Positions 1 through 64,000 of a DNA stretch of 64,000 nucleotides are shown in pieces. The position numbers were made by a program, and so were the translations under genes. The stretch is taken from contig JANPLN010000030.1 in the NCBI GenBank assembly GCA_031426555.1, positions 1 through 64,000 on the forward strand. Direction: 5' to 3'. The notes beneath the pieces are model-generated. The model was not told where the DNA came from. It saw only the letters and a list, made by a program, of their open reading frames with translations, and did not search any database. How positions within the stretch are numbered: position 1 is the stretch's first letter; each line of letters begins with the position of its first letter. This stretch comes from Bdellovibrionales bacterium (lineage in GTDB: Bacteria > Bdellovibrionota > Bdellovibrionia > Bdellovibrionales > JAGQZY01).

Positions 1-70
1 GCCCACGCTTCCCCCAACCAAAAGAGCGACCGCATACAATAAAACACAACAACATCAAAACCACTCGCAT
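1..70 (-). CDS. 5' end of a secreted S1/P1 nuclease-like protein, truncated by the window edge
   Basis: Not in the ORF track. ATG at 70, 4 nt after the iscS stop, with AAGGA upstream. Translates MRVVLMLLCFIVCGRSFG-WGKRG and the next codon starts with C, fitting a signal peptide plus the WGxxGH mature N-terminus of S1/P1 nucleases. Confidence 0.65.
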   Translation of the reverse strand, partial: MRVVLMLLCFIVCGRSFGWGKRG

Positions 71-74
71 GGTC

Positions 75-1214
75 TTATCCTTTTTTAAGGGTTTTAAATA
101 ATGATTCACAAAAATGATCAACTTCAATTTCGGTGGAGTAAAGCCCCAGACCAATTCGCAAGGTGTTGGCCGCAATTTTTTGGTCCACTCCGATGGCTTT
201 AAGAACATGGCTTGGATCCTGCGGTCCGGAGTTGCACGCAGAGCCCGAACTGTAAGAGATGTTTTCAAAATCGGCTTCGAGATCCTTGAGAGAATGTTTC
301 TTCAAAGTGATACTGAGATTGTTGGGAAGCCGATTCTGTTGTGGGCCGTTAATCTGTAAGAGCTCTTGCAGCGGTAGCAGTTTTTCGCGCAGGCGATTTT
401 GCAAATGCTGGAGGCGCAGAGCCTCCGCTGGTCCATTCGCAGAAAACCATTCACAGGCGCGTCCCAGGCCGACAATGCCCGGTACATTGTGCGTTCCTGC
501 ACGAAGGTTCATTTCCTGGCCACCGCCCGAAAATAGAGATTCAAAATTAGTGGTGTTGCGAATGTAAAGCGCGCCAACACCTTTTGGACCGTAAACCTTA
601 TGGCCCGAGATGGATAAAAAATCCACCGACAGTTGATCGATGGGAACCGGTGTTTTGCCAACGCTTTGCGCGGCATCGACGTGCACAGCAAAAGAGTGCT
701 TGCGAGCGAGCTCGGAAATTTCGGAAAGATTTTGGATGGTGCCGATCTCGTTATTGCCGTGAATCACCGAAAACAAAGTGGGTTCGCCAGGTTTTAAAAG
801 TTTGACGAGCTGATCCAGGCGCACAAACCCGTTGCTGTCACAGTCCACATAGGAAATCCGCGCGCCTAATTTTTGCGAGAGGCTGCAAGCGCCGTAGGTG
901 GCTTTGTGTTCGATGTTGGAGGTGATGATATGGCAGGTTTTATCTTGTGCCATAGTCCAGCCAGCCAGCGCGGTGTGAATGCTTTCCGTGGCGCCGCTCG
1001 TAAAAACTAAACTGTCAGCGGGCACACCCAACAGACGCGCCACAGAGTTGCGAGCTTTTTCCACAGACAGTTTTGCGCGCTGACCGTAGGAATGCAGGCT
1101 AGATGCATTACCATAGTTTTTTTGCCAGAAGGGCAGCATGGCCTGTTCCACCTCTGGCAAAACCGGCGTCGTCGCATGATAGTCAAAATAAATAGGACCT
1201 AAATTTGAGGGCAT
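75..1214 (-). CDS. iscS: Cysteine desulfurase (IscS/NifS group I)
   Basis: IYFDYHATTP, FTSGATES, HVDAAQ, SGHKVYGPKG (PLP lysine) and SSGSAC motifs. Confidence 0.93.
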   Translation of the reverse strand: MPSNLGPIYFDYHATTPVLPEVEQAMLPFWQKNYGNASSLHSYGQRAKLSVEKARNSVARLLGVPADSLVFTSGATESIHTALAGWTMAQDKTCHIITSNIEHKATYGACSLSQKLGARISYVDCDSNGFVRLDQLVKLLKPGEPTLFSVIHGNNEIGTIQNLSEISELARKHSFAVHVDAAQSVGKTPVPIDQLSVDFLSISGHKVYGPKGVGALYIRNTTNFESLFSGGGQEMNLRAGTHNVPGIVGLGRACEWFSANGPAEALRLQHLQNRLREKLLPLQELLQINGPQQNRLPNNLSITLKKHSLKDLEADFENISYSSGSACNSGPQDPSHVLKAIGVDQKIAANTLRIGLGLYSTEIEVDHFCESLFKTLKKG

Positions 1215-1245
1215 TCTTCGCTCGCATTACTTTTCGGTTTTAGCA

Positions 1246-2433
1246 TTAATTAGGCAGTCGCCCCAGCTTTGCTAAATCCCGAGTGATATTTTTTTGATGC
1301 GCCTCCAGAGTACCGCCCCCGATTTCTAAAAGCTTTGCATCTCTCCATAAACGTTCCACAACATATTCGCCAACATAACCGTAACCACCTAAAACCTGGA
1401 TGGCGCGATCGGCGATATTTTTTGCAGCCGTGGTGGCAAAAAGTTTAACTCCATCCGAGTCCAAGCGATCGCCAGAGCCCGAAATTTTTAAAGTGCGAGC
1501 TGTATTGTAAACATAAGCCCGCGCCGCTTGATATTCCGCATAACTCTCAGAGATATGGCGCTGAATTTGTCCAAATTGATTTAAGCTTTTTCCAAAAGCC
1601 TGACGATCGTGAGCATATTTACTCATGATTTCCACACTTCGACGGGCAATTCCCAAGCTCATAGCAGCGAGTGTGACACGTTCGATCTCTAAGTTGTGCA
1701 TCATGTGCTGCGACGACGCTCCCTCGGAGCCGACGAGACGGTCCGCAGGAATGGTGCAGTTTTCAAAAACCAGCTCTGCCGTGTTAGAGGCGCGCATGCC
1801 GAGTTTGTCTTTAATTTTTTGCCCAACGGCAAAACCTTTATCTGATCTTTCTACGATAAACGTGGAGATCATGGGTTTGTTTTTAGCGTCCATTCCAGTT
1901 TTCGCATAAACCCAAACCATGTCACAGGCAGTGCCGTCGTTGTCAATGCAGCCGTTAGTGATCCACATTTTTTGGCCATTGATAATATAATTGGAACCTT
2001 GTTTTTTAGCGGTCGTCTCCATGCCAAGAACATCAGTCCCATAGTTGGGCTCCGACATGGCCATGGCGCCCACCATCTCGCCCGTGCAGAGGGCAGGTAG
2101 GTACTTCTTTTTTTGCTCTTCGCTGCCATTCACTGCCAAATTGTTTACGCACAACATGGAATGGGCCAGATAAGCTAAACAAAAACCGGGATCTGAATAA
2201 GAAAGTTCTTCGTGGGCAATCACTGCAGAAACAGCGTCCATTTCGGACCCACCGTAATCGCTGGGAACGGAGATCCCTAAAAGACCGAGCTCACCCAACT
2301 GGCGAAACAGGGGAAGGTTGAATTTCTCGTCGCGGTCAAATTGATGGGCTTGCGGTTCCACTTGGTCAGCGACAAACGCGCGGACAGTTTCACGCAACAG
2401 ACGGTGCTCTTCGGAGGGGTTGAATAAATCCAT
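1246..2433 (-). CDS. ivd: Isovaleryl-CoA dehydrogenase (acyl-CoA dehydrogenase family)
   Basis: GAMAMSEPNYGTD, NGQKMWITNG, KLGMRASNTAEL, GGYGY, RDAKLLEIGGGT. Confidence 0.85.
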   Translation of the reverse strand: MDLFNPSEEHRLLRETVRAFVADQVEPQAHQFDRDEKFNLPLFRQLGELGLLGISVPSDYGGSEMDAVSAVIAHEELSYSDPGFCLAYLAHSMLCVNNLAVNGSEEQKKKYLPALCTGEMVGAMAMSEPNYGTDVLGMETTAKKQGSNYIINGQKMWITNGCIDNDGTACDMVWVYAKTGMDAKNKPMISTFIVERSDKGFAVGQKIKDKLGMRASNTAELVFENCTIPADRLVGSEGASSQHMMHNLEIERVTLAAMSLGIARRSVEIMSKYAHDRQAFGKSLNQFGQIQRHISESYAEYQAARAYVYNTARTLKISGSGDRLDSDGVKLFATTAAKNIADRAIQVLGGYGYVGEYVVERLWRDAKLLEIGGGTLEAHQKNITRDLAKLGRLPN

Positions 2434-2451
2434 GCAGAGAAATTAGCCTGG

Positions 2452-2471
2452 TCCTTGAAAAAATTCAAGGA
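2452..2471. promoter_or_regulatory. Perfect palindrome about 20 bp upstream of ivd, candidate operator
   Basis: TCCTTGAA-AAAA-TTCAAGGA; further hairpins at 2513-2536 and 2538-2569. Confidence 0.35.
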
Positions 2472-2589
2472 GCTGGAAGGGGTAATGGGTTCCCAAATCA
2501 AAAATAAGTGGTTTTAAGATCTTCACAGATCTTAAAGTCCAAGAAGCTCAGATTTACGAGCCTCTTGGAGGTAAATTCAGCAACTAATT

Positions 2590-3141
2590 TTATAAACTGG
2601 CGTTGCAAGAATCTAAACTCGAACCCGAACCCACAGATGAGCCAGATTTTGAATCGTACAGATACCATTCATTCCCTGCCTTCATGCAGACAAAGCTATT
2701 TTTTGCGGCGCTGACGGACGCATTGCAATCTTTAAGATAAGAACCAGAACCAACAGAGGAGCCGGTTTTTGAATTATAAAGGTACCAGTCATTTCCTGAC
2801 TTCATGCAGACCAAGCCATTTTTTGCAGCGTCTACAGCCGCATTGCAATCGTCCAAGTACGAACCCGAGCCCACAGATGAGCCAGATTTTGAATCATACA
2901 GATACCAGTCATTTCCCGACTTCATGCAGACGAAATTGCTAGTTTGTCCGAGATCTCCTGAGATCTCTAAAACCTTTTGCAGCAAATTTGCATAATCTGT
3001 TTGGTCTTTATCTGATTGAGCAATGCTTTCATAAAGCTGATCGATTGCGTTTAAAACATCCCCCTTCGTTGTTTGTGCCTCGGCAAAGCCCAAATGAATC
3101 AGGCAAAGAAATGCAAAAAACGACTTGTAGAGATTGTTCAT
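2590..3141 (-). CDS. Secreted protein with three tandem ~40-aa Cys/Trp repeats
   Basis: Signal peptide MNNLYK...GFAEA, AAGGGG RBS. Repeat consensus xVCMKSGNDWYLYDSKSGSSVGSGSYLxxCNA, 120-nt period in the DNA. Confidence 0.8.
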   Translation of the reverse strand: MNNLYKSFFAFLCLIHLGFAEAQTTKGDVLNAIDQLYESIAQSDKDQTDYANLLQKVLEISGDLGQTSNFVCMKSGNDWYLYDSKSGSSVGSGSYLDDCNAAVDAAKNGLVCMKSGNDWYLYNSKTGSSVGSGSYLKDCNASVSAAKNSFVCMKAGNEWYLYDSKSGSSVGSGSSLDSCNASL

Positions 3142-3189
3142 TTTAATACCCCTTCGGTTCATTGTCCGTCGTAAAAATACGAAAAGAAT

Positions 3190-3520
3190 CTACTGAAAAC
3201 AATTATTAACGATAACATTTAATTCAGCGTCGCAATTACTCAGAGCATCTCGAGCGCAGTATTTGTAAGACGTGTAAACCAATCCGGCCGCACAAATACC
3301 TGGCCCTTCGTCGGTAGCTTTCTCTTCAACAGTGAGCGCAGGAAGATAAGTTATTTGAACTGAATACTCAGAAACTCCGTCGTTTTCGCTGCTTTTTTCC
3401 ATTTGCACAGAACTGATTTCTGCACCACTGATTCGATGCAGTTGGGTGATCTCTGGTCTTTTAAGCAAAGATGCCACTTCCTCTAAAACTATTCCTGCGA
3501 AAGCATTTTGTGAAATGAGC
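3190..3520 (-). pseudogene. Probable 5'-truncated secreted Cys-containing protein
   Basis: The ORF track starts at GTG 3477, but the frame continues upstream as LISQNAFA-GIVLEEVASLL (signal-peptide-like end) up to the trmH stop. No ATG/GTG/TTG occurs before the in-frame stop at 3598-3600. Confidence 0.45.
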
Positions 3521-4168
3521 TCAGCGCTCTTCGAAGTAGCGTTCCCAGTGGTCCACCGTTTGAGTGAGGTAGTAGGCGATAAGGCGGGGATCGGTGTTTA
3601 TGGGGGGGGCGAGGCGTTTTTGCAGGTCGTAGAAGCAGATTGCGGCGGCCACGGAGATATTGAAGCTTTGCACGAAGCCGCGCATGGGGATGAAGACGGT
3701 TTTATCGGCCAGGGAGATCAATTCTTGAGTGGCGCCATCTTTTTCGTTACCGAAGCACAGGGCTATGGGCTCATCGAGGGGGACGTCTTGCAGGGGGAGA
3801 GCGTGGGGATCCAGGTGGGTCACGTAGATCTTGCGGCCTTCTTTTTTGAGCTGCTCCACACACTTCAACGTTGAGTCCCATTTTTTAATCTGTAACCACT
3901 TGTGGGCGCCCTGGGTAACTCGTTTTGATTCTTTAAACTTTTCCTGCCGCTCAATCATATGCATTTGATACAGGCCAAAGGCCTCTGCCGAGCGCATCAC
4001 CGCGCTGGCGTTTCCACGGTCGTAGATGTCTTCTAAGACGATGGAAACTTGCGGCAGTCGCAGGCTTGCCACTCTTTTAATTTTTGCATAACGCTCGGGC
4101 GTTACTTGAGCGCCAAGACGATCGATAATTTTCTGTGGCCCGAGAGTGTCGAAAAGGTCAGTCTTCAT
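3521..4168 (-). CDS. trmH: TrmH/SpoU family tRNA 2'-O-methyltransferase
   Basis: VLEDIYDRGNASAVMRSAEAFG, FGNEKDG, IPMRGFVQSFNISVAAAI. Confidence 0.88.
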   Translation of the reverse strand: MKTDLFDTLGPQKIIDRLGAQVTPERYAKIKRVASLRLPQVSIVLEDIYDRGNASAVMRSAEAFGLYQMHMIERQEKFKESKRVTQGAHKWLQIKKWDSTLKCVEQLKKEGRKIYVTHLDPHALPLQDVPLDEPIALCFGNEKDGATQELISLADKTVFIPMRGFVQSFNISVAAAICFYDLQKRLAPPINTDPRLIAYYLTQTVDHWERYFEER

Positions 4169-4180
4169 TCAGCGGGTCAT

Positions 4181-5056
4181 TCAAAAGTAAACGGGTGGAA
4201 GCGGCGTTAGTAAATTTTTGTATTCCTTCTGCATAAACGAAGGCAATTGGAAGGATCCCCAATGAATATTTTCATTGTAATACTGGAAGTCCAAATTTTC
4301 TTTTTGCACGCGCTCAATTTTTAAATCTTTCAGGGGGCAAAGAGTTTTTGAGGCAAAACTAAACGCCCAGTAGCCGCCGGGATAACTGAGGTTTGTATAA
4401 GTGTACAAATGCACGCGGGGGAAAAGCTCTTTTAAAATCCCCAGCAAAATTTTCTGCATGGCTTTGTGATAGTACGGCGATTCACACTGTGAAACCACGA
4501 TGCCGTTGTCGCTGAGGCGGGCGTAGATGTCTTTGTAAAAATCGATGTTAAATAACGGCGTTGCTGGTCCGATGGGATCCGAGGAGTCCACGATAATCAC
4601 ATCGAAAGTTTCTTTTGAGGTTTTCATAAAATCCACGCCATCGGCAATTAAGATTTCAAGCTTTGGGTTGTCAAACTGGCAGGAGGTTTGAGGGAGCCAC
4701 GCGCGGCTGGCATCGATAACCACAGGATCAATTTCCACCATTACGCACTTTTTAACGCTCTTGTAGCGTAAAACTTCGCGGGCTGTGCCGCCATCACCAC
4801 CGCCGATTATTAATACTTTTTCGGGGTTCGGGTGAGTCATCATCGGCACGTGTGTGATCATATCGTGATAGATAAACTCATCTTTTTCGGTCACCATAAT
4901 CAGGCCATCGTGGGCCAGCAAAAGACCATGGGTGACGGTGTTGTAAATGTCGACTTGTTGAAAGGGGCTTTTTTTCGAAAACAGATGTTCGGTGGTGCGA
5001 AACTTCATTCCCAAATTTTGTTCGGCGTCTAACTCTTCAAACCAAGTGTTGCTCAT
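4181..5056 (-). CDS. speE: Spermidine synthase
   Basis: DEFIYHDM, VLIIGGGDGG, VEID, DVIIVDSSDP; 4-nt overlap with speD. Confidence 0.95.
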   Translation of the reverse strand: MSNTWFEELDAEQNLGMKFRTTEHLFSKKSPFQQVDIYNTVTHGLLLAHDGLIMVTEKDEFIYHDMITHVPMMTHPNPEKVLIIGGGDGGTAREVLRYKSVKKCVMVEIDPVVIDASRAWLPQTSCQFDNPKLEILIADGVDFMKTSKETFDVIIVDSSDPIGPATPLFNIDFYKDIYARLSDNGIVVSQCESPYYHKAMQKILLGILKELFPRVHLYTYTNLSYPGGYWAFSFASKTLCPLKDLKIERVQKENLDFQYYNENIHWGSFQLPSFMQKEYKNLLTPLPPVYF

Positions 5057-6003
5057 ACGTCCATCTCCTGAAGTAAAAACGCGGGTTGGGTTTCTTTTTG
5101 CGGCTTGTAGTAGTTGTAATACTGCGTGCAGTAGCCGGAGTTGAGGTTTTGCTGGTAGCGGTTCTTGAGGACGTAATTTCCAAAGGTCATTTCGCTGACA
5201 GCCTGGTTGTTGAATAAAACTAAATCAAACGAGGCCGGTTGAAAAAATTCCACCACGCGACTGGCGAGTTCAAACTGTTCTTCGGGTTTGCAAGCATCGG
5301 TTTCGAAGCTTGTGTAGTTACCTATCTTTTCGGGCGTTACATGAATGGTGTAGTAGTAAGGACCATCGATGGCGTTTAAAGAATAGCCACAGGGATCAAA
5401 GATATGATCGTCGATTTGCCCTTTGACCAGGGATTGCACCTGCGCCAGTTGTTTTGCATTGTCGCGCGCCAAGGGAACATTTTCTCGGCGAAACATTTCG
5501 ATGCGCTGTGGAAGCACTCCATGCATAAGGATTTCCATGGTGTGGTCGTCCTTGGCTGGTAAGTAATTTTGATCCGTGGAAAACAGCAAAAGATGATGCT
5601 CGTCTTCTTGGCCAAAACGCAGAGCTTGGCCTTTAAACCATTTGTTGAGTTTGCGCAGATCCTCGAAAAAATCGGTGGGTTGATACTGCGGAAAAACTTC
5701 GTTTTTTCGTTCGTAAAAAAAAGCTTCGATGTGTTGTGGTTTAATGACGGACAAAATCTTTTTTGCCGCCTGGATCAAACGCGTGCGTCCACAGGTGATC
5801 ATCACCAAGTAGCGGTCGTAAACAAACAAACTGGATTCGGAAAGCAGGTAAGCATCCATATGCTCGTTGCTCACTTGTGACAAGATTTTTGCGCCCGAGG
5901 CCCAAACCACATCTTCCCAAAACGGTTTACCAAGGGCCCGCAAATTGGGAGCCGACGGTTTAAAAATAATCTCAATTTTCTTCTCGGACCCTTCAAAGAA
6001 CAA
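5053..6003 (-). CDS. speD: S-adenosylmethionine decarboxylase, eukaryote-type (class 2) proenzyme
   Basis: FFEGSEKK, AYLLSESSLFV (E/S self-cleavage site), ITCG, FDPCGYSLN, YYTIHVTPE, YTSFET. Start placed at TTG 6003, behind GAGGAG. Confidence 0.9.
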   Translation of the reverse strand: MFFEGSEKKIEIIFKPSAPNLRALGKPFWEDVVWASGAKILSQVSNEHMDAYLLSESSLFVYDRYLVMITCGRTRLIQAAKKILSVIKPQHIEAFFYERKNEVFPQYQPTDFFEDLRKLNKWFKGQALRFGQEDEHHLLLFSTDQNYLPAKDDHTMEILMHGVLPQRIEMFRRENVPLARDNAKQLAQVQSLVKGQIDDHIFDPCGYSLNAIDGPYYYTIHVTPEKIGNYTSFETDACKPEEQFELASRVVEFFQPASFDLVLFNNQAVSEMTFGNYVLKNRYQQNLNSGYCTQYYNYYKPQKETQPAFLLQEMDV

Positions 6004-6116
6004 GCCATCTCCTCGAAATGTAATTGCAGCAAAGCTACAGAAAATAGCCAATAAGGGGGGTGAAATCAACAAATAATCATTGCAAAATACACTCAGATCT
6101 TGCTGTATAGGGCTCT

Positions 6117-7532
6117 ATGACATTGCCAAAAGCAAATACCACCGAGATCTCTCAGCGCCGCAAAAAAGTTGTGGTGATTGGAGCGGGGCCCGCAGGCCTG
6201 GCGGCGGCTTACAAATTAAGAGCTTCTGGCGTCGATGTAGAGCTGTACGAGGCGCAAAAGCAGGTGGGTGGGCTCTGTCGAAGTTTTGAAATCTGGGGAC
6301 ATATCGTTGATTTAGGTCCACATCGTTTTTTTTCAGCAAGCGATGAAGTGAACCGATTTTGGTTTCAAGCAGTGGGTGAAGAATTTTCCTGGGTCCCACG
6401 ACAAACTCGCATTTTCTATCAAAAGAAATATTTTCAATATCCACTTCAGGCTTGGGACACTTTCACTCAGCTTGGCTTTGTAGAGTCGCTACGCAGTTTA
6501 GCTAGTTATTTGTGGGCAAAAATTAGTATTAGGCAAAACGACGAAACGTTCGAAAATTGGGTCGTTGCTCGCTTCGGTCGCAGGCTTTACGGAATTTTTT
6601 TTAAAACTTACAGCGAGAAGCTTTGGGGTTTGCCCTGTTCTGAGATTGATCCAGATTTTGCCTTTCGCAAAATTCGCGGTTTGAGTTTGCTGCAAGTGTT
6701 GAAACGTTTTTTTAATAAAAAATCCACCTTTGTGGATCAATTCGCCTACCCAAAAAACGGAACTGGTGCGGTTTACGAAACACTCGCCGAACGCTTTATT
6801 AAAATGGGTGGAATATTAAACTTAAACTCACCGGTGCAAAGAATGGATTTGTTGCAAGCGGATGCCATCGTTTCGACCATGCCTCTGCCGCTGCTTTTAC
6901 GGATGCTACCAGAGGTACCAGATTCAATTCTCGCGGCCGCTGAACGCCTCGCCTTTAGAAACACCGTTTTAGTTTACGTGTGGGTGGAGAAAAAAAATCT
7001 TTTTCCCGACAATTGGATTTACGTCCATTCTCCAGATATTCAGTTTGGTCGGGTGACAAATTTTAATAACTGGTCCACGAACAAAAACTCTACCGCTGTT
7101 GGCACAGTGCTTTGTTTGGAATACTGGTGCTCGGACCAAGACACAAACTGGCAGTGGTCCGACGAGCAGTGGAGTGCCCTGGCGCGAGAGGAATTACTGG
7201 CGTCGCAGATATCGTCAGATTATGGAAAAATTTTGGATTGTAAAGTGGTCAAAGTTCCGCGGAGCTATCCAGTTTTTAAAAAGGGATTTCAAAAAAATGT
7301 GGAAATCATTCGAAAGTATTTGCAGCAAGCTCACCCAGAAATTTATTCCATCGGTCGCTACGGAGCATTTAAATACAACAACCAAGATCACAGTTTGCTG
7401 ATGGGTTTGCGGGCGGCCGAACACATTCTCAATCAAAATAACGTGAGTTTAGAAAAAATTAATACGAGCCATACCTACGAGGAGGATTTTAACCTCAAAG
7501 ATATCCGCTACGATACTTTCGACGAGGTGTAA
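6117..7532 (+). CDS. FAD-dependent oxidoreductase (amine oxidase/UDP-galactopyranose mutase-like)
   Basis: VVIGAGPAGLAAA dinucleotide-binding motif, DLGPHRFFS, GRYGAFKYNNQDHS. Confidence 0.8.
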   Translation: MTLPKANTTEISQRRKKVVVIGAGPAGLAAAYKLRASGVDVELYEAQKQVGGLCRSFEIWGHIVDLGPHRFFSASDEVNRFWFQAVGEEFSWVPRQTRIFYQKKYFQYPLQAWDTFTQLGFVESLRSLASYLWAKISIRQNDETFENWVVARFGRRLYGIFFKTYSEKLWGLPCSEIDPDFAFRKIRGLSLLQVLKRFFNKKSTFVDQFAYPKNGTGAVYETLAERFIKMGGILNLNSPVQRMDLLQADAIVSTMPLPLLLRMLPEVPDSILAAAERLAFRNTVLVYVWVEKKNLFPDNWIYVHSPDIQFGRVTNFNNWSTNKNSTAVGTVLCLEYWCSDQDTNWQWSDEQWSALAREELLASQISSDYGKILDCKVVKVPRSYPVFKKGFQKNVEIIRKYLQQAHPEIYSIGRYGAFKYNNQDHSLLMGLRAAEHILNQNNVSLEKINTSHTYEEDFNLKDIRYDTFDEV

Positions 7533-7533
7533 T

Positions 7534-8355
7534 ATGAAGTTTTTGATCTTAATACTTGGAGTTGTCATGGCCGCTGACTGGAAACCACTCGAAGAATTTC
7601 GTAAAAATGCCAATGACTCGATTAAAAAAAATTGGTTGGTGGTTGTGGGCCTTGAGTGGCTGCAAGAAGGCAAACCCTATTCCTGGCCCGAGCAAAACCC
7701 AGTACTTATTTTTGAAATGAAAAAAAAGAAAGTCACAGTGCGTGTTTTCGACGATCACGATTTAAAAATCGATGGCAAACCCATCAAGAAAGATAAAACC
7801 TACTCTTTATTGAGCGATAAGTCCGACTTTAAAACCACCATCGAAAAGGGCTCCTTTCAACTTTTTATCATTGATCGCCCCAAAGGCTTAGCTGTGCGAA
7901 TCAAAGATCTACAAAGCGAAGCCTTAAAAACTTTTGCGGGGATCCCTTGGTGGGAACCCAAAGAGGAATATATTGCGAAGGGCACATGGAAGAAATTAAA
8001 ACCTGTGCGAACCATTAAGATTCCCGACATCCAAGGAGAGATCACCGAAGAAAAGATTTCGGGCTTCGTCGAGTTTGAGTTGCAGGGGCAAAAACAAGAG
8101 CTGTATCCAACACAAGACGGCGCAAAACTCTTTTTTGTATTTAAAGACCTCAGCAGTGGAAAAACCAGCTACGGCCCCGGACGCTTTTTAAGTGCCGAGC
8201 TCGGTAAGGACGGCACTGTGGTTATGGATTTTAATCGCGCGACCAATCCTCCATGCGCCTATATCTCTTTCGCAACGTGTCCACTGCCGCCGATTGAGAA
8301 CTATCTTAAAATCTCTATTGAAGCCGGCGCGCAAAAACCTGCAAAAGGGCATTAG
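7534..8355 (+). CDS. DUF1684-family exported protein
   Basis: SYGPGRFL, DFNRATNPPCAY..FATCPLPPIEN; signal peptide. Confidence 0.8.
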   Translation: MKFLILILGVVMAADWKPLEEFRKNANDSIKKNWLVVVGLEWLQEGKPYSWPEQNPVLIFEMKKKKVTVRVFDDHDLKIDGKPIKKDKTYSLLSDKSDFKTTIEKGSFQLFIIDRPKGLAVRIKDLQSEALKTFAGIPWWEPKEEYIAKGTWKKLKPVRTIKIPDIQGEITEEKISGFVEFELQGQKQELYPTQDGAKLFFVFKDLSSGKTSYGPGRFLSAELGKDGTVVMDFNRATNPPCAYISFATCPLPPIENYLKISIEAGAQKPAKGH

Positions 8356-8476
8356 AGTTTTCTTTCATTGCTTAATTTTCATGCAGGCAAGAGTTTTCAA
8401 AAAAGGTTTTCTTGTCTTGATTGACAAATCTCTGTCTCATAAAGCAAACTTTTCTTGCTCTATAAATTAGGGCCTA

Positions 8477-9058
8477 TTGTTCAGGGGGCTTATGGCTTGG
8501 CTTGTTGTTGTTGAATGGTTGTCCCGATGCATCTTTTTACTTCTCGTCGGTCTGTCTGTTTGGTCTGTTTCGATTATGATCGAGAGAAGAAGATTTTTTA
8601 AATCTTTGCTTTTCCCCACCGAAGAATTAAAGAAACAAATAAGAAATAAAAATTTTTCTTTTCAGCAAGAGCATTTCTTAAAAGATATTTTTCAAGAAAT
8701 TTCAATTTTAAAAAGTAAAGAACAGATGGATCGAGCTTTTCAGGCTCTTATGAATGAAAAGAAGCAAAAAATGGAATCTGGGATACCTATATTAGGAACC
8801 CTGGGGTCAACAAGTCCGTTCATAGGTCTCTTGGGAACGGTTTTAGGTATCATTGTGAGTTTTGGGGAGCTTTCTTCAGGGACGGGAAACACCGACACTG
8901 TTATGTTCTCTTTGGCAGAAGCTTTGGTGCTCACTGCTGCAGGTTTGATTGTGGCGATTCCAGCTGTGGTCGCCTTCAATTATTTTGGCAGAAAGATAAA
9001 ATCAATTCTTGTCGACGCCTCGATCATTAAAGATCTTTACATAGCCCATAGGGACTAA
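8477..9058 (+). CDS. exbB: ExbB/TolQ/MotA proton channel (start may be ATG 8492)
   Basis: LGTLGSTSPFIGLLGTVLGI, EALVLTAAGLIVAIPAVVAFNYF. Confidence 0.9.
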   Translation: MFRGLMAWLVVVEWLSRCIFLLLVGLSVWSVSIMIERRRFFKSLLFPTEELKKQIRNKNFSFQQEHFLKDIFQEISILKSKEQMDRAFQALMNEKKQKMESGIPILGTLGSTSPFIGLLGTVLGIIVSFGELSSGTGNTDTVMFSLAEALVLTAAGLIVAIPAVVAFNYFGRKIKSILVDASIIKDLYIAHRD

Positions 9059-9061
9059 ACT

Positions 9062-9484
9062 TTGGATACGAATACAACCGACATTACAGAGGGCATCAAT
9101 GAGATCAACGTGACACCGTTTGTAGATGTTGTGTTGGTGTTGCTGGTTATTTTCATGGTGACAGCGCCAGTGATGATCAAAGACAGCTTAAAGGTCAATC
9201 TCCCCAAAACACTGACTACTGATTTACCAGAAAAAGTAGACTCCGTAGGCATAGCTATCACCAAAGAGGGGCAAGTCTTTTTTAATGGAACCCTAATGGG
9301 GGCGCAGACACTGGAAGAAGAACTGAAGCGTCGATCACAAACGTCTCCGGGCACCCATTTTTTAATCAGTGCAGATGTCGAGTCTCGTCATGGTGATCTG
9401 ATAAAGATGATTGATCTTCTAAAGCGAAACAATTTAAATAAATTCGCCCTGCAAGTTGAAAAAATTCAAAAAAATGTTGATTAG
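9062..9484 (+). CDS. exbD: ExbD/TolR
   Basis: EINVTPFVDVVLVLLVIFMVTAP. Confidence 0.92.
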   Translation: MDTNTTDITEGINEINVTPFVDVVLVLLVIFMVTAPVMIKDSLKVNLPKTLTTDLPEKVDSVGIAITKEGQVFFNGTLMGAQTLEEELKRRSQTSPGTHFLISADVESRHGDLIKMIDLLKRNNLNKFALQVEKIQKNVD

Positions 9485-10133
9485 AGCCATAGTACTTAAA
9501 CCCTGGCAGATCTCTTTATCTTTTCACGTGGGTGTACTGGCCTTTTTTTTAATCTTACTCTATTTCAGTAAAATGCAATCAGAACCTGTCGTCATTCAAG
9601 ATTTTGTGGTCCCCATCAATGTTCAAAATTTAAATAAAGAAGAAGAAAAACCAAAAGTTATATTAAAATCCATCAATGAGGAAAAACCATCTACAGCTGC
9701 GGAAAAGCCGAGAGAGATCTTTGGGGCCAATAGAAATTCACTCACGGACTCTTCTCAAGAAATCGCTTCCAAAAAAGGCAATACGATCACAAAAGATGTG
9801 GATTCGAAAGTGCTGACGGACGCTGACGCCTCACAACTGCCGAATCCAACAGACGAGTACCTTGTTTCTGAGATGCCACAGGTGATCACTGAAGTGCGAC
9901 CCACTTATCCTGCAGAAGCCAGAGCAAAACAAATAGAAGGCTCCGTCGCTCTCAATGTATTGATAGATAATCAGGGGGTTGTTCGCCAGGTGACTTTTAT
10001 CGAAGGGCCAGAAATTTTTAGAGGAGGAGCCTTGGAGGCTATGAAAAAATTTCGATTCAAACCGGCTTTTGTCACTGGGCAGCCGGTGGCTGTGCGAATT
10101 CGTTATGTTTTAAAGTTTAAGTTGGAGTTTTAA
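9474..10133 (+). CDS. tonB: Energy transducer TonB
   Basis: Transmembrane helix with SLSFH; C-terminal PTYPAEARAKQIEGSV...FRFKPA. Confidence 0.9.
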   Translation: MLIRAIVLKPWQISLSFHVGVLAFFLILLYFSKMQSEPVVIQDFVVPINVQNLNKEEEKPKVILKSINEEKPSTAAEKPREIFGANRNSLTDSSQEIASKKGNTITKDVDSKVLTDADASQLPNPTDEYLVSEMPQVITEVRPTYPAEARAKQIEGSVALNVLIDNQGVVRQVTFIEGPEIFRGGALEAMKKFRFKPAFVTGQPVAVRIRYVLKFKLEF

Positions 10134-12392
10134 ATGTTCATATTGTTTCTCTTTTGTTTTTTTTCGATCTCTCAAGAGCAAGACGTCAATCAGGTTCCGG
10201 CGACGACAGCTACACAGCCCGTTTCAGCAGAACCAACCACCACTATCAGCGGCATTATTTTAGAGCGCGGCACACGCAAGCCTTTGGCTGATGTTGCTAT
10301 CTATCTGCTTCCACAAAAAACAAAAGCAGTCAGTGACCAAAATGGAAATTTTTTGTTCGAAGGTGTTCAACCTCAGGTTTGCTCAGTCATTGTTAATTTA
10401 ACTGGGTATAATAAATATGAAAAAGAAACCAGCTGCAAAGAGCCGGGCCGGATGTCCATCTATTTGGAAAAAGTTTTGTACACGGGTTTTGAAACAACTG
10501 TGACTAGCAAAGCAGAAAAACGAGATGATCAGACGCAGACTTTAACGCAAGAGGATTTTATGAAAACCGCAGGAACGTTTGGCGGTGATCCTGTTCGCGC
10601 CGCTCAAAACCTACCTGGCGTCTCGTCGCAGGGGGCTTCTGCGGAGGTCATTGTTCAAGGGGCCAGTCCTGACGATACGGGTTACTTGATCAACGGTCAT
10701 CGCGTACCTTTGGTTTTCCATTTTGGCGGCCTTTCTTCCGTCGTTATTCCAGAGGCTGTGGAAAAAGTGGAGCTCCTCCCCAGTGGTTACGGACCTGAGT
10801 ACTCTAGAGCCATCGGAGGAATTATTGGTATCACAACGAAAGAGCCTAAAAAAGATCGCACCCATGGAATGGCCTATGTGGACTTACTCAATTCTGGTGG
10901 ACTCTTGGAAGGTGCTATTAATGAAACCTCCTCATTCCTGGTCTCAGCCAGATACAGTTATATAGGACAAGTTCTTAAAGCAGCGGCCAATGAAATGGAA
11001 ACCACGACACTCACCACGGCCCCTACTTTTTATGATTTTACGGGCATCTATAACAATCAAATCAATGCAAATAATAAATTCAAGACAACTTTTGTTTTAA
11101 GCAGTGACGAATTAGAGCTCATTGTGAATAAAGCCTTTGCCGACGATCCGGCTCTTCGTGGACGACTTTCTAACACAACAGATTTTTTTAGAGTGATTCC
11201 GCAAATGATCACTCAGTTAGGTCCAGATCATAAAATGGACAATTCTTTGGGTTTTGGAAAAGATAAACTTATTGTCAACATCGGAACGAACTACCTCAAT
11301 GTGGATTCGGATGTGATTTCACAAAGATCGGAAGTTATTTCTAAATGGTCAGAGACGTATAAAACCTTTTTGGGTTTAGACAATCAATGGACAAACACCA
11401 ATGTAAGAATCAATTTACCCACTGAAGGCACAGTGGGAGGAGTACCGACTCCCTTCTCTGCCGGCGAAGAGCAACGTTTTACTGCACAAGTCAGCCAATA
11501 TCAGTTGGGTGCTTATTTGCGACAAGAAATAAAAATTTTCGAAGATTCCAATTGGACTTTTTTGCCAAACTTGAGGGTGGACCAGTTCAGCCTGAGCGAT
11601 TCTTCGGAGTTGCAACCACGTTTGCAAATTCGTTATCAATGGGATTCAAGCTTGTTGCTGCGTGCATCTGTGGGAAGATACGCCCAGGCCCCCTTGCCAC
11701 AGGAGACATCAAAAGAATACGGCAACGAAAGTTTAAAACCTCTTTCGGCAATGCATTACACAGCTGGATTTAGCAAAGACTTTAAAAATGGATCCAATCA
11801 AGGGTTCGAAGTGACCAATAACTATTTTTATAAAACATTAGATAATCTCGTTTTTCCAGATATTGTCTCTCGTTATGCCAATTCGGGAACTGGAACTATT
11901 TACGGAGCCGAAGTTCAAGCCAAGTATCGCAAAGATAAATGGTCTTCACAGCTGGTCTATACGTTTTTAAACAGCAAACGAACCATACCAGGTTTTGGAA
12001 CACAACCTTCGGAATTCGACCAAACCCACAACTTGAACCTCATTGGCTCCTACACGACCGCGCGCTGGACATTTGGTGGTCGATTTCGCTTTGTCACAGG
12101 CCTCCCGTACACCCCAGTCATTGGTGCTACCTACGACAGTAACAATGATGTCTTTATCCCTGCAGCGGGAACTATTTTTTCTCAAAGATTCGACTCTTTT
12201 CAGCAGTTTGATTTGCGCATCGATAGAAAGTTTATTTACGACAAATGGATTTTAAATGTTTACTTCGACGTGCAAAATCTTCTCAACAGAAAAAATACTC
12301 AATCCATTGAGTATTCTTATGATTTTAAAAATCAAGAGAATGTGGCAGGACTTCCTATTCTTCCTACATTTGGTGTCAAAGGAGAATTTTAA
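10134..12392 (+). CDS. TonB-dependent outer-membrane receptor with an N-terminal CarboxypepD_reg-like domain
   Basis: Plug motif GDPVRAAQNLPGV, amphipathic beta strands, C-terminal GVKGEF. Confidence 0.9.
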   Translation: MFILFLFCFFSISQEQDVNQVPATTATQPVSAEPTTTISGIILERGTRKPLADVAIYLLPQKTKAVSDQNGNFLFEGVQPQVCSVIVNLTGYNKYEKETSCKEPGRMSIYLEKVLYTGFETTVTSKAEKRDDQTQTLTQEDFMKTAGTFGGDPVRAAQNLPGVSSQGASAEVIVQGASPDDTGYLINGHRVPLVFHFGGLSSVVIPEAVEKVELLPSGYGPEYSRAIGGIIGITTKEPKKDRTHGMAYVDLLNSGGLLEGAINETSSFLVSARYSYIGQVLKAAANEMETTTLTTAPTFYDFTGIYNNQINANNKFKTTFVLSSDELELIVNKAFADDPALRGRLSNTTDFFRVIPQMITQLGPDHKMDNSLGFGKDKLIVNIGTNYLNVDSDVISQRSEVISKWSETYKTFLGLDNQWTNTNVRINLPTEGTVGGVPTPFSAGEEQRFTAQVSQYQLGAYLRQEIKIFEDSNWTFLPNLRVDQFSLSDSSELQPRLQIRYQWDSSLLLRASVGRYAQAPLPQETSKEYGNESLKPLSAMHYTAGFSKDFKNGSNQGFEVTNNYFYKTLDNLVFPDIVSRYANSGTGTIYGAEVQAKYRKDKWSSQLVYTFLNSKRTIPGFGTQPSEFDQTHNLNLIGSYTTARWTFGGRFRFVTGLPYTPVIGATYDSNNDVFIPAAGTIFSQRFDSFQQFDLRIDRKFIYDKWILNVYFDVQNLLNRKNTQSIEYSYDFKNQENVAGLPILPTFGVKGEF

Positions 12393-13219
12393 TGAAACTT
12401 CTTTTTTATAGTGTTCTCTTTGTATTTATAAATTCCTGTGGAGAAAGTAATTTGAAGAAGGTCGAGCGACTACAAGGCTTCCGAATTCTCGGAGTCAAAA
12501 CGTCGACACCAGAAGTGAACCCCGGTGATACCATATCGGACATCCAAGTTTTTTTCTCTGATCCCCAAGGCGGAGGACGGATCATTGCGGGAACAACAGT
12601 GGCCTGTGTGGATCCTGGCATATCCTTTGGAGCCGAAGTGGATTGCGATCACGACCCTGCAAAAGTCACCGGCACTTACAGTATTAATACAATAGCCGAT
12701 GATGACTCTGTGGGGCAGTTTACCGGTTTGTCTTCATCAACGTCCTCGGTCACTGTGCCGAGTCTTATCCTCACTGGCAAAACAACTCGCGAACAGTTCA
12801 ATGGAGTTGGGTACATTATCATATTTACGTTCACTGTGGACGGCAAAGAGGAAAAAGCATTTAAGAAAATTCTGGTTTCCACGAGACCCGTCAAAAACAA
12901 CAACCCAGGAACGCCGACGGCCAGCATTTTACTTAAAAATGGGTCTGCGATAGCTTTGCCGAATCAAAATGAGTCCCTTGTGGTTTCTAGCAGCTCACAA
13001 GAGTCTTTCGAGTTTATGAATATTTCAGGAACCAAGGAAGTGCTTCAAGAGAATTTTCAGGTGGCTTGGTACGTTTCGAATGGAGAGTTCGACAAACCGA
13101 AGTCGTCTGTGAACGAAGATGTGAAGTACCAAAAGGCGTCAGCGCAAAGTCCTTTCACTTTGGTGGCCGTGATTCGCGACGAGCGCGGTGGCATCGAGTT
13201 TTTGCAATTTAGCCAGTAA
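12392..13219 (+). CDS. Lipoprotein partner of the TonB-dependent receptor
   Basis: Lipobox-like INSC; 1-nt overlap with the receptor stop; C-terminal RDERGG. Confidence 0.75.
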   Translation: MKLLFYSVLFVFINSCGESNLKKVERLQGFRILGVKTSTPEVNPGDTISDIQVFFSDPQGGGRIIAGTTVACVDPGISFGAEVDCDHDPAKVTGTYSINTIADDDSVGQFTGLSSSTSSVTVPSLILTGKTTREQFNGVGYIIIFTFTVDGKEEKAFKKILVSTRPVKNNNPGTPTASILLKNGSAIALPNQNESLVVSSSSQESFEFMNISGTKEVLQENFQVAWYVSNGEFDKPKSSVNEDVKYQKASAQSPFTLVAVIRDERGGIEFLQFSQ

Positions 13220-13221
13220 AA

Positions 13222-13728
13222 CTATCTTTCGCCAACGGTTATTTTTTCGATCACACCTTCGGCGGTGATGTAAACATTGGTGGGCAGGTAATCCACTTCG
13301 AGCTCTGTCACGAGGGTTTTTCCGCGATCGTGGTAAAATGCCTGACCCGGCAAATACTTTTCAAGCACGGCCTGTGCCTCGGCGTGGGAGGTTGCGGGAT
13401 CCGTGTTGACAGGAATCAGTCGGCGACTCCCAAGAGCGCCCTCTAGACCAACATCCGGTAAATTTTTAAGCTTTTCCAAACACGGAGCGCAGGTCACGGA
13501 CCATAGAATAAGGACAGAAGGGGCGGGCTGTGCGGCGATTTCGGCCATGCCCAAAAGCTCTGAGAGCTTTGCGGGGTCTATTTTCTGGCCGATATGGTCT
13601 TTTGAGTTTTGTATCAAATAATCCGATAAGTAGTTTTGTGAATACGCAACCAAGGCGATCATTAATGCGAGACCCACAAGCAATGAAAACGGTAAAAGCA
13701 GCCACTTTGAGGTTTTTAAATCGTTCAT
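13222..13728 (-). CDS. Membrane-anchored TlpA-like thioredoxin
   Basis: WSVTCAPC (CxxC), cis-Pro motif YLPT, N-terminal transmembrane helix. Confidence 0.8.
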   Translation of the reverse strand: MNDLKTSKWLLLPFSLLVGLALMIALVAYSQNYLSDYLIQNSKDHIGQKIDPAKLSELLGMAEIAAQPAPSVLILWSVTCAPCLEKLKNLPDVGLEGALGSRRLIPVNTDPATSHAEAQAVLEKYLPGQAFYHDRGKTLVTELEVDYLPTNVYITAEGVIEKITVGER

Positions 13729-13739
13729 GGTTGAGATCT

Positions 13740-13955
13740 ATGCGAGCCCTTCCCGCTCGTCAATCCCCAAGATCAAAACTTCGTCATGATTCGGGGCAAA
13801 TTGTTTTAGAGTACATCTTATTGCTCGTGATCAGTGTAAGCGTAGCTACGTATTTAACCAAAAAACTCGTTGGCAAAGATCCCGAAGACGCCGGCATTGT
13901 AACCAGCGCCTGGGGGCAGATCAATTCGGCCATCGGCGCAGACATTATTGAATAA
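13740..13955 (+). CDS. Small Flp/TadE-type prepilin
   Basis: Basic leader followed by SG/QIVLEYILLLVI (class III signal peptide with E+5, Y+6); 71 aa from ATG 13740. Confidence 0.7.
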   Translation: MRALPARQSPRSKLRHDSGQIVLEYILLLVISVSVATYLTKKLVGKDPEDAGIVTSAWGQINSAIGADIIE

Positions 13956-13983
13956 ACGCAGACATCATTGAATTGTAACCCGA

Positions 13984-14754
13984 CTATAAATAAATAAAGC
14001 GGCGATTCTTAAGTTCGTTTTTAAGCTCGATTTGCATGTAATCTTGAATATCTTCTGTGGTGCGACGGATGTAGTCTTCATCATCCATGGCTTCGGGGCC
14101 TCGATCCAATACAATGGCTGGCAGAATTTTTATTTTCCAGCGGGCGGGCAGAGGAATAATATTCAACGGCAAAGGAATTACCAAGCCGCGGAGATATTTT
14201 GTAAATTTCAGTTGCGCTAAATTAATATGAGTCTCTTCGGCCCCGATGATCAGTGTTGGTACGATGGGGGAGTTGGTTTCCAGCGCCATCCGCACAAAGC
14301 CTTTTTTAAAGGTCTGTAACTGATACCGACGCGTCGTGGGTTTAAAGTTTCCGTACTCTCCTTCGGGAAAAAGAATGAGCAGCTGCTTTTTTTTCAAAAC
14401 GGCAATACCATTTTTTTTTGTGGCTTCGATGAAACCCATTTTTTGTGCCGGGATGGCCGTGGTTTGATTTAAAAACCAAAAATGATGGGTTAAAACTCGA
14501 GGAACTCGATGCACAGCTTGATCGACATGATGGCAAAGCAAAAATGCATCGAAACCGGAGTAGCCAGAATGATTGGGGCTGATGATGGCGGCCCCTTTGC
14601 GCGGAATATTTTCCAAGCCTTCCACTTCGACTCGAAGATACTTGGTCATGATTTCACCTAAAAAGTGGGGGAATACGCGATACACAAGCTCCTCAGAAGT
14701 GAGATCCTTGAGACTTTTTGTTTTTTCGCTGACTTTTTTAAAAAACCATTTCAT
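13984..14754 (-). CDS. Lysophospholipid acyltransferase (PlsC-like)
   Basis: NHSGYSGFD, LFPEG, GFVRMALETNSPIVP. Confidence 0.85.
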   Translation of the reverse strand: MKWFFKKVSEKTKSLKDLTSEELVYRVFPHFLGEIMTKYLRVEVEGLENIPRKGAAIISPNHSGYSGFDAFLLCHHVDQAVHRVPRVLTHHFWFLNQTTAIPAQKMGFIEATKKNGIAVLKKKQLLILFPEGEYGNFKPTTRRYQLQTFKKGFVRMALETNSPIVPTLIIGAEETHINLAQLKFTKYLRGLVIPLPLNIIPLPARWKIKILPAIVLDRGPEAMDDEDYIRRTTEDIQDYMQIELKNELKNRRFIYL

Positions 14755-14787
14755 TTTACTAAAGAGATATCACAGTTTGGGGAGTTT

Positions 14788-16260
14788 ATGAAGTCACAAT
14801 ATATTTTAGCCATCGATCAGGGAACTACCGGAAGCACCGTCTCTCTTTACAATGAGCGCGGGCACGTGGTGAAGCGAGCCGATAAGGACTTTGAGCAGAT
14901 ATTCCCCAAGCCAGGATGGGTGGAACATCGCACGTCGGACATTTGGGAAACTGTGCTTTATGGAATTAGCGAAGTGGTCAGCAAAATAGATGCTCGCCAA
15001 ATTGCCGCCATCGGCATCACCAACCAGCGCGAAACCGTGGCCGCTTGGAATCGCACCACCGGCGAACCAGTGATGAATGCCATCGTTTGGCAATGTCGTC
15101 GAACCACGGAAGAATGCCGAAAACTCAAACCCAAAGAAAAATTTGTGCGCGCGAAAACCGGGCTATTGATGGATCCCTATTTTTCGGCCAGCAAAATGGC
15201 TTGGATTTTAAAAAATAACGAAAAAGCAAAAAAACTAGCCGCCAACAACCAACTGTGTTTTGGCACCATGGATACGTTTTTGATCTGGCAACTCACAAAA
15301 GGTCAATCCTACAAAACGGATCCCTCCAATGCTTCGCGCACCATGCTGTTTCACCTCAAAAAGCAAATTTTTGATAAAGAATTATTAAAGCTTTTTAAAA
15401 TTTCGCAAGACGCGCTTCCCGAGGTCGAGTTTAACAATGGCCACTTTGGAATCACGAAAGGTGTTCCCGGTCTTCCTGATGGAATCCCGATCCACGGGGT
15501 GATCGGTGATCAACAGTCAGCGCTGTTTGGCCAGGGTGGGATTCACAAAGGCGATGCAAAGATCACCTTTGGTACTGGAAGTTTTTTGTTGTTCAATACT
15601 GGAAACCAAATTGTCCCTTCCAAAAAGGGACTACTCTCAACAGTGGCCTGGGTATGGAAAGGCCACAAACCAATATATGCTCTTGAAGGCGGCGCTTTTA
15701 TTTGCGGCGCAGCGGTGCAGTGGTTGCGCGATGGAATGGGGTTTATCGAAAAAAGCTCCGAAGTGGAACGCCTGGCGCGCTCTGTAGAATCCTCGGAGGG
15801 TGTGGAATTTGTTCCGGCCCTTTCGGGTCTCGGTGCCCCGTACTGGCAGCCACAAGCGCGGGGAATTATTAAAGGTCTTTCGCGCGGGACGACACGGGCC
15901 CATATCGCGCGGGCCACGCTTGAAGCCATGGCGCTGCAAAACTTAGATATTCTCGATGTGATGAAGAGCGAAGCCAAATTAAAACTCACACGAGTTCGAG
16001 TGGACGGCGGAGCTACGGAAAATGATCTGTTGATGCAGTTGCAGTCCGATTATTTAGGTATCGATGTGGAGGTTCCACAAAATATCGAAACCACAAGCAC
16101 AGGCGCTGCATTGATGGCGGGTCTGGGCGTGGGACTCTGGAGCGTTTCAGATTTACACAAAGTGAACCCCATTGCCAAAAAATTTCAGTCTCAAATTGAG
16201 AGACGCCAGCGAATAGAGCGGGTCAAAAAATGGCGCGAGGCTGTTCGGTTGAGCTACTAG
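14788..16260 (+). CDS. glpK: Glycerol kinase
   Basis: LAIDQGTTGS, GITNQRET, AIVWQCRR, GDQQSALFG, RVDGGA; start moved to ATG 14788 behind GGGGAG. Confidence 0.96.
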   Translation: MKSQYILAIDQGTTGSTVSLYNERGHVVKRADKDFEQIFPKPGWVEHRTSDIWETVLYGISEVVSKIDARQIAAIGITNQRETVAAWNRTTGEPVMNAIVWQCRRTTEECRKLKPKEKFVRAKTGLLMDPYFSASKMAWILKNNEKAKKLAANNQLCFGTMDTFLIWQLTKGQSYKTDPSNASRTMLFHLKKQIFDKELLKLFKISQDALPEVEFNNGHFGITKGVPGLPDGIPIHGVIGDQQSALFGQGGIHKGDAKITFGTGSFLLFNTGNQIVPSKKGLLSTVAWVWKGHKPIYALEGGAFICGAAVQWLRDGMGFIEKSSEVERLARSVESSEGVEFVPALSGLGAPYWQPQARGIIKGLSRGTTRAHIARATLEAMALQNLDILDVMKSEAKLKLTRVRVDGGATENDLLMQLQSDYLGIDVEVPQNIETTSTGAALMAGLGVGLWSVSDLHKVNPIAKKFQSQIERRQRIERVKKWREAVRLSY

Positions 16261-16349
16261 TATGCAAGCATAAACCCAGACTTTAGAACTCAAAAAAACC
16301 TCCGATAAGCTTTGGGGCTGCAATCGCCGCAGCCATCGTCGGAGGATGC

Positions 16350-17003
16350 ATGAAATTAGTGGGTGTTTTTATTGTGGCCGCGTTTTTAACTGGATGCGGC
16401 TCCATCAGTTCGCAAACCCACTCCACTCGTTCGCAACAATACCAAGTGAGTGTGATTGCAAACTCGCAGCAGCGATCCGTGGCCACGCAATCCCTGGGTA
16501 AAACAATTGTCGTCAAGAAGTGCCAAGTCAATAAAACCAACTGCGAAGCCGGCACTAAAAAACTTGAGTACGATCAATTTTCGAAAAATTTAAAAAACAA
16601 AGTAATGATTCACTCAGTAATCTCCCAGCAAATCTCACTTTTAGAACAGCAGGCGGCTTCCTTGCGCCTCGATCGTGATGTGCTCAAACAAGAAGTTGAA
16701 GAATTTGACCGCAACCTTAAAATGAATCGCATGTCGTCCCTGCGCGACGTCACTCATAACATTGAGCGCCTGCGGGTGTCTGTATCCATGGAAATTGTGG
16801 AGCTTAAACAAAAGCTTTCGTTAACAGAAAAAGATTTGCAAGTTTTAAAAGAAAATTCACAACAGCCCAATGTCGCAATCAATGCCGACATCTCGCGAAT
16901 TCTCGCCACTCTCGAAGTTCAAGACGGATTCGGTCAATCTTTGCACTACAAAGATAACCTTATCGCGCAAGCCATCGACCAAGTCATTGCCGAAATGATT
17001 TAA
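16350..17003 (+). CDS. Hypothetical coiled-coil lipoprotein
   Basis: Lipobox FLTGC, GGAGG RBS, heptad-rich middle. Confidence 0.7.
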   Translation: MKLVGVFIVAAFLTGCGSISSQTHSTRSQQYQVSVIANSQQRSVATQSLGKTIVVKKCQVNKTNCEAGTKKLEYDQFSKNLKNKVMIHSVISQQISLLEQQAASLRLDRDVLKQEVEEFDRNLKMNRMSSLRDVTHNIERLRVSVSMEIVELKQKLSLTEKDLQVLKENSQQPNVAINADISRILATLEVQDGFGQSLHYKDNLIAQAIDQVIAEMI

Positions 17004-17008
17004 TTTTT

Positions 17009-19147
17009 TTAATTCTGAGCTGGGCTCTCGTCTGTAAACTCGGGGTAAAATCTTTTCGCTTTAAGTAAACTACCCGTGGCAGTCTCTACAGAACCGTATT
17101 TTTTTTGAACGCGAATAAGCTCCCGCCAAATTACGGGCTGAAATGGGTTGAGGCGCAGGGCTTCGGTGTAGCAGTTTTGGATGTGTTCAAAGTTTTTGGC
17201 TAAATCGAGAGCCGTTAGAATCTCGGCTTTTAAAAGGTAGTAGCCAAAAGTTGTAGAATTGATTTTGAGAGCTATATCAATCCATGCTTGCGCAGAGGAA
17301 AGATCATTTAATAGATAGGAGGCCGCCGCTCGATTGTAGGCCGCACTTTGATCGCTGAGTTCTAAAAATACATGTTCGCACACGCTAACGGCTTTACGAG
17401 CCCACACCTGTCTGTTTGCATCGTTGTAGGGGAGTCCTCGTGCACTGTAAGTGAGGATAGAGCAGTACAAATTATTGAGTTTTAAATCCATTTTGTCCTC
17501 GATGCTCGCCATCAAGGTTAGGACAGAGCTCTCTTGTCTAAATAAAGTTGACGCCACCAGGATTTGATAGATTTTTTTTATTTTTTCGATTTGTGAAAAC
17601 CACGACGACGATCCTTGCCACTCGTTCACTTCTTTTTGTAAAAACGCTTTAAATGAATCAAAATTTAAATAAGGAATATCTGATCGATGGCTTTTATGGA
17701 AAAAGAAAATCATAAAATGATCTGCATAGACCGGACGCCAGTTTGGTGAACTGAGAAAGTACCTGATCGCCCCGTGATAGTTGGCCAGCGTATGATTGAT
17801 GGCGACCACCGGCAGTTGATGACGGACGGTTTCCTGCTCGATCTGCACTGGGTTTAAAAATAACTGAAACATTTTTTGGAAGTGATCGCGAGGGACTACT
17901 TCGGCGTAGCGGGTGTCGATGTAGGATTCAAACCCTGGCTGACGCCACAGCATGTAGTTGCTGAACTCCGGAGTGGCAAAGATTTTGCTTTTTGTTGTGT
18001 TTTCTAAAAAATCAGCGGCCGCCGTTAAATTTTCATTTTCTGACACCTTCCAACCAAAATGAAAGTTCTCGCGCAGGCCTTCGATGTTTCCGGTCACGAC
18101 AAGTGTGCACAGTAATAGCGTCACAACAGCGACGACAGCGGTTTTGTAAGACACATATTTTTTGAATCTATCAGCCGAGAAGTGCGTCCAAAGATTTTCA
18201 AAACCAACAAGGATAAACGGAGCCGTCAGCAAAACGGAGGGAGACAAATTGCGAACCATCGTGGTGGAAAAATACACCGCAAAGCCGAGCCATAAAACAT
18301 ACACCCAGCCCAAAACACGAAAACCTGGGCGAAGGGAAAATAGCAAAAGAAAAATCCAACCGCCCCACATGCCGTACCAGGCCCACGAAACCCCGGGATC
18401 AGTAAAAGACATTCCCTCTTGAATCAGTCGGTAAACAGGATCGGCACTCACTTTTCGCAGGTAAAACGGATAGGTGGCTCCGTCCCAGCCATAGGGATTG
18501 AGCAATGTGGCAAAGATGCTAGCTATAAAGGGAAAGAAGACCTTCCGCGGATGGCGCAAAAATACAAAGCCAAAAAGAATCAATCCTAGAATAAACATGC
18601 CATGACTGTTGGTCCACAACAGCAAGACGGGAGGCAATAGCCACAAGCTCTTTACTCTTTCTGGTTTTAAACAAAAACGAAGTAAAATTAATATTTCAAA
18701 AGTCAAAAAGAGATGCGTCCAAACCTCGGGCCGAGGAACCCAGCGCCGTTCGATCCATAAAAATAAAACGCAATAAAGAACCCAAGTGAGTAGTGCAGGA
18801 CGGCGCGAGCTCATGGCACGGTAGGAAAACCAGCCAAAAATACTGGAGACCATGTAAAGTAGCGCACAAACTGCAAGTACGCCAAAATAATCAAGCACTT
18901 CCATGCTTAAGTAGCTTGTGATTTGAAAAATCCATGTCAAATTAATCCAGCGGGCTCCTGAATAGATAAATGAAAAGCTATCTTGGGTGGGAAACTGCAG
19001 GTTTTCTAAAATCCAGCGACCGGTGGCCATGTGCCAATAGAGGTCGGTGTCCATGTCTCCCTTGATACAAAGAAGAATGGTGAATAAGGAAAAACCAAAA
19101 AGCATTACCGCTTCAGTTTTTTTCTCAAAGTTTTTCAAAGACCACAC
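17009..19147 (-). CDS. Polytopic membrane protein, putative GT-C glycosyltransferase with C-terminal TPR-like helices
   Basis: DMDTDLYWH acidic motif after TM1, about 11-12 hydrophobic segments, PRPE, NSHG, LNPYG, C-terminal YTEALRLNP. Confidence 0.65.
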   Translation of the reverse strand: MWSLKNFEKKTEAVMLFGFSLFTILLCIKGDMDTDLYWHMATGRWILENLQFPTQDSFSFIYSGARWINLTWIFQITSYLSMEVLDYFGVLAVCALLYMVSSIFGWFSYRAMSSRRPALLTWVLYCVLFLWIERRWVPRPEVWTHLFLTFEILILLRFCLKPERVKSLWLLPPVLLLWTNSHGMFILGLILFGFVFLRHPRKVFFPFIASIFATLLNPYGWDGATYPFYLRKVSADPVYRLIQEGMSFTDPGVSWAWYGMWGGWIFLLLFSLRPGFRVLGWVYVLWLGFAVYFSTTMVRNLSPSVLLTAPFILVGFENLWTHFSADRFKKYVSYKTAVVAVVTLLLCTLVVTGNIEGLRENFHFGWKVSENENLTAAADFLENTTKSKIFATPEFSNYMLWRQPGFESYIDTRYAEVVPRDHFQKMFQLFLNPVQIEQETVRHQLPVVAINHTLANYHGAIRYFLSSPNWRPVYADHFMIFFFHKSHRSDIPYLNFDSFKAFLQKEVNEWQGSSSWFSQIEKIKKIYQILVASTLFRQESSVLTLMASIEDKMDLKLNNLYCSILTYSARGLPYNDANRQVWARKAVSVCEHVFLELSDQSAAYNRAAASYLLNDLSSAQAWIDIALKINSTTFGYYLLKAEILTALDLAKNFEHIQNCYTEALRLNPFQPVIWRELIRVQKKYGSVETATGSLLKAKRFYPEFTDESPAQN

Positions 19148-19919
19148 CCATTTCTCCTAGGCGCACCCAAACTGAAATATTTTGGGCAATGGGTTGCAGC
19201 CATTGAGCGAAGCGAATGAAGCCCGCATGTCGCAAAATCATATCTAAAGAAACTTTTTTGTGCGGACTCCACGTGTTCACACAGCGCCAGCCGTGCCGCT
19301 CCCAAAGGAGCACAAGGCCTTTACGAGAGTAAAACACCCAGTGGTCGGGAACATTATGCGGCCAAAGAGAACCCATACAATAACGACTTATCGAGTCCGC
19401 TCGGGGCAAAACCACCAGAGCCCGTGTCCCTTTTCGCACGACTCTGTCGAGGTCTTCGAGATGTTCCTGGGGCGCTAATAGATGTTCAAACGAGTCCAAA
19501 TAAAATAAAACATCAAACAGGTTCGAAAACCGAGCAATATCGGTGGCAAGACGCTGTTTGCTAAAGTTCCGCTCGGCGAGTCTTTCTACAGCGGAGCCAT
19601 GGGCCTCAAGGCCGAAAACCCGATCGTGCTGTTTTGCTAAATGCTCAAGCACAGCACCTCCGCCAAACCCGATCTCCAAGATCACTTCTTTTTTTCCGAG
19701 GGAAAGCTGACTGTCTTTTAAAAAGCGGATGAAGGTTTCGACTTTTGCTGTCTGAATGGCGCCATCGTAATGACCGCGATCCTGCTGATAGGATTCTGTA
19801 TATTTGAACTCGCGACGATGGGGAACAACCTCGGTTCCGCAGGAGAGACAGCCATAGAGGTCTAACGTTTGATTCCACTGATCTGATTGACAGGCGGGGC
19901 ATAACATTTTGTTAGCCAT
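19125..19919 (-). CDS. Class I SAM-dependent methyltransferase with an N-terminal Zn ribbon
   Basis: CPAC...CLSC, ILEIGFGGG, FEHL, PDH. Confidence 0.85.
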   Translation of the reverse strand: MANKMLCPACQSDQWNQTLDLYGCLSCGTEVVPHRREFKYTESYQQDRGHYDGAIQTAKVETFIRFLKDSQLSLGKKEVILEIGFGGGAVLEHLAKQHDRVFGLEAHGSAVERLAERNFSKQRLATDIARFSNLFDVLFYLDSFEHLLAPQEHLEDLDRVVRKGTRALVVLPRADSISRYCMGSLWPHNVPDHWVFYSRKGLVLLWERHGWRCVNTWSPHKKVSLDMILRHAGFIRFAQWLQPIAQNISVWVRLGEMGVVFEKL

Positions 19920-21096
19920 TTTTAATCTCGACCGAGGATTGCCCGCGGGGAGCTAAAATGGCCCAGCTTCGTTGTTGATGCGATATCTCAGGCGCAAATA
20001 GAGCCGAAATACAAAGATTTTTACCTTGGCAGGGAGGGGTATCGGCAAAATGCACGCAAGGAGAGCAGCTTACTTTGTTGTAAAAAATTAAATCCTCGCC
20101 ATTGTTTCGTGGCATCAACCGCGTGCCCGGGTCTGTGGGGCCCCAAAAACTCACGGTGTCTTTTCCAAGGAGTCGTGCCAGATGTAGCAGCCCGGAATCT
20201 ATTCCTAAAAATCGCTTGCTTTGCCCAATTCGACGAATGGTTCCCGAAAGGGCATGGGCACCACATTCGTTTTGGCAAATCAACCCCAAGGTCTTTTCAA
20301 TTTCTTTTTTGAGGACGTCTCCAGCTTCGAAATCATTGCGACTTCCCAGCAAAATGATTTTTGTATTTTCTGGCACTCCCACTTTCTGCAAAGCCGCTGT
20401 CCATTGTTGAGGAGTGAGCTGTCGCTCGCGGGCGTGGTCCGAGCACGCAAACGAAAGACTCCATTCCCCGTCGCCGGTGGTGATAGAATGCGATCTTCGA
20501 AACGCCAAGGATGCGTGATCAAAATGTTTGGCAGGTACTCCCGGTAGCGAAATCAGCGAGCTGTAAAAATCGGCCGAGCACGAATACGTGTTGTAAAAAA
20601 CCAAATGCGTATAGAGGTTCAGTCGCCAGTAAACAGTTTCTTTAAAAAAGCCCAAGCGGTTGCGGGCAAGCGTGAGCAGACTGAGAAGTGTCGTGCCACG
20701 ACTGTGAATTTCGAGATCAATGCACGTATCTATGCGAAACATGGTGGAGGCTAAAAATAGGAACGTGCTCCAAAGCAGCGTGAGCAAATTGCGATCGTTG
20801 ATCACATAAATACGATCGAAAATCTTCAACTCACGGGCAAAGGGAACCACCGCAGGGGTGGTGACAATGATCAGTTGCCCGCCACCAGCGAGCTTTTCTT
20901 TCAAAGATACCAAGGCCGGGTAGGCGAGGAGCAAAGATCCACCACCAATCAGCTTCATGATTAAAATACGTCCGCGGGGCTGTAAGTCATGGGAGCGGCG
21001 AAGAATTTTGCCAATGAAAACCACAAAGGGTTTCAAAAAAAAGATGGTGATGCCACCCAAAAATAGGTCGAGGCGTTTTTTTCGCTGAAGCTGCAC
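19912..21096 (-). CDS. Glycosyltransferase family 9 (heptosyltransferase-like)
   Basis: IDSGLLHLA, VSFWGPTDP, CSPC...C...C tail. Confidence 0.88.
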   Translation of the reverse strand: MQLQRKKRLDLFLGGITIFFLKPFVVFIGKILRRSHDLQPRGRILIMKLIGGGSLLLAYPALVSLKEKLAGGGQLIIVTTPAVVPFARELKIFDRIYVINDRNLLTLLWSTFLFLASTMFRIDTCIDLEIHSRGTTLLSLLTLARNRLGFFKETVYWRLNLYTHLVFYNTYSCSADFYSSLISLPGVPAKHFDHASLAFRRSHSITTGDGEWSLSFACSDHARERQLTPQQWTAALQKVGVPENTKIILLGSRNDFEAGDVLKKEIEKTLGLICQNECGAHALSGTIRRIGQSKRFLGIDSGLLHLARLLGKDTVSFWGPTDPGTRLMPRNNGEDLIFYNKVSCSPCVHFADTPPCQGKNLCISALFAPEISHQQRSWAILAPRGQSSVEIKNG

Positions 21097-21302
21097 TTAA
21101 AAATGGTAGCAACGACCTAAGGGGCTGTCACTCTGAATGAATCTAAGATTCGATCCAGCGGGGCCATCGCTCAACCGCGACCTTGGTCGAGAAGGGGCTG
21201 CCTTTGCCTTGGCAAACAAATCCTGTTTTAGACTTCAGTTTTTTCATATTTCCGGGTTAACATTGTTAGGGGCGCGACAGACTCTTGGGGGAGTTTAAAA
21301 AC

Positions 21303-23744
21303 ATGATGTTTCTTTTCACATTGATTTCTCTTTTAAAAGCCGTCGAACCGCACCCCGCGGTCTCGTGGGAACAACTGCTGCAAGAGGGACGGTATGAAGA
21401 GTCGTATTCTGTGGCAAAGCAACAACTCTCAGGATCGTACACGGATTTTTATCTCGGCTTGATTTCGCAAAAAAATAAAAAATGGGAGGTGAGTCTCGAA
21501 CATCTCACCAAGGCTCAGTCGCAAAGTCCTGATGTCTTAGATTATGTGGCCATCTCGCGCGGAATTTCGCTTTTCGAAACTGGCAATTTTCAAAAAGCCT
21601 TGGACGAATTTACGTCGGCCGAAAAACAAGCCCGCACAAAATACACCGCGGATGTGGCGCGCTTCTATCAGTCCGAAACTCTTGTGGAGCTGAAGCAATG
21701 GAAAAAAGCCGAGCCCTTGTATCAAAAGAATCTCAAGCGTTTGCAGCGCACGGGTTTTTATTCGTCAGTGCTGTGGGGTTACCTTGCAACACAAGTCAAA
21801 AACCATAAAAACCAAAAGATCTGTCGCTATTCGAAAGAACTCTATCTTAAATTCCCAGCCTACGAAAAAATCGCCGACTGGGGAATCCGTCATCACGAAA
21901 ACGCAGTTCTAGGTCAAAAACTCAACTGTTTAGTGACCCTGGCCGAGCAAAAAATGCGTGTGCAGCGGTTGCTCTGGGCGGGCCTCGAAGACAAAGCCTC
22001 TAAAGAAATTCAAGATTTACAAAAACGTGCCAGCCCTGAAGCGCGCTACGAAGTGGACCAGCTGTATGTGAGCTATCAATTGCATGAGGGGCATGTGGAC
22101 GAAGCCCTCAAAACACTGTTGTCGTATCAAAAAGAAAAGGAAAACGACAACGACTACTTGATGAATTTGGGACGCGTGTATTCGCGAACAAACACTCCGC
22201 AAAAAGGCATCGAGGCCTACTACCGTGCGTACCAAGTAGCGGTGAGGCCGCAAGTGGCCGCGGCCTCCTTGTTTCAGTCGGGCTTTGCAAGCTATGTGGT
22301 GCACGATTATGAGTCCGCTTCGGCAAAATTTAAAGAGTACTCCACCAAGTATCCAGCGGGCAAAATGGCCACTGACAGTTTGTGGTATCAAGCGTGGCTT
22401 CAGTATTTACAAAAAGACTACGTACAGGCCGAAAAATCTTTCTTTCAAATTTCAGAACATAAAAAGAGCAAGCCGCGTTTATGGCAAGATCACAAAGAAG
22501 ATAAAATTAATTATTGGATGGCCATGAGCTTGCTCCGCCAGGAAAAAAAGCGCGAGGCCTACGAAATTTTCACCCGCATGACCCATGATGAGTCTGTGGG
22601 CTATTATTCTGTGGCAGCCTATCAGCGCTCGCAACAATTGCTCAACCAAATGGGAACCAAACTTGCACAAAGAACTCCCGCAAGCGCCAGCAGTAATGCC
22701 AGTAATAATGGCAACGGCGTTTTATTGCCAGGCATTCACGAAAACTGGTGGTTGTCGGATGCGGTGGCCACCGGCGACGGCGACAAAGATCGCGACGAGA
22801 GCGAAGAAACGCTAACGCAGTTACCAGATCCCTTTGAACAAAAAGTGGATGCGATGTTGAGCGCCGAAGAGGTGGTCGAAGACGAATTTCCCGAGGGCGA
22901 AACTTCACCGGAGCAAAACCTTTCCCAGGACATGAAAGCTGTGTATTTTAACAATATCGAAAAGTCCCTGCAGCGCGCGCGCGTGCTGTCTCGAGTGGGG
23001 ATGTGGGACTTTGCGTATCGCGAAGTTTTGGATGCCGAAGGAAAAAAACTTTCGCAGTTTCAAAAACAGTGGCTTCTGCAAGCCCATCAGTCAGTGCATT
23101 CCTACAATCGTTCGGTGATTTTAGCATCGCACTTCTTTGAAGATCAAGCGGTGAAAATGGGTTTGCACCACGGCAGTGATTATTGGACCTATTCTTATCC
23201 CAAGGCCTACGAAAAATGGGTCACCGATCAAAGCCAAAGCCTCAAAATCCCTGCGGAGTTTGTGTGGAGTATCATGCGTGCCGAAACTATTTTCCGCGCC
23301 GACGCGATCTCGCCGGTGGGCGCTCGCGGTTTGATGCAGGTCATGCCGCGCACGGGGCGAAAATTGGCGTCGTTGATGAGTGTGAATGCTATTCAGGTAG
23401 ACGATTTGTTAAAGCCCGAAGTATCGATCCGTTTTGGCAGTTTTTATTTGCAGCGTTTGCTTAAAAAGTTTAACGGCAACATCAGTCTTGCCGCCGCCGC
23501 TTACAATGGGGGCCCGCATCGTGTGCACGCATGGATGCATTATTTTGGCGATTTGGAGCAGGATGAGTTTATCGAGCACATTCCCTATGTCGAAACCCGC
23601 AACTACGCAAAAAAAGTGACCAAGTATTTTGCGATTTATAATTTGTTGTACAAAAAGAAAACCAACGCCACGGAATTTTTAGTAAAACCCCTCGGGTTCA
23701 AAATGGAAGGCTCGGTTCCTACCATGGAGACTTGGGAGCGCTAG
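21303..23744 (+). CDS. slt: TPR-containing soluble lytic transglycosylase (Slt70-like)
   Basis: IMRAET (catalytic Glu), GARGLMQVMP, AAAYNGG, IPYVETRNYAKKV; ATG 21303 behind GGGGGAG. Confidence 0.9.
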   Translation: MMFLFTLISLLKAVEPHPAVSWEQLLQEGRYEESYSVAKQQLSGSYTDFYLGLISQKNKKWEVSLEHLTKAQSQSPDVLDYVAISRGISLFETGNFQKALDEFTSAEKQARTKYTADVARFYQSETLVELKQWKKAEPLYQKNLKRLQRTGFYSSVLWGYLATQVKNHKNQKICRYSKELYLKFPAYEKIADWGIRHHENAVLGQKLNCLVTLAEQKMRVQRLLWAGLEDKASKEIQDLQKRASPEARYEVDQLYVSYQLHEGHVDEALKTLLSYQKEKENDNDYLMNLGRVYSRTNTPQKGIEAYYRAYQVAVRPQVAAASLFQSGFASYVVHDYESASAKFKEYSTKYPAGKMATDSLWYQAWLQYLQKDYVQAEKSFFQISEHKKSKPRLWQDHKEDKINYWMAMSLLRQEKKREAYEIFTRMTHDESVGYYSVAAYQRSQQLLNQMGTKLAQRTPASASSNASNNGNGVLLPGIHENWWLSDAVATGDGDKDRDESEETLTQLPDPFEQKVDAMLSAEEVVEDEFPEGETSPEQNLSQDMKAVYFNNIEKSLQRARVLSRVGMWDFAYREVLDAEGKKLSQFQKQWLLQAHQSVHSYNRSVILASHFFEDQAVKMGLHHGSDYWTYSYPKAYEKWVTDQSQSLKIPAEFVWSIMRAETIFRADAISPVGARGLMQVMPRTGRKLASLMSVNAIQVDDLLKPEVSIRFGSFYLQRLLKKFNGNISLAAAAYNGGPHRVHAWMHYFGDLEQDEFIEHIPYVETRNYAKKVTKYFAIYNLLYKKKTNATEFLVKPLGFKMEGSVPTMETWER

Positions 23745-23793
23745 GAGATGGTGATGCGTTTTTGGTTCCATTTCCTTCTTTGATTTCTGGGGC

Positions 23794-23833
23794 CCTCTCT
23801 TTTTAAGACGCGTCCATCCCTGGACTCGCTTGC
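23794..23833 (+). repeat. Half-copy of the palindromic element at 48569-48705
   Basis: CCTCTCTTTTTAAGACGCGTCCATCCCTGGACTCGCTTGC aligns with CCTCCCTTTTAAGACGCGCCCATCCATGGACTCAGTTGC (48601-48639). Confidence 0.75.
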
Positions 23834-23892
23834 AAATCGACGATGTATACTAGGCAATTGATACAAATATGTATTTTATTATGAGGAAAGAA

Positions 23893-24156
23893 ATGGTGCT
23901 TGAGGCGTATTTTCAGAAATTAATTGACCGGGTGGAACTAGAGATTTCCAATCAGGGGAAAGATGAGAATGGATTTTTTAAGCCGACTAAAACGATTCTG
24001 GTGCGGCATTTAAGCACTCTCAAAGACTTGCACAGCAAGCCTTTGGCAAAAGATATCGTCAAAGCCTCGTGGCAGTACGTGAACGAAAATCTCCCGCCCG
24101 AGTGGTTGGTGCTCACACCCACCGAAAAAGCTGAGCTTAAAAAAATCCTGGCTTAG
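23893..24156 (+). CDS. Small helical hypothetical protein
   Basis: AGGA RBS, 87-aa ORF filling the gap; no recognised motif. Confidence 0.65.
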   Translation: MVLEAYFQKLIDRVELEISNQGKDENGFFKPTKTILVRHLSTLKDLHSKPLAKDIVKASWQYVNENLPPEWLVLTPTEKAELKKILA

Positions 24157-24158
24157 AA

Positions 24159-24206
24159 GGTACGGCAAGGGGCAAGGCGCCTTCGGCGCTTAGCTCGCTC
24201 CGTACC
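24159..24206. repeat. REP-like mini-palindrome between convergent genes
   Basis: GGTACGG...CCGTACC outer arms; inner GGCGCC-TTC-GGCGCT hairpin (GAA loop on the minus strand). Confidence 0.55.
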
Positions 24207-24207
24207 G

Positions 24208-25233
24208 TTAATTCATCTGCTGGGGAATGCGGCCGGCCATGATTTCGGCAAATGGCTGCGTGGCTTCGATGCGCATAAAGACGATTTTTAACACCGCGGT
24301 GATGGGCACCGCTAAAAACATTCCCGACAGTCCCCAAATTAACGCCCAAAACACCAAGCAGATGAGTACGGTGATGGGATGCAAATCCATAATTTCGCCA
24401 AGCACTCGCGGCTCAACGATATTGCCGATGATAAACTGCATGATTCCCAGCACCGTAAAAATCACAAAAAACTGCCAGCCAAAACCGTAGGAATAAAACA
24501 CCACCGGAAATGGAAGAGCCACAGCAATGATGGGGCCCACCGTGGGAATAAAGTTAAGCAGAATCGCCGACAAGGTAAAAATCAAAGCGAGGTCGACCTG
24601 AAAGGAACCAAGCATAATCAAAAACACGACTCCTGCCGCAAGCGCCAAGAATAGTTTTTTTATAGTGTACTCAAAAGTTTTGATCATAATGGTGCGAATC
24701 AACGGTGATTTGATCTGCGCATTTTGATCGCCCACGATCATAAAAGCTGTGTAAATCAACACCAGCGTAAGATTACCGATGATGTAGAACGTTTGCTGGG
24801 TAAAATCGCGCACGTACGACACCGGGTTGAATTCCTTGGCCTGCGCGAGAATAAATTCTTTATCGATTTGAATTCCCGCCGGTAGTTGTTCTTCGATAGA
24901 GGTTAAAATATTAGCGAGATAGTATTCGTAGCCTGTGATTCCAGTGATGAGTTGTTTCAGCGCCGGAAACATTATCACGATCACACTGACGATAACTCCC
25001 ATGACTCCGGCAATGGCCACACTGATGGCAAGAGTGCGGGGCAGCCTTAAATGAACTTGAATCCAATAAATGATAGGCGCAAAAATCGCATAGGTAAAAA
25101 TCGCAAACACAAACGGAACAAGAACCGGTTTTGTGTAAGTGAGCACGGAGGCCACAGCAATAATGGTGAGGATGACGAGACAGATCTGAATGGTTTTTGT
25201 GGCAGTAGTGATCGAAGTGGCAGATTTTAACAA
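24208..25233 (-). CDS. AI-2E family transporter
   Basis: LNFIPTVGP, GNIVEPRVLG, LHP, WGLSGMFLAVP. Confidence 0.9.
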   Translation of the reverse strand: MLKSATSITTATKTIQICLVILTIIAVASVLTYTKPVLVPFVFAIFTYAIFAPIIYWIQVHLRLPRTLAISVAIAGVMGVIVSVIVIMFPALKQLITGITGYEYYLANILTSIEEQLPAGIQIDKEFILAQAKEFNPVSYVRDFTQQTFYIIGNLTLVLIYTAFMIVGDQNAQIKSPLIRTIMIKTFEYTIKKLFLALAAGVVFLIMLGSFQVDLALIFTLSAILLNFIPTVGPIIAVALPFPVVFYSYGFGWQFFVIFTVLGIMQFIIGNIVEPRVLGEIMDLHPITVLICLVFWALIWGLSGMFLAVPITAVLKIVFMRIEATQPFAEIMAGRIPQQMN

Positions 25234-25297
25234 GGTAGGTCTCCTAGCAAGGGCTCCGTACCTAGATCATCAGAGATCTAAAAGTTAAAATCAATAT

Positions 25298-25741
25298 TTA
25301 TTGAAAAAGACCGTCGAAGAGTTGTCCAGGCTGAGTTGGAGTGATCGTCGGAGTTATTACAGAGATCTGCGATCCAAAGCTCACTGGAGTGGCTTCTGCG
25401 CTAGGTTCAAAATTTGGTTGGTTTTGTTTAACGAAGCCTGCAAATTCAACATTGTTGTCAAAGAAGCGAATTTGTCCTTCGAACTCTTCTACAAACTGAT
25501 TGATCATTTTTGGAGTGGCTTTTCGCGAGAAAATTTTGAGGTCTTCGTAGCAACCAGAAACATTGCCCGCTTGCGGTGTTGGAGCCCAGTAAGGAAGGTT
25601 GTCTTTGTTGAGAACTGCAATCATCACGTTTTCGCAGGCTTCGAACGTCGGGATTTCATGATCCATCTCATGACCTTGGATATGGTGGGCATGGGCGGTG
25701 GTGGCGAAACTTACAAACAAGAGAGTAAAAAGCGTTTTCAT
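25298..25741 (-). CDS. Secreted hypothetical protein with a His-rich mature N-terminus
   Basis: Signal peptide ending TAHA, then HHIQGHEMDHE; GAGG RBS. Confidence 0.7.
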   Translation of the reverse strand: MKTLFTLLFVSFATTAHAHHIQGHEMDHEIPTFEACENVMIAVLNKDNLPYWAPTPQAGNVSGCYEDLKIFSRKATPKMINQFVEEFEGQIRFFDNNVEFAGFVKQNQPNFEPSAEATPVSFGSQISVITPTITPTQPGQLFDGLFQ

Positions 25742-25916
25742 GTGTACCTCGTAATATGGAACAATTGATACAGAGGTTCGCGAAGAATGAAAAATTATTC
25801 GTTGGAATCATCATTCATCAGTTTTTCTTCTGCGATAATAAATTACTCAGTATGAAAGATTTTCACTAAGTAAAGGGTGATGGTGACCTTGGAATTGTGA
25901 AAAACAGGAGTACACT

Positions 25917-26174
25917 ATGCCTATGAGTAAAAATTTATGGTTTAAAAAGAAAACGTACGGGTGGGGATGGACACCCTGCAATTGGCAGGGCTTCGTTGTC
26001 GTTGGTTTGTACGTAGCCGCTTTATGTTTAACAGTCTGGTTTGTAAGAATAGGCATTTTCGAATGGACTCCAACGCAGCTCACCATAGCTATTTTCGCAG
26101 AGTTCGCTGTTTTGGTCGCTATTTCCTACGCCAAAGGCGAAAAGCCTTCCTGGAGCTGGGGCCGATCAAAATAG
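25917..26174 (+). CDS. Small two-TM membrane protein with Trp/Gly-rich termini
   Basis: WFKKKTYGWGWTPCNWQG, two hydrophobic helices, C-terminal GEKPSWSWG; AGGAG RBS. Confidence 0.75.
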   Translation: MPMSKNLWFKKKTYGWGWTPCNWQGFVVVGLYVAALCLTVWFVRIGIFEWTPTQLTIAIFAEFAVLVAISYAKGEKPSWSWGRSK

Positions 26175-26218
26175 CTTTGGGAACCAAATCACTGCCGCTA
26201 CGGCATTAGGAGCTTCAT

Positions 26219-26353
26219 CAAGTTTCAATGGTTTCTTAAAAAAGGATGGATTAAAAAGGTTTTTAAAAACGAGTTCCGCAGCGAAGCGAGGACTGTCCGA
26301 GATTTTTAAAGACCTTTTTAATCCATCCTTTTTTAAGAAACCATTGAAACTTG
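26219..26353. repeat. Giant palindromic element A
   Basis: 51-bp arms (26219-26269 / 26303-26353) with 1 mismatch; 33-bp core containing GCGAAGC; 3 bp from the ychF stop. Confidence 0.9.
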
Positions 26354-26356
26354 CGA

Positions 26357-27457
26357 CTAAACATTAAACCTGAAGAAAAGAACGTCGCCGTCTTTGACGA
26401 TATATTCTTTGCCTTCGAGGCGGTATTTGCCTGCGTCTTTCACGGCTTGTTCGCTTTTGAGGGTGAACAGGTCGGCGCAGTTGTAGGTTTCGGCGCGGAT
26501 GAAGCCTTTTTCAAAGTCAGTGTGGATGACACCTGCCGCTTGTGGAGCCTTTGTGCCCTTGCGAATGGTCCATGCGCGCACTTCTTTTTCGCCAGCGGTG
26601 AAGTAGGTTTGCAGACCTAACAGCGCATAAGCTTCGCGGATGAGGCGGTTCAGGCCGGGCTCGGTGACGCCGAGGCTTTCTAAAAACTCTTTGCGCTCTT
26701 CGACAGGCAGCTGAGCGATTTCGGCCTCCATAGAGCTACAAATGAGAATGGCCAAATTGTTTTCTTTTTTTGCAAATTCAATCACGGACTTCGACCAGTC
26801 GTTTCCGCCCTTGGTGAAATCACTTTCGCTCACGTTGCAAACGTACAACGTGGGTTTTGATGTGAGCAGATGCATCCCTTTTACGACGGGTTCGGTTTGC
26901 TCGTCGGTTTCCACAATGCGGGCCGGTTTTCCAGCTTCGAGAGCCTGTTGGACTTTTATAATGATATCAAGCTCGGCGATCTGTTTTGGATCCTTGCTGG
27001 ATTTTGCGGTTTTTTCGATGCGCTGACGGCGTTTTTCCACAGAATCAAGATCGGCGAGCATGAGTTCGGTGTTGATCACTTCGATGTCGCGAATGGGATC
27101 CACGGAGCCCGACACGTGGATCACATCGGGGTCGTCGAAGCAGCGTACAACCTGCACGATGGCGTCGGTTTGACGAATGTTTGCGAGGAACTGGTTACCC
27201 AAGCCTTCGCCTTTACTCGCGCCCTTAACGATCCCTGCGATGTCGACAAACTCGATGGTGGTGGGGATTACGCTCTGGGGTTTGATAAAGGTACATATTT
27301 GATCCAAGCGCACATCAGCCACAGTCACCACGCCCACGTTGGGGTCAATGGTGCAAAAGGGGTAGTTGGCTGCTTCGGCTTTGGCCGAAGTGAGCGCGTT
27401 GAAAAGCGTGCTTTTTCCGACGTTTGGTAATCCAACAATTCCGCACTGAAGACTCAT
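26357..27457 (-). CDS. ychF: Ribosome-binding ATPase YchF
   Basis: [48 protein letters not shown]. Confidence 0.98.
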
Positions 27458-28056
27458 GGCGTGTCCTTTGGTTTTAGAGAATTAAAATAATTCGCTGTTT
27501 TGTCGTACCCTTGAAAGATTAAAGATTCAACAGCGTCGAGAGCCGTGTTTAGAAAATCTGGGAGTTGCGCGCTTTCGTCTTTGCTAAAATTGCTCAGGAC
27601 GTGATCAGCCACATCGATATTGGGATTGGTGGGGCGGCCGACGCCAAGTTTGATTCGAAAATATTTGTTGTGACCTAATTTTTCGTGGATGTCCCGAATA
27701 CCGTTATGGCCACCGTGGCCTCGGTCCTTTTGAATTTTAAGCTGAGCAAATGAAAAATCGATTTCGTCGTGCAAAACAATTATCTGACTGTGCTCGATTT
27801 TATAAAAGTCGCAAAGACTGCGCACGGGATCGCCCGAAAGGTTCATAAACTCTTGCGGTTTGCAGAAGACAACTTTCTGCGACTGTTTATTGTCCTCGGA
27901 ATGCAGAGTGAGGTGAGTGGTGAGGGCTTTTAGTTCTTTTTTTTCGGGGGGCGCGTTGACGGACTTCAGAAACGTATCCACAGCCATAAAGCCGATATTG
28001 TGGCGATTGAGAGCATATTTAGAGCCAGGATTGCCAAGACCGACGATAAGCCACAT
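27454..28056 (-). CDS. pth: Peptidyl-tRNA hydrolase
   Basis: LIVGLGNPG, RHNIGF, FMNLSG, GHGGHNG. Confidence 0.97.
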   Translation of the reverse strand: MWLIVGLGNPGSKYALNRHNIGFMAVDTFLKSVNAPPEKKELKALTTHLTLHSEDNKQSQKVVFCKPQEFMNLSGDPVRSLCDFYKIEHSQIIVLHDEIDFSFAQLKIQKDRGHGGHNGIRDIHEKLGHNKYFRIKLGVGRPTNPNIDVADHVLSNFSKDESAQLPDFLNTALDAVESLIFQGYDKTANYFNSLKPKDTP

Positions 28057-28073
28057 GTTTTCTATCCATAACG

Positions 28074-28097
28074 AAAAAAGCCCGGGTGAGCGGGCTT
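28074..28097 (-). terminator. Intrinsic terminator after rplY
   Basis: AAGCCCG/CGGGCTT stem followed by a U-tract on the minus strand. Confidence 0.7.
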
Positions 28098-28144
28098 ATG
28101 TTCAGTGAGCAAAGTCTTTTCAAATAAATGAAAAGACAAACTAA

Positions 28145-28825
28145 TTACTTCTTTTTTGCTGGTGCAGCAGCGGCAGCGGCCGGAGCAGCTGCGCCAGCGG
28201 CAGGAGCTGCGCCTGCAGCAGGAGCTGCAGCAGCCACAGTTTCAACAGCAGCTGCTTTCTCTTCGACGTAAGCAGTTACTGTTGCAAGTGTGCGTTCGCC
28301 AGGTGTTACAGCGCGAACGCCATCTGGAAGTTTAAGATCGGACACGTGGAGAGAGTTGTTCAAACGAATTTCTGTAATATCCACTTTTAAAGTTGCAGGA
28401 ATTGCTGAAGGCAAGCACTCGATTTCCATATCATGCATAATAACCTGGAAAATCCCGCCCTCTTCTTTTACGCCAGCAGCAACGCCAACGTATTCGAGAA
28501 CCACTTTTACGCGCACTTTGCGAGTCATATCGAGAGCGTAGAGATCAAGGTGCACGGGGCGGTCAGAAACCGGGTGCATCTGAATGTTTTTAATAAGAAC
28601 TTTTACGTCATTCAATGCACTCTCTTTGCTTTTCAAAGAGAAAATCGCTGATTCAAAGCGTGCGCTCAAATATTTTTTAATTACGTTCTCTTCAACGAAA
28701 ATCGTTTGATTTTTAAATTTTGGACCGTAAATCACAGTCGGAACTTTGTTTGATTTACGAGCGGAGCGAGAAAAGTGTTTTCCCACTGTGCGAGGTTCTG
28801 CATTTAAAACTAATTCTGTACTCAT
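28145..28825 (-). CDS. rplY: 50S ribosomal protein L25/Ctc
   Basis: VPTVIYG, QMHPV...HLDL, GVKEEGG, Ala/Pro-rich tail; prs-rplY-pth-ychF synteny. Confidence 0.95.
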   Translation of the reverse strand: MSTELVLNAEPRTVGKHFSRSARKSNKVPTVIYGPKFKNQTIFVEENVIKKYLSARFESAIFSLKSKESALNDVKVLIKNIQMHPVSDRPVHLDLYALDMTRKVRVKVVLEYVGVAAGVKEEGGIFQVIMHDMEIECLPSAIPATLKVDITEIRLNNSLHVSDLKLPDGVRAVTPGERTLATVTAYVEEKAAAVETVAAAAPAAGAAPAAGAAAPAAAAAAPAKKK

Positions 28826-28853
28826 AGGTCCACCTTTTTATATTTAAAATTCA

Positions 28854-29798
28854 TCAATCAAAAAGAGAACTGACGGAGGCATTTCCATAAATTCTCTGAA
28901 TCGCTTCTGCAACTACCGGAGCCATTGACGTGACGACAACTTTTCCGCACGCACGACTTGTTTCGCTCGAAGGAATTGTGTCGGTCACAATCACTTTTTC
29001 GAGACCAGATTCCGTAATTCTTTGAATCGCGGGACCGGAAAACAAAGCATGGGTCGCAACAGCGAACACCCTTTTTGCACCATTGTTAAGCAGGCTGTCA
29101 ACACCTTGTGTGAGGGTGCCTGCCGTGTCGATCATGTCGTCCAGAATAATGGCCTCCTTGTCGCGAACGTCACCTATTAAGTGAAGTGCTTTCGCAACGT
29201 TAGGACCCGAGCGGCGCTTATCAATAATGGCCATGGAGCAATCGATTCTTTTGGCGAAAGCGCGGGCTCTTTCAACCCCACCGGCATCGGGGCTCACAAC
29301 CACATAGTCTTTGCCCATTCCGTAATTATCTTTCCAGTATTGGGCGAGGGTAGGAATGGCAAACAGGTGATCCACTGGGCAGTTAAAGAATCCCTGAATT
29401 TGAGCCGCGTGGAGATCCACACAAAGGACGCGCGAGGCTCCAGCGGTGGTAAGCAGGTCGGCCATGCATTTTGCCGTGATTGGGGCCCGCGGAGCCACTT
29501 TGCGATCCTGGCGTGCGTAGCCGTAATAGGGAATCACAGCGACGATATTCTTTGCCGAAGCGCGCTTTAGCGCATCCAGTGTTACAAAAAGTTCCATGTA
29601 GTTTTCGTTCACAGGAGGGCAGGTGCTCTGAATCAGGTAAACACTGGCGCCGCGAACACTCTCTTGAATTTCAACCTGGATCTCGCCATCGGCGAACCGT
29701 GAGATGGTGGACTGACCCAAACGCATGCCCGCGTGTTCGGCAACTTTTTCGGCGAAGGCTTTGTTGGAATTGCAGGTAAAAATTCGCAGGTCGTTCAT
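28854..29798 (-). CDS. prs: Ribose-phosphate pyrophosphokinase
   Basis: PYYGYARQDRK, DLHAAQIQGFF, VVSPDAGG, DDMIDTAGT. Confidence 0.98.
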   Translation of the reverse strand: MNDLRIFTCNSNKAFAEKVAEHAGMRLGQSTISRFADGEIQVEIQESVRGASVYLIQSTCPPVNENYMELFVTLDALKRASAKNIVAVIPYYGYARQDRKVAPRAPITAKCMADLLTTAGASRVLCVDLHAAQIQGFFNCPVDHLFAIPTLAQYWKDNYGMGKDYVVVSPDAGGVERARAFAKRIDCSMAIIDKRRSGPNVAKALHLIGDVRDKEAIILDDMIDTAGTLTQGVDSLLNNGAKRVFAVATHALFSGPAIQRITESGLEKVIVTDTIPSSETSRACGKVVVTSMAPVVAEAIQRIYGNASVSSLFD

Positions 29799-29922
29799 GG
29801 GTGGAAAGGAGTTAACACTGCGAGGCGATATTGTCCAGATTTAGAGGATAAAATCAGAGAGAATTTGGCAAATCGCCTCATTCTGCCAGTCTTTTTTGCA
29901 GAGGCGATCGTAAATCGAGCTT

Positions 29923-30516
29923 TTAGAGACTTTTTAAAAACTCAGTGATTTTTTTGCAGGCTTGCGCTCGGTGTGAAAGTGCGTTTTTAACGGCGTCAGT
30001 GAGTTCGCCAAAAGTTTGCGTGTGGCCTTCGGGAATAAAGGCGGGATCGTAACCGAAGCCCTTTGTTCCTGTGGCTTTTGTTGAGATTTGCCCGTGGCAT
30101 TGGCCGGTAAAAACCTGCTCTGCCCGTTGCGGACTGATCAAAACCAAAGAGCATTCAAAGTAAGCTTTGCGATTCGACGACGAGCGAATCTGCATCATCT
30201 TTAAAAGTTTTGCGACATTTTCGGCATCGCTGGCTTTTTCCCCTGCGTAGCGCGCCGAGTGAACACCGGGCAAACCACCAAGTCCATCCACGCACAAACC
30301 GGAATCGTCGGCCAAAACCCAATCCGCGTCATCGACTACGCTTTTTAATGAGCGGGCTTTGATTTGCGCATTTTCTAAAAATGTTTTTCCAGTTTCGGGA
30401 GGTGAAGAGTAAACAGGGAGTTCATTTTGTGAATGAACAGTAAACGCGGGATTGGCCAGCATCATTTTAAACTCAGCCAATTTTCCTTTGTTGCCTGTGG
30501 CAATCCATAACTTCAT
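29923..30516 (-). CDS. rdgB: Non-canonical purine NTP pyrophosphatase (RdgB/HAM1)
   Basis: ATGNKGK, ADDSGL, PGVHSARY, GFGYDP, SHRAQA. Confidence 0.96.
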   Translation of the reverse strand: MKLWIATGNKGKLAEFKMMLANPAFTVHSQNELPVYSSPPETGKTFLENAQIKARSLKSVVDDADWVLADDSGLCVDGLGGLPGVHSARYAGEKASDAENVAKLLKMMQIRSSSNRKAYFECSLVLISPQRAEQVFTGQCHGQISTKATGTKGFGYDPAFIPEGHTQTFGELTDAVKNALSHRAQACKKITEFLKSL

Positions 30517-30521
30517 GGGCG

Positions 30522-31262
30522 TCAAAATGGGCTCATCAGATTTGTATAATTAAAAACTTCGAGAACTCTTTTTTGCTCTTCAAATAACTGTGCACAGCCT
30601 TTTTGCGCGAGGTCGATCATCGCTTGCAATTGCGCTTGGGTGAATGGTTTTTCCTCGGCCGTGCCTTGAATTTCGACAAAATCACCATTCGAGTTCATCA
30701 CAAAGTTGGCGTCGGTATCGGCGGTGGAATCCTCTTGGTAACAAAGGTCTAACGTGGGTTCGTTGGCAATCATGCCCACGCTGATGGCGCTGACAAAACT
30801 GCGAATGGGCGCCTGCATATTCGGCTCTTTTTTCTTCATGTAACTCAACGCCTGCACAAGAGCTACAAAACCACCGGTAATGGCGGCCGTGCGAGTGCCG
30901 CCGTCGGCTTGCAAAACATCACAGTCGATATTGATTTGTTTTTCTCCGAGTTTGTAAAGATCCACGGAGCTTCGCAAGCTTCGGGCAACGAGACGAGAGA
31001 TTTCTTGAGTGCGTCCGCTGGAGGCTGCTTTTTCGCGGTTCATGCGCTCGTGGGTGGAGCGCGGAAGCATTCCGTATTCGGCCGTCACCCAACCTTTCCC
31101 TTGGTTTTGCAGCCATTTGGGTACGGTGGGCTCAAGACTGGCGGTGCAGAGAACATGGGTGTGGCCGATTTTGATAAGGGCGCTGCCCTCGGCATAACGG
31201 TTCACTCCCACTTCGATGGAAAGTGGACGAAGATCTGAAAGTTTTCTTTGGTCGATGCGCAT
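30522..31262 (-). CDS. rph: Ribonuclease PH
   Basis: GWVTAEYGMLPRST, GRTQEISRL, DCDVLQADGGTRTAAITG; start at ATG 31262. Confidence 0.97.
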   Translation of the reverse strand: MRIDQRKLSDLRPLSIEVGVNRYAEGSALIKIGHTHVLCTASLEPTVPKWLQNQGKGWVTAEYGMLPRSTHERMNREKAASSGRTQEISRLVARSLRSSVDLYKLGEKQINIDCDVLQADGGTRTAAITGGFVALVQALSYMKKKEPNMQAPIRSFVSAISVGMIANEPTLDLCYQEDSTADTDANFVMNSNGDFVEIQGTAEEKPFTQAQLQAMIDLAQKGCAQLFEEQKRVLEVFNYTNLMSPF

Positions 31263-31267
31263 GGGGG

Positions 31268-32029
31268 CTACTTTAGTGCTTTGGAGTGGCCCTTGTCGAG
31301 AGTTTCTTTGTAGTCTTTGAGGCCTTGGTAGATGGCCTGAGCGATTTCTTTTTGGTAGGAGGGGGTGTTGAGCCGTTTGGCTTCTTTTTCGTTCGTCAAA
31401 AATCCAATTTCGATCAAAATAGATGGAATGGTGTCTTGCTGGATCACATAAAAGGGACCTTGCTTCACAGTGTCGACCCGTTTTTTCGAAAATGGAACTT
31501 TCCAATGATCCACGATGTGCCAGCTGAGCTCGTAGCTTTTCAAGGTGTTCATGGATTTTTGCATATCGTGGAGGATGGATGTCACATCACCCTTGGCGCG
31601 CTTTTTTTTGAGAGTTTCATTTTGGTTTTCATGGTGAGCTAAACGCAAGCTGTCTTCATTGGGCGCTAGTTCATTGCGAAAATAAATTTCCATGCCTTGC
31701 GTGTGGGAATCCGGAGACGAATTGGCATGGATGCTCACAAAAAGTTGTGCATTGTTTTTTTGTGCTTTTTTAACTCGGTGCTGAAGCTCTAGTACGGAAT
31801 TGTCGGGGCGAGTGAGGAAAGCGCTATATTCGGGATCCGCGTTGAGAATTTTTTCGAGGTTTTGCGAAATTCCTAAAACCACTGTCGATTCGCGAATTCC
31901 ACCGCGCGTGGCGCCGGCATCGGTTCCGCCATGACCCGCATCAATGGCAATTGTTAAGGGCCCTTCTAGTGGAACAGCTAGGGCAACGACCGACTGAAAA
32001 AAAAGAGTCAGCGCCCACACAAACCACAT
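31268..32029 (-). CDS. N-acetylmuramoyl-L-alanine amidase (Amidase_3)
   Basis: IDAGHGGTD, FVSIHANS, PSILIEIGFLTN. Confidence 0.92.
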   Translation of the reverse strand: MWFVWALTLFFQSVVALAVPLEGPLTIAIDAGHGGTDAGATRGGIRESTVVLGISQNLEKILNADPEYSAFLTRPDNSVLELQHRVKKAQKNNAQLFVSIHANSSPDSHTQGMEIYFRNELAPNEDSLRLAHHENQNETLKKKRAKGDVTSILHDMQKSMNTLKSYELSWHIVDHWKVPFSKKRVDTVKQGPFYVIQQDTIPSILIEIGFLTNEKEAKRLNTPSYQKEIAQAIYQGLKDYKETLDKGHSKALK

Positions 32030-32901
32030 TAGAACAGGAGTCCAAGTTTAAGAGAAATGACATTGGTGGTGACATCGCCCGACGGAAAATAATAATAGGC
32101 GATTTCGAAGGGAAGCGTGTAGCCATTCAAATGAAACTCCATACCACCGCCAAATTCACCAATGGCTAAACTGTCGATAGAACCTTCAATAATAATGTCC
32201 GACGACTTTGACATTGGATAAAGAATTCCCAGGCCACCAATTAAATAAAAGCTGGAGGATTTGCTTTTTGAAAACGACCAGTGAAAAAGAGCGTCCATTG
32301 TGAGGTAAGTGATATCGGTGCCGGTGGCGGTGACAACCGAAAGGTTTGAAAGAGGGCGACCGTCACCGGTGACCGAGAAAAATTCCGCACCCAGCATTCC
32401 ACGAAAGTAGACAGACTGAAAAAGTGGATAATCGTAGAGACCGCGAAGAGCAATACTGCTTCCGCTTTGCGAAGATTGTCCAAGGGTTCCTTGGTCCACA
32501 TCTTGGCTCGCCATTCCGTACCCGGCTAGAACGCCGACGCGAGACTGGGGGTACTGGGAAGAGCTGTCGTCCTCGTCAGCGCTTTGGTCTTCGGCCACCA
32601 CAGATGGGGCCTTCTTCGCTTTTTTGCCAGCCGCTTTAAAAGTTGTTGTGTAACCTTTGTCGGCTTTGCCTTTTTTAAGGAGTCCGATGGCTTTTCGACC
32701 TTTAAACTTTTTGATTTGTACGAGGCCTAACTTTTTACCCTCGGCATTGTTCAATATAAAGTAGTCGTTGGTTGTGAACGGCTCTTCTTGGTCAAACATG
32801 ATGTAAACTTTGGAGCCTTTTACCTTCATGACTTTTCCCGCGTGGGCAGTAAAAGAAAAACTGAACAATAACAAAGAGATCAAGATGCTAAAATATTTCA
32901 T
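32029..32901 (-). CDS. Outer-membrane beta-barrel protein with a basic N-terminal domain
   Basis: Signal peptide ending TAHA, amphipathic strands, C-terminal KLGLLF; GAGG RBS. Confidence 0.7.
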   Translation of the reverse strand: MKYFSILISLLLFSFSFTAHAGKVMKVKGSKVYIMFDQEEPFTTNDYFILNNAEGKKLGLVQIKKFKGRKAIGLLKKGKADKGYTTTFKAAGKKAKKAPSVVAEDQSADEDDSSSQYPQSRVGVLAGYGMASQDVDQGTLGQSSQSGSSIALRGLYDYPLFQSVYFRGMLGAEFFSVTGDGRPLSNLSVVTATGTDITYLTMDALFHWSFSKSKSSSFYLIGGLGILYPMSKSSDIIIEGSIDSLAIGEFGGGMEFHLNGYTLPFEIAYYYFPSGDVTTNVISLKLGLLF

Positions 32902-33038
32902 AGACGTCCTCTTTTGGGTTCTCAATGAACTCCCTATTATTTTAGAAGACGTCGGTGGAAATAACTATGAGATTGTCTTTGCGGCCCCACTTAGGGCCAG
33001 GCAAAGACTGAGAGTTTTTTTAATATAATTCGAAATGC

Positions 33039-33464
33039 TTAGAAAGGAATTTCTTCGTGGGAATCAAAGCTCGGTTCAGGAGAGAAGTCCGCTGCTGGAG
33101 CCGACGAACCCATGCCCGCGCCCATGCCTCTTTCATTCGGGGCACCAAGAAACTGAACAGTGGTCGCTACAACCTCTGTTGTGTAGCGTTTTTGTCCCTG
33201 TTGATCTTCCCAGTTGCGAGTTTGCAATTTGCCTTCAACGTACACTTGGCGACCTTTGCTTAAGTGCTGGCGACAAACTTCGGCCAATTTTGCCCAAACA
33301 ACAATGCGGTGCCATTCTGTGCGTTCTTGTTTTTGTCCATCGCGATCCACCCAGTTTTCACTGGTGGCGATGTTAAAATTGGCCACACTTTGTCCTGAAG
33401 ACAGTGTTTTAAGTTCAGGATCTGCGCCCAAGCGACCGACGAGAATGACTTTGTTTACTGACAT
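33039..33464 (-). CDS. ssb: Single-stranded DNA-binding protein
   Basis: [18 protein letters not shown]-terminal EEIPF. Confidence 0.98.
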
Positions 33465-33566
33465 AATTCCCCCATTTGTTGGTGATCAATCGTTATACTG
33501 AGGATGCTGCGCGGAATGCAAACGGAGTTTGCAAAAGGTGCAGATGGTCGACTGGCACATGACGAC

Positions 33567-33749
33567 ATGCCCAACTTTACAGCACTTTAAGTTTCTGAAT
33601 TCTTCCAAAAACTCAAATTGTAAGGAAAAAGACCTCTCGCCAACAGGATGTTGGATCTGCGAGTTGAGCCCACGACGGGCGCGTCTTTTTTCTTACAATT
33701 TGAGTTTTTGTAAGAATTCAGAAACTTAAAGTGCTGTAAAATTAGGCAT
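33567..33749. repeat. Giant palindromic element B, overlapping the gspN 3' end
   Basis: 67-bp arms (33567-33633 / 33683-33749) with 4 mismatches; 49-bp structured core; the right arm includes 24 nt of the gspN CDS. Confidence 0.92.
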
Positions 33750-34715
33750 TGGGTCGCTAAATCCGTTCGCCTGGACGCGAAATGCGTAGCGCAGGCCTTC
33801 GCTGGTGGTTGTACTGTATTTGCCGAGATATCCTTGAATGGCATCAGCGGCACTGCCGAGCTTGGCTTGCATGGATTTTTTTAAATTTAAATCCACAGCC
33901 AAGCTGTAGAAGCCAACGGTGGGAGTTCCTCCGGGGAATACACGGATGTCCATTTCACCGGAAATTTTTAAAATCATCTCGTCAGAGCCACTGCCGAGCT
34001 GAGTCTCTTTGAGCAAAAGCTTTCCATTCTTTAACGTGCCTTTGAGAACGACTTTTTGAAAACTCATGGCGGGAAGAGCCATGGGGCCAAAACCCGTTGC
34101 GATTTCGAACTGCGGAATGATCAATTTTGCCAGGCTCATTTCAATCACGCCCTCGGGCTGGGTTTTCATCGATGGATCCAAATCCATCTTCGCGGTCAGT
34201 TGCCCGAGCGCAGACGGGGATACCGGCCAGTTGGGGCCCAAACTTTTTGCGAGAATTTTAACATCAAAATCAGAGTAGTTCAGATCGAGCTCGATCGCCT
34301 GCGGATCTTTGATTTTTGAACTCGCACTGGTTGAGGCCTCGAGCGTTCCGCCAAAAAGACCTTCAGCATCGATGTTGACGTGGGGCTTTAGAACTTTGGT
34401 AAAAGCAAATTGAATACAAGCGAGCACTGATGGTGCCACCTTCAAGTACTTCACTTCGACCTGCTCGATCATAGGACTTTCCACCAGCGCTTGCTTCATG
34501 ATGACGGCTGGACGGGGAAAAAACGACAGGTCCATGCTCTCAAATTCTAGATAAATAAGGCCACTGGCGTTGGTTTCGGCGACGATCTTTTCGCCAAGCT
34601 CAGTCAGTGGAAAAAACACCACGGAAAAAACCAAACAGCACAACAAAAACATGACGATCTTCATTTTGTGAAACAAAAAAATCGTCTTTATAAAATCAAT
34701 CACTGTTCGTAGCAT
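33726..34715 (-). CDS. gspN: Type II secretion protein N
   Basis: N-terminal TM ending FFP, AsmA-like beta-rich body, last gene of the gsp operon. Confidence 0.75.
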   Translation of the reverse strand: MLRTVIDFIKTIFLFHKMKIVMFLLCCLVFSVVFFPLTELGEKIVAETNASGLIYLEFESMDLSFFPRPAVIMKQALVESPMIEQVEVKYLKVAPSVLACIQFAFTKVLKPHVNIDAEGLFGGTLEASTSASSKIKDPQAIELDLNYSDFDVKILAKSLGPNWPVSPSALGQLTAKMDLDPSMKTQPEGVIEMSLAKLIIPQFEIATGFGPMALPAMSFQKVVLKGTLKNGKLLLKETQLGSGSDEMILKISGEMDIRVFPGGTPTVGFYSLAVDLNLKKSMQAKLGSAADAIQGYLGKYSTTTSEGLRYAFRVQANGFSDPMPNFTAL

Positions 34716-34716
34716 C

Positions 34717-35367
34717 TTATCTCTTCTTTTTACCCGGGGTGGGCTCGTCTTTCATCGGGAGTGAAAGGGAACTCATGGTGAATTTGACTTGAAAGTAATG
34801 GGGATCTTCTTTGTCCGCTTGAATATCAACGCCTGCGAGTTTGGTGTTGGGATGCATGGCCGAGAGTTTTTGGCTGAGCTGAACAATTTGCGTGAGGTTC
34901 AATTTTTTAAGCTCAATGGAAAGGCCTTCTTGTTGGATAGGTCCGGAAACCATTTTGCTGGGAAGGGGTTTATTAACCGGCACATAAGCGCCTTTTTGCG
35001 ATTCAATGATCTGTGTGCTGGTGATCTGTGCATCAATCAATGAGCGCATTTCATCGAAGCTCAGCCCTTTGAATTGATCTGTGCGAATCACCGGGTTGCG
35101 AGCTGTGCGAAACAAATCGCGAATCAACCGGCGGTTGACCTGAAAACTTTCTTCATAGGTTTTTGACGACGACACGAAGGACTCAGGAATGAGATAAATT
35201 GCAAAACCAAGAAAAAAAACCCCACCGAAAATCAAAAGGTTTTGCACCACCGGATTAAAATTTCGGTAGCGCTCCATCAGCTGGATATAGAGGGAGTTTT
35301 CCTGGACGCGGGCAAGCAGCTGCTGAAGGGCTTCTACAATCTTTTCTTTTAGATCCGAAAAATTCAC
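34717..35367 (-). CDS. gspM: Type II secretion protein M-like
   Basis: Single TM with a ferredoxin-like C-terminus; position between gspL and gspN. Confidence 0.65.
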   Translation of the reverse strand: MNFSDLKEKIVEALQQLLARVQENSLYIQLMERYRNFNPVVQNLLIFGGVFFLGFAIYLIPESFVSSSKTYEESFQVNRRLIRDLFRTARNPVIRTDQFKGLSFDEMRSLIDAQITSTQIIESQKGAYVPVNKPLPSKMVSGPIQQEGLSIELKKLNLTQIVQLSQKLSAMHPNTKLAGVDIQADKEDPHYFQVKFTMSSLSLPMKDEPTPGKKKR

Positions 35368-36995
35368 AATGTTCCCTTCATCGTAAAGCTAAAAGCAAAC
35401 GCGACGCCTTTGTCCTCTGTGAGCGTGGTTTTTTCGGTGCGAACCTTGTTATTGATCGACATGGGTTCGAGTTTCTTGCGAATCAGATCCACAGTGTTTC
35501 TTTGCTCGGCGATACCTTCCAGGGAAACCTGTGCGTTATTCACACTGACCTTGCGGATGTCGTAGGTTGTTTGCTTATTAGAGGGCAAGGTTGAACTCAG
35601 AAGATTGACCACCTTCATCGAAGGTTCAATGTCTTGAATCTTCGAAAAGATTTTGGCATTTTTCACTTTATCTTGCTCTTGCAGGATGAAGCGCTCAATC
35701 CCTTCGGGAGTGGCCTGCGCCCCGCGAAGGTTTGCGATGGTACCAGCGTGTTTTTGCAGTTCTTGAAATGTGGCATCGTCCAAGCCAACCGCCACCTTTT
35801 CGCGCACAAACCCGTAGCCCGTGTAGAGGACATAAGCAACGGCCGCGAGAGTGAGTGCGTGGCCCCACTTACTCCACGTTTTTTCCCAAAACAGATTGCG
35901 CTTGATACTCTCACCTTGGCGCAGGTTGATTGCAGGATTTTTAGGTCGTTTTAGACCTTCCACCGCAAGACCGATAGCAATGGGAAGTTGTTCTGCCATG
36001 TGGGAAACGGCTTGCACTTGGCGCGGTTGCAAAAGATCGCCGATGACGCTTTCGCTGTTAAAAGGAATACCCACATTTTTAGTGAGGTGAGCATTGATAT
36101 TTTCGATGCGACTGAGGGGGCCTGATAATTGCGCAAAGCCGATGGTTCCACGAAAGCGATCTTGGCAATCCAGAATCGTCATTCGCAACTGTTGAGTAAA
36201 ATCCAGCATGGATTTTTCGATGGTCTCTGAAAGTCGCAGCTCTTGAGCGGAGGCCCCGGCCATCATCATCAATAACCGCATTTGATCGGGAATCAGAGTT
36301 GCCGCTTGATCGTAGGGATAGTTAAAGGTTTTCATGAGTTCGAGGATCAAATTCTTTTCACCCCAAGAAATGGTTCGGGTCCAAACGAGTTGGCGCTGTT
36401 GATAGAGCGAAACCAACGTGTGGTCGTGGCGCACAAACAAGCGCATCATCATGGGAGTTGGAATGGTTTCTGGAGCACTCTGTAAGTACGACCCATTCTG
36501 CCAGTCTTCGACCAGGTTTGCAAAAGCCGCGCCCTCGGCACTAATGAGATCTGGATCGATCTGTACGCGCGCTAAAAGATCAACCAATTGAAGGACTTCT
36601 TTTTGTGGGGTCGCAAAAACCAGGACGGCGGTTTCGTTGGCGTTTTGCGAAACTGTTTTGGCATCAAAAAAGCTGTAGTCGCTGCCAAAGGGAAGCTCTT
36701 CATCGAGTTCGAAAGGTAAACTTCGCAAAATATCGAGACGGCGAGAGAAGGGAAAGGAAAGATTGCGGGTGCTCACCAGACGCTGAGGAAGTCCAACGAC
36801 CACAACTTTTTTATCCAGTTCGAAATTCTCTTTGAGAAATTTGAGGCCCTGTAAAAGATCAAGTTCCCAGTTGTCGAGATCGTTGGGATTGAGTGGATAA
36901 AATTCGGCACGATTCACTTCGTACCCGGCGCGATCGACCGTGATCTCTGCCAGCGCGATTCCATTATTGCTTATATCGATACCTATGGCCTTCAT
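35364..36995 (-). CDS. gspL: Type II secretion protein L (PilM-like actin fold, TM, periplasmic domain)
   Basis: AIGIDI, LPFELDEELPF, AIGLAVEGL, INLR, then TM. Confidence 0.8.
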   Translation of the reverse strand: MKAIGIDISNNGIALAEITVDRAGYEVNRAEFYPLNPNDLDNWELDLLQGLKFLKENFELDKKVVVVGLPQRLVSTRNLSFPFSRRLDILRSLPFELDEELPFGSDYSFFDAKTVSQNANETAVLVFATPQKEVLQLVDLLARVQIDPDLISAEGAAFANLVEDWQNGSYLQSAPETIPTPMMMRLFVRHDHTLVSLYQQRQLVWTRTISWGEKNLILELMKTFNYPYDQAATLIPDQMRLLMMMAGASAQELRLSETIEKSMLDFTQQLRMTILDCQDRFRGTIGFAQLSGPLSRIENINAHLTKNVGIPFNSESVIGDLLQPRQVQAVSHMAEQLPIAIGLAVEGLKRPKNPAINLRQGESIKRNLFWEKTWSKWGHALTLAAVAYVLYTGYGFVREKVAVGLDDATFQELQKHAGTIANLRGAQATPEGIERFILQEQDKVKNAKIFSKIQDIEPSMKVVNLLSSTLPSNKQTTYDIRKVSVNNAQVSLEGIAEQRNTVDLIRKKLEPMSINNKVRTEKTTLTEDKGVAFAFSFTMKGTL

Positions 36996-37047
36996 ATGTC
37001 ACAATTTTACTGGAACAAGAGCTGGGGTTCAAAGCTTATTTGTCGGC

Positions 37048-38355
37048 CTACTTAACGTCCTGGAAAATAACATAAGGAGGTCCCGGTGGCGCAGGCGCTT
37101 CTGCACTTTGGTCGGTATTTTGTTTCTCGAGCTTCCGTTGCTCCTCGATACACTTCTTCTGTTCGTCGCCCGCGGTGGGTTTGTCTTGGCAGATGCACTT
37201 GAATTTTTCTTCTCCGGCCACATCCGCGCATCTCTCGTCGACCGACGTGCTGGATAAACTTTTGCGAAGTCGAGACTGAACTTTTGCAAAATCAAAGACA
37301 ATGGAAGTGATCTCGCGATTCAGGTTTCCCACATTTCCTATACAACTGATGCGGAAGTTGATTTCGGGATCAAAATACAGGGGAATTTTATCTTTATTAA
37401 AATTTGTCGTATTCACCCCAAAACCGCCGATAAAACCAAAAAAATCTTTTTCGTCTTTAAACGGGCCGCCCAAGTTGACATCATTTCGGCGTTTCATAAT
37501 TTCTGTGACCACTTGTTCGGTGATTCCGGGGTCGAGAGCCATGAGCATGGTTTTGTCGGCGTAGTTCACGTTAATGCCCTTACCGCCAAAGACGGTGATG
37601 TTGGGAGCAAGAATCTCGTAGAGCTCGTCTTCCATCATTTTCACCATGTGCAGCTCGTCGATGATTTTGAAGGGTTGGTTGGGGGGGATGTACTGGCTTT
37701 GCATATCGCGGTAGTGCGATCCCTCATCGCCACCCATCAAACTGTTTTTATCGGCATCAATCCAATCGGTGACATGATTGAGCAGATCCTCAAACTTGAA
37801 GTTATAATATTTTTTCGAAAAATCGCCTTGCTCGCGAACTTTTGCCTGGAAGATATCAAGGATTTGCGCCCGTGTTTTTTCGCGGATCACTTTGGATGGA
37901 GACGCCAAATCATTGATATCGATTTTTCCACTTTCACTGGAAATCTGTGAGCTAAAGCGGTGTTTAAAGGTGCTTTGTTTGTTGGCCTTTTTAATTTCGT
38001 CTTGATTTGCCATGGACATATCGTTGTCGGTGGGCAAAGCAAGCGGCCAGGACAAAGGAAACTGCCAAATAATATCCAACATCGACGTGTCGATCATCTG
38101 CGGCTGACCGGGCTGCGCGCCACCGAGGCTGCGCGTGGCCTGCTGATAGGTTTTGATGCGCAAAAGGCTGAGCTCTGTACAGGCTTTTGCAGCGTAATAA
38201 GCTTGCACTCGCTTAACCGTGTTGAGCGAGCCTTGATATTCAACGACCGTGTCTTTTGATATTTCCAAAGCAATAAACATCAGTAAGCTCATAAAAAATA
38301 CCGAAAATAAAATCGCCGAGCCTTTTTGATTGCGTAAAAGTTGAAACGACATCAT
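37048..38355 (-). CDS. gspK: Type II secretion minor pseudopilin K
   Basis: KG/SAILFS, ESGKIDIN, DWIDAD, INVNYAD. Confidence 0.9.
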   Translation of the reverse strand: MMSFQLLRNQKGSAILFSVFFMSLLMFIALEISKDTVVEYQGSLNTVKRVQAYYAAKACTELSLLRIKTYQQATRSLGGAQPGQPQMIDTSMLDIIWQFPLSWPLALPTDNDMSMANQDEIKKANKQSTFKHRFSSQISSESGKIDINDLASPSKVIREKTRAQILDIFQAKVREQGDFSKKYYNFKFEDLLNHVTDWIDADKNSLMGGDEGSHYRDMQSQYIPPNQPFKIIDELHMVKMMEDELYEILAPNITVFGGKGINVNYADKTMLMALDPGITEQVVTEIMKRRNDVNLGGPFKDEKDFFGFIGGFGVNTTNFNKDKIPLYFDPEINFRISCIGNVGNLNREITSIVFDFAKVQSRLRKSLSSTSVDERCADVAGEEKFKCICQDKPTAGDEQKKCIEEQRKLEKQNTDQSAEAPAPPGPPYVIFQDVK

Positions 38356-39263
38356 TGCGTAAGTCCCGGTGGGGGAGTGGTGGTAGGCGTGCCCTGTTGC
38401 CCGGCTGTGCCTGCGGGAGCAAAGCGCTTGGCTGGATCCGTATTGTTGGGAAAGCGAATGGTGGCGATGATTGTTTGGCGAAATTTGCCAATCTCTTTAT
38501 TGTCTTTGTCGTGCACCTCTAAAACCACGCGTACCATGTTTGGAAATATATTTTGCGTTTGCGGGGAGCCGTTGTTGTCGGTGAGCCAACTCTTTTTCCA
38601 TTCCTTGTCATTTTGATCTTCGCTGAGGTATTCAAAATGAAAATCACTCACATTTTCCACAAGCGGTGTGGCCATGCCGCCGCGAGTGACGTCGTTATCA
38701 ATGAGGGTTGAGGCTCGTCGCCACAAACATCGGCTCGTTTTGTCGGTGACGCGGGATTTGCAATCGGCAAGGTAGTAGCCCACTTCGCTCTGGTTGCTTT
38801 CCTGCGCATTGAATGTGGTGCGCTGGTGGTTGAGCGTTGTGAAATGCAATTGGTCGTCCTTGCCGATAAATTGTGTGAGTCGTTCGGGTGGTGGAGGCAA
38901 AGTGAGGTCTTCCCCATCGGCGGTTGTTGCCACCTGGGGGGGTGGTTGGCCGGGAACGGTTCCTTGCTGCGACTGAATTTGTTGCGCGATCACCTGGCGA
39001 TCGAGTTCGTAAAGAGCGTACTGGTAATGAAACGCGCGTTCCACGTCTGTGGCTACGATGCGAAGGGCATCAAACACCACGGTTTCGGTTTTGAGTCGCG
39101 CATCGATTTTATTTTTATTTAAGAGAGCGCCTTTAATCGCTCGCGAGGCAATGAGGGCCATGACCGCCAAGATCCCAAGCACAATCAAAGTTTCGAGAAG
39201 GGAAAAGCCTTGGGATTTAATTCGTTTCGCCGGTCGTACCGTTGTTTCCGCCTGAACCATCAT
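38352..39263 (-). CDS. gspJ: Type II secretion minor pseudopilin J
   Basis: QG/FSLLETL prepilin motif, EVGYY; start behind GGAGG at 39263 or 39260. Confidence 0.85.
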   Translation of the reverse strand: MMVQAETTVRPAKRIKSQGFSLLETLIVLGILAVMALIASRAIKGALLNKNKIDARLKTETVVFDALRIVATDVERAFHYQYALYELDRQVIAQQIQSQQGTVPGQPPPQVATTADGEDLTLPPPPERLTQFIGKDDQLHFTTLNHQRTTFNAQESNQSEVGYYLADCKSRVTDKTSRCLWRRASTLIDNDVTRGGMATPLVENVSDFHFEYLSEDQNDKEWKKSWLTDNNGSPQTQNIFPNMVRVVLEVHDKDNKEIGKFRQTIIATIRFPNNTDPAKRFAPAGTAGQQGTPTTTPPPGLTQ

Positions 39264-39846
39264 TCCCTCCTCCCCCGGTGACTCCACCGCCGTTTGCTCC
39301 GCCGCCGCCAAGACTTGGTAAGGGCAGTGTTTGCGAATAATCGATTAAAAATGTCGAAGCCGAATATTGCACCGTATTTTTTTTGTACTTGTAAATGATG
39401 GTGACGGTGAGCTCCCGCACCGACTGATTAAAAAAATCCGTCATTTGCTGGATGATCATAGTAAACATGGGATTTTGTGCATCGCCACCGCTTTGCTGCG
39501 AAAGGAGGGGGCCGAGATCTGGCATTTCAAATTTTTTCGAGACCATTTTCCAAGCGTAGTCTTTGTAAGTGGTGTCGAGATCGGCAAAGTCGCCCTCGTC
39601 GTCTTCAGGTAAAAGTGAAATTTCGTTGCGGTACCGTCGGTCCAGTTCGGCCACCTTCAGATCAAGTAGATAGGCCACTTGATGATTCACTTTCATTTTT
39701 TTAAGACGCAAATTACTTGTCGACCACGCCATGGACACAACAATCAAAGCACCTGCGATCACCGACAGTGCCACCAGCACTTCGATCAAGGAGAATCCTC
39801 TTTGGGTTTTCAAAGGAGTCATCGGTCGAATCGATACCAGACTCAT
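39217..39846 (-). CDS. gspI: Type II secretion minor pseudopilin I
   Basis: RG/FSLIEVLVAL, EGDF, Gly-rich tail. Confidence 0.85.
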   Translation of the reverse strand: MSLVSIRPMTPLKTQRGFSLIEVLVALSVIAGALIVVSMAWSTSNLRLKKMKVNHQVAYLLDLKVAELDRRYRNEISLLPEDDEGDFADLDTTYKDYAWKMVSKKFEMPDLGPLLSQQSGGDAQNPMFTMIIQQMTDFFNQSVRELTVTIIYKYKKNTVQYSASTFLIDYSQTLPLPSLGGGGANGGGVTGGGGNDGSGGNNGTTGETN

Positions 39847-40454
39847 TGGAAGTCCTTTAATTTTTTTTCTTTATTGATCAAATCCACTCGCCCGGTGAGA
39901 GGGTGAATCGCCAGGGACCAGTTGAGTTTATCGCCGTCAGAAATATGAACGACGGCTTCTTCCACGCGACCTTCGGGAAAAAAATGAATATAAACCCGAC
40001 CGGCGGTGTATTCTTTTTTTTGCGCGGCAATTTCCACACTTTTAAAAATCAAGCCGTTCGAAAGGGGTTGCGGACCGCCTTTGGAAAGTTCTTTGTCTGC
40101 CTCGAAGCCCGAGGGATCTTTGTCCTTGTCTTCTTCGCGCAAGTTTTCCCGGCGTCGTTTGAGCTCGTCTTGATCGTAGGTGATCAACGCGTTCCTGCTC
40201 GAAGACTCCACCCAGTAGGATTGCTTCTCTTTCGTATCCTCGGGCATGTTGATGACTAAACGGAACGTGGCATTGCGCATGCGCGCTTTGTTGCGCAAAT
40301 CGCGAATCTGCGCCGCAAAGATGCGAACATCTCGGCGCATTTCCCGGCCTTCGTTTTTTCCGATTCTTTGGCTTAACAAAGCCACTGTAAGACCTACGAT
40401 GGCGAGAACAATGAGGATCTCGATAAGACTAAAGCCTTTTGAGTTTTTTCGCAC
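39843..40454 (-). CDS. gspH: Type II secretion minor pseudopilin H
   Basis: KG/FSLIEILIVL, HFFPEG, HPLTGRV. Confidence 0.85.
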   Translation of the reverse strand: MRKNSKGFSLIEILIVLAIVGLTVALLSQRIGKNEGREMRRDVRIFAAQIRDLRNKARMRNATFRLVINMPEDTKEKQSYWVESSSRNALITYDQDELKRRRENLREEDKDKDPSGFEADKELSKGGPQPLSNGLIFKSVEIAAQKKEYTAGRVYIHFFPEGRVEEAVVHISDGDKLNWSLAIHPLTGRVDLINKEKKLKDFQ

Positions 40455-40470
40455 GAGACCTCAAGGTGAA

Positions 40471-40902
40471 TTAGCGTAATTTTTTGCTGGAGATATCTTC
40501 GCCGGCCGCTTCGCCCCCGGGACGCTTGTTTTTGCCGTAGCTGGTGATCTCAAAATCAGTTCCATCGGATTCATAATTCATTTTGTTCTTCCAAGCGTCT
40601 TTTGGTTCTTCTTTTGCGTAGGGAGCTGGACCCCAGGATTCACAAGCCTCGCCCGGTTTTTTTACTAGAGCGATCAAACCTTGCTCTGTGGTTGGGTAAG
40701 AGCCGCAGTCATTGTTGTAGAGCTCGAGCTGATCGATCACCTGACGCATGATAATTTCAGTTTGCTTGCGATTGGCGTTATCCTGAGCGCCGCCAACGCG
40801 AGTGGCGATCAAGGCGACGATTCCGCCGACAAGGGCAAGAACGATCAAAATTTCAATTAACGAAAAACCTTTGTTTGATAATTTAAAATTATTTTTTCTC
40901 AC
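40471..40902 (-). CDS. gspG: Type II secretion major pseudopilin G
   Basis: KG/FSLIEILIVL, YPTTEQGL, DAWKN, SYG...PGGE. Confidence 0.95.
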   Translation of the reverse strand: MRKNNFKLSNKGFSLIEILIVLALVGGIVALIATRVGGAQDNANRKQTEIIMRQVIDQLELYNNDCGSYPTTEQGLIALVKKPGEACESWGPAPYAKEEPKDAWKNKMNYESDGTDFEITSYGKNKRPGGEAAGEDISSKKLR

Positions 40903-40945
40903 AATTTCTCCTCATTTATTTACAATGACTTAACAAGTTTTCGCT

Positions 40946-42163
40946 CTACTGTACAGTATTCAGCATGTCCATCATAGGAACAAGAACTGAGATAACGATA
41001 AATCCAATGACACCCCCCATTAGGACCGTCATGATTGGATTTAGTACAGAGGTGAGACCGTCTACTTTATTTTTCACCTGAAAATCATAGGTTTCAGCCA
41101 CTTGATTAAGCATTCTTTCCAGTTCGCCAGTTTTTTCGCCGATGGCCACCATGTGAATAACAATCGGCGGAAACTGTTCCGATTTTTTTAATGGGCCGGC
41201 GATGGATTCACCCTCGCGAATATTGTCGCGAGCATCATCAATCGCTCTTGCCAGTACTGCATTATCCACCACATTGCGCACAATATCCATGGCATTGAGC
41301 ATGGGAACTCCGCCAGACAGTAAAGTAGAAAGAGTGCGTGTGAAGCGCGAAACCGCGATCATGCGCGCAAGTTTTCCGACGATGGGGAGATTTAAAAGGA
41401 TTCTATCCCAAATGGGGCGACCCGTGGCGGATCTTTTCCAAACCATAAAAAACGAAAAGCCGCCCACCATGCTGATGATGATTAAATACCAATAGCTCAC
41501 CATAAAATCACTCATGTCGATCACAGCCTGCGTATACCAAGGAATTTCCACGCCTTGATCAATAAGAATTGTTGTGATCGTGGGAAGAATGTAAACAAAC
41601 ATTCCCATCAAAATACCTATCATCGCAATAATCGTGATCACCGGTTGCATCATGGCCGATTGAACCTTAGAGCGAAGCTCGGATCGTGCCTCGGTGAATT
41701 CCGCAAGGCGAAGGAGAATCACGTCGAGAGAGCCCGACATCTCGCCGGCGCCCACCATAGAGACAAACACATTATCAAACGCCTTGGGATATTTGAGCAT
41801 GGCTTTTTGCAGCGTACTTCCCTCGTTCACTTGGTTGCGGCAGTCGGCCAGCACTTCCTTCAGGTAAGGATTTTCGGATTGATCAGAAACCGCGCTTAAA
41901 CAATCCACCAAGGGAATGTTGGCTTTGACCAGCGACGACAGCTGGCGAGTCATGTTGGAAATCTCGTCCACACTCACTCGGCCTGAGGTGACGCCCGAGG
42001 AGGCTTTCTTTTTTTGCTGAGCCTTCATTTTGTCGGCCAGGGTCATCACATAAACGCCGTCTTTTTTTAATTTTAAGCGGGCGTTGCGCTGGTTATCGGC
42101 ATCGATGATACCTTTAACTTTAGTGCCAGCGCGGTTGACGCCCTTGTACTCGTAGACAGGCAT
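40946..42163 (-). CDS. gspF: Type II secretion inner-membrane platform F
   Basis: GEMSGSLD, RFTRTLSTLLSGGVP, GEKTGELE. Confidence 0.95.
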   Translation of the reverse strand: MPVYEYKGVNRAGTKVKGIIDADNQRNARLKLKKDGVYVMTLADKMKAQQKKKASSGVTSGRVSVDEISNMTRQLSSLVKANIPLVDCLSAVSDQSENPYLKEVLADCRNQVNEGSTLQKAMLKYPKAFDNVFVSMVGAGEMSGSLDVILLRLAEFTEARSELRSKVQSAMMQPVITIIAMIGILMGMFVYILPTITTILIDQGVEIPWYTQAVIDMSDFMVSYWYLIIISMVGGFSFFMVWKRSATGRPIWDRILLNLPIVGKLARMIAVSRFTRTLSTLLSGGVPMLNAMDIVRNVVDNAVLARAIDDARDNIREGESIAGPLKKSEQFPPIVIHMVAIGEKTGELERMLNQVAETYDFQVKNKVDGLTSVLNPIMTVLMGGVIGFIVISVLVPMMDMLNTVQ

Positions 42164-42181
42164 AAATAAACCTCAAAGTTT

Positions 42182-43873
42182 TTACAAATCCGTTTGCGTA
42201 TTTGAGAGAACTTCCTCAATCGTTGTAATCCCATTGAGAACTTTTTCGATTCCATGATCGCGGAAGGTTCGCATTCCCTGTTCCACGGCCATTTTTTTAA
42301 TGGCACCAGAATCTTTTCTCTGCATCACCAGTGTACGGATCTCTTCGCTGACGATCAAGAGTTCTTGAATCAAAGTTCGGCCCAGATAGCCCTTGTAGTT
42401 GCACTTGTCGCAACCCACAGCTTTGTGGATGCGGGCGCGTTTGGCAGTTTCAAGTGGCATATCTAAATTGGCGGCATCGGCCTCACTTGGAACATGGGGC
42501 TGTTTGCAGTGGGGGCAGAGTACACGTACGAGGCGCTGCGAGATCACGCCCAAAAGGGAGGTGGCAATCAAAAAAGGCTCGCAGCCAATGTCGGTCATGC
42601 GCGGGAAGGCTCCGGCCGCATCGTTAGTGTGAATCGTGGAGAGCACTAAGTGACCTGTGAGCGAGGAGTTGATGGCAATTTCCGCGGTTTCTAAATCGCG
42701 AATCTCCCCAATCATAATAATGTCTGGATCTTGTCGGAGAATGGCCCGCAGACCGCTTCCGAAAGTGAGGCCAATTTTAGAATTCACCTGAATCTGACCA
42801 ATGCCGGGAATTCGCTGCTCCACAGGGTCTTCCACCGTGATAATGTTGGATTCGATGGAGTTGAGTTTTTGCAAACACGCATACAGCGTAGTTGATTTAC
42901 CACTTCCGGTGGGGCCGGTGACAAGAATAATTCCATAGGTGCGCTGAATAAGTTCTTCGATCCGGCGCAGGTTGGCTTCGGCAAAGCCCAGTTGTTCGAG
43001 GGATAAAATCACATTGGAGCGATCTTGCAAACGCATCACCAGGCGTTCGCCAAAAGACGTAGGCACGGCGTTCAATCGGACGTCGATGTCTTTACCACCA
43101 ATGCGTAACGGAATGCGACCATCCTGCGGCAATCGTTTTTCGGCGATGTTGAGGTTGCCCATCACTTTGATTCGCGAAGTGATGGCGTTTTGTAATTTTT
43201 TAGGTGGTTTATAGATGTCGTACAAAAGACCATCAATGCGAAAGCGAACGACCATTTCTTTTTCGTAAGGCTCGATGTGAATATCAGACGCTTTTTCTTT
43301 CACCGCGCGCGATAATAACGTGTTTACGAGTTTAATCACCGGCGCTTCATCGTCGGATTCTAAAAGATCGACGATAGAATCATCAAGGTCATCGCCGCCA
43401 TCTTCGATTTCTTCCAGGCCATCGAGAGCCGCCGTGCCTTTCTCGTACAAGCGATTGATCGCATCGAGCAAGCGCGTTTTTGTTGTCACTAGAGGAATCA
43501 CTTCTTTTTTAAACAACGTGCGAATGTCATCAAAGGCAATAAAATTGAGGGGATTCGTAGTGTACACAAAAACCGAGTTTTTGTCTTCCTTGGCAGGGAG
43601 AATTTCTTTGTTCTTGGCGTAATTGATCGGGATGTTGCGAATCATATCCATGGGGATATCGTTAAATGGAATATCCTTTACAAATTGAAAGCCGAGTTTT
43701 TTACAAAAGTGCGCAAGGATCTCTTCACCCGTGGTCTCTTTGGTGAGCGAAAGATAAGCCTCTAAATTCACTGCGCCATCCACCGGAGAGTCGAGGAGAG
43801 CGCGAATCTGCTGTTCGCTCAGCGAAGTGACTTTTCCTAAAATACTTTCGTAATTAACATCGGTGACGGCCAT
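42182..43873 (-). CDS. gspE: Type II secretion ATPase E
   Basis: ASDIHIEP, Walker A GPTGSGKS, LRQDPD, TGHLVLSTIH, CPHC...CDKC. Confidence 0.97.
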   Translation of the reverse strand: MAVTDVNYESILGKVTSLSEQQIRALLDSPVDGAVNLEAYLSLTKETTGEEILAHFCKKLGFQFVKDIPFNDIPMDMIRNIPINYAKNKEILPAKEDKNSVFVYTTNPLNFIAFDDIRTLFKKEVIPLVTTKTRLLDAINRLYEKGTAALDGLEEIEDGGDDLDDSIVDLLESDDEAPVIKLVNTLLSRAVKEKASDIHIEPYEKEMVVRFRIDGLLYDIYKPPKKLQNAITSRIKVMGNLNIAEKRLPQDGRIPLRIGGKDIDVRLNAVPTSFGERLVMRLQDRSNVILSLEQLGFAEANLRRIEELIQRTYGIILVTGPTGSGKSTTLYACLQKLNSIESNIITVEDPVEQRIPGIGQIQVNSKIGLTFGSGLRAILRQDPDIIMIGEIRDLETAEIAINSSLTGHLVLSTIHTNDAAGAFPRMTDIGCEPFLIATSLLGVISQRLVRVLCPHCKQPHVPSEADAANLDMPLETAKRARIHKAVGCDKCNYKGYLGRTLIQELLIVSEEIRTLVMQRKDSGAIKKMAVEQGMRTFRDHGIEKVLNGITTIEEVLSNTQTDL

Positions 43874-46371
43874 TAGTTTTCGCTCTCATCTTCCAGAGGC
43901 AGAGCCCCTTCCAGTTCGTCGATAGAAATATCTTCATCTTGGCGGGGCGCTGGCGACTCCGCTGGTGGGAGATCTTGGTCTTCCAATTTAAATTCGTCAA
44001 CGGCGTTGGCAAATTTGCCGACCGGTTCCAGATTTTCACCAAAGGGATCACGGCCGTTGAGATTGCGCTTCACCCAGTTGATACGCTCATCGTATTTGTT
44101 CTTGGTCAGTTTGCGATGATCTTCTGAGTTGCGAATAATTCGCGGCGATAAAAAGACCATGAGGTTGGTTTTAAAACGACTGGCTTTTCGGCCCTTAAAT
44201 AACCAACCTAGCACGGGAATGTCGCCAAGAAAAGGGACCTTCTTTTCATCGAGCCTATCAGTGTCTTGAATTAAACCTCCGAGAACGGCGACATCGCCGC
44301 TTTTGAGGGTGAGATTGGTTTTTAAAGTTCTCTTTTTAATTCCCTGGGTTGCATCTCTTAACTGCTGCGCCGATGGAATTTTTGTACTTACATCAAATGC
44401 CTTTTGCTCGATGTTCAATGTGACTATATCGGAGTCAGGGCTAATAAAGGGTTTAATCTTTAGTAGAATTGTTGCGTCTGCGAACTGCACTTGCTGCTGG
44501 GCCACGCCAGCGGCGGTGGGAGCTGCGTTGATCGCCAACGGAATTTGATCCCCCACTTCAATGTAAGATTCTTCATTGTCCATGGCCATAATCTGCGGTG
44601 TCGAAAGTACGTTGGTATTGAGGTTGGTTTTTAAAAACTGAATAAAACCCAAAAGGTTCGGGATGGTTGCCACCGTACCGCCGATGTTTACGGATACTTT
44701 GTCTCCGCTTCCAAAACCGAGAATTCCACCAGAAGCGCCAATATCCTGAAGGCTGCTAATCTCACCTGTAATATATCCCGCGCGTGCCACCGAGTTCGCA
44801 CCGGCATTGGCCGTGTTGGTATCGGATTCGCTAAACTTTAAGACGTTCATGCTCCACGTGTCGGACTTTTGCGCATCCATTTCTACGATATACGCTTCGA
44901 CATAGACTTGATCTTTTGGAATGTCGATTTTCTCAAGCAATGAGGTCACCGTGCTGTAATCCTGCTTGTTGGCCGTGATGATCAAGCTGTTGGTGTTTTC
45001 GTCAGCCTTGATAATCACATCGCCGCCAAAAAGATTTTGTTTGGCTTTGGGAGCTTGGAACGTGGCAGGGTTGTTGGCATCGGATGCTGGCGTCGACGTG
45101 GAGGCTTTCTTTTCCTGCTCCTGGGCAATGCCATTGAGTGTATCAGCAATTTTTTTCGCTTCACCGTGTTTGACGTAATAAACATAAATACCACCGGCAT
45201 CGGCTGGATCCAGCGGATAATCGAGTTGCTTCACCAGTTTCAGAATTCGCTCAATACCTTCGCTGTTGCCAACAACGATGATGGAATTGGTGCGTTCGTC
45301 GGGAGTCACCAAGGAAAGTGACTCGTTCTTTTCCTGAGCTCCAAAGCGCGAAGCGGGACGAAACGTGTTTTTCTTTTTGTCTTCGCCTTTGTTAATAATC
45401 TTATCAACGAGCTCGGCAACGTCTTTCGCCTTGGCGTGTTTAATGGGAATCAATTGCAAACGCTCTTCAAAGCCAGGCTTGTCCAGCTCTTCGAGAACCT
45501 GAGTGATTTTACTCACGTTGGATCCAAGATCAGTAACAATCAACGAGTTGGTTTTTTCGTAAGGAATCACTTGGCCGGCTTTGGATTTAATAATCTTCTC
45601 AAAAGTCTTCGATGCGTCGTCTGCGCTTAAAAATTTCAAACGAATGATCTTGGTGATCAACTGATCGCCGTCTGGATAGTAGGCGCCGCTGTAAATATCA
45701 AGGGCTCCGGTTTTGGCTTCGTCGAGTTTTTGAATTTTCAAAAACTTTCCCGACGGCACCACAGTGAGTCCGTTCATCGATAGCGATGACAAAAATGTCT
45801 GCCATGCTTCGGCCACGGTGATGGGGCCTGGAGAAATAATGGTGATTTTTCCGTTGAGATTCTGTTCAAAGATAAAACGTTTTCCAGTGAGGCGAGCAAT
45901 GGCATTCACCACATCGGCAATCGGAGCATCTTTGTAATCGAAGCTCGCGACGGTGTCGGGAAAGTTTTCGTTGTGGATGTCTTCGGGCTGAGCATCCATA
46001 AATGGCATTTTGCCTTTGACTCCTGTCGTGGGAATGTTTGTTGGTGCCACAGGCGCACCAGCAGAATTGGTGTTGTTGGAAAAGTCGCCGGAATTTGCGG
46101 CCTTGTTGTTAAACCTTGAAGGGGCGGTGTTGCCGCCATTAAAACGGCCACCAGAGCGGAATCGCGAGGGACCAGGGCCCGGAGGGGGAGGCGTGTTATT
46201 AAAATTATTATCTCCTTCAAACCCTTCATCTCCTGGCGGAGGCGGGGCGGGAATTTCCTCGGCTTCTTCGAGAAGTTCGGTATCGTCTTCGAACTCTCCC
46301 TGTGCTTGAATCTTTTGCACGGACAGGGTCGTGAAGAACAAAACAAAAACGACCAAAAACTTCTGTATCAT
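43873..46371 (-). CDS. gspD: Type II secretion secretin D
   Basis: N-domain repeats DERTNSII and DENTNSLI; KVPFLGDIPVLGWLF, LMVFLSPRII; start ATG 46371 behind GAGG with a signal peptide. Confidence 0.95.
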   Translation of the reverse strand: MIQKFLVVFVLFFTTLSVQKIQAQGEFEDDTELLEEAEEIPAPPPPGDEGFEGDNNFNNTPPPPGPGPSRFRSGGRFNGGNTAPSRFNNKAANSGDFSNNTNSAGAPVAPTNIPTTGVKGKMPFMDAQPEDIHNENFPDTVASFDYKDAPIADVVNAIARLTGKRFIFEQNLNGKITIISPGPITVAEAWQTFLSSLSMNGLTVVPSGKFLKIQKLDEAKTGALDIYSGAYYPDGDQLITKIIRLKFLSADDASKTFEKIIKSKAGQVIPYEKTNSLIVTDLGSNVSKITQVLEELDKPGFEERLQLIPIKHAKAKDVAELVDKIINKGEDKKKNTFRPASRFGAQEKNESLSLVTPDERTNSIIVVGNSEGIERILKLVKQLDYPLDPADAGGIYVYYVKHGEAKKIADTLNGIAQEQEKKASTSTPASDANNPATFQAPKAKQNLFGGDVIIKADENTNSLIITANKQDYSTVTSLLEKIDIPKDQVYVEAYIVEMDAQKSDTWSMNVLKFSESDTNTANAGANSVARAGYITGEISSLQDIGASGGILGFGSGDKVSVNIGGTVATIPNLLGFIQFLKTNLNTNVLSTPQIMAMDNEESYIEVGDQIPLAINAAPTAAGVAQQQVQFADATILLKIKPFISPDSDIVTLNIEQKAFDVSTKIPSAQQLRDATQGIKKRTLKTNLTLKSGDVAVLGGLIQDTDRLDEKKVPFLGDIPVLGWLFKGRKASRFKTNLMVFLSPRIIRNSEDHRKLTKNKYDERINWVKRNLNGRDPFGENLEPVGKFANAVDEFKLEDQDLPPAESPAPRQDEDISIDELEGALPLEDESEN

Positions 46372-46396
46372 GAAGGTACCTCTCTGTTGGACTCTC

Positions 46397-46555
46397 GGGT
46401 GTATCCTCAATTTGGCAAGTCCATAGAACGAATGATTTCGAGCTGACTCTTCGTTACTTCTCCTCACGTTAGCGTTTCACTACCGTTTCGTCGTCGCGCC
46501 TCGATTCAGCTCGAAATCATTCGTTCTATGGACTTGCCAAATTAAGGATACACCC
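46397..46555. repeat. Giant palindromic element C, in the gspD leader
   Basis: 50-bp arms (46397-46446 / 46506-46555) with 1 mismatch; 59-bp core. Confidence 0.92.
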
Positions 46556-46620
46556 TATTAAACCTTAAAAAAATAGAGAGCTTAAGCACGAACTCACCGA
46601 ATGACCTTTAGCGGGGCCTA

Positions 46621-46693
46621 GGTCGAGTCCAATAAGACTCGACCCCAAAAAGACGCGAGTCCAATAGGACTCGACCCCAAAAAGACGCGAGTC
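46621..46693. repeat. 32-bp tandem repeat (about 2.2 copies), each unit a hairpin
   Basis: CGAGTCCAATA[A/G]GACTCGACCCCAAAAAGACG at 46624-46655 and 46656-46687, plus CGAGTC. Confidence 0.88.
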
Positions 46694-46794
46694 AAAAAAA
46701 CTAACACAGCAATTCAGTGCGAATTTTCTCGCACAAGGTCGAGATGACAAAAGGGGAGGTCCTCTTTTGCTAAACATTTGTTACTCTGTTCCTT

Positions 46795-47703
46795 ATGAGA
46801 ATTCCTTTGCTGTCCGCATTGATCGAAAAAATACGCGCTAACGAACGCCCCCCTTTCGAAAAATTCTATATTCTCGTGTTTATCGTATTTGTAGGCTTTC
46901 TCGTCGGCGATCTGGTCACTCTTTACGTGCGGCAGTATCTGTTGCCAACAACCGTGCCTCCCAAAAAAATAACCAGCATGCAAAACCGCGCCGCCCGCTC
47001 CTACAACTATCCCGACATCATCACTTACAATATTTTTAATTCGGATCACAAGATACCTCCGTCACTGGCCCAGCTGGAGGGCGGAATGACTCCCGACGGT
47101 GCGCCTCGCCTGAGTCAGTTGCCGCTGGATTTGATCGGCACCATTGTTCATGCCAACTCCAAGCGCTCTCTTGCCACCATCGTTCAACGGGGGCAAAACC
47201 TCGTAGAACCCTATTCGGTGGGTCAGACCATTGCTGGTCTGGCCGAAGTGAAAGAGATTTTGCGCGAGAAAGTGATTTTTCGAAATCTGCAGACTCAGGG
47301 TCTCGAATACATCGAAATCCCCCACGAAGATAAAATTTTGTTATCCACCGAAAAGGGCCCCACCGTGGCCGCTCCGCAAACCCAGGACAAGACAGAGTTC
47401 AAATTAAAGCGCGAGGAGATCAATGGAGCCCTCGAGCGTTTGCCAGAACTCCTTCAACAAGCTCGTGTCGTTCCTGAAATGGGGCCCGATGGCCAGGTGA
47501 AGGGCTATTGCATGGTCGAAATGCAGCCTGGCAGTTTGTACGAAAAATTAGGTCTGCGCATCGGCGATTGCATTCGCACGGTGAATGGCGAGCCAATCAA
47601 TAGTCCGCAAAAAGGGATGCAGATGTTTCAGGAGTTGCGCAACGCTCCTCGAGTGGAAATCGGCACTGATCGTGCGCAGTTGAAGTACGACATCGAAAAT
47701 TGA
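46795..47703 (+). CDS. gspC: Type II secretion protein C (TM, HR and PDZ domains)
   Basis: NIFN, LDLIGTI, GSLYEKLGL..GDCIRTVNGEPINSP; divergent from gspD. Confidence 0.9.
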   Translation: MRIPLLSALIEKIRANERPPFEKFYILVFIVFVGFLVGDLVTLYVRQYLLPTTVPPKKITSMQNRAARSYNYPDIITYNIFNSDHKIPPSLAQLEGGMTPDGAPRLSQLPLDLIGTIVHANSKRSLATIVQRGQNLVEPYSVGQTIAGLAEVKEILREKVIFRNLQTQGLEYIEIPHEDKILLSTEKGPTVAAPQTQDKTEFKLKREEINGALERLPELLQQARVVPEMGPDGQVKGYCMVEMQPGSLYEKLGLRIGDCIRTVNGEPINSPQKGMQMFQELRNAPRVEIGTDRAQLKYDIEN

Positions 47704-47872
47704 AGTACGAAATCGGATAAGGCTGCGGGATTTAGCAGCAATGCTGCACCCAAGTCTAAAAAGATTACCTAGCCGTTTGTAAATTATCGGGATTCCCAAT
47801 TGGAACCACCTCAGCTATCACTTCAGTCGGGGTTACGAGACAATTAGGGTTAGGGTTAGTTTACAGAGGGGA

Positions 47873-48562
47873 ATGGGGATGAGCACTGTATTAATGTTTA
47901 CAGGTCGCAGTGGGGTAGATCAGTTAGAGTTTCGTCAGCAGTTGTTGCGGGTTCCAGAAGTGTCGATCACTCTGAAAACGGCGCAAGCAATTCTCGAAGC
48001 CAGCCAGCACAAAGAAGCAAAAGAGCTTATGAGCTTGGCGCACTACGAAACAAACGAATATTTATCTGCCGGTCTTTGGCGAGATTTCTTAGCGCAATTG
48101 ATGCAAATCGGTCTTTATCGTCGTTACGAAAAATTATCAGCCCGACCACAATATATAATCGGCGACTCTGGCGAATGCTCAGCTTCAGCTGTGTGTTTAG
48201 GAGCCATGACTCTCGAAGAGTACGTGGGGCGCTTTTTGGAGCAGCTCGAAAAACGAAACGCCGAAGAACAATCCAAGGAATTTTTAGTTGGTCACCGTTT
48301 AGAAAGTGCAAAAATTTACGAGCGCACGTTTGAAGGCTACGTCGTTAAATCCGAAGGCAAAGATCTCTGGAGTTTGTTTGATGATCTTCGCAAAGATCAT
48401 TTGATCGACCAGATAGTCACCCTGGGCACAGCACCAAGTAACAACTGGCACATCGAGCAGGATCTCGGCATGGTGGAATCGGTTGTGATGGATCCTTTGC
48501 TCAGCTGGATGCTACCTTACTTGCGTTCTAGCACTGTGCCGCTGAATGTGGCTTACGGATAG
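47873..48562 (+). CDS. Degenerate malonyl-CoA:ACP transacylase (FabD/PKS-AT)-like protein
   Basis: VLMFTG; QIGLYRRYEKLSARPQYIIGDSGECSASAVCLGAMTLEE resembles the AT block around GHSxGE; only 229 aa. Confidence 0.55.
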   Translation: MGMSTVLMFTGRSGVDQLEFRQQLLRVPEVSITLKTAQAILEASQHKEAKELMSLAHYETNEYLSAGLWRDFLAQLMQIGLYRRYEKLSARPQYIIGDSGECSASAVCLGAMTLEEYVGRFLEQLEKRNAEEQSKEFLVGHRLESAKIYERTFEGYVVKSEGKDLWSLFDDLRKDHLIDQIVTLGTAPSNNWHIEQDLGMVESVVMDPLLSWMLPYLRSSTVPLNVAYG

Positions 48563-48712
48563 ACTGCGATTTTTAACTTTTAGATACAATTTTTTTAGAA
48601 CCTCCCTTTTAAGACGCGCCCATCCATGGACTCAGTTGCCCCCGTCCGGGTCGCAAAGGTCTTAAAAGGGAGGTTCTAAAAAAATTGTATCTAAAAGTTA
48701 AAAATGACTGCG
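48562..48712. mobile_element. Giant palindromic element D, MITE-like, with a 7-bp flanking direct repeat
   Basis: Perfect 47-bp arms (48569-48615 / 48659-48705), 43-bp core, GACTGCG directly on both sides (48562-48568, 48706-48712). Confidence 0.8.
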
Positions 48713-48849
48713 TTTGCTTAGCAAACTTAGACTACTGCCGAAGCGGAAGTACTTGCGCGTTGGAAATTATTTCGAATCTTCCAATTCTGCCAAGAGACTT
48801 CATGGAAGTTCCAAATGTCCAATGACTCACGTCCACGAATGTATCCTAA

Positions 48850-49968
48850 TTATAGATGCACAAAATTAAAATCAGGGGCTGTCGACATCGGGTTTGGTTT
48901 TAAAAACGATGGCAGATCTTCTTCGGGGGCCAGGACCGAGTAGAAGCCGTAGGGCACTTTGGTGGAAAGAAACGTCAATGGGGCGCGGGTGGTGTAGTCG
49001 CCAAAATAATTGGTGTGGGCGAGGAGTTCGCCGCGAGCGGATTCTTCGTAGGCTTGGCACAACAACGAGTAAAACACTTCGTGGTTATCGGCTGCACAGT
49101 GAGTTAAAAAACTCAGCGAAAAAGTTTGATCCACAGCAGGCAACGGCTGCGAAAAGCCTAGCAGCGATGAAAGTTTGCTGGATTGATAAAGCAGTAAGCC
49201 TTCGGAGTGGTATTTTTTGGCGATGACTTGTTGAGTGCTGCCACTATTCCAGGGAGCCACACAACCCACAATTTGTTCTTTTGAATTTCGCGCAATTAAA
49301 AAATTGTTTAAACTGAAGTCGGGCCAGGTTTTAAATTTTTGCTCCAATTGCTCGGGAGTGATATTAAAGTACAGCCGACTGCCGATCTTTTTTTGCATCA
49401 TGTAGTTGCACAGCTCTTCCATATCTTTTGGCAGAGCGTGACGAATGCGAATGGTGGGCATGGGGGCGGGCGACCACGGCCAGCGACCCAAAAAATAAAT
49501 CATATTCACTTTGCGATAAAGATAGTAGTGCGGTAGTTGGCGACGAATTTTTCGCGGGCGTAAAAGCGCATTGTAAGCCTGGTTTTCAAACTGCTCGATG
49601 GCGGTAAAAACATAGCGACAGTTTTTTTCGGCAATTTTTTGATACAGATACGGAACAAAATGTTGAGCCCATTGGAGAACGGCAATCCGTTGGGGAGCAA
49701 TTCGTAGATCACACAGATAGCCCACAGTTTGCTCTTGGCGATTGAAGTAAGCGCGCTGAAAGCAGATGGTGGCTGCGCCAAGAAGAGTTTCGCTGTCGTC
49801 CATCAGTAGAACAGTGGTGAAGTCGTCGCTGAAGGTGCGATAGTGATTAAAAAAATTCCCCACGCGGTGAATAGAAAAATCAACGTGTCCATGGACGATC
49901 TGTTCTTCGTAAAATCTTTGCAGGAGAAGGGAGTGCTTCTCTTCGGCCTCGACCAGCTTGAGTTGCAT
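48850..49968 (-). CDS. Tandem-GNAT-like acyltransferase
   Basis: TVGYLCDLRIAP motif A-like segment; second lobe IRIRHA...IVGCVAPW. Confidence 0.6.
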   Translation of the reverse strand: MQLKLVEAEEKHSLLLQRFYEEQIVHGHVDFSIHRVGNFFNHYRTFSDDFTTVLLMDDSETLLGAATICFQRAYFNRQEQTVGYLCDLRIAPQRIAVLQWAQHFVPYLYQKIAEKNCRYVFTAIEQFENQAYNALLRPRKIRRQLPHYYLYRKVNMIYFLGRWPWSPAPMPTIRIRHALPKDMEELCNYMMQKKIGSRLYFNITPEQLEQKFKTWPDFSLNNFLIARNSKEQIVGCVAPWNSGSTQQVIAKKYHSEGLLLYQSSKLSSLLGFSQPLPAVDQTFSLSFLTHCAADNHEVFYSLLCQAYEESARGELLAHTNYFGDYTTRAPLTFLSTKVPYGFYSVLAPEEDLPSFLKPNPMSTAPDFNFVHL

Positions 49969-50532
49969 CTAATCTTTTTTCCAAACAACTTCGGCCACAC
50001 CCAACTGGTGATTAAACGACCGCGCAAGCACAAAAAAGTAATCGTTCAGTCGGTTCAAGTAAGGGATGAGTTGCTCGGGTAGAGTTTCGGTTTCGGCCAA
50101 GGTACAGCACAGTCTTTCGGCGCGCCGGCAGATCGTGCGGGCCATGTGCGTTTGACTTGATAAAAGATGCCCGCCGGGAAGGATAAATTGTTTTAAGGGA
50201 GGAAGATCCTTCATCAGGGTGTCGATTTCATGTTCGATGGCAAGGATGGTTTCGGCTTTGATGGTGGGAAGTTGCGCCGCGAGCTTTGGATCAGGGCATG
50301 CCAGCTGGCTTCCCAAGTTGAAGAGTTGATTTTGTGTTTTCGTGAGAAATGCATTTACACCCTCAAAGCCATAGGCTTGAAGTTCACTCAGCAGCACCCC
50401 AAGTGTGGAATTGAGTTCGTCGACGGTGCCATAGCAGTCCAGTCGCACATGAGTTTTGCTCACACGCTCGCCATTGACCAGGCTGGTTGTTCCTTGATCG
50501 CCTGTTTTTGTGTAAATTTTCGGTGTACTCAC
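49969..50532 (-). CDS. pduO: ATP:cob(I)alamin adenosyltransferase (PduO type)
   Basis: KIYTKTGDQGTT, GTVDELNS, FILPGG, RTICRRAER, YLNRLND; GTG 50532 behind AAGGAG. Confidence 0.93.
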   Translation of the reverse strand: MSTPKIYTKTGDQGTTSLVNGERVSKTHVRLDCYGTVDELNSTLGVLLSELQAYGFEGVNAFLTKTQNQLFNLGSQLACPDPKLAAQLPTIKAETILAIEHEIDTLMKDLPPLKQFILPGGHLLSSQTHMARTICRRAERLCCTLAETETLPEQLIPYLNRLNDYFFVLARSFNHQLGVAEVVWKKD

Positions 50533-50586
50533 GACAACTCCTTTGAGATGATTATGAATGAAAATCACATAGGGAGGAAGCACAAA

Positions 50587-51369
50587 GTGCGAGCTTTTTT
50601 TGTTACCGTTCCGCACTCGGGCGAGATCATTCCGCCAGGCGCCGACTGGCTTCGGGGATTGCCCGAAGCTGTGGTGATGCGCGACGTGGATCGATTTGTG
50701 GATCAACTGTATCAACCAGTCATCACGAAGTTGAAATTGCCCAATATTGTAGCGAAGTGCCATCGCTATGTGATCGACCTCAACCGCAAGCCCGATGAAT
50801 TCGACACAGACTCTGTGGAAGGAGCTCCTCATATTGCGGGAACTCATCCCAAAGGTCTGCACTGGTCGGTGACAACCTTTGGCGAAAAGCTCATCACGAA
50901 ACCAATGTCGAAAGATTTGCATGAGCTTTTTGTGCAACAGCATTATTTGCCATTTCATGAGTCTGTTGCGGAGATGGCGAAGGGTTTTAGCGCCCGGCCA
51001 GTTTATCACTTGGACTTGCACAGTATGCCCTCCCAGGGAACGGTCCTGCACAACGATCCGGGAGCCCAGCGCGCCGATGTCGTGGTGAGTGATTTTCATG
51101 GAAAGAGCGCGCGCAAGGACTTTGTGGATATGATCATCGAGGCTTACCGAAGCACTGGATTGCAAGTGGCTTACAACTGGCCCTACTTTGGGGGCGGTAT
51201 CACTCAGATGTACGGGCGACCTGATCTGGGGCATCACACCGTGCAAGTCGAACTCAATCGACGCCTTTACATGGACGAAGCCACAAAACAAAAGAGCTCG
51301 CAGTTTGTTGAAACACAAAATAAACTGACCCACGCCATGGAATTGATTTTCGCAAGCCTGCCAACTTAA
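50587..51369 (+). CDS. N-formylglutamate amidohydrolase family protein
   Basis: VPHSG, RYVIDLNR, YLPFH, DLHSM, NWPYFGGGIT, QVELNRRLYMDE; GTG behind AGGGAGG (alternative ATG 50554). Confidence 0.88.
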   Translation: MRAFFVTVPHSGEIIPPGADWLRGLPEAVVMRDVDRFVDQLYQPVITKLKLPNIVAKCHRYVIDLNRKPDEFDTDSVEGAPHIAGTHPKGLHWSVTTFGEKLITKPMSKDLHELFVQQHYLPFHESVAEMAKGFSARPVYHLDLHSMPSQGTVLHNDPGAQRADVVVSDFHGKSARKDFVDMIIEAYRSTGLQVAYNWPYFGGGITQMYGRPDLGHHTVQVELNRRLYMDEATKQKSSQFVETQNKLTHAMELIFASLPT

Positions 51370-51429
51370 GTCCTACAACACAGTGCGAATGCTGATGCTT
51401 TTTGTGACATTTGGCATTAGATTTTAAAC

Positions 51430-52800
51430 ATGACGTTTCGTAAAATTGTTCGCACCCTTGCGTCGCTGAAGTTCGCCGTGGCTGTCATTTTAGCAATCGC
51501 AACGTTGGTTGCCTGGGGAACCATCGTTGAAGCCCAGTACATGGATGCCAAAATGGCTCAAGAGACCGTTTACCATGGATTGCTGTCTTATCTTATATTT
51601 GGATTATTTGCCGTCAATCTGACCTCTGTGATCATCGATCGCTATCCTTGGAAGCAACATCACATCGGTTTTATCTCGGCCCACATAGGAATTTTAATTC
51701 TTTTAGCCGGTTCGTTGGTGACGCGCTATTTGGGCATCGACGGAAGCATGACCATTGATCTCGGTGGAAAAAGTAAAATGATCACGGTTCCAGAAACCGA
51801 CCTTGTGCTTTACACGTCTTTTGGAATGGACAGTTTTCAAAAGTTTCACGAGCAAAAAGTTAATTTTTTTTCCACTCCACCAACGGCCAAGAAGCCACTT
51901 AAAATTCCCTTGGCTTCGGGAGACGTGATTTTTGACGATTTCTATCACTATGCGCTGGTGGACAGCAAAATCGTCCCCTCCGAGGAAAAAACCGACCCAG
52001 CGGGTGTGCGTTTGCAAATTAGCAACGACCGCGTGAATCAAACTCAGTGGTTGTTGGGGAAAAAAAATCAGCCCAGCATACTGGCCTTGGGGCCGGCGAC
52101 GATTGTTTTAACAACTCAACCGTATGTCTATCTCGGCGGCAACGTCTTGGTGTTAATGCCGGTGGATGACGATCGAATCAGGTACCAAGTTTACAGCGAT
52201 CGCTTACAAAAAAAAATAAACGAGGGCGAAGTCAAAGCGGGTAGCCAATTTGATCTGGGCTGGATGAATCTGCAGTTTCGCTTGTTAAAGTACATTCCAC
52301 GGGCAAGGCAAGACATCACTTACATGAAGCGAGAGCAAGCCTCCCCCGAAGCTGTGTCGGCCGTGCGTTTTACCTACAATGGCAAAACACAGTGGCTGGG
52401 TCTCAATTCGATGGTTCGCCTCTTTGGAGCTTCGGAAATGTACGTGCTCACTTACGGCAATCGCCAGCTTCCGTTGTCTTTTGAAATGGAATTGAAAAAC
52501 TTTGATGTGGGTCGGTACCAGGGAACCATGCGCGCGGCGAGCTATCAGAGCCTTGTTTACCTTTCTGATGAAGACCGCGAGGTTGTGATTTCGATGAACG
52601 AACCTCTTCAGCACAAGGGTTTTACGTTTTATCAGGCGAGCTTTCAAGAAGACGCCATGGGAAAACCCACTGCCACCGTTTTGTCGGTGAACTATGATCC
52701 CGGTCGGTGGATTAAATACTTAGGTTCTTTACTTATTGTTTTTGGTGCAGTCCATTTATTTTATCGTCGCTGGAAAAAAGCGAGAGGTGCCTATGCGTAG
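51430..52800 (+). CDS. ccsB: Cytochrome c biogenesis system II protein ResB/CcsB
   Basis: LASLKFAV, AHIGILILLAG, ISMNEPL.HKGFTFYQASF, SVNYDPG. Confidence 0.88.
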   Translation: MTFRKIVRTLASLKFAVAVILAIATLVAWGTIVEAQYMDAKMAQETVYHGLLSYLIFGLFAVNLTSVIIDRYPWKQHHIGFISAHIGILILLAGSLVTRYLGIDGSMTIDLGGKSKMITVPETDLVLYTSFGMDSFQKFHEQKVNFFSTPPTAKKPLKIPLASGDVIFDDFYHYALVDSKIVPSEEKTDPAGVRLQISNDRVNQTQWLLGKKNQPSILALGPATIVLTTQPYVYLGGNVLVLMPVDDDRIRYQVYSDRLQKKINEGEVKAGSQFDLGWMNLQFRLLKYIPRARQDITYMKREQASPEAVSAVRFTYNGKTQWLGLNSMVRLFGASEMYVLTYGNRQLPLSFEMELKNFDVGRYQGTMRAASYQSLVYLSDEDREVVISMNEPLQHKGFTFYQASFQEDAMGKPTATVLSVNYDPGRWIKYLGSLLIVFGAVHLFYRRWKKARGAYA

Positions 52801-54427
52801 TCGCAATTTATTGCTGGCTCTGTTCTTTTGTGTTTTTGCGTCGACCGCAGTACAAGCCGAAGAGTTTTCTATGGAAACCCTGCCAGTACAAAACGGGGGG
52901 CGCTTAAAACCTTTTGATACCTACGCTCGCGAAACTCTCACTTTGATGTACGGTCGAAGTACGTATCGCCCCGCCGAGGACAAACCGGCCCATGATGCGA
53001 GCAAAATTGTATCAACCTGGATGATGGTCCCTGAGGCGTGGGTGGCAAAGCCGTTTGTGCGTGTCGATCATTTTGGACTTAAAAAAGCTTTGGGCTTTCA
53101 AGAAGAGCAAAAATTTTTTAGCCCGGAGGAGATTTTAAAAAGTACGCGCTTCGGGGTGATTTTGAGTGAGCTCAATTCAAAACGACAACTCAAAGAAAAA
53201 CTAAACCCCTTTGATCAAGCCGTGCAAAAACTCGAATCGCAAATGGGATTTTTTCACGAAGTCCGCATGGGAGCGCTTCGCATAGCGCCGAGCAAAGATC
53301 CCGCAGCCACGACATGGTTGAGTGTCGCCGAGCTCGATGCGACTCAAAAAGAACTGTTTTTTAACGTTCTCAAAGACTATTCGGCCACCTTCACTTTAGA
53401 GAGTGTTCCGCCCGAAGTTGTGCAAAAATCCAACGCGTCTGTGGCAGCATTTGTGGCGAGCATTCGCGCCAACAATCCAGTGCTCTATCCCGATGTTAAA
53501 AAAATGGCCACCGAGTTGCACTACAATCAGTTTGCGCCATTTTTAAAAGCGGCCATGCTCTATGGAGTTGCCGTGCTACTTATGTTCTTTGGTCTTCTTT
53601 TTAATCGGCAATATTTTGCCACCGCAGCATGGGTATCCACTGGTTTGGCGTTTGTTCTTCACACCTATGGTTTTGCCCTTCGAGTGTATCTCACGGAACG
53701 GCCGCCGGTTTCGAATATGTTTGAAACCGTGATCTGGGTGGCGTGGGGCACGATCGTGTTCACCGCGTGGTTGAGCTTCGTTAAAAAGAAAAAATATATT
53801 TTATTATCTGGAACCCTCGTTGCCACCTTAGCGATGATCGTGGCTAACAGCGCCCCTGCGATTTTGGATTCTACTCTGCAACCGCTCGAACCTGTTTTGC
53901 GCAGCAATCTGTGGCTCATCATCCATGTGATGACGATCACGCTGAGCTACGCGGCTTTCTTTTTAGCTCTTGGAATTGGCAACGTGGCGCTGTTTCATGT
54001 AATCCGTGGAGCAAAAGTGCAATCCCAGGAAATCAACGACTACGTAGATACATGTTACAAAAGTTTACAAGTGGGTGTTGTGCTGCTGGCGGCAGGAACC
54101 ATCCTCGGTGGCGTTTGGGCTGACTATTCTTGGGGACGTTTTTGGGGCTGGGATCCTAAGGAAACGTGGGCGCTGATCGCGCTTCTCGGTTACCTGGCGC
54201 TGCTGCATGCGCGTCTTGGCGGGCTGATTAAAAATTTTGGAATGCTTGCGGGTGCCATTATCGCCTTCAACCTTGTTGTGATGGCTTGGTACGGTGTGAA
54301 CTTTGTTCTCGGCGCGGGTCTGCATACATATGGTTTTGGCGCCGGCGGGATTGAATATGTTGCAGCCTTTGTCGGCTTGCAATTGTTGTATGTAGTTTAC
54401 GCCGGGTTGATGGTCAGACGATCTTAG
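52793..54427 (+). CDS. ccsA: Cytochrome c biogenesis system II protein CcsA/ResC with an N-terminal periplasmic domain
   Basis: GRLKPFDT, WLIIHV, WWD motif WADYSWGRFWGWDPKETWAL, GLHTYG. Confidence 0.93.
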   Translation: MRSRNLLLALFFCVFASTAVQAEEFSMETLPVQNGGRLKPFDTYARETLTLMYGRSTYRPAEDKPAHDASKIVSTWMMVPEAWVAKPFVRVDHFGLKKALGFQEEQKFFSPEEILKSTRFGVILSELNSKRQLKEKLNPFDQAVQKLESQMGFFHEVRMGALRIAPSKDPAATTWLSVAELDATQKELFFNVLKDYSATFTLESVPPEVVQKSNASVAAFVASIRANNPVLYPDVKKMATELHYNQFAPFLKAAMLYGVAVLLMFFGLLFNRQYFATAAWVSTGLAFVLHTYGFALRVYLTERPPVSNMFETVIWVAWGTIVFTAWLSFVKKKKYILLSGTLVATLAMIVANSAPAILDSTLQPLEPVLRSNLWLIIHVMTITLSYAAFFLALGIGNVALFHVIRGAKVQSQEINDYVDTCYKSLQVGVVLLAAGTILGGVWADYSWGRFWGWDPKETWALIALLGYLALLHARLGGLIKNFGMLAGAIIAFNLVVMAWYGVNFVLGAGLHTYGFGAGGIEYVAAFVGLQLLYVVYAGLMVRRS

Positions 54428-54533
54428 GGCGTGCGAAGAGGCAGCGCCCGACGTTCTGAAAGTTTTTCTTTTCGAAAATATTCTGCATCTCAATCGCGCG
54501 TGCGGAAGATAGGGATGCTGAACATTTATGAGC

Positions 54534-55382
54534 TTAGCGAACTTCGCAGATACGAACCTGACAGCGACCCAAGTTATTGCGCTTTTTAAGCTGATTTGTT
54601 TCGCTTTCGCTTAAACCTTCTCCAAGGACGTAACCGCTGCTATCAATAAGAATACGCGAGTACTGAGCACTTTTCTGCCAACCGACAATACACTGGTTGT
54701 TTTTTACGGATTCGTCCGCAAGGTACCCATAGAAGTTGCTGGCGTCGATGGTGCCAAGAACTCTTCCTGTCGAATTTGTGACTTCACAGGTATCACGCAC
54801 AGGAACGGGGATAGAAGCGATTGGCGGAAGTGGCCTGATAACAATTTGACCCTGGCCTGTAGATCTACCGAAATCAGTCAAACACTGTAACTTCTGACTT
54901 TCAGAATACAGTTGAGTACAGGCGCTGGTTTCAGCGGTGACATACTCTTTATTCGTAACAACCTTTAAACACTCTAATTTTTTAGATTCAGAATAAAAAG
55001 AAGTACAGACATTTAAGGCATTGGTGTCATAATATTTTTCAAGAACATTTGAAATACAGTCTATTTTTTTTCTTTCAGAGTAGAAACTTGAACACACAGC
55101 CATAGCCTCATTAGAAACGTACTGTGTGTTTGTGGCCAGCTTATGGCAGGCTTGAATATTGCTACTTGAGTAGAGCGACGAGCAAACTTGCATAACAGCA
55201 GTATTCGGTCCTGTGTGAGCAGAGAACTCATTCATGCAGGCTCTCTGGTCGTTGGGTGACAGCAGTCCACACACGAGTTGCATGACAATGTCGATGTCTG
55301 ATTGGGCCTTAGCTGGTTGCGCGATGGTCGCCATGGTTGAAAAGATCAGCCCGGCAATAGTGAGCTGTAAAAGACGCTTCAT
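54534..55382 (-). CDS. Secreted protein with five ~29-30-aa C-x10/11-C repeats
   Basis: Signal peptide MKRLLQ...PAKA, AGGAG RBS; units such as VCSSFYSERKKIDC, VCTSFYSESKKLEC, ACTQLYSESQKLQC. Confidence 0.8.
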   Translation of the reverse strand: MKRLLQLTIAGLIFSTMATIAQPAKAQSDIDIVMQLVCGLLSPNDQRACMNEFSAHTGPNTAVMQVCSSLYSSSNIQACHKLATNTQYVSNEAMAVCSSFYSERKKIDCISNVLEKYYDTNALNVCTSFYSESKKLECLKVVTNKEYVTAETSACTQLYSESQKLQCLTDFGRSTGQGQIVIRPLPPIASIPVPVRDTCEVTNSTGRVLGTIDASNFYGYLADESVKNNQCIVGWQKSAQYSRILIDSSGYVLGEGLSESETNQLKKRNNLGRCQVRICEVR

Positions 55383-55745
55383 AAAAACTCCTCTGGTTAA
55401 TTGGTTCAAGGGCCTTTGAGCAAAAGTAGTACCAAAAGGAAACCAGCATATTGGATCTGATGAGTCGGAGGGCGCAAATCTGGGCAATAATGAGAGGAGT
55501 GTACTTATTTGTGTCACCGGTCAGTTGTTGGGTGGTGGTCAATAAGCTGTCGGTCGAAAGCCTATTTTTTAAGCGCAAGAGATGATTTCGCAGTGTGGCT
55601 TTGGTCGGCAAATTTCAATTCGTTTTCAAAAAAATATTTCCATTTTTCAGATATTTAGATAAGAATGCTTCACATATAAGTTAAAAAAATTTCGACTCGA
55701 TGACTGAGAGCGTTCTGAATGCTTCAGCACGAGAGAGGAGAGCGA

Positions 55746-56312
55746 ATGTCGTTTCGACACCAAGCGAGGCTGGGGCAACTTCTAGCGGTCACTGTGGCAC
55801 TGATTGTTGGGCTGACAAGTTGTAACTGGAAACAATTCACGTGGGGACATATCGGCTACAATACGGGCTATGCTCCCAAGCAACCCATTCCATTTTCGCA
55901 CAAGCTGCATGCGGGCGATAACAAGATTCAATGTTTGTACTGTCACACTAACGTTGAGTACGCAAAACATTCTGCCATACCAAGCTTAAACATCTGCATG
56001 AATTGTCACTTGCTTGTGGCCACCGACAAACCGGCGATTCAAGAGCTACAAAAAAAATATTTCGCCGGTGAATCTATTAACTGGGTGAAAGTACACATGC
56101 TGCCAGATCATGTAAAATTTAATCATAAAAGACACGTGCATCGTTTTAGTCAGCCCGAAGATCGCTACGTGGCTTGCCAAAAGTGTCACGGCGAAGTTGC
56201 AAAAATGGATGTGATCGAGCAGATCTCTAGCCTTTCAATGGGTTGGTGTATCGACTGCCATCGCAGCTCTGAGCCTAAAGGTCCTTTAAACTGTTCGACG
56301 TGCCACCACTAA
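55746..56312 (+). CDS. actA: Alternative complex III pentaheme cytochrome c subunit
   Basis: QPIPFSHKLHAG and five CxxCH motifs; ATG behind GAGGAG. Confidence 0.93.
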   Translation: MSFRHQARLGQLLAVTVALIVGLTSCNWKQFTWGHIGYNTGYAPKQPIPFSHKLHAGDNKIQCLYCHTNVEYAKHSAIPSLNICMNCHLLVATDKPAIQELQKKYFAGESINWVKVHMLPDHVKFNHKRHVHRFSQPEDRYVACQKCHGEVAKMDVIEQISSLSMGWCIDCHRSSEPKGPLNCSTCHH

Positions 56313-56319
56313 GGAGCGG

Positions 56320-59300
56320 ATGATGGAAAATACACCTGTTGATACCCCAAATCAGTATTGGAAAAGTCTCGACGAAAAATATCAGACACCCGAGTTTTTA
56401 AAAACTCTGGAAAATGAGTTTGCGTCTTCACCACTAAAATCAGAAGACGGCCAAGACGGACTCGCCCGGCGCCAATTTATGAAACTGATGGGAGCCAGCG
56501 TGGCCCTTTCGGCTGCCGCCTGTGTTCGCCGACCCGTACAAAAAATCATTCCCTATAACAAGCGCCCCGCGGAGATCATTCCCGATCTTCCAAACTACTA
56601 TGCATCGTCGTGGTTTGATGGAACACAGGGTTTAGGCCTGGTGGTCAAAACCCGCGAAGGTCGTCCGTTGTTTGTTTCGGGAAATGCAGAGCATCCATTA
56701 AATGGCCGTGGTCTCAGCGCCCGCGCCAGTGCGCATATATTAAGTCTTTACGATCCAGATCGTCTGAAGGGCCCCATCTTTAACTCAGTAAATCCCAAAA
56801 AGCGTCGCAACTCTTTGCGGGCCGATGCAAAGTGGGAGCAGATCGATGCCAAAGTGGCAGCTCAGTTAAAAAAAGGCGACGTGGCTTTGCTGACTGCAAG
56901 TTACCCTTCTGAGCACACACAGAATTTAATTTCTTCGTTCCTGGGAAAATTTTCCGGCAAAAAATATGTGTGGGACACAATGACCACGGAGAGTTTGCGT
57001 GAGGCGCAAAAGATTTCTTACGGTTCAGCCGTGGTTCCAAGCTATCATTTTGATAAATCACTTTTGACAGTGTCGTTAGATGCGGACTTTTTGGGAACTT
57101 ATCTATCGCCTGTCCATTTTACACGAAACTTTAATCTATCGCGAAACCCCGAAGGTAAAAAGATGGCAAAGCTCATCTCTTTCCATTCGGTGCCGTCGCT
57201 TACAGCTCTGAATGCCGATGATGGTTATCAAGTGGCCGCAAGCCAACAATTGGGCTTGGCCTTAGGACTTCTACAGCGCGTTCTCGCAGGCAAAGGCAGT
57301 GGGTTGACCGCCGAACTTAAAAAGTTTGCCCTCACCGACGAACAGCTCGGCTTCGAAAACGGAACATTGACCACGGTTGCAAAACAACTCCTCGAAAATT
57401 CGGGGGAGAGTTTAGTGATGGCCGGCGGAATCCAGTGCGAAACTGCCAACGCTATCAATCTTCAGTTGGTCGTGAACTGGCTCAACTCGGCTCTCGGCAA
57501 CGAAGGCAAAACCATCACCGCGCAAAGTTCCTATCAAAGCCTCGAAGGTAAAACTGCGGACATCTTTGAGCTCATGAAGCAGATTGACGATGGAAAAGTA
57601 AAAACGTTGATCATTCACGATCTCAATCCCGTCTACAGTTTGCCAACCTCTTTAGGTTTTGAAAAGCGCCTCGACAAAGTGGAAATGGTTATTACGACTA
57701 GCAACTGGATGGACGAAACGTCTTATTTAGCCAATGTTGTGGCGCCCGCCGGGCACCCCATGGAAAACTGGAACGAGTTTGAATTTGCAAAGGGCGTGCA
57801 CACCATTCAGCAGCCAACAGTTCGTCCTCTAGGTGACACGCGAAGTTTTGAGGACAGCCTCCTCATGTGGGCGCAAGCCGCAGGTTCTGAAATCACTCCA
57901 GAAAAAACATTTTTCGAACTGCTCAAGAAAAAAGTTTCGGGCACCGTTGGCTCCGAAGCCGAATGGTTTGAGTATTTGCAAAAAGGTTTTCGCGGTCAGG
58001 TGGCTGAGGGTGGATCTGCCCGAGGCTTAAGCTCGGCAGCGGCCAGTCAAATTCAGCCGGTGGAATCTAAGGTCGAAGGTCTCGAACTCGTGATCTTTCC
58101 AACGGTGCACATGACCGATGGTTCATTGGCCAACGTGTCATGGTTGCAGGAGCTTCCAGATCCCGTGAGCAAGATTGTTTGGGATAACGTATTAACCTTG
58201 TCGCCAAAAACTGCCAAAGACATGGGCATCAAAGATGGCACCGTTGTCACCGTCGAAGTGAATGGCGCCAGCTTAAAAGTTCCCGCATATATTCAGCCAG
58301 GGCAGTCGAACAAAGTCGCCGGTATTGCCCTTGGTTATGGCCGCCAAGCGGGAATGGAGCTTGCAAAAAATGTGGGCGTGAATGCTGCGCAATTGATTCA
58401 AGCCATTGATGGAAAATTCCAGTACGCTGGCCAATCTGTAAAGGTGACAAAGACGTCTGAAAAAATCGAACTTGCGATCACGCAAGGGCACAATTCCATG
58501 GAAGGCCGTCAGATTGTCGCTGAATCCACATTCAAAGGCTACAAAGACGGCAAAACGGGAATTCATCGCCATCAAATCTTTAGTATCTGGGGCCAGCATA
58601 AGTATGATGGTCACAAATGGGGAATGTCGATTGATCTCAACACCTGCACAGGCTGCTCAGCTTGTATGGTGGCCTGTCAGTCGGAAAATAACATTCCAGT
58701 CGTTGGTAAAAAGTATGTTCTGCAAGGTCGCGAAATGCATTGGATCCGCATCGATCGTTATTACAGCGGCAGCGAGGCCTCACCCGATGCGGTATTTCAA
58801 CCGGTCTTGTGCCAACACTGCGAAAACGCTCCGTGCGAAACAGTCTGTCCAGTTTTAGCCACTGTCCATAGCGATGAAGGCCTGAACGACATGGTGTACA
58901 ACCGTTGCGTGGGAACTCGTTACTGCTCTAACAACTGTCCTTATAAAGTCCGTCGCTTTAACTGGTTTTACTACGATGGACACCACCGCAAAGAAAATCT
59001 ACATATGGCCCTCAACCCAGAAGTGACCGTGCGCACTCGTGGGGTCATGGAAAAATGTACGTTTTGCGTTCAAAGAATCAAAGACAGCAAAAACACAGCA
59101 AGGGATGAAAACCGCTCTCTGAAAGACGGCGACATCAAAACGGCCTGTGAAGAGGTTTGTCCAACAAGCGCCATCACGTTTGGTGATTTGAACGACAAAG
59201 ACAGCAAAGTGAGTCAAATGTTTGCATCGCAGAGACAGTACACGCTACTCGAAGAAGTCAACGCAGCTCCGCGAGTGCGCTACATGGCAAAAATTCGCAA

Positions 59301-59394
59301 CACGGATCGCGCCATGTCCAATGGTCACCACGGCGACGAAAAACATGCGCCTTCCCATGACGCTAAAGATTCAAATAAGGAAACACACACATGA
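56320..59394 (+). CDS. actB: Alternative complex III subunit B (Tat-exported molybdopterin-oxidoreductase-like domain plus Fe-S domain)
   Basis: [62 protein letters not shown]. Confidence 0.95.
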
Positions 59395-60767
59395 TCGAGC
59401 GTAAACAACTCATTTTAGGGAACAAGACGTACAAGGAAATCACCGACGATATCTGTGAACCCGTCGAAAGCTCTCCGGGGCGCGGCTGGATCACACTTTT
59501 TTTCAGCGCAAAAGCGTTGTTCCTATTTTACATCGTCAGCATTGGAATCATTGTTTGCACGGGTATGGGTCTTTTGGGTGTGAACCATCCGGTGGGCTGG
59601 GGAACGATGATTGTGACCTTCGTTTTTTGGATTGGTATCGGTCACGCGGGCACGCTGATCTCTGCGGTTCTGTTTTTGTTTCGCCAAAAGTGGCGCACCT
59701 CAGTGGCGCGTTCTGCCGAAGCCATGACCGTGTTTGCGGTGATGACGGCGGGAATTTTTCCACTGATTCACACCGGTCGACCGTGGCTTGATTTTTGGCT
59801 GATTCCTTATCCCAACCAGCGCGGTCCATTGTGGGTGAATTTTCGCTCGCCGCTCTTATGGGATGTTTTTGCGGTTTCGACGTATGCGACTGTTTCCATC
59901 GTTTTTTGGTATGTGGGGCTCGTCCCAGATTTTGCGACCATTCGCGATCGGGCGAAAACCAATTTGCGCAAAAAGATTTATGGTATTTTATCCTTAGGCT
60001 GGCGCGGAACAGGCCGTAATTGGAGTCACTACGAGATGGTGTATATGCTCCTCGCGGGCCTCTCAACGCCGCTCGTCTTATCAGTGCATACCATCGTATC
60101 CTTCGACTTCGCGGTTTCCTCGCTCCCGGGTTGGCACACCACGATTTTTCCTCCGTACTTTGTTGCGGGCGCTATTTTTTCGGGTTTCGGAATGGTGGTC
60201 ACGCTTTTGACATTGGTCAGAATCGGTTTTCCAAAATTTAAAGACTACATCACCATCGATCATATGGAAGTGATGAACAAAATCATCATGGCCACCGGGA
60301 TGATGGTGGGTTACGCCTACGGATCTGAATTCTTTATTGCTTGGTACTCGGGTGTTCCCTACGAAAAGTACGCCTTCGTCAACCGCGCTGTGGGGCCGTA
60401 CTGGTGGGCTTACTGGACAATGGTGACTTGCAACGTAATTATTCCGCAGATTTTTTGGGCTAAATGGGCGCGTCGAAGCATTCCAATCATGTTTGTGGTG
60501 TCGATCTTCGTGAACATCGGAATGTGGTTTGAGCGTTTCGTAATTACAGTGACTTCGCTTCACCGCGATTATCTACCGTCCAACTGGGGAATGTACGCTT
60601 GGTCGCGCTGGGATGCTGCGATTCTGTTTGGAAGTTTTGGAATGTTCCTGACCATTTTTCTGCTCTATCTCAGATTCTTCCCAGCCATCTCGATTGCTGA
60701 AGTGAAACCTATGCTCTATGTAGGCAGAAAAACAAAAGATGCAAAGGGAGGGCACGGTGGCCACTAA
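59391..60767 (+). CDS. actC: Alternative complex III quinol-oxidising subunit C (NrfD family)
   Basis: [36 protein letters not shown]. Confidence 0.95.
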
Positions 60768-61290
60768 GAAAAAGTTTTTATCTGGCGTTGTTGGGTTTTG
60801 GAGCGATGATCACGAACTCGTCGAAGCCGCGATAAAAATGCGCGAGGCGGGTTACACGCACTTTGATTCCATCACTCCGTTTCCGGTGCACGGGATGGAA
60901 GAGGCCGTGGGCATTAAGCGCAGTTTTATTCCCTACGTCACTTTCGTTGCGGGACTCATTGGCGCAAGCTTAGGAATGCTGCTGCAATATTGGATCTCCG
61001 CAGTCGACTGGCCAATCATTGTTGGGGGTAAACCGCATTTTTCAGCTCCGGCATTTATCCCAATTACGTTTGAAATAACAATTCTTTTTGCGGCGTTGAG
61101 TTCCGTGGTGACGATGTTTGCGGTGAATCGACTTCCCAAAATCAATCCTCCCATCATCGATCCCGATCTCACATCACACAAATTTGCGCTGTGGATCCCC
61201 GAGACTGAGCCAGGATACAGCCCTGAAAAAGTAGAAGCGTTCTTGAAACAATTAGGTGCCGAAGACGTGCGCCGAGTGGCGGAGTTTTAA
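60757..61290 (+). CDS. actD: Alternative complex III subunit D (DUF3341)
   Basis: [28 protein letters not shown] behind GGAGG. Confidence 0.92.
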
Positions 61291-61291
61291 A

Positions 61292-61870
61292 ATGATGAGT
61301 GATCGTACATTAAGTTGGGCGTTCTTTTTATGTGTGAGCCTTTTTGCCTCTGTGTTTGTATTTGGTTTAACGGGTTGCGGACCCAGCGACGGAAAACCAA
61401 ACGTTGAGCTCATTCAAGATATGATGGTTCAACCTGCCAACAAGGCGCAGGATTTTTTAGCTTCCAATCCCGAAAAAAGCAGTCAGCTTGTTCCGCCCGA
61501 AGGGACAGCGGCCGTCAATCGTGAGGTTTACTTGTACAAGGGAAACCCAGAGGGTGCTGAAGCTAATTTGAAGATGCCCGAGGTGACTGCAGACATGGTT
61601 AAGCTTGGAGAAAAACACTTCAAGAATTACTGCTTAGTCTGCCACGGCGAAAAGGGCGCAGGCGACGGACCAGTGGCCAGCAAATTTCAAGGCGTAAAAC
61701 CACCATCGCTCCTGAGCGATAAAGTTCGTGGAATGAAAGACGGTGGGATTTATCACATCATCACTGACGGACAGGGTGTTATGGGAACGTACATTAATCA
61801 CATGCCGTGGAGCAAAGATCGTTGGGCTGTAGTGTCCTATGTTCGTAAACTGCAGAGCGACAGTAAATAG
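61292..61870 (+). CDS. actE: Alternative complex III monoheme cytochrome c lipoprotein E
   Basis: Lipobox LTGC, DM motif, CLVCH, DRWAVVSYVR. Confidence 0.92.
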   Translation: MMSDRTLSWAFFLCVSLFASVFVFGLTGCGPSDGKPNVELIQDMMVQPANKAQDFLASNPEKSSQLVPPEGTAAVNREVYLYKGNPEGAEANLKMPEVTADMVKLGEKHFKNYCLVCHGEKGAGDGPVASKFQGVKPPSLLSDKVRGMKDGGIYHIITDGQGVMGTYINHMPWSKDRWAVVSYVRKLQSDSK

Positions 61871-61907
61871 GTCCGACAAATAGGTCGACAAATAATTAGG
61901 AGAGAAC

Positions 61908-63110
61908 ATGTCAGGTTTAGATTTAGAAAATGTGAGTCCACAAAAATTTCAACTCGAGCCTAAGTTAAAAACCGCCATGGCGGCTCTCGCTTGCGGCGGT
62001 GGGGCTCTGTTGGCCTTAGGGTTTATGGTGGACCACGAGCGTGCATGGCATGCCTACTTGGTGAGTTTTTTCTACTTCACGTGTTTAGCAATGGGCGGCC
62101 TGTTTTTTACCGCCCTTCAACATATGGCAGCTGCCGGCTGGAGTGTAAACATTCGCCGTTTGGCGGAGGCTCTTACAGCTTTTATTCCCTATCTTCTTGT
62201 TCTTGGACTTCCCCTTGTGTTTTTTGCGGGGAAAGATCTTTATCTTTGGCTCGACGCCGATGTAGTTGCTGCCGATCCAATTCTGACGGGCAAAGCGGCC
62301 TACTTAAATAAAACGTTCTTTGCCATTCGTTTTGTTTTGTTCGCTGGAGCTTGGGCTTTCTTCGCTAAAAAAATCGTCGGTTTTTCACTTCAGCAAGACA
62401 ACGATGGCAAAGACGAATGGACCACGCTGGCCTTAAAGTGGTCGGTGATTTTTGTTCTCGTGTTTGCGCTGAGTTTTTCTTTCTTCAGTGTCGATTTTTT
62501 GATGAGCCTCGAGCCGCACTGGTTTAGTACTATTTTTGGTGTTTACTGCTTTGCGGGAATGTTTCAGTCCACCTTAGCGCTTCTCTGTTTGATCACAATG
62601 TATGTGATTCATAAAGGTTGGGCCCGCGGCCTTATCACCATTGAGCATGTTCATGATCTCGCTAAATACACAAAAGCGTTCACTGTTTTTTGGGCGTACA
62701 TTGCGTTTAGCCAATTTATGCTGATTTGGTACGCCAATCTTCCCGAAGAGACTATTTTTTACCTCCATCGCTCGCACGGTGGTTGGTTGTACATTTCGGT
62801 GGGTTTGATTGTGTTTCGTTTTGTGGTTCCCTTTTTGGCGCTTTTGCCTCGCTGGGCAAAGCGGACGCCGTCGCATTTAGCCGCTGTTTGCGTATTGATT
62901 TTAGTTATGCAGTATGTGGATTTGTACTGGTTAGTTTACCCCAACTACAGCAATGAGTTCGTAGCATTTTCGTGGATGGAAATCGGCGCCTTCGTTGGAT
63001 TCCTGGGCGGCTTTGGCCTCGTGGTGACGCAGTTTTTGGCGAAGTACAATTTACTTCCCATCAAAGATCCCCGCAAATCCGAGTCCACCAACCACCACGT
63101 GGTGTACTAA
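61908..63110 (+). CDS. actF: Alternative complex III subunit F
   Basis: MSLEPHWFSTIFG, FWAYIAFSQFMLIWYANLPEET. Confidence 0.93.
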   Translation: MSGLDLENVSPQKFQLEPKLKTAMAALACGGGALLALGFMVDHERAWHAYLVSFFYFTCLAMGGLFFTALQHMAAAGWSVNIRRLAEALTAFIPYLLVLGLPLVFFAGKDLYLWLDADVVAADPILTGKAAYLNKTFFAIRFVLFAGAWAFFAKKIVGFSLQQDNDGKDEWTTLALKWSVIFVLVFALSFSFFSVDFLMSLEPHWFSTIFGVYCFAGMFQSTLALLCLITMYVIHKGWARGLITIEHVHDLAKYTKAFTVFWAYIAFSQFMLIWYANLPEETIFYLHRSHGGWLYISVGLIVFRFVVPFLALLPRWAKRTPSHLAAVCVLILVMQYVDLYWLVYPNYSNEFVAFSWMEIGAFVGFLGGFGLVVTQFLAKYNLLPIKDPRKSESTNHHVVY

Positions 63111-63133
63111 AGTACGTGGGTCCTTTTGCGACC

Positions 63134-63166
63134 AAGGGCGTCTCGATCTGACGCAGATGCCCTTTT
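63134..63166 (+). terminator. Probable terminator of the act operon
   Basis: AAGGGCGTCT / AGATGCCCTT stem ending in a short T run. Confidence 0.55.
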
Positions 63167-63302
63167 AAGTATCATCGGGGAGAATATATTTGATCTTTGG
63201 CGTCATTTTCATTAGTCTGTCGTCAGTGAAATATTGCATATCTGTTAAAATTAATTCGACGATCCATTGTCTGACAAATTCTTTGATGACCACTCTCTCA
63301 TA

Positions 63303-64000
63303 ATGGCATCCGTTCGCATCACTCTCCCAGATAATTCCATCAAAAGCTTCGATCAATCTCCGACTATTTTACAAGTGGCTGAAAGCATCGGACCCGGCCT
63401 CGCAAAAAACTGCGTGGGTGGTTGTATCAATGGCAGTAAAGAAATTATTGATCTTCGCACCCCCTTGAGTGATGGCGATCGCCTCGAAATCGTGACTTCT
63501 AATTCTGAAAAGGGACGAGAGGTTCTACGTCACTCGGCTGCCCACATTATGGCGCATGCGGTGCAGGAATTATTTAAAAATGTAAAGGTGACCATCGGGC
63601 CCGTCGTGGATGATGGTTTCTACTACGACTTCGACCCTGAAACTCCGCTCACTTTGGCTGATCTGCAAAAAATTGAAGATCGCATGTACGAAATCATCCA
63701 GCGCAATGTTCCGCTGGTGCGTGAAGTGTGGCCCTCCGACAAAGCGGTCCAAGTTTTTGCCGACATGGGCGAGAGTTACAAAGCCGAAATCATCAGCGAT
63801 CTAAAAACATCCGAAGTCTCCATTTATAAACAAGGCACATGGTTTGATTTGTGCCGTGGGCCCCATGTGCAAAGTACTGGGCAAGTGAAAGCCGTGAAAG
63901 TGATGTCCATCGCCGGCGCCTACTGGCGGGGAGATCAAAAAAATAAACAACTTCAGCGCGTTTATGCGACGGCTTTCAACGACAAAAAAGAACTCAAAGA
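63303..64000 (+). CDS. thrS: Threonyl-tRNA synthetase, 5' part (runs off the window)
   Basis: Translated manually, not in the ORF track: MASVRITLPD (TGS domain), LRHSAAHIMA, IGPVVDDGFYYDFD, DLCRGPHV, AGAYWRGD, LQRVYA. Confidence 0.96.
   Translation, partial: MASVRITLPDNSIKSFDQSPTILQVAESIGPGLAKNCVGGCINGSKEIIDLRTPLSDGDRLEIVTSNSEKGREVLRHSAAHIMAHAVQELFKNVKVTIGPVVDDGFYYDFDPETPLTLADLQKIEDRMYEIIQRNVPLVREVWPSDKAVQVFADMGESYKAEIISDLKTSEVSIYKQGTWFDLCRGPHVQSTGQVKAVKVMSIAGAYWRGDQKNKQLQRVYATAFNDKKELK

Follow-up and report, generated by a model that had tools for sequence, protein, structure and literature searches.

Four long hairpins in the window

The 64,000-nucleotide stretch of Bdellovibrionales DNA analyzed here (the window) carries long inverted repeats whose arms pair almost perfectly within each copy and differ from copy to copy around related cores. 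This arrangement raises the question of whether the core or the ends constitute the mobile unit, and of how arms peculiar to one copy stay paired. The initial annotation read the pattern as the reverse of a classical MITE, in which the core is recognized and the arms are rewritten locally.

In element A (26219-26353, plus strand), 51-bp arms with one mismatch enclose an F2 core (26270-26302); the ychF stop codon is 4 nt away from the element. Element B (33567-33749, plus strand) has 67-bp arms with four mismatches enclosing a TwoAYGGAY-like F1 core (33634-33682), and its GGA strand is the plus strand, antisense to gspN. Element C (46397-46555, minus strand), an IS5-type MITE with a purine-rich structured core, has 50-bp arms with one mismatch (alternatively 53 bp at 96%). 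Element D (48569-48705, minus strand) has 47-bp arms without mismatch and an F1 core (48616-48658); its GGA strand is the minus strand, antisense to a gene whose stop codon is 7 nt away. D is flanked by a 7-bp direct repeat, which other copies lack. The annotation had placed all four against gene ends; A, B, and D do lie beside stop codons, whereas C adjoins no gene 3' end and occupies the divergent gspD/gspC gap, approximately 25 bp upstream of where relatives place the gspD start.

The four elements are real, as the annotation had proposed. Arms of at least 30 bp occur four times in the window (47-67 bp) and in none of 40 local shuffles, in which the longest arm was 17 bp. The source genome holds 46 such hairpin elements. 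Its observation that the start of the core recurs elsewhere was correct at 23805, which belongs to an F1 half copy (23759-23836, minus strand; 27 bits with the covariance model described below) comprising one arm and a GGA-loop hairpin, the other half being deleted; in the G001 orthologue both arms and the complete core are present, and the G004 site is empty. By contrast, the repeats at 46650 and 46682 are part of a tandem hairpin array with a 32-nt unit (46624-46703, plus strand) upstream of gspC, which is outside the hairpin family and has no covariance model match at E<=1. The array is shorter in G003, missing in G001, and replaced by a different array in G002.

The bracketing of the gspD-gspN operon by B and C, also remarked on earlier, proved incidental: G001 and G003 have neither element at these positions. 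At the site of B, G002 has a different element; the site of C is empty in G001, G002, G003, G005, and run X4. A mobile unit extending from B to C around the T2SS operon was considered and rejected because the operon is syntenic without either element.

Near-perfect arms could also be fold-back assembly artefacts: all genomes used are short-read assemblies or MAG-like, and fold-back extensions do occur at G003 contig ends (L116, L117, and L303). Between separately assembled congeners, however, orthologous arms show dense differences, and in every genome they still pair with each other. Contigs of run X1, which is not independent evidence because it may be the source of the assembly, match B, C, and D without any difference and with unique flanks on both sides, and in X1 the read depth of the D arms is twice that of the D core. 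The artefact reading is largely refuted, and we regard it as extremely improbable.

The F1 core folds as a compact TwoAYGGAY-like module

A covariance model was built from 26 F1 copies, B and D included. It scored 70.9 bits for B and 65.4 bits for D, both members of the training set, and confirms that the two share a core. In this model, 18 of the 26 pairs change on both sides, covariation is present in all four helices, and 98.6% of cells are paired, a value reached by 0 of 500 shuffles. The covariation indicates two sequential hairpins on a common basal stem, the layout of TwoAYGGAY (RF01731). B folds in this two-hairpin form both as DNA and as RNA, and the minimum-energy fold of D differs. 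Among 104 F1 copies, two GGA-loop hairpins were found in 45, one in 44, and none in 15, the anchors having been partly chosen on the second loop; B has one.

The B/D core resembles TwoAYGGAY, whose long variable stem carries two loops of the GGA type. The two share a pair of hairpins, a long, poorly conserved outer stem, and many dispersed copies; AYGGAY-type sequence may be common to the loops of both, and the loop variants of the 2010 alignment (Weinberg 2010, PMC2864571; see also Gardner and Eldai, PMC4333381) match those of F1. Divergent doublets were found as well: all six close F1 pairs are divergent and 44-270 bp apart, and a recent preprint reports 68.4% divergent TwoAYGGAY doublets with a median spacing of 249 bp (bioRxiv 10.64898/2026.09.22.753630). 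Unlike TwoAYGGAY, F1 is compact (core of approximately 50 nt), its second hairpin lacks an outer stem of its own, and its outer stem traces to transposon shells and changes in mirror. No match in five genomes reached the RF01731 gathering threshold (43 bits), and the window had no sub-threshold match either; a relaxed cut-off gave 14 matches in four of the five genomes (23.3-40.3 bits), B and D not among them. No Rfam family matched the window at gathering thresholds. Relaxed matches to miRNA, tp2, isrG, and CrcZ models were rejected as generic long-hairpin or composition matches.

A probable TIRYT-type shell for A, B, and D

An inverted repeat that flanks a RAYT-type (TIRYT) gene in two congeners forms the ends of younger relatives of A, B, and D. 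The arm-end motif forms an inverted pair on both sides of a RAYT-like gene in G001 (contig C155), and in G003 (C79) it was found on one side, upstream of the RAYT-like gene, at a contig end. The same repeat accompanies a 51%-identical homologue in another family, and inverted copies of it flank the G036 homologue. Inverted repeats border homologues at 18 of 26 and at 18 of 19 of the loci inspected. The RAYT-like gene scored 73.5 bits against NF047646, just below the cut-off of 80. F1, F2, and F3 cores were each found inside the TIRYT-type repeat.

Other family members in G000-G003 carry the terminal repeat at both ends, whereas A, B, and D do not; because they retain none, their shell was assigned by family. 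The repeat is gone from A, and its F2 core occurs also in copies that retain it. The origin of A, B, and D from TIRYT repeat doublets, directly visible in relatives, is what we infer for these copies.

In the source genome (G000), PF01797 had 12 matches, all outside the window, so the annotation was correct that the window holds no mobilizing gene of this kind, but RAYT-type and IS5 genes are tied to family ends in relatives. A cognate TIRYT was not found in G000, the best matches being 37% and 36% identical; its two sister genes go with different repeats, the start of one of them being apparently disrupted, and the orthologous site holds another repeat. In a 159-aa Y1 family, of which G000 has approximately 10 copies, the upstream region is conserved, and no palindrome was seen beside the genes. 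The TIRYT-type repeat had no match in G004 or G005, though F1 copies are present. Neither a clean empty site with a defined junction for a TIRYT-type copy nor a general target-site duplication for F1 or F2 was found.

TIRtrons and TIR dimers (Di Nocera 2013, PMC3733652) are comparable: they too associate a RAYT-like HUH gene with long flanking inverted repeats that lack a GTAG tag and are also dispersed as dimers. The dimers here differ in enclosing an extra 30-45 bp of paired arm and exchangeable conserved cores, in persisting as old copies after loss of the repeat, and in a repeat that departs from the GGGGWSAS consensus; subclass 2.1 has been suggested for TIRYT transposases (bioRxiv 10.1101/279083). 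REPINs (Bertels and Rainey, PMC3116915, PMC3337134) are also hairpin doublets that are non-autonomous and associated with a RAYT-family gene, with spacers that differ between copies while pairing is kept and compensatory changes that are called common. In REPINs, however, the ends are conserved and the center varies, and copies number in the hundreds; here the center is conserved, the ends erode, and copies number in the tens. The window elements were rejected as REPINs: no window copy contains a REP, and full-length copies are conserved at the center.

A probable IS5-type shell for element C

At its end, C matches the repeat carried by an 867-bp IS5 element from G013 (NF033580, 176 bits against a cut-off of 110); PF01609 had no match in G000. 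C is flanked by TA on the right only, its left junction having changed by a few bases, and many C-core copies in G004 and G005 have TA on both sides. TA is the target-site duplication of this IS5 subgroup. Six young C-core copies in G005 have near-identical arms and are near-identical over their full length. Like IS5-family MITEs, C is approximately 160 bp long, with termini matching an autonomous IS5 and a burst of near-identical relatives. It differs in the left junction, which lacks a clean TA duplication, and in a single structured core that spans at least six kinds of arm end. Sequence resembling the C core is also present in other phyla. Of 53 matches to the C-core pattern beyond the two main records, 49 lack an arm of at least 14 bp, and many are chance matches.

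These repeats do not support the claim that conservation is reversed relative to classical MITEs: full-length members end in terminal repeats that flank RAYT-type or IS5 genes, and the apparent reversal is mostly an effect of age. The arms fail to align among the four window elements, as noted earlier, whereas genome-wide the younger copies share arm ends. Two of the three observations that the initial annotation had named as speaking against its reading were therefore made in part, namely conventional MITE families (terminal repeats in full-length relatives, near-identical young C-core copies) and a described core family (a TwoAYGGAY look-alike of the same architecture, below the Rfam cut-off). 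The third, assembly artefact, was not, given the X1 contigs and the orthologous arms that pair within genomes.

Arms change in mirror and grow into gene ends

Arms were compared in 16 orthologous pairs, that is, 18 minus C2:85135 (no repeat in the interval searched) and the mis-paired C44:37119 (same G003 element as C44:37424); a survey of 0.8 Mb of G003 added few orthologous sites. Across 777 arm columns, 114 changes were mirrored and 23 were one-sided. Transversions accounted for 55 of the mirrored changes (48%), and one mirrored indel spans 21 columns. The cores were identical at 801 of 839 positions, with four core flips, and coding DNA near these sites differs at 11%. Some orthologous pairs may be replacements instead of descent. 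Conservation is higher in the cores than in the arms, and the cores are present in several unrelated shells. The orthologues of D show 10 (G001) and 8 (G003) mirrored differences and no one-sided difference; those of A in G001 and G003 show an internal deletion and one mirrored change.

The far arm was an inverted copy of the last codons of the host gene at all five sites tested. In B, the outer part of the right arm (33725-33749, minus strand) comprises the last codons and stop of gspN (MPNFTAL*). This gene end is conserved in G001, G002, and G003 and in part in G005, all of which lack B at the site. The outer part of the left arm (33567-33591, plus strand) is this gspN end inverted, with two synonymous differences, and is absent from the empty orthologues. 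Local arm rewriting is strongly supported by these comparisons, in agreement with that part of the initial reading; its view that conventional termini and a mobilizer are lacking is not supported. Polymerase template switching or gene conversion is the likely mechanism behind the copying pattern. Template-switch homogenization has been described in E. coli and relatives (Lavi 2018, PMC5941160), where imperfect arms are likewise corrected to perfect ones, visibly across orthologues; those arms are under 20 bp, whereas here they measure 35-78 bp, the core flips, and the arms grow into genes.

Gene-end copying could also mean that the core itself replicates, landing near gene ends or in hairpins and triggering fold-back synthesis of its own arms, with terminal repeats as mere landing neighbors. 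In favor of this reading, one C-type core has at least six kinds of arm end. F1 copies of other genera have paired stems of 21-55 bp without the TIRYT repeat, and congeners differ in what they carry at one and the same site, be it F1, F3, a different repeat, or no core. At the G003 site corresponding to the G000 copy on C31, the sequence reads as host DNA that matches just the outer arm. The host-derived stretch is nevertheless limited to the outer 8-33 bp, and young copies have whole arms in common, which local writing cannot produce; a coreless copy at an orthologous site (L092 versus L096) reads as a deletion from a full element, and neither a dedicated enzyme nor an armless fresh core was found. 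We consider core-driven replication unlikely and favor transposable shells with arm copying.

Orientation and possible function of the core

Among 68 informative F1 copies, the folding strand runs antisense to the stop codon that the copy abuts in 59 and sense in 9 (orthologous copies not being independent), and F2 showed 9 antisense to 3 sense. The bias was weak outside the genus (10 versus 4 among 48 copies), and IS5-borne C cores showed 8 antisense to 7 sense. TwoAYGGAY has been proposed in print, as a proposal only, to be an expressed RNA that binds CsrA/Rsm; the F1 core may be a candidate CsrA-binding RNA or a candidate ssDNA signal.

The elements could also be small-RNA genes or terminators whose stems are kept by compensatory selection without arm copying, F1 RNA acting as a CsrA sponge. 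GGA-loop hairpins occur on the folding (GGA) strand in 89 of 104 F1 copies and on the opposite strand in 13, one loop fits most of the CsrA SELEX consensus (PMC7652899), and csrA is present in 8 of 10 genomes searched. GGA-strand arm mismatches are more often G.T than A.C (47 versus 12 in the genus, 46 versus 17 in G145), but this bias is not significant at least 15 nt from the F1 core (18 versus 10) and is absent in other genera (6 versus 4). Against such selection stand the high share of transversions among mirrored changes, the 21-column indel, the antisense position of the GGA strand, and a first loop that is often ACGA or GTGA. At 102 copies, sigma-70-like promoter sites point toward the GGA strand in 6 cases and away from it in 6; sigma-54-like sites were 5 toward and 8 away, and sigma-28-like sites 0 toward and 1 away. 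The one promoter site that lies upstream of D does not exceed chance expectation. The folding strand is marked by C-GNA-G triloops, which are a DNA-type motif (27 of 95 copies versus 3 on the other strand; in F2, 14 of 15 versus 0). Stem maintenance by RNA selection instead of copying is improbable in our judgment, and RNA selection on the core can operate alongside the transposable-element origin.

Proposed history of the family

These findings suggest that A-D are probably aged non-autonomous transposable elements with inverted-repeat shells and a conserved folded core, their arms rewritten in place by arm-to-arm copying. A, B, and D would derive from doublets of a TIRYT terminal repeat and C from an IS5-family repeat, mobilized by the corresponding enzymes. 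The positions of the copies are fixed, in most cases next to stop codons, and the terminal repeats are lost, as is apparent in the present copies. Template switching or gene conversion would place each new mutation on both arms, so that the arms become copy-specific yet remain paired; the same copying would extend the far arm into the inverted host gene end and sometimes flip the core. The core keeps its fold on one strand, as the compact TwoAYGGAY-like module of B and D illustrates, and may be cargo passed between shells. The most likely origin of the antisense orientation is that HUH insertion at stop codons is strand-specific; selection would then keep it.

A bolder and doubtful extension is that TwoAYGGAY-type cores are hitch-hiking replicators that move between unrelated HUH and DDE shells, promote fold-back rebuilding of their stems from adjacent DNA, host stop codons included, and lie antisense as ssDNA signals instead of mRNA elements. 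Each ingredient is already in print; in a search of mostly open-access literature, we found no paper joining TwoAYGGAY, TIRYT, and arm conversion. The TwoAYGGAY preprint calls the expansion 'mobile-element-like', and its text is silent on RAYT and MITE (bioRxiv 10.64898/2026.09.22.753630). The route that the present elements suggest for this copy-number spread is concrete: the transposon ends are named, and an HUH transposase is a candidate enzyme. The 59:9 antisense rule makes the choice between an RNA sponge and ssDNA directly testable. In bacterial repeats of 40-75 bp, the family also provides a probable natural example of copying between arms that can be measured, proceeds faster than nearby coding divergence, and duplicates gene ends.

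Giant hairpins and their core families

The giant hairpins A (26219-26353), B (33567-33749), C (46397-46555) and D (48569-48705) are long inverted repeats whose positions, arm lengths and mismatches were all confirmed as first claimed. The window contains four arms of at least 30 bp, whereas 40 locally shuffled windows contained none (longest arm, 17). A scan of the whole 3.14-Mb genome (G000), in which the window lies at the start of contig C30, identified 62 inverted repeats with arms of at least 25 bp; 46 fell into four core families, namely F1 (32, including B and D), F2 (10, including A), F3 (3) and C (1), which bears out a real element family. Contigs of sequencing run X1, possibly the same source data as the assembly and hence perhaps not independent, matched B, C and D exactly, and the D arm was one 47-nt piece there, with twice the depth of the core and of each flank.

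The reported recurrence of the core start stood at 23805, a half copy of the element, but not at 46650/46682, which belong to a separate tandem array. That array, a 32-nt hairpin repeated in variable number, occupies 46624-46703 in the gspD/gspC promoter gap, where the congener G002 carries an unrelated 31-nt array. Elsewhere in the window, the ORF at 2590-3162 contains three in-frame 120-nt repeats (2600-2959), and that at 28145-28825 a low-complexity Ala/Pro-type repeat (28163-28255).

Arms are probably rewritten in place

Arms were compared across 16 orthologous sites (18 pairs were given; C2:85135, with no repeat in the searched stretch, and the mis-paired C44:37119 were dropped). Across 777 columns, mirrored substitutions between species numbered 114 (15%) and one-sided differences 23; 55 of the 114 (48%) were transversions, compared with 36% in the T2SS operon, which diverged by 11%. 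The D arms carried 10 mirrored changes relative to congener G001, 8 relative to G003 and no one-sided change, and at one site an indel of 21 columns was present on both arms in mirror image. Cores at these sites were identical at 801 of 839 positions, and four were flipped; where termini are intact or cores flipped, some of the pairs may reflect replacement.

One arm of B consists, over its outer 25 bp, of the last gspN codons, which relatives that have no element here also conserve; those relatives lack the inverted copy of the gspN end found on the other arm. Four further G000 sites, picked for an arm that reaches into the end of an ORF, showed the same pattern, so that the far arm was an inverted host-end copy at all five tested sites (of about seven candidates). 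Transfer of sequence from the arm beside the gene onto the far one accounts for this pattern; paired selection on two independent mutations accounts for neither the mirrored indel nor the duplicated codons. The proposal that arms are rewritten locally was upheld. Template switching is the established candidate for such copying (PMC5941160). Sections of two REPIN papers (PMC3116915; PMC3337134) describe spacers that are likewise unique yet paired, with compensatory changes.

A probable TIRYT-type shell for F1, F2 and F3

The initial annotation held that the elements lack conventional termini and a candidate mobiliser; neither view survived. The longest F1, F2 and F3 arms end in a common motif, GGTACGGACACACTTTT, and full-length copies often start on a stop codon. 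There were 14 copies of the motif in G000, 20-30 in each of three congeners, nine in G009 and one in G014; of the 26 family genomes searched, the remaining 20, G004 and G005 among them, showed none. In G001, an inverted GGTACGGACACACTTTT pair encloses a 197-aa RAYT-like gene, the candidate mobiliser, whose product scored 73.5 bits on NF047646 (below the cut-off of 80). In G003, GGTACGGACACACTTTT lies upstream of a RAYT-like gene 88% identical to it and cut by the contig end. Related inverted repeats flank homologues at 18 of 26 metagenome loci examined (73 were returned) and at 18 of 19 relative loci, and a homologue 51% identical, in another family, has the same terminal repeat. These loci have the TIRtron layout described by Di Nocera 2013 (PMC3733652), in which inverted repeats surround a RAYT-like (TIRYT) gene.

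G000 has no GGTACGGACACACTTTT-associated RAYT-like gene, and two sister genes there have their own repeats. No terminal repeat is left on A, B or D, and we infer their origin in a TIRYT-type shell from family membership. What lies between the same termini varies among orthologous sites: F1, F3, another repeat or nothing.

Several side observations concern these shells. Two further TIRYT-type genes of G000 (C37:14796-15401, with an apparent frameshift near its start, and C44:15832-16473) have dispersed repeat families of their own (about 30 and 17 motif matches). Several copies (C37:7203-7268; C30:73292 onward, beyond the window; L033, L064, L092) carry, within their terminal repeat, a module of some 50 nt that has two small hairpins and that recurs in the repeat downstream of the C37 RAYT-like gene; it might lie near where an HUH enzyme would cut. 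A 7-bp direct repeat flanks D (48562-48568 and 48706-48712), also in G003; it was not seen at other F1 copies and may reflect chance or a different insertion route. A short palindromic repeat matched by eye to the CGTC type, as labelled in PMC3733652, is inserted beside a stop codon at L069/L024, to the left of the D orthologue in G001, and at L592 (G002).

About ten dispersed Y1/HUH genes of 157-160 aa, 70-80% alike by eye, also occur in G000 (C25:58362-58841, C25:12360-12839, C20, C66, C72 (two), C7, C9, C69, C30:90683 and C34; loci L001 and L004-L010). They share a conserved 250-nt upstream region with possible hairpins, no terminal repeats were seen at their loci, and the proteins score weakly on both IS200 and RAYT models; the family is possibly an ssDNA mobile element that has not been described before.

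A probable IS5-type shell for C

C ends in a sequence like the terminal repeat of a matching IS5 element, 867 bp long, in G013 (NF033580, 176 bits). Four congeners and sequencing run X4 have no insertion at the C site, and G005 holds six C-type copies with near-identical arms (eight candidate sites were fetched, two cut by contig ends). Young copies of both shells thus resemble ordinary non-autonomous elements.

Four congeners yielded 30 matches to the C core; of these, 26 had arms of at least 30 bp, with at least six kinds of arm end. It occurs with long arms in records titled Pseudobdellovibrionaceae or Bdellovibrionales; of 53 matches in other records, about 20, including Planctomycetota, showed the second half of the core by eye. 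In the loci searched, Rfam gave no match for F2 or C cores. Predicted to pair via tandem G.A steps, the purine-rich C core also lies in multi-copy repeats of distant phyla (L199, L201, L211 and similar in a Planctomycetota record; L194/L268) and may be an uncatalogued structured motif. C-core elements with three arm types lie in the gspD/gspC gap or up to about 250 bp from it in G000 (46397), G004 (L074) and G005 (L072), which suggests a hotspot or regulatory use.

The F1 core resembles TwoAYGGAY

An alignment of 26 F1 cores supported two hairpins on a basal stem, with 98.6% of cells paired and both sides changed in 18 of 26 pairs; none of 500 shuffles scored as high, a test inflated by the kinship of the cores. 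A G-C/G-U pair shows that the folding strand is the GGA one. No described look-alike had been expected, yet the start of the 2010 TwoAYGGAY seed alignment (PMC2864571) shares with F1 its loop variants and the inner module of its second hairpin, and shows a long outer stem rich in A/U. In later sources, this stem is described as not well conserved and CsrA binding is proposed (PMC4333381), and copy-number swings, REP association and divergent doublets are reported (bioRxiv 10.64898/2026.09.22.753630); close F1 pairs were divergent in six of six cases. F1 matched RF01731 only below threshold, and we file it as TwoAYGGAY-like, by score no member.

Of 61 relatives, 13 gave hits to the F1 covariance model, as did 4 of 121 phylum genomes; both counts include G000. 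In 20 copies from other genera the stems spanned 21-55 bp, and in G145 most spanned 20-47 bp; the TIRYT repeat was not seen at the copies viewed. Arm mismatches on the folding strand were G.T rather than A.C by 47 to 12 in F1, 15 to 2 in F2 and 12 to 1 in C; for F1 and F2 the excess was concentrated near the core (F1, 18 to 10 at 15 nt or more; F2, 2 to 2 at 10 nt or more). The ratio was 46 to 17 in G145, and the excess did not recur in other genera (6 to 4).

Orientation and role of the core

The F1 folding strand was antisense to the sole gene ending within 60 nt in 59 copies and sense in 9 (104 copies, 15 with a gene on both sides and 21 with none; genes called by a simple longest-ORF rule, and relatives share sites). 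The G000 subset was 25 to 0, and copies outside the genus only 10 to 4; F2 stood at 9 to 3, C at 8 to 7. Strand-specific HUH insertion at stop codons could produce this bias in F1 and F2 and would produce none in the DDE-borne C, which matches the counts. Core flips at old sites imply that selection must also help to hold the antisense orientation.

As RNA, the F1 core is a candidate CsrA-type ligand: GGA-loop hairpins occur on the folding strand in 89 of 104 copies versus 13 on the other strand, the loop resembles the CsrA SELEX consensus given in part of PMC7652899, and csrA is present in 8 of 10 genomes. The core is also a candidate DNA signal: the folding strand is antisense to the abutting gene, promoter-like sites show no excess, and the first loop frequently lacks GGA. 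C-GNA-G triloops, whose stability is DNA-specific, occur on this strand.

Taken together, A-D are probably old shells of the TIRYT and IS5 types that carry a structured cargo and whose arms are continually copied onto each other. We consider an element driven by its core and writing its own arms unlikely. What the window newly provides is a quantification of mirror evolution, named shells for both classes and an antisense rule.

Follow-up and report, generated by a model that had tools for sequence, protein, structure and literature searches.

The far arm of a long inverted repeat lying between gspN and ssb carries an inverted copy of the last 24 nucleotides (nt) of gspN, and comparison with relatives indicates that this sequence passed from the gene to the repeat. 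Template switching by DNA polymerase at the hairpin is, in our assessment, the likeliest writer of the mirror, and its overlap with gspN would then be a tolerated by-product. The locus is described here within a 64,000-nt stretch of DNA from a Bdellovibrionales bacterium (i.e., the window, to which all positions refer unless a contig is named); the genome from which the window derives is denoted G000, and its relatives are denoted G001 and higher.

Two 67-nt arms (33567-33633 and 33683-33749), complementary at 63 of 67 positions, enclose a 49-nt spacer, and the parts of the locus are as follows.

33039-33464, minus strand: ssb, the downstream gene, encoding SSB (PF00436, E 2e-41).
33537-33558, no strand assigned: small decayed palindrome at the insertion site, where G003 and G002 have related hairpins.
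33559-33566, plus strand: putative decayed continuation of the copy, about 5 to 8 more nt past a 3-nt gap, which would pair with the gene in the minimum-energy fold.
33567-33590, plus strand: outermost 24 nt of the far arm, which repeat the end of gspN in inverted orientation.
33591-33633, plus strand: inner part of the far arm, AT-rich and copy-specific, missing from the empty site of G001.
33631-33685, plus strand: conserved two-hairpin core of family A, TwoAYGGAY-like and antisense to gspN.
33683-33725, plus strand: inner part of the gene-proximal arm.
33726-33749, minus strand: final eight codons of gspN, stop included (MPNFTAL*), host DNA from which the far arm was copied.
33726-34715, minus strand: gspN, which closes a type II secretion gene cluster; GspF and GspG are encoded upstream.

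The open reading frame (ORF) at 33726-34715 was assigned to GspN by TIGR04411 (55.4 bits versus a cut-off of 50). An earlier note, made from the letters of this DNA, had claimed that the far arm mirrors the last eight gspN codons and that two of the four arm mismatches (33572/33744 and 33575/33741) are third-position differences in the Pro and Asn codons that give U.G pairs on the gspN strand; both claims hold, 22 of the 24 nt being identical. Its statement that the remaining two mismatches are not wobble pairs on that strand is equally correct, 33605/33711 being a transversion and 33625/33691 a G.T on the strand opposite to the gspN mRNA. In a genome search allowing up to 10 mismatches, 36 nt of the inner far arm matched their own partner arm only. 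The core is composed of hairpin 1 (33636-33663, loop AGGAT) and hairpin 2 (33668-33680, loop ACGAC), and its nearest sister core, at G000:C15:240031, differs by 3 sites and 1 gap. The gene-proximal arm holds a perfect 9-bp inverted repeat of its own (33690-33716), and its inner end is A-rich, versus T-rich in most copies; the two features possibly reflect a second local switch. The foot of the stem lies upstream of ssb, ~100 nt from its start, and leaves the ssb ribosome-binding site uncovered, and the ~65 nt preceding that start are near-identical among G000, G001, and G003. The palindrome at 33537-33558 is probably the remnant of a GTAC/GTGC-type foot and may be tied to that foot family. A promoter and terminator scan gave no signal above chance.

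To establish the direction of copying, we relied on GspN of relatives, which was found in 59 of the 60 genomes searched and whose gene ends were read in the best 29. The tail MPNFTAL* ends GspN in G001, G002, and G003, all of the same genus; related tails are present in five more distant relatives (G004, G005, G009, G010, and G013), and a similar tail persists even at 38% protein identity. Over its last 24 nt, gspN of G001 is identical to that of G000, and in G001 the gspN stop codon runs straight into the sequence lying beyond the element in G000, i.e., an empty site, which could be a deletion rather than a site that was never filled. G003 has a different 49-nt hairpin at this site, and three public runs (X2, X6, and X7; two studies) contain a relative in which 49 other letters replace the element, as in G003. 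In G002, an element with a core of another family lies further along from the gspN stop. None of these three same-genus relatives has a mirror of the gspN tail, and a search of the whole genome with the 24-mer (up to 5 mismatches) matched only the far arm and gspN. Given that the tail is conserved in relatives and that the 24-mer is unique to the locus, the gspN tail belongs to the host, predates the element, and was copied into the far arm. A standard terminal repeat was ruled out, as the 24-mer has no further match in the genome.

The earlier note had left two alternatives side by side, namely that the arm was extended by copying of flanking host DNA or that the element donated the GspN C-terminus, as Rickettsia palindromic elements do, and had proposed aligning the GspN C-termini of relatives and looking for the same 24 nt in other element copies. 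The alignment revealed a similar tail in relatives without the element, supporting host-templated extension, and the 24 nt recurred in no other G000 copy at up to 5 mismatches. Donation by the element, which is refuted by the presence of the same tail at the empty site of G001, deserves next to no credence: sequence identity by itself would fit it, as would a related minor effect at C57:58420 (a last codon and stop), against which stand the same or a similar tail in eight relatives and the confinement of the 24-mer to this one copy. A metagenome scan for further gspN loci returned 149 pattern matches, of which 0 were confirmed.

Hardly more probable is an origin of the far arm as an artefact of assembly or of library fold-back. 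The genome is a draft, cores of this kind break assemblies, some copies at contig ends in G003 look chimeric, and no independent holder of the allele at the gspN locus was found. Against an artefact, the arms differ from each other at 4 positions, and the same architecture is common to orthologous sites in independent genomes and to other families of the order. Moreover, a second assembly agrees, in that one public-run contig covers 33000-34400 with 0 differences, the run being possibly the source sample itself; the runs compared (8 of 20 listed) were all taken as assembled contigs, of which 1 spans the locus, 3 contain the relative mentioned above, and the rest are fragments. The 20 runs listed include no RNA run, which has no bearing on expression.

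The element belongs to a family of ~50 repeats with GC-rich conserved cores and AT-rich arms that differ from copy to copy. A genome-wide scan for inverted repeats detected 66 whose arms measure 20 nt or more; the 48 copies that we analyzed have arms of at least 34 nt and spacers of 30 to 95 nt, and 46 of them sort into five related or co-occurring core types; BLAST located 57 core loci in the genome. By mechanical ORF calls, 37 of the 48 copies overlap a stop codon or start no more than 25 nt from one, and in 28 of the 29 cases that are clear the core is directed toward the upstream gene (type A, 15/15, and type C, 7/7, without re-orienting; type B was oriented by its similarity to type C). 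Exact core patterns were present in 16 (type A) and 62 (type B) of 301 genomes sampled from the order, and outside the genus 20 of the 46 loci examined have copy-specific arms scoring at least 20. A strict family-A pattern retrieved 40 loci from a species-level genome collection, i.e., 22 in three records titled Bdellovibrionales and 18 singletons; by record title, the type A pattern belongs to Bdellovibrionales. Genomes G075, G285, and G267, of another family, contain 24 and 7 type A and 29 type B pattern matches, which represent independent expansions. Within the window, other long-armed elements lie at 26219-26353 (type B), 48569-48705 (type A), and 46397-46555, the last being outside the named core types, missing from G003, and, it appears, abundant in G005; at 23798-23830 lies a type A copy that is half deleted here and intact in G001. 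The window also contains three tandem 120-nt repeats (2600-2959) and a repeat with a 16-nt period (46624-46703).

The cores resemble TwoAYGGAY RNA (RF01731), a published motif with AYGGAY in each of its two loops and an outer stem of low conservation; binding of CsrA has been proposed for it, its copy number varies, and most of its doublets are divergent (PMC2864571; PMC4333381; bioRxiv 10.64898/2026.09.22.753630). Searched with the Rfam model on the antisense strand, sister copies scored 40.2, 34.7, and 31.5 bits (gathering cut-off, 43 bits); no match in G000 reached 43 bits, and the gspN copy gave no match at E values up to 10. Other Rfam matches were sub-threshold only, mostly to microRNA models that fit any long hairpin. 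Across 34 cores, 94.5% of the cells of the two-hairpin fold are paired, relative to 27 to 44% in slid controls, and 7 of 17 pairs have changed on both sides; these counts are inflated by related sequences, and the structure was itself drawn from the sequences counted. One-sided pair changes in the cores give G.U on the strand antisense to gspN, and this strand is probably the one that folds functionally. None of the 17 parsed A/E cores has AYGGAY twice, 5 have it once, and GGAY is present twice in 5; core doublets are divergent in 7 of 7 cases. A CsrA gene was found in four of the five genomes searched; binding of CsrA by this family is doubtful, since the loops often have CGA in place of GGA. 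The element works like TwoAYGGAY but falls short of it in two respects, i.e., its score lies below the cut-off and AYGGAY is not present in both loops.

Uptake of host sequence is also evident at other loci. Five of the 48 long-armed copies in G000 overlap, by 8 to 24 nt, a gene tail conserved in relatives that have no element there (gspN, 24 nt; greB, 20 nt; a 1031-codon ORF, 20 nt; C42, 14 nt; and C54, 8 nt), a count from which two overlaps on C72 (28 and 16 nt) were left out as involving short unverified ORFs. One copy in G001 overlaps its upstream ORF by 9 nt. Most copies are without a clear host-derived extension, and extension length ranges from 0 to ~30 nt. At C57:58420-58603, the mirrored tail of the 1031-codon ORF provides the last Lys and the stop codon of the convergent gene, which ends otherwise in relatives. 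The cleanest case is G000:C1:9899-10007, where a lineage-specific insertion lies between divergent genes, with the same clean empty junction in G001 and G003; its arm contains 19 nt that repeat the non-coding flank in inverted orientation (19/19), with the allele proper to G000, and nothing of the host DNA was lost. The empty site at this locus contains a 7-bp inverted repeat. An effect of this insertion on the C-terminus of a gene was considered and dropped, the frame being open for 32 codons only. At five loci the copy was taken from the side of the upstream gene, and at C1:9899 from the opposite side of the core, and thus the direction of copying is not fixed; C16, C45, C62, C9, C2:63474, and window position 46397 are uninformative as to direction, their flanks being diverged or deleted in relatives.

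The two arms of a copy change in concert. In 26 comparisons of orthologous arms (12 with G001 and 14 with G003), 176 columns had changed in both arms versus 54 in one, and 159 versus 53 remained after one pair with differing cores was dropped; because arms are defined by complementarity, single-arm changes are undercounted in these figures, and G000 is a party to both sets of comparisons. The mirroring between the arms extends to multi-base changes and indels, and orthologous cores are 96% and 93% identical, relative to 87% for flanks. Mismatches within ~15 nt of the core persist between genomes, indicative of incomplete homogenization. Arm change relative to G001 (69/576 columns) is near the divergence of gspN at four-fold sites (28/147), as would be expected of neutral change combined with homogenization. 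At C42:7298-7510, G000 and G001 have the ~90-nt type D core in opposite orientations within the same arms. At greB (G000:C31:54966-55156), where the arm mirrors the last 20 nt of the gene, the far arms of both G000 and G001 read GTT at a codon that is ATT in the G001 gene and GTT (Val) in the G000 gene; Ile is found at this site in four relatives (G001 and three more). This pattern suggests one arm-to-gene conversion from Ile to Val, a single event that parallel mutation could also have produced.

Concerted arm change, together with the inverted core, fits template switching, which we consider the probable origin of the gspN mirror. More specifically, DNA polymerase would switch template at the hairpin, and the nascent strand would fold back on the stem or cross the fork, copy past the arm into the flank, and return out of register, such that a copy is added and no host DNA is lost. 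Later switches would keep the arms matched in either direction and would occasionally overwrite the last codons of a gene. We infer this process from comparisons of draft genomes; recombination between the arms would likewise homogenize arms and invert cores. The proximity to stop codons and the uniform orientation of the cores go beyond generic slippage, and they therefore call for targeting or selection in addition.

These same position and orientation biases speak for a clearly less probable alternative, in which the mirror was written during insertion itself. In that case, a mobilizing enzyme would nick single-stranded DNA close to a GTAC-type foot that follows the stop codon, and the 3' end thus freed would fold back and copy the target flank, leaving an inverted target duplication; the enzyme would most plausibly be one of two RAYT-like HUH (Y1) nucleases. 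G000 has 12 matches to the Y1 transposase domain, two of which are RAYT-like genes with GGTAC hairpin feet (G000:C37:14835 and C44:16126), and these feet resemble those of some copies. RGTAC is present at the outer end of 12 of the 48 elements versus a background of 0.07, the gspN copy being without it. Furthermore, the lineage-specific C1:9899 insertion already has its perfect 19-nt mirror, and REP arrays adjoin TwoAYGGAY copies in Pseudomonas (bioRxiv 10.64898/2026.09.22.753630). Copying coupled to insertion is harder to reconcile with the many copies that have no clear extension, with extensions of such variable length, and with a copied side that differs between the five loci and C1:9899. 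Nor does an intact core lie beside either RAYT-like gene or any other transposase gene in G000, the lone core-beside-transposase case being at a contig end in G003 and looking chimeric. By-eye comparison indicates that the motifs of the two RAYT-like proteins resemble subclass 2.1 of PMC6006769, for which the account given there names no identified REP. The enzymatic link to the RAYT-like genes may thus serve as a lead. Generalized, this alternative would have TwoAYGGAY-like repeats spread by inverted target duplication, with an HUH nick behind the stop codon and a fold-back stem made from host DNA that then serves as a local template for gene conversion and rewrites last codons (GreB, Ile to Val) or gives a neighbor its stop, a proposal that we advance tentatively.

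Short palindromes related to GGTAC hairpins occur dozens of times in the genome. In addition, a family of short (~165 aa) Y1-domain genes is present in nine copies, two of them broken, with a common upstream leader that carries a GGGGCAAAGC motif.

G000, C25:58512, C25:12468, C20:29762, C66:53991, C72:27437, C72:20035, C7:11794, C9:53333, and C69:33817: short Y1 genes.

With template switching as the preferred reading, we turn to the mismatches between the arms. Among same-genus relatives, the Pro codon is CCT in four of five and CCC in none, and the Asn codon is AAC in G003 only; as no same-genus relative has CCC, at least one of the two changes arose in the non-coding far arm. Of the 24 transitions possible in the mirrored tail, 8 would be synonymous, and 4 of these 8 would also give wobble pairs on the mRNA; the probability that two changes are both synonymous is 0.10, and that both are synonymous and U.G 0.02, the two values being post hoc. 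Thirty G000 copies have a single clear upstream gene, and on the mRNA of that gene their arm transitions yield 9 G.U and 17 A.C pairs. Once the cores are placed in a common orientation, G.T falls on the strand antisense to the upstream gene in 34 cases versus 9; this bias amounts to 22:6 for types A, C, and E alone, to 22:4 in the inner part of the arms, and to 12:5 in the outer part, where it is not significant (p 0.14). The mirrored part of greB differs at first codon positions, and these differences are non-synonymous. A rule of G.U pairing on the mRNA strand was rejected on these counts, and the weight that the earlier note implicitly gave to differences that are "only synonymous" and G.U-compatible is not borne out, the wobble of the family favoring the opposite strand. 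The differences in the Pro and Asn codons are probably mutations that arose recently and have not been corrected.

A further alternative is that the extension was retained through selection on RNA, whereby a duplex over the gspN stop would tune processing of the gsp-ssb transcript or mask antisense read-through of the TwoAYGGAY-type strand; we regard this as unlikely. The predicted fold is very stable on both strands (-108.6 and -103.0 kcal/mol; for the minus-strand fold of 33460-33780, z = -13.3, with 0 of 100 shuffles equally stable), the core structure covaries, CsrA is encoded, and both coding mismatches wobble on the mRNA at the post hoc chance given above. However, the element is missing at the gspN site in G001 and G003 and belongs to another core family in G002, the wobble bias of the family runs opposite to the mRNA strand, the other two stem mismatches are not mRNA wobble, and GGA is found in both loops in only 5 of 17 A/E cores. 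RNA and DNA folding energies did not separate a role as RNA from one as single-stranded DNA. The effect on gspN is probably small, since the protein is unchanged and close relatives are without the element.

TwoAYGGAY-type repeats are widespread, and their spread and role are treated as unresolved in bioRxiv 10.64898/2026.09.22.753630. Our comparisons of filled and empty sites indicate that part of the long stem comes from host DNA, is matched in concert, and can overlap coding sequence. Host-derived stems would account for the "unconserved outer stem," and covariation in the outer stem need not reflect selection on RNA. The family also provides many natural loci at which template switching and arm-to-gene conversion could be measured in bacteria.

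Among known systems, TwoAYGGAY is like this family in having a pair of hairpins that rise from one basal stem and a long outer stem of low conservation, in occurring as many intergenic copies whose presence varies between relatives, and in the divergence of its doublets (7 of 7 cases here and 68.4% in Pseudomonas TwoAYGGAY; bioRxiv 10.64898/2026.09.22.753630); sister copies also match its model on the expected strand. The two differ in that scores here stay below the cut-off, in that the gspN copy has AGGAT and ACGAC in place of AYGGAY loops, and in that the arms here, unlike those of TwoAYGGAY as published, are 40 to 75 nt long, near perfect, and partly copied from the host. The terms "template switch," "stop codon," "RAYT," and "Bdellovibrio" do not occur in the main text of bioRxiv 10.64898/2026.09.22.753630.

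REP, REPIN, and BIME elements resemble the family as extragenic hairpins of 100 to 200 nt near gene 3' ends, with RAYT-like genes in the genome and, in some copies, GTAC-type feet at the ends. In contrast to REPINs, in which the ends are conserved and the spacer is variable (PMC3116915; bioRxiv 10.1101/2021.07.10.451892), here the center is conserved and the arms vary; the gspN copy is without an intact terminal REP pair and without a GTAG tag, its ends being host sequence. CGTC closes the core on the plus strand, in a hairpin unlike the CGTC REP families described in PMC3733652. REP dimers nested in long palindromes have been described in two species (PMC3733652). MITEs (Correia, ERIC, and RUP; PMC3733652) are likewise small, non-coding, gene-adjacent repeats with strong hairpins, but they differ from the family here, which has no terminal inverted repeat common to its copies; comparison of gspN, greB, and C1:9899 with their empty sites revealed no direct target duplication and instead an inverted copy. 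Rickettsia palindromic elements share with the gspN copy a palindromic repeat that overlaps coding sequence, but they insert in frame and add residues (PMC3733652), whereas GspN is unchanged and sequence flowed from gene to repeat.

Our literature search, which lay outside most subscription journals, found no bacterial repeat family with arms that copy neighboring gene ends; the nearest precedents are the nested REP dimers of PMC3733652 and coding palindromes in mitochondria (PMC6649704). For template switching, homogenization of arms, inversion of the spacer, and expansion of arms have been described as signs (PMC8604942; PMC13100816; PMC5941160). Switching at quasi-palindromes (PMC5941160; PMC8604942; PMC13100816; PMC8794818) has in common with the family homogenized arms, mirrored multi-base changes, and spacer inversion, as well as arms that expand into flanks and an amino acid change in a gene. 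The published cases mostly involve 5- to 16-bp repeats or the stems of RNA genes, whereas here it is a dispersed family with arms of 40 to 75 nt that take up gene ends.
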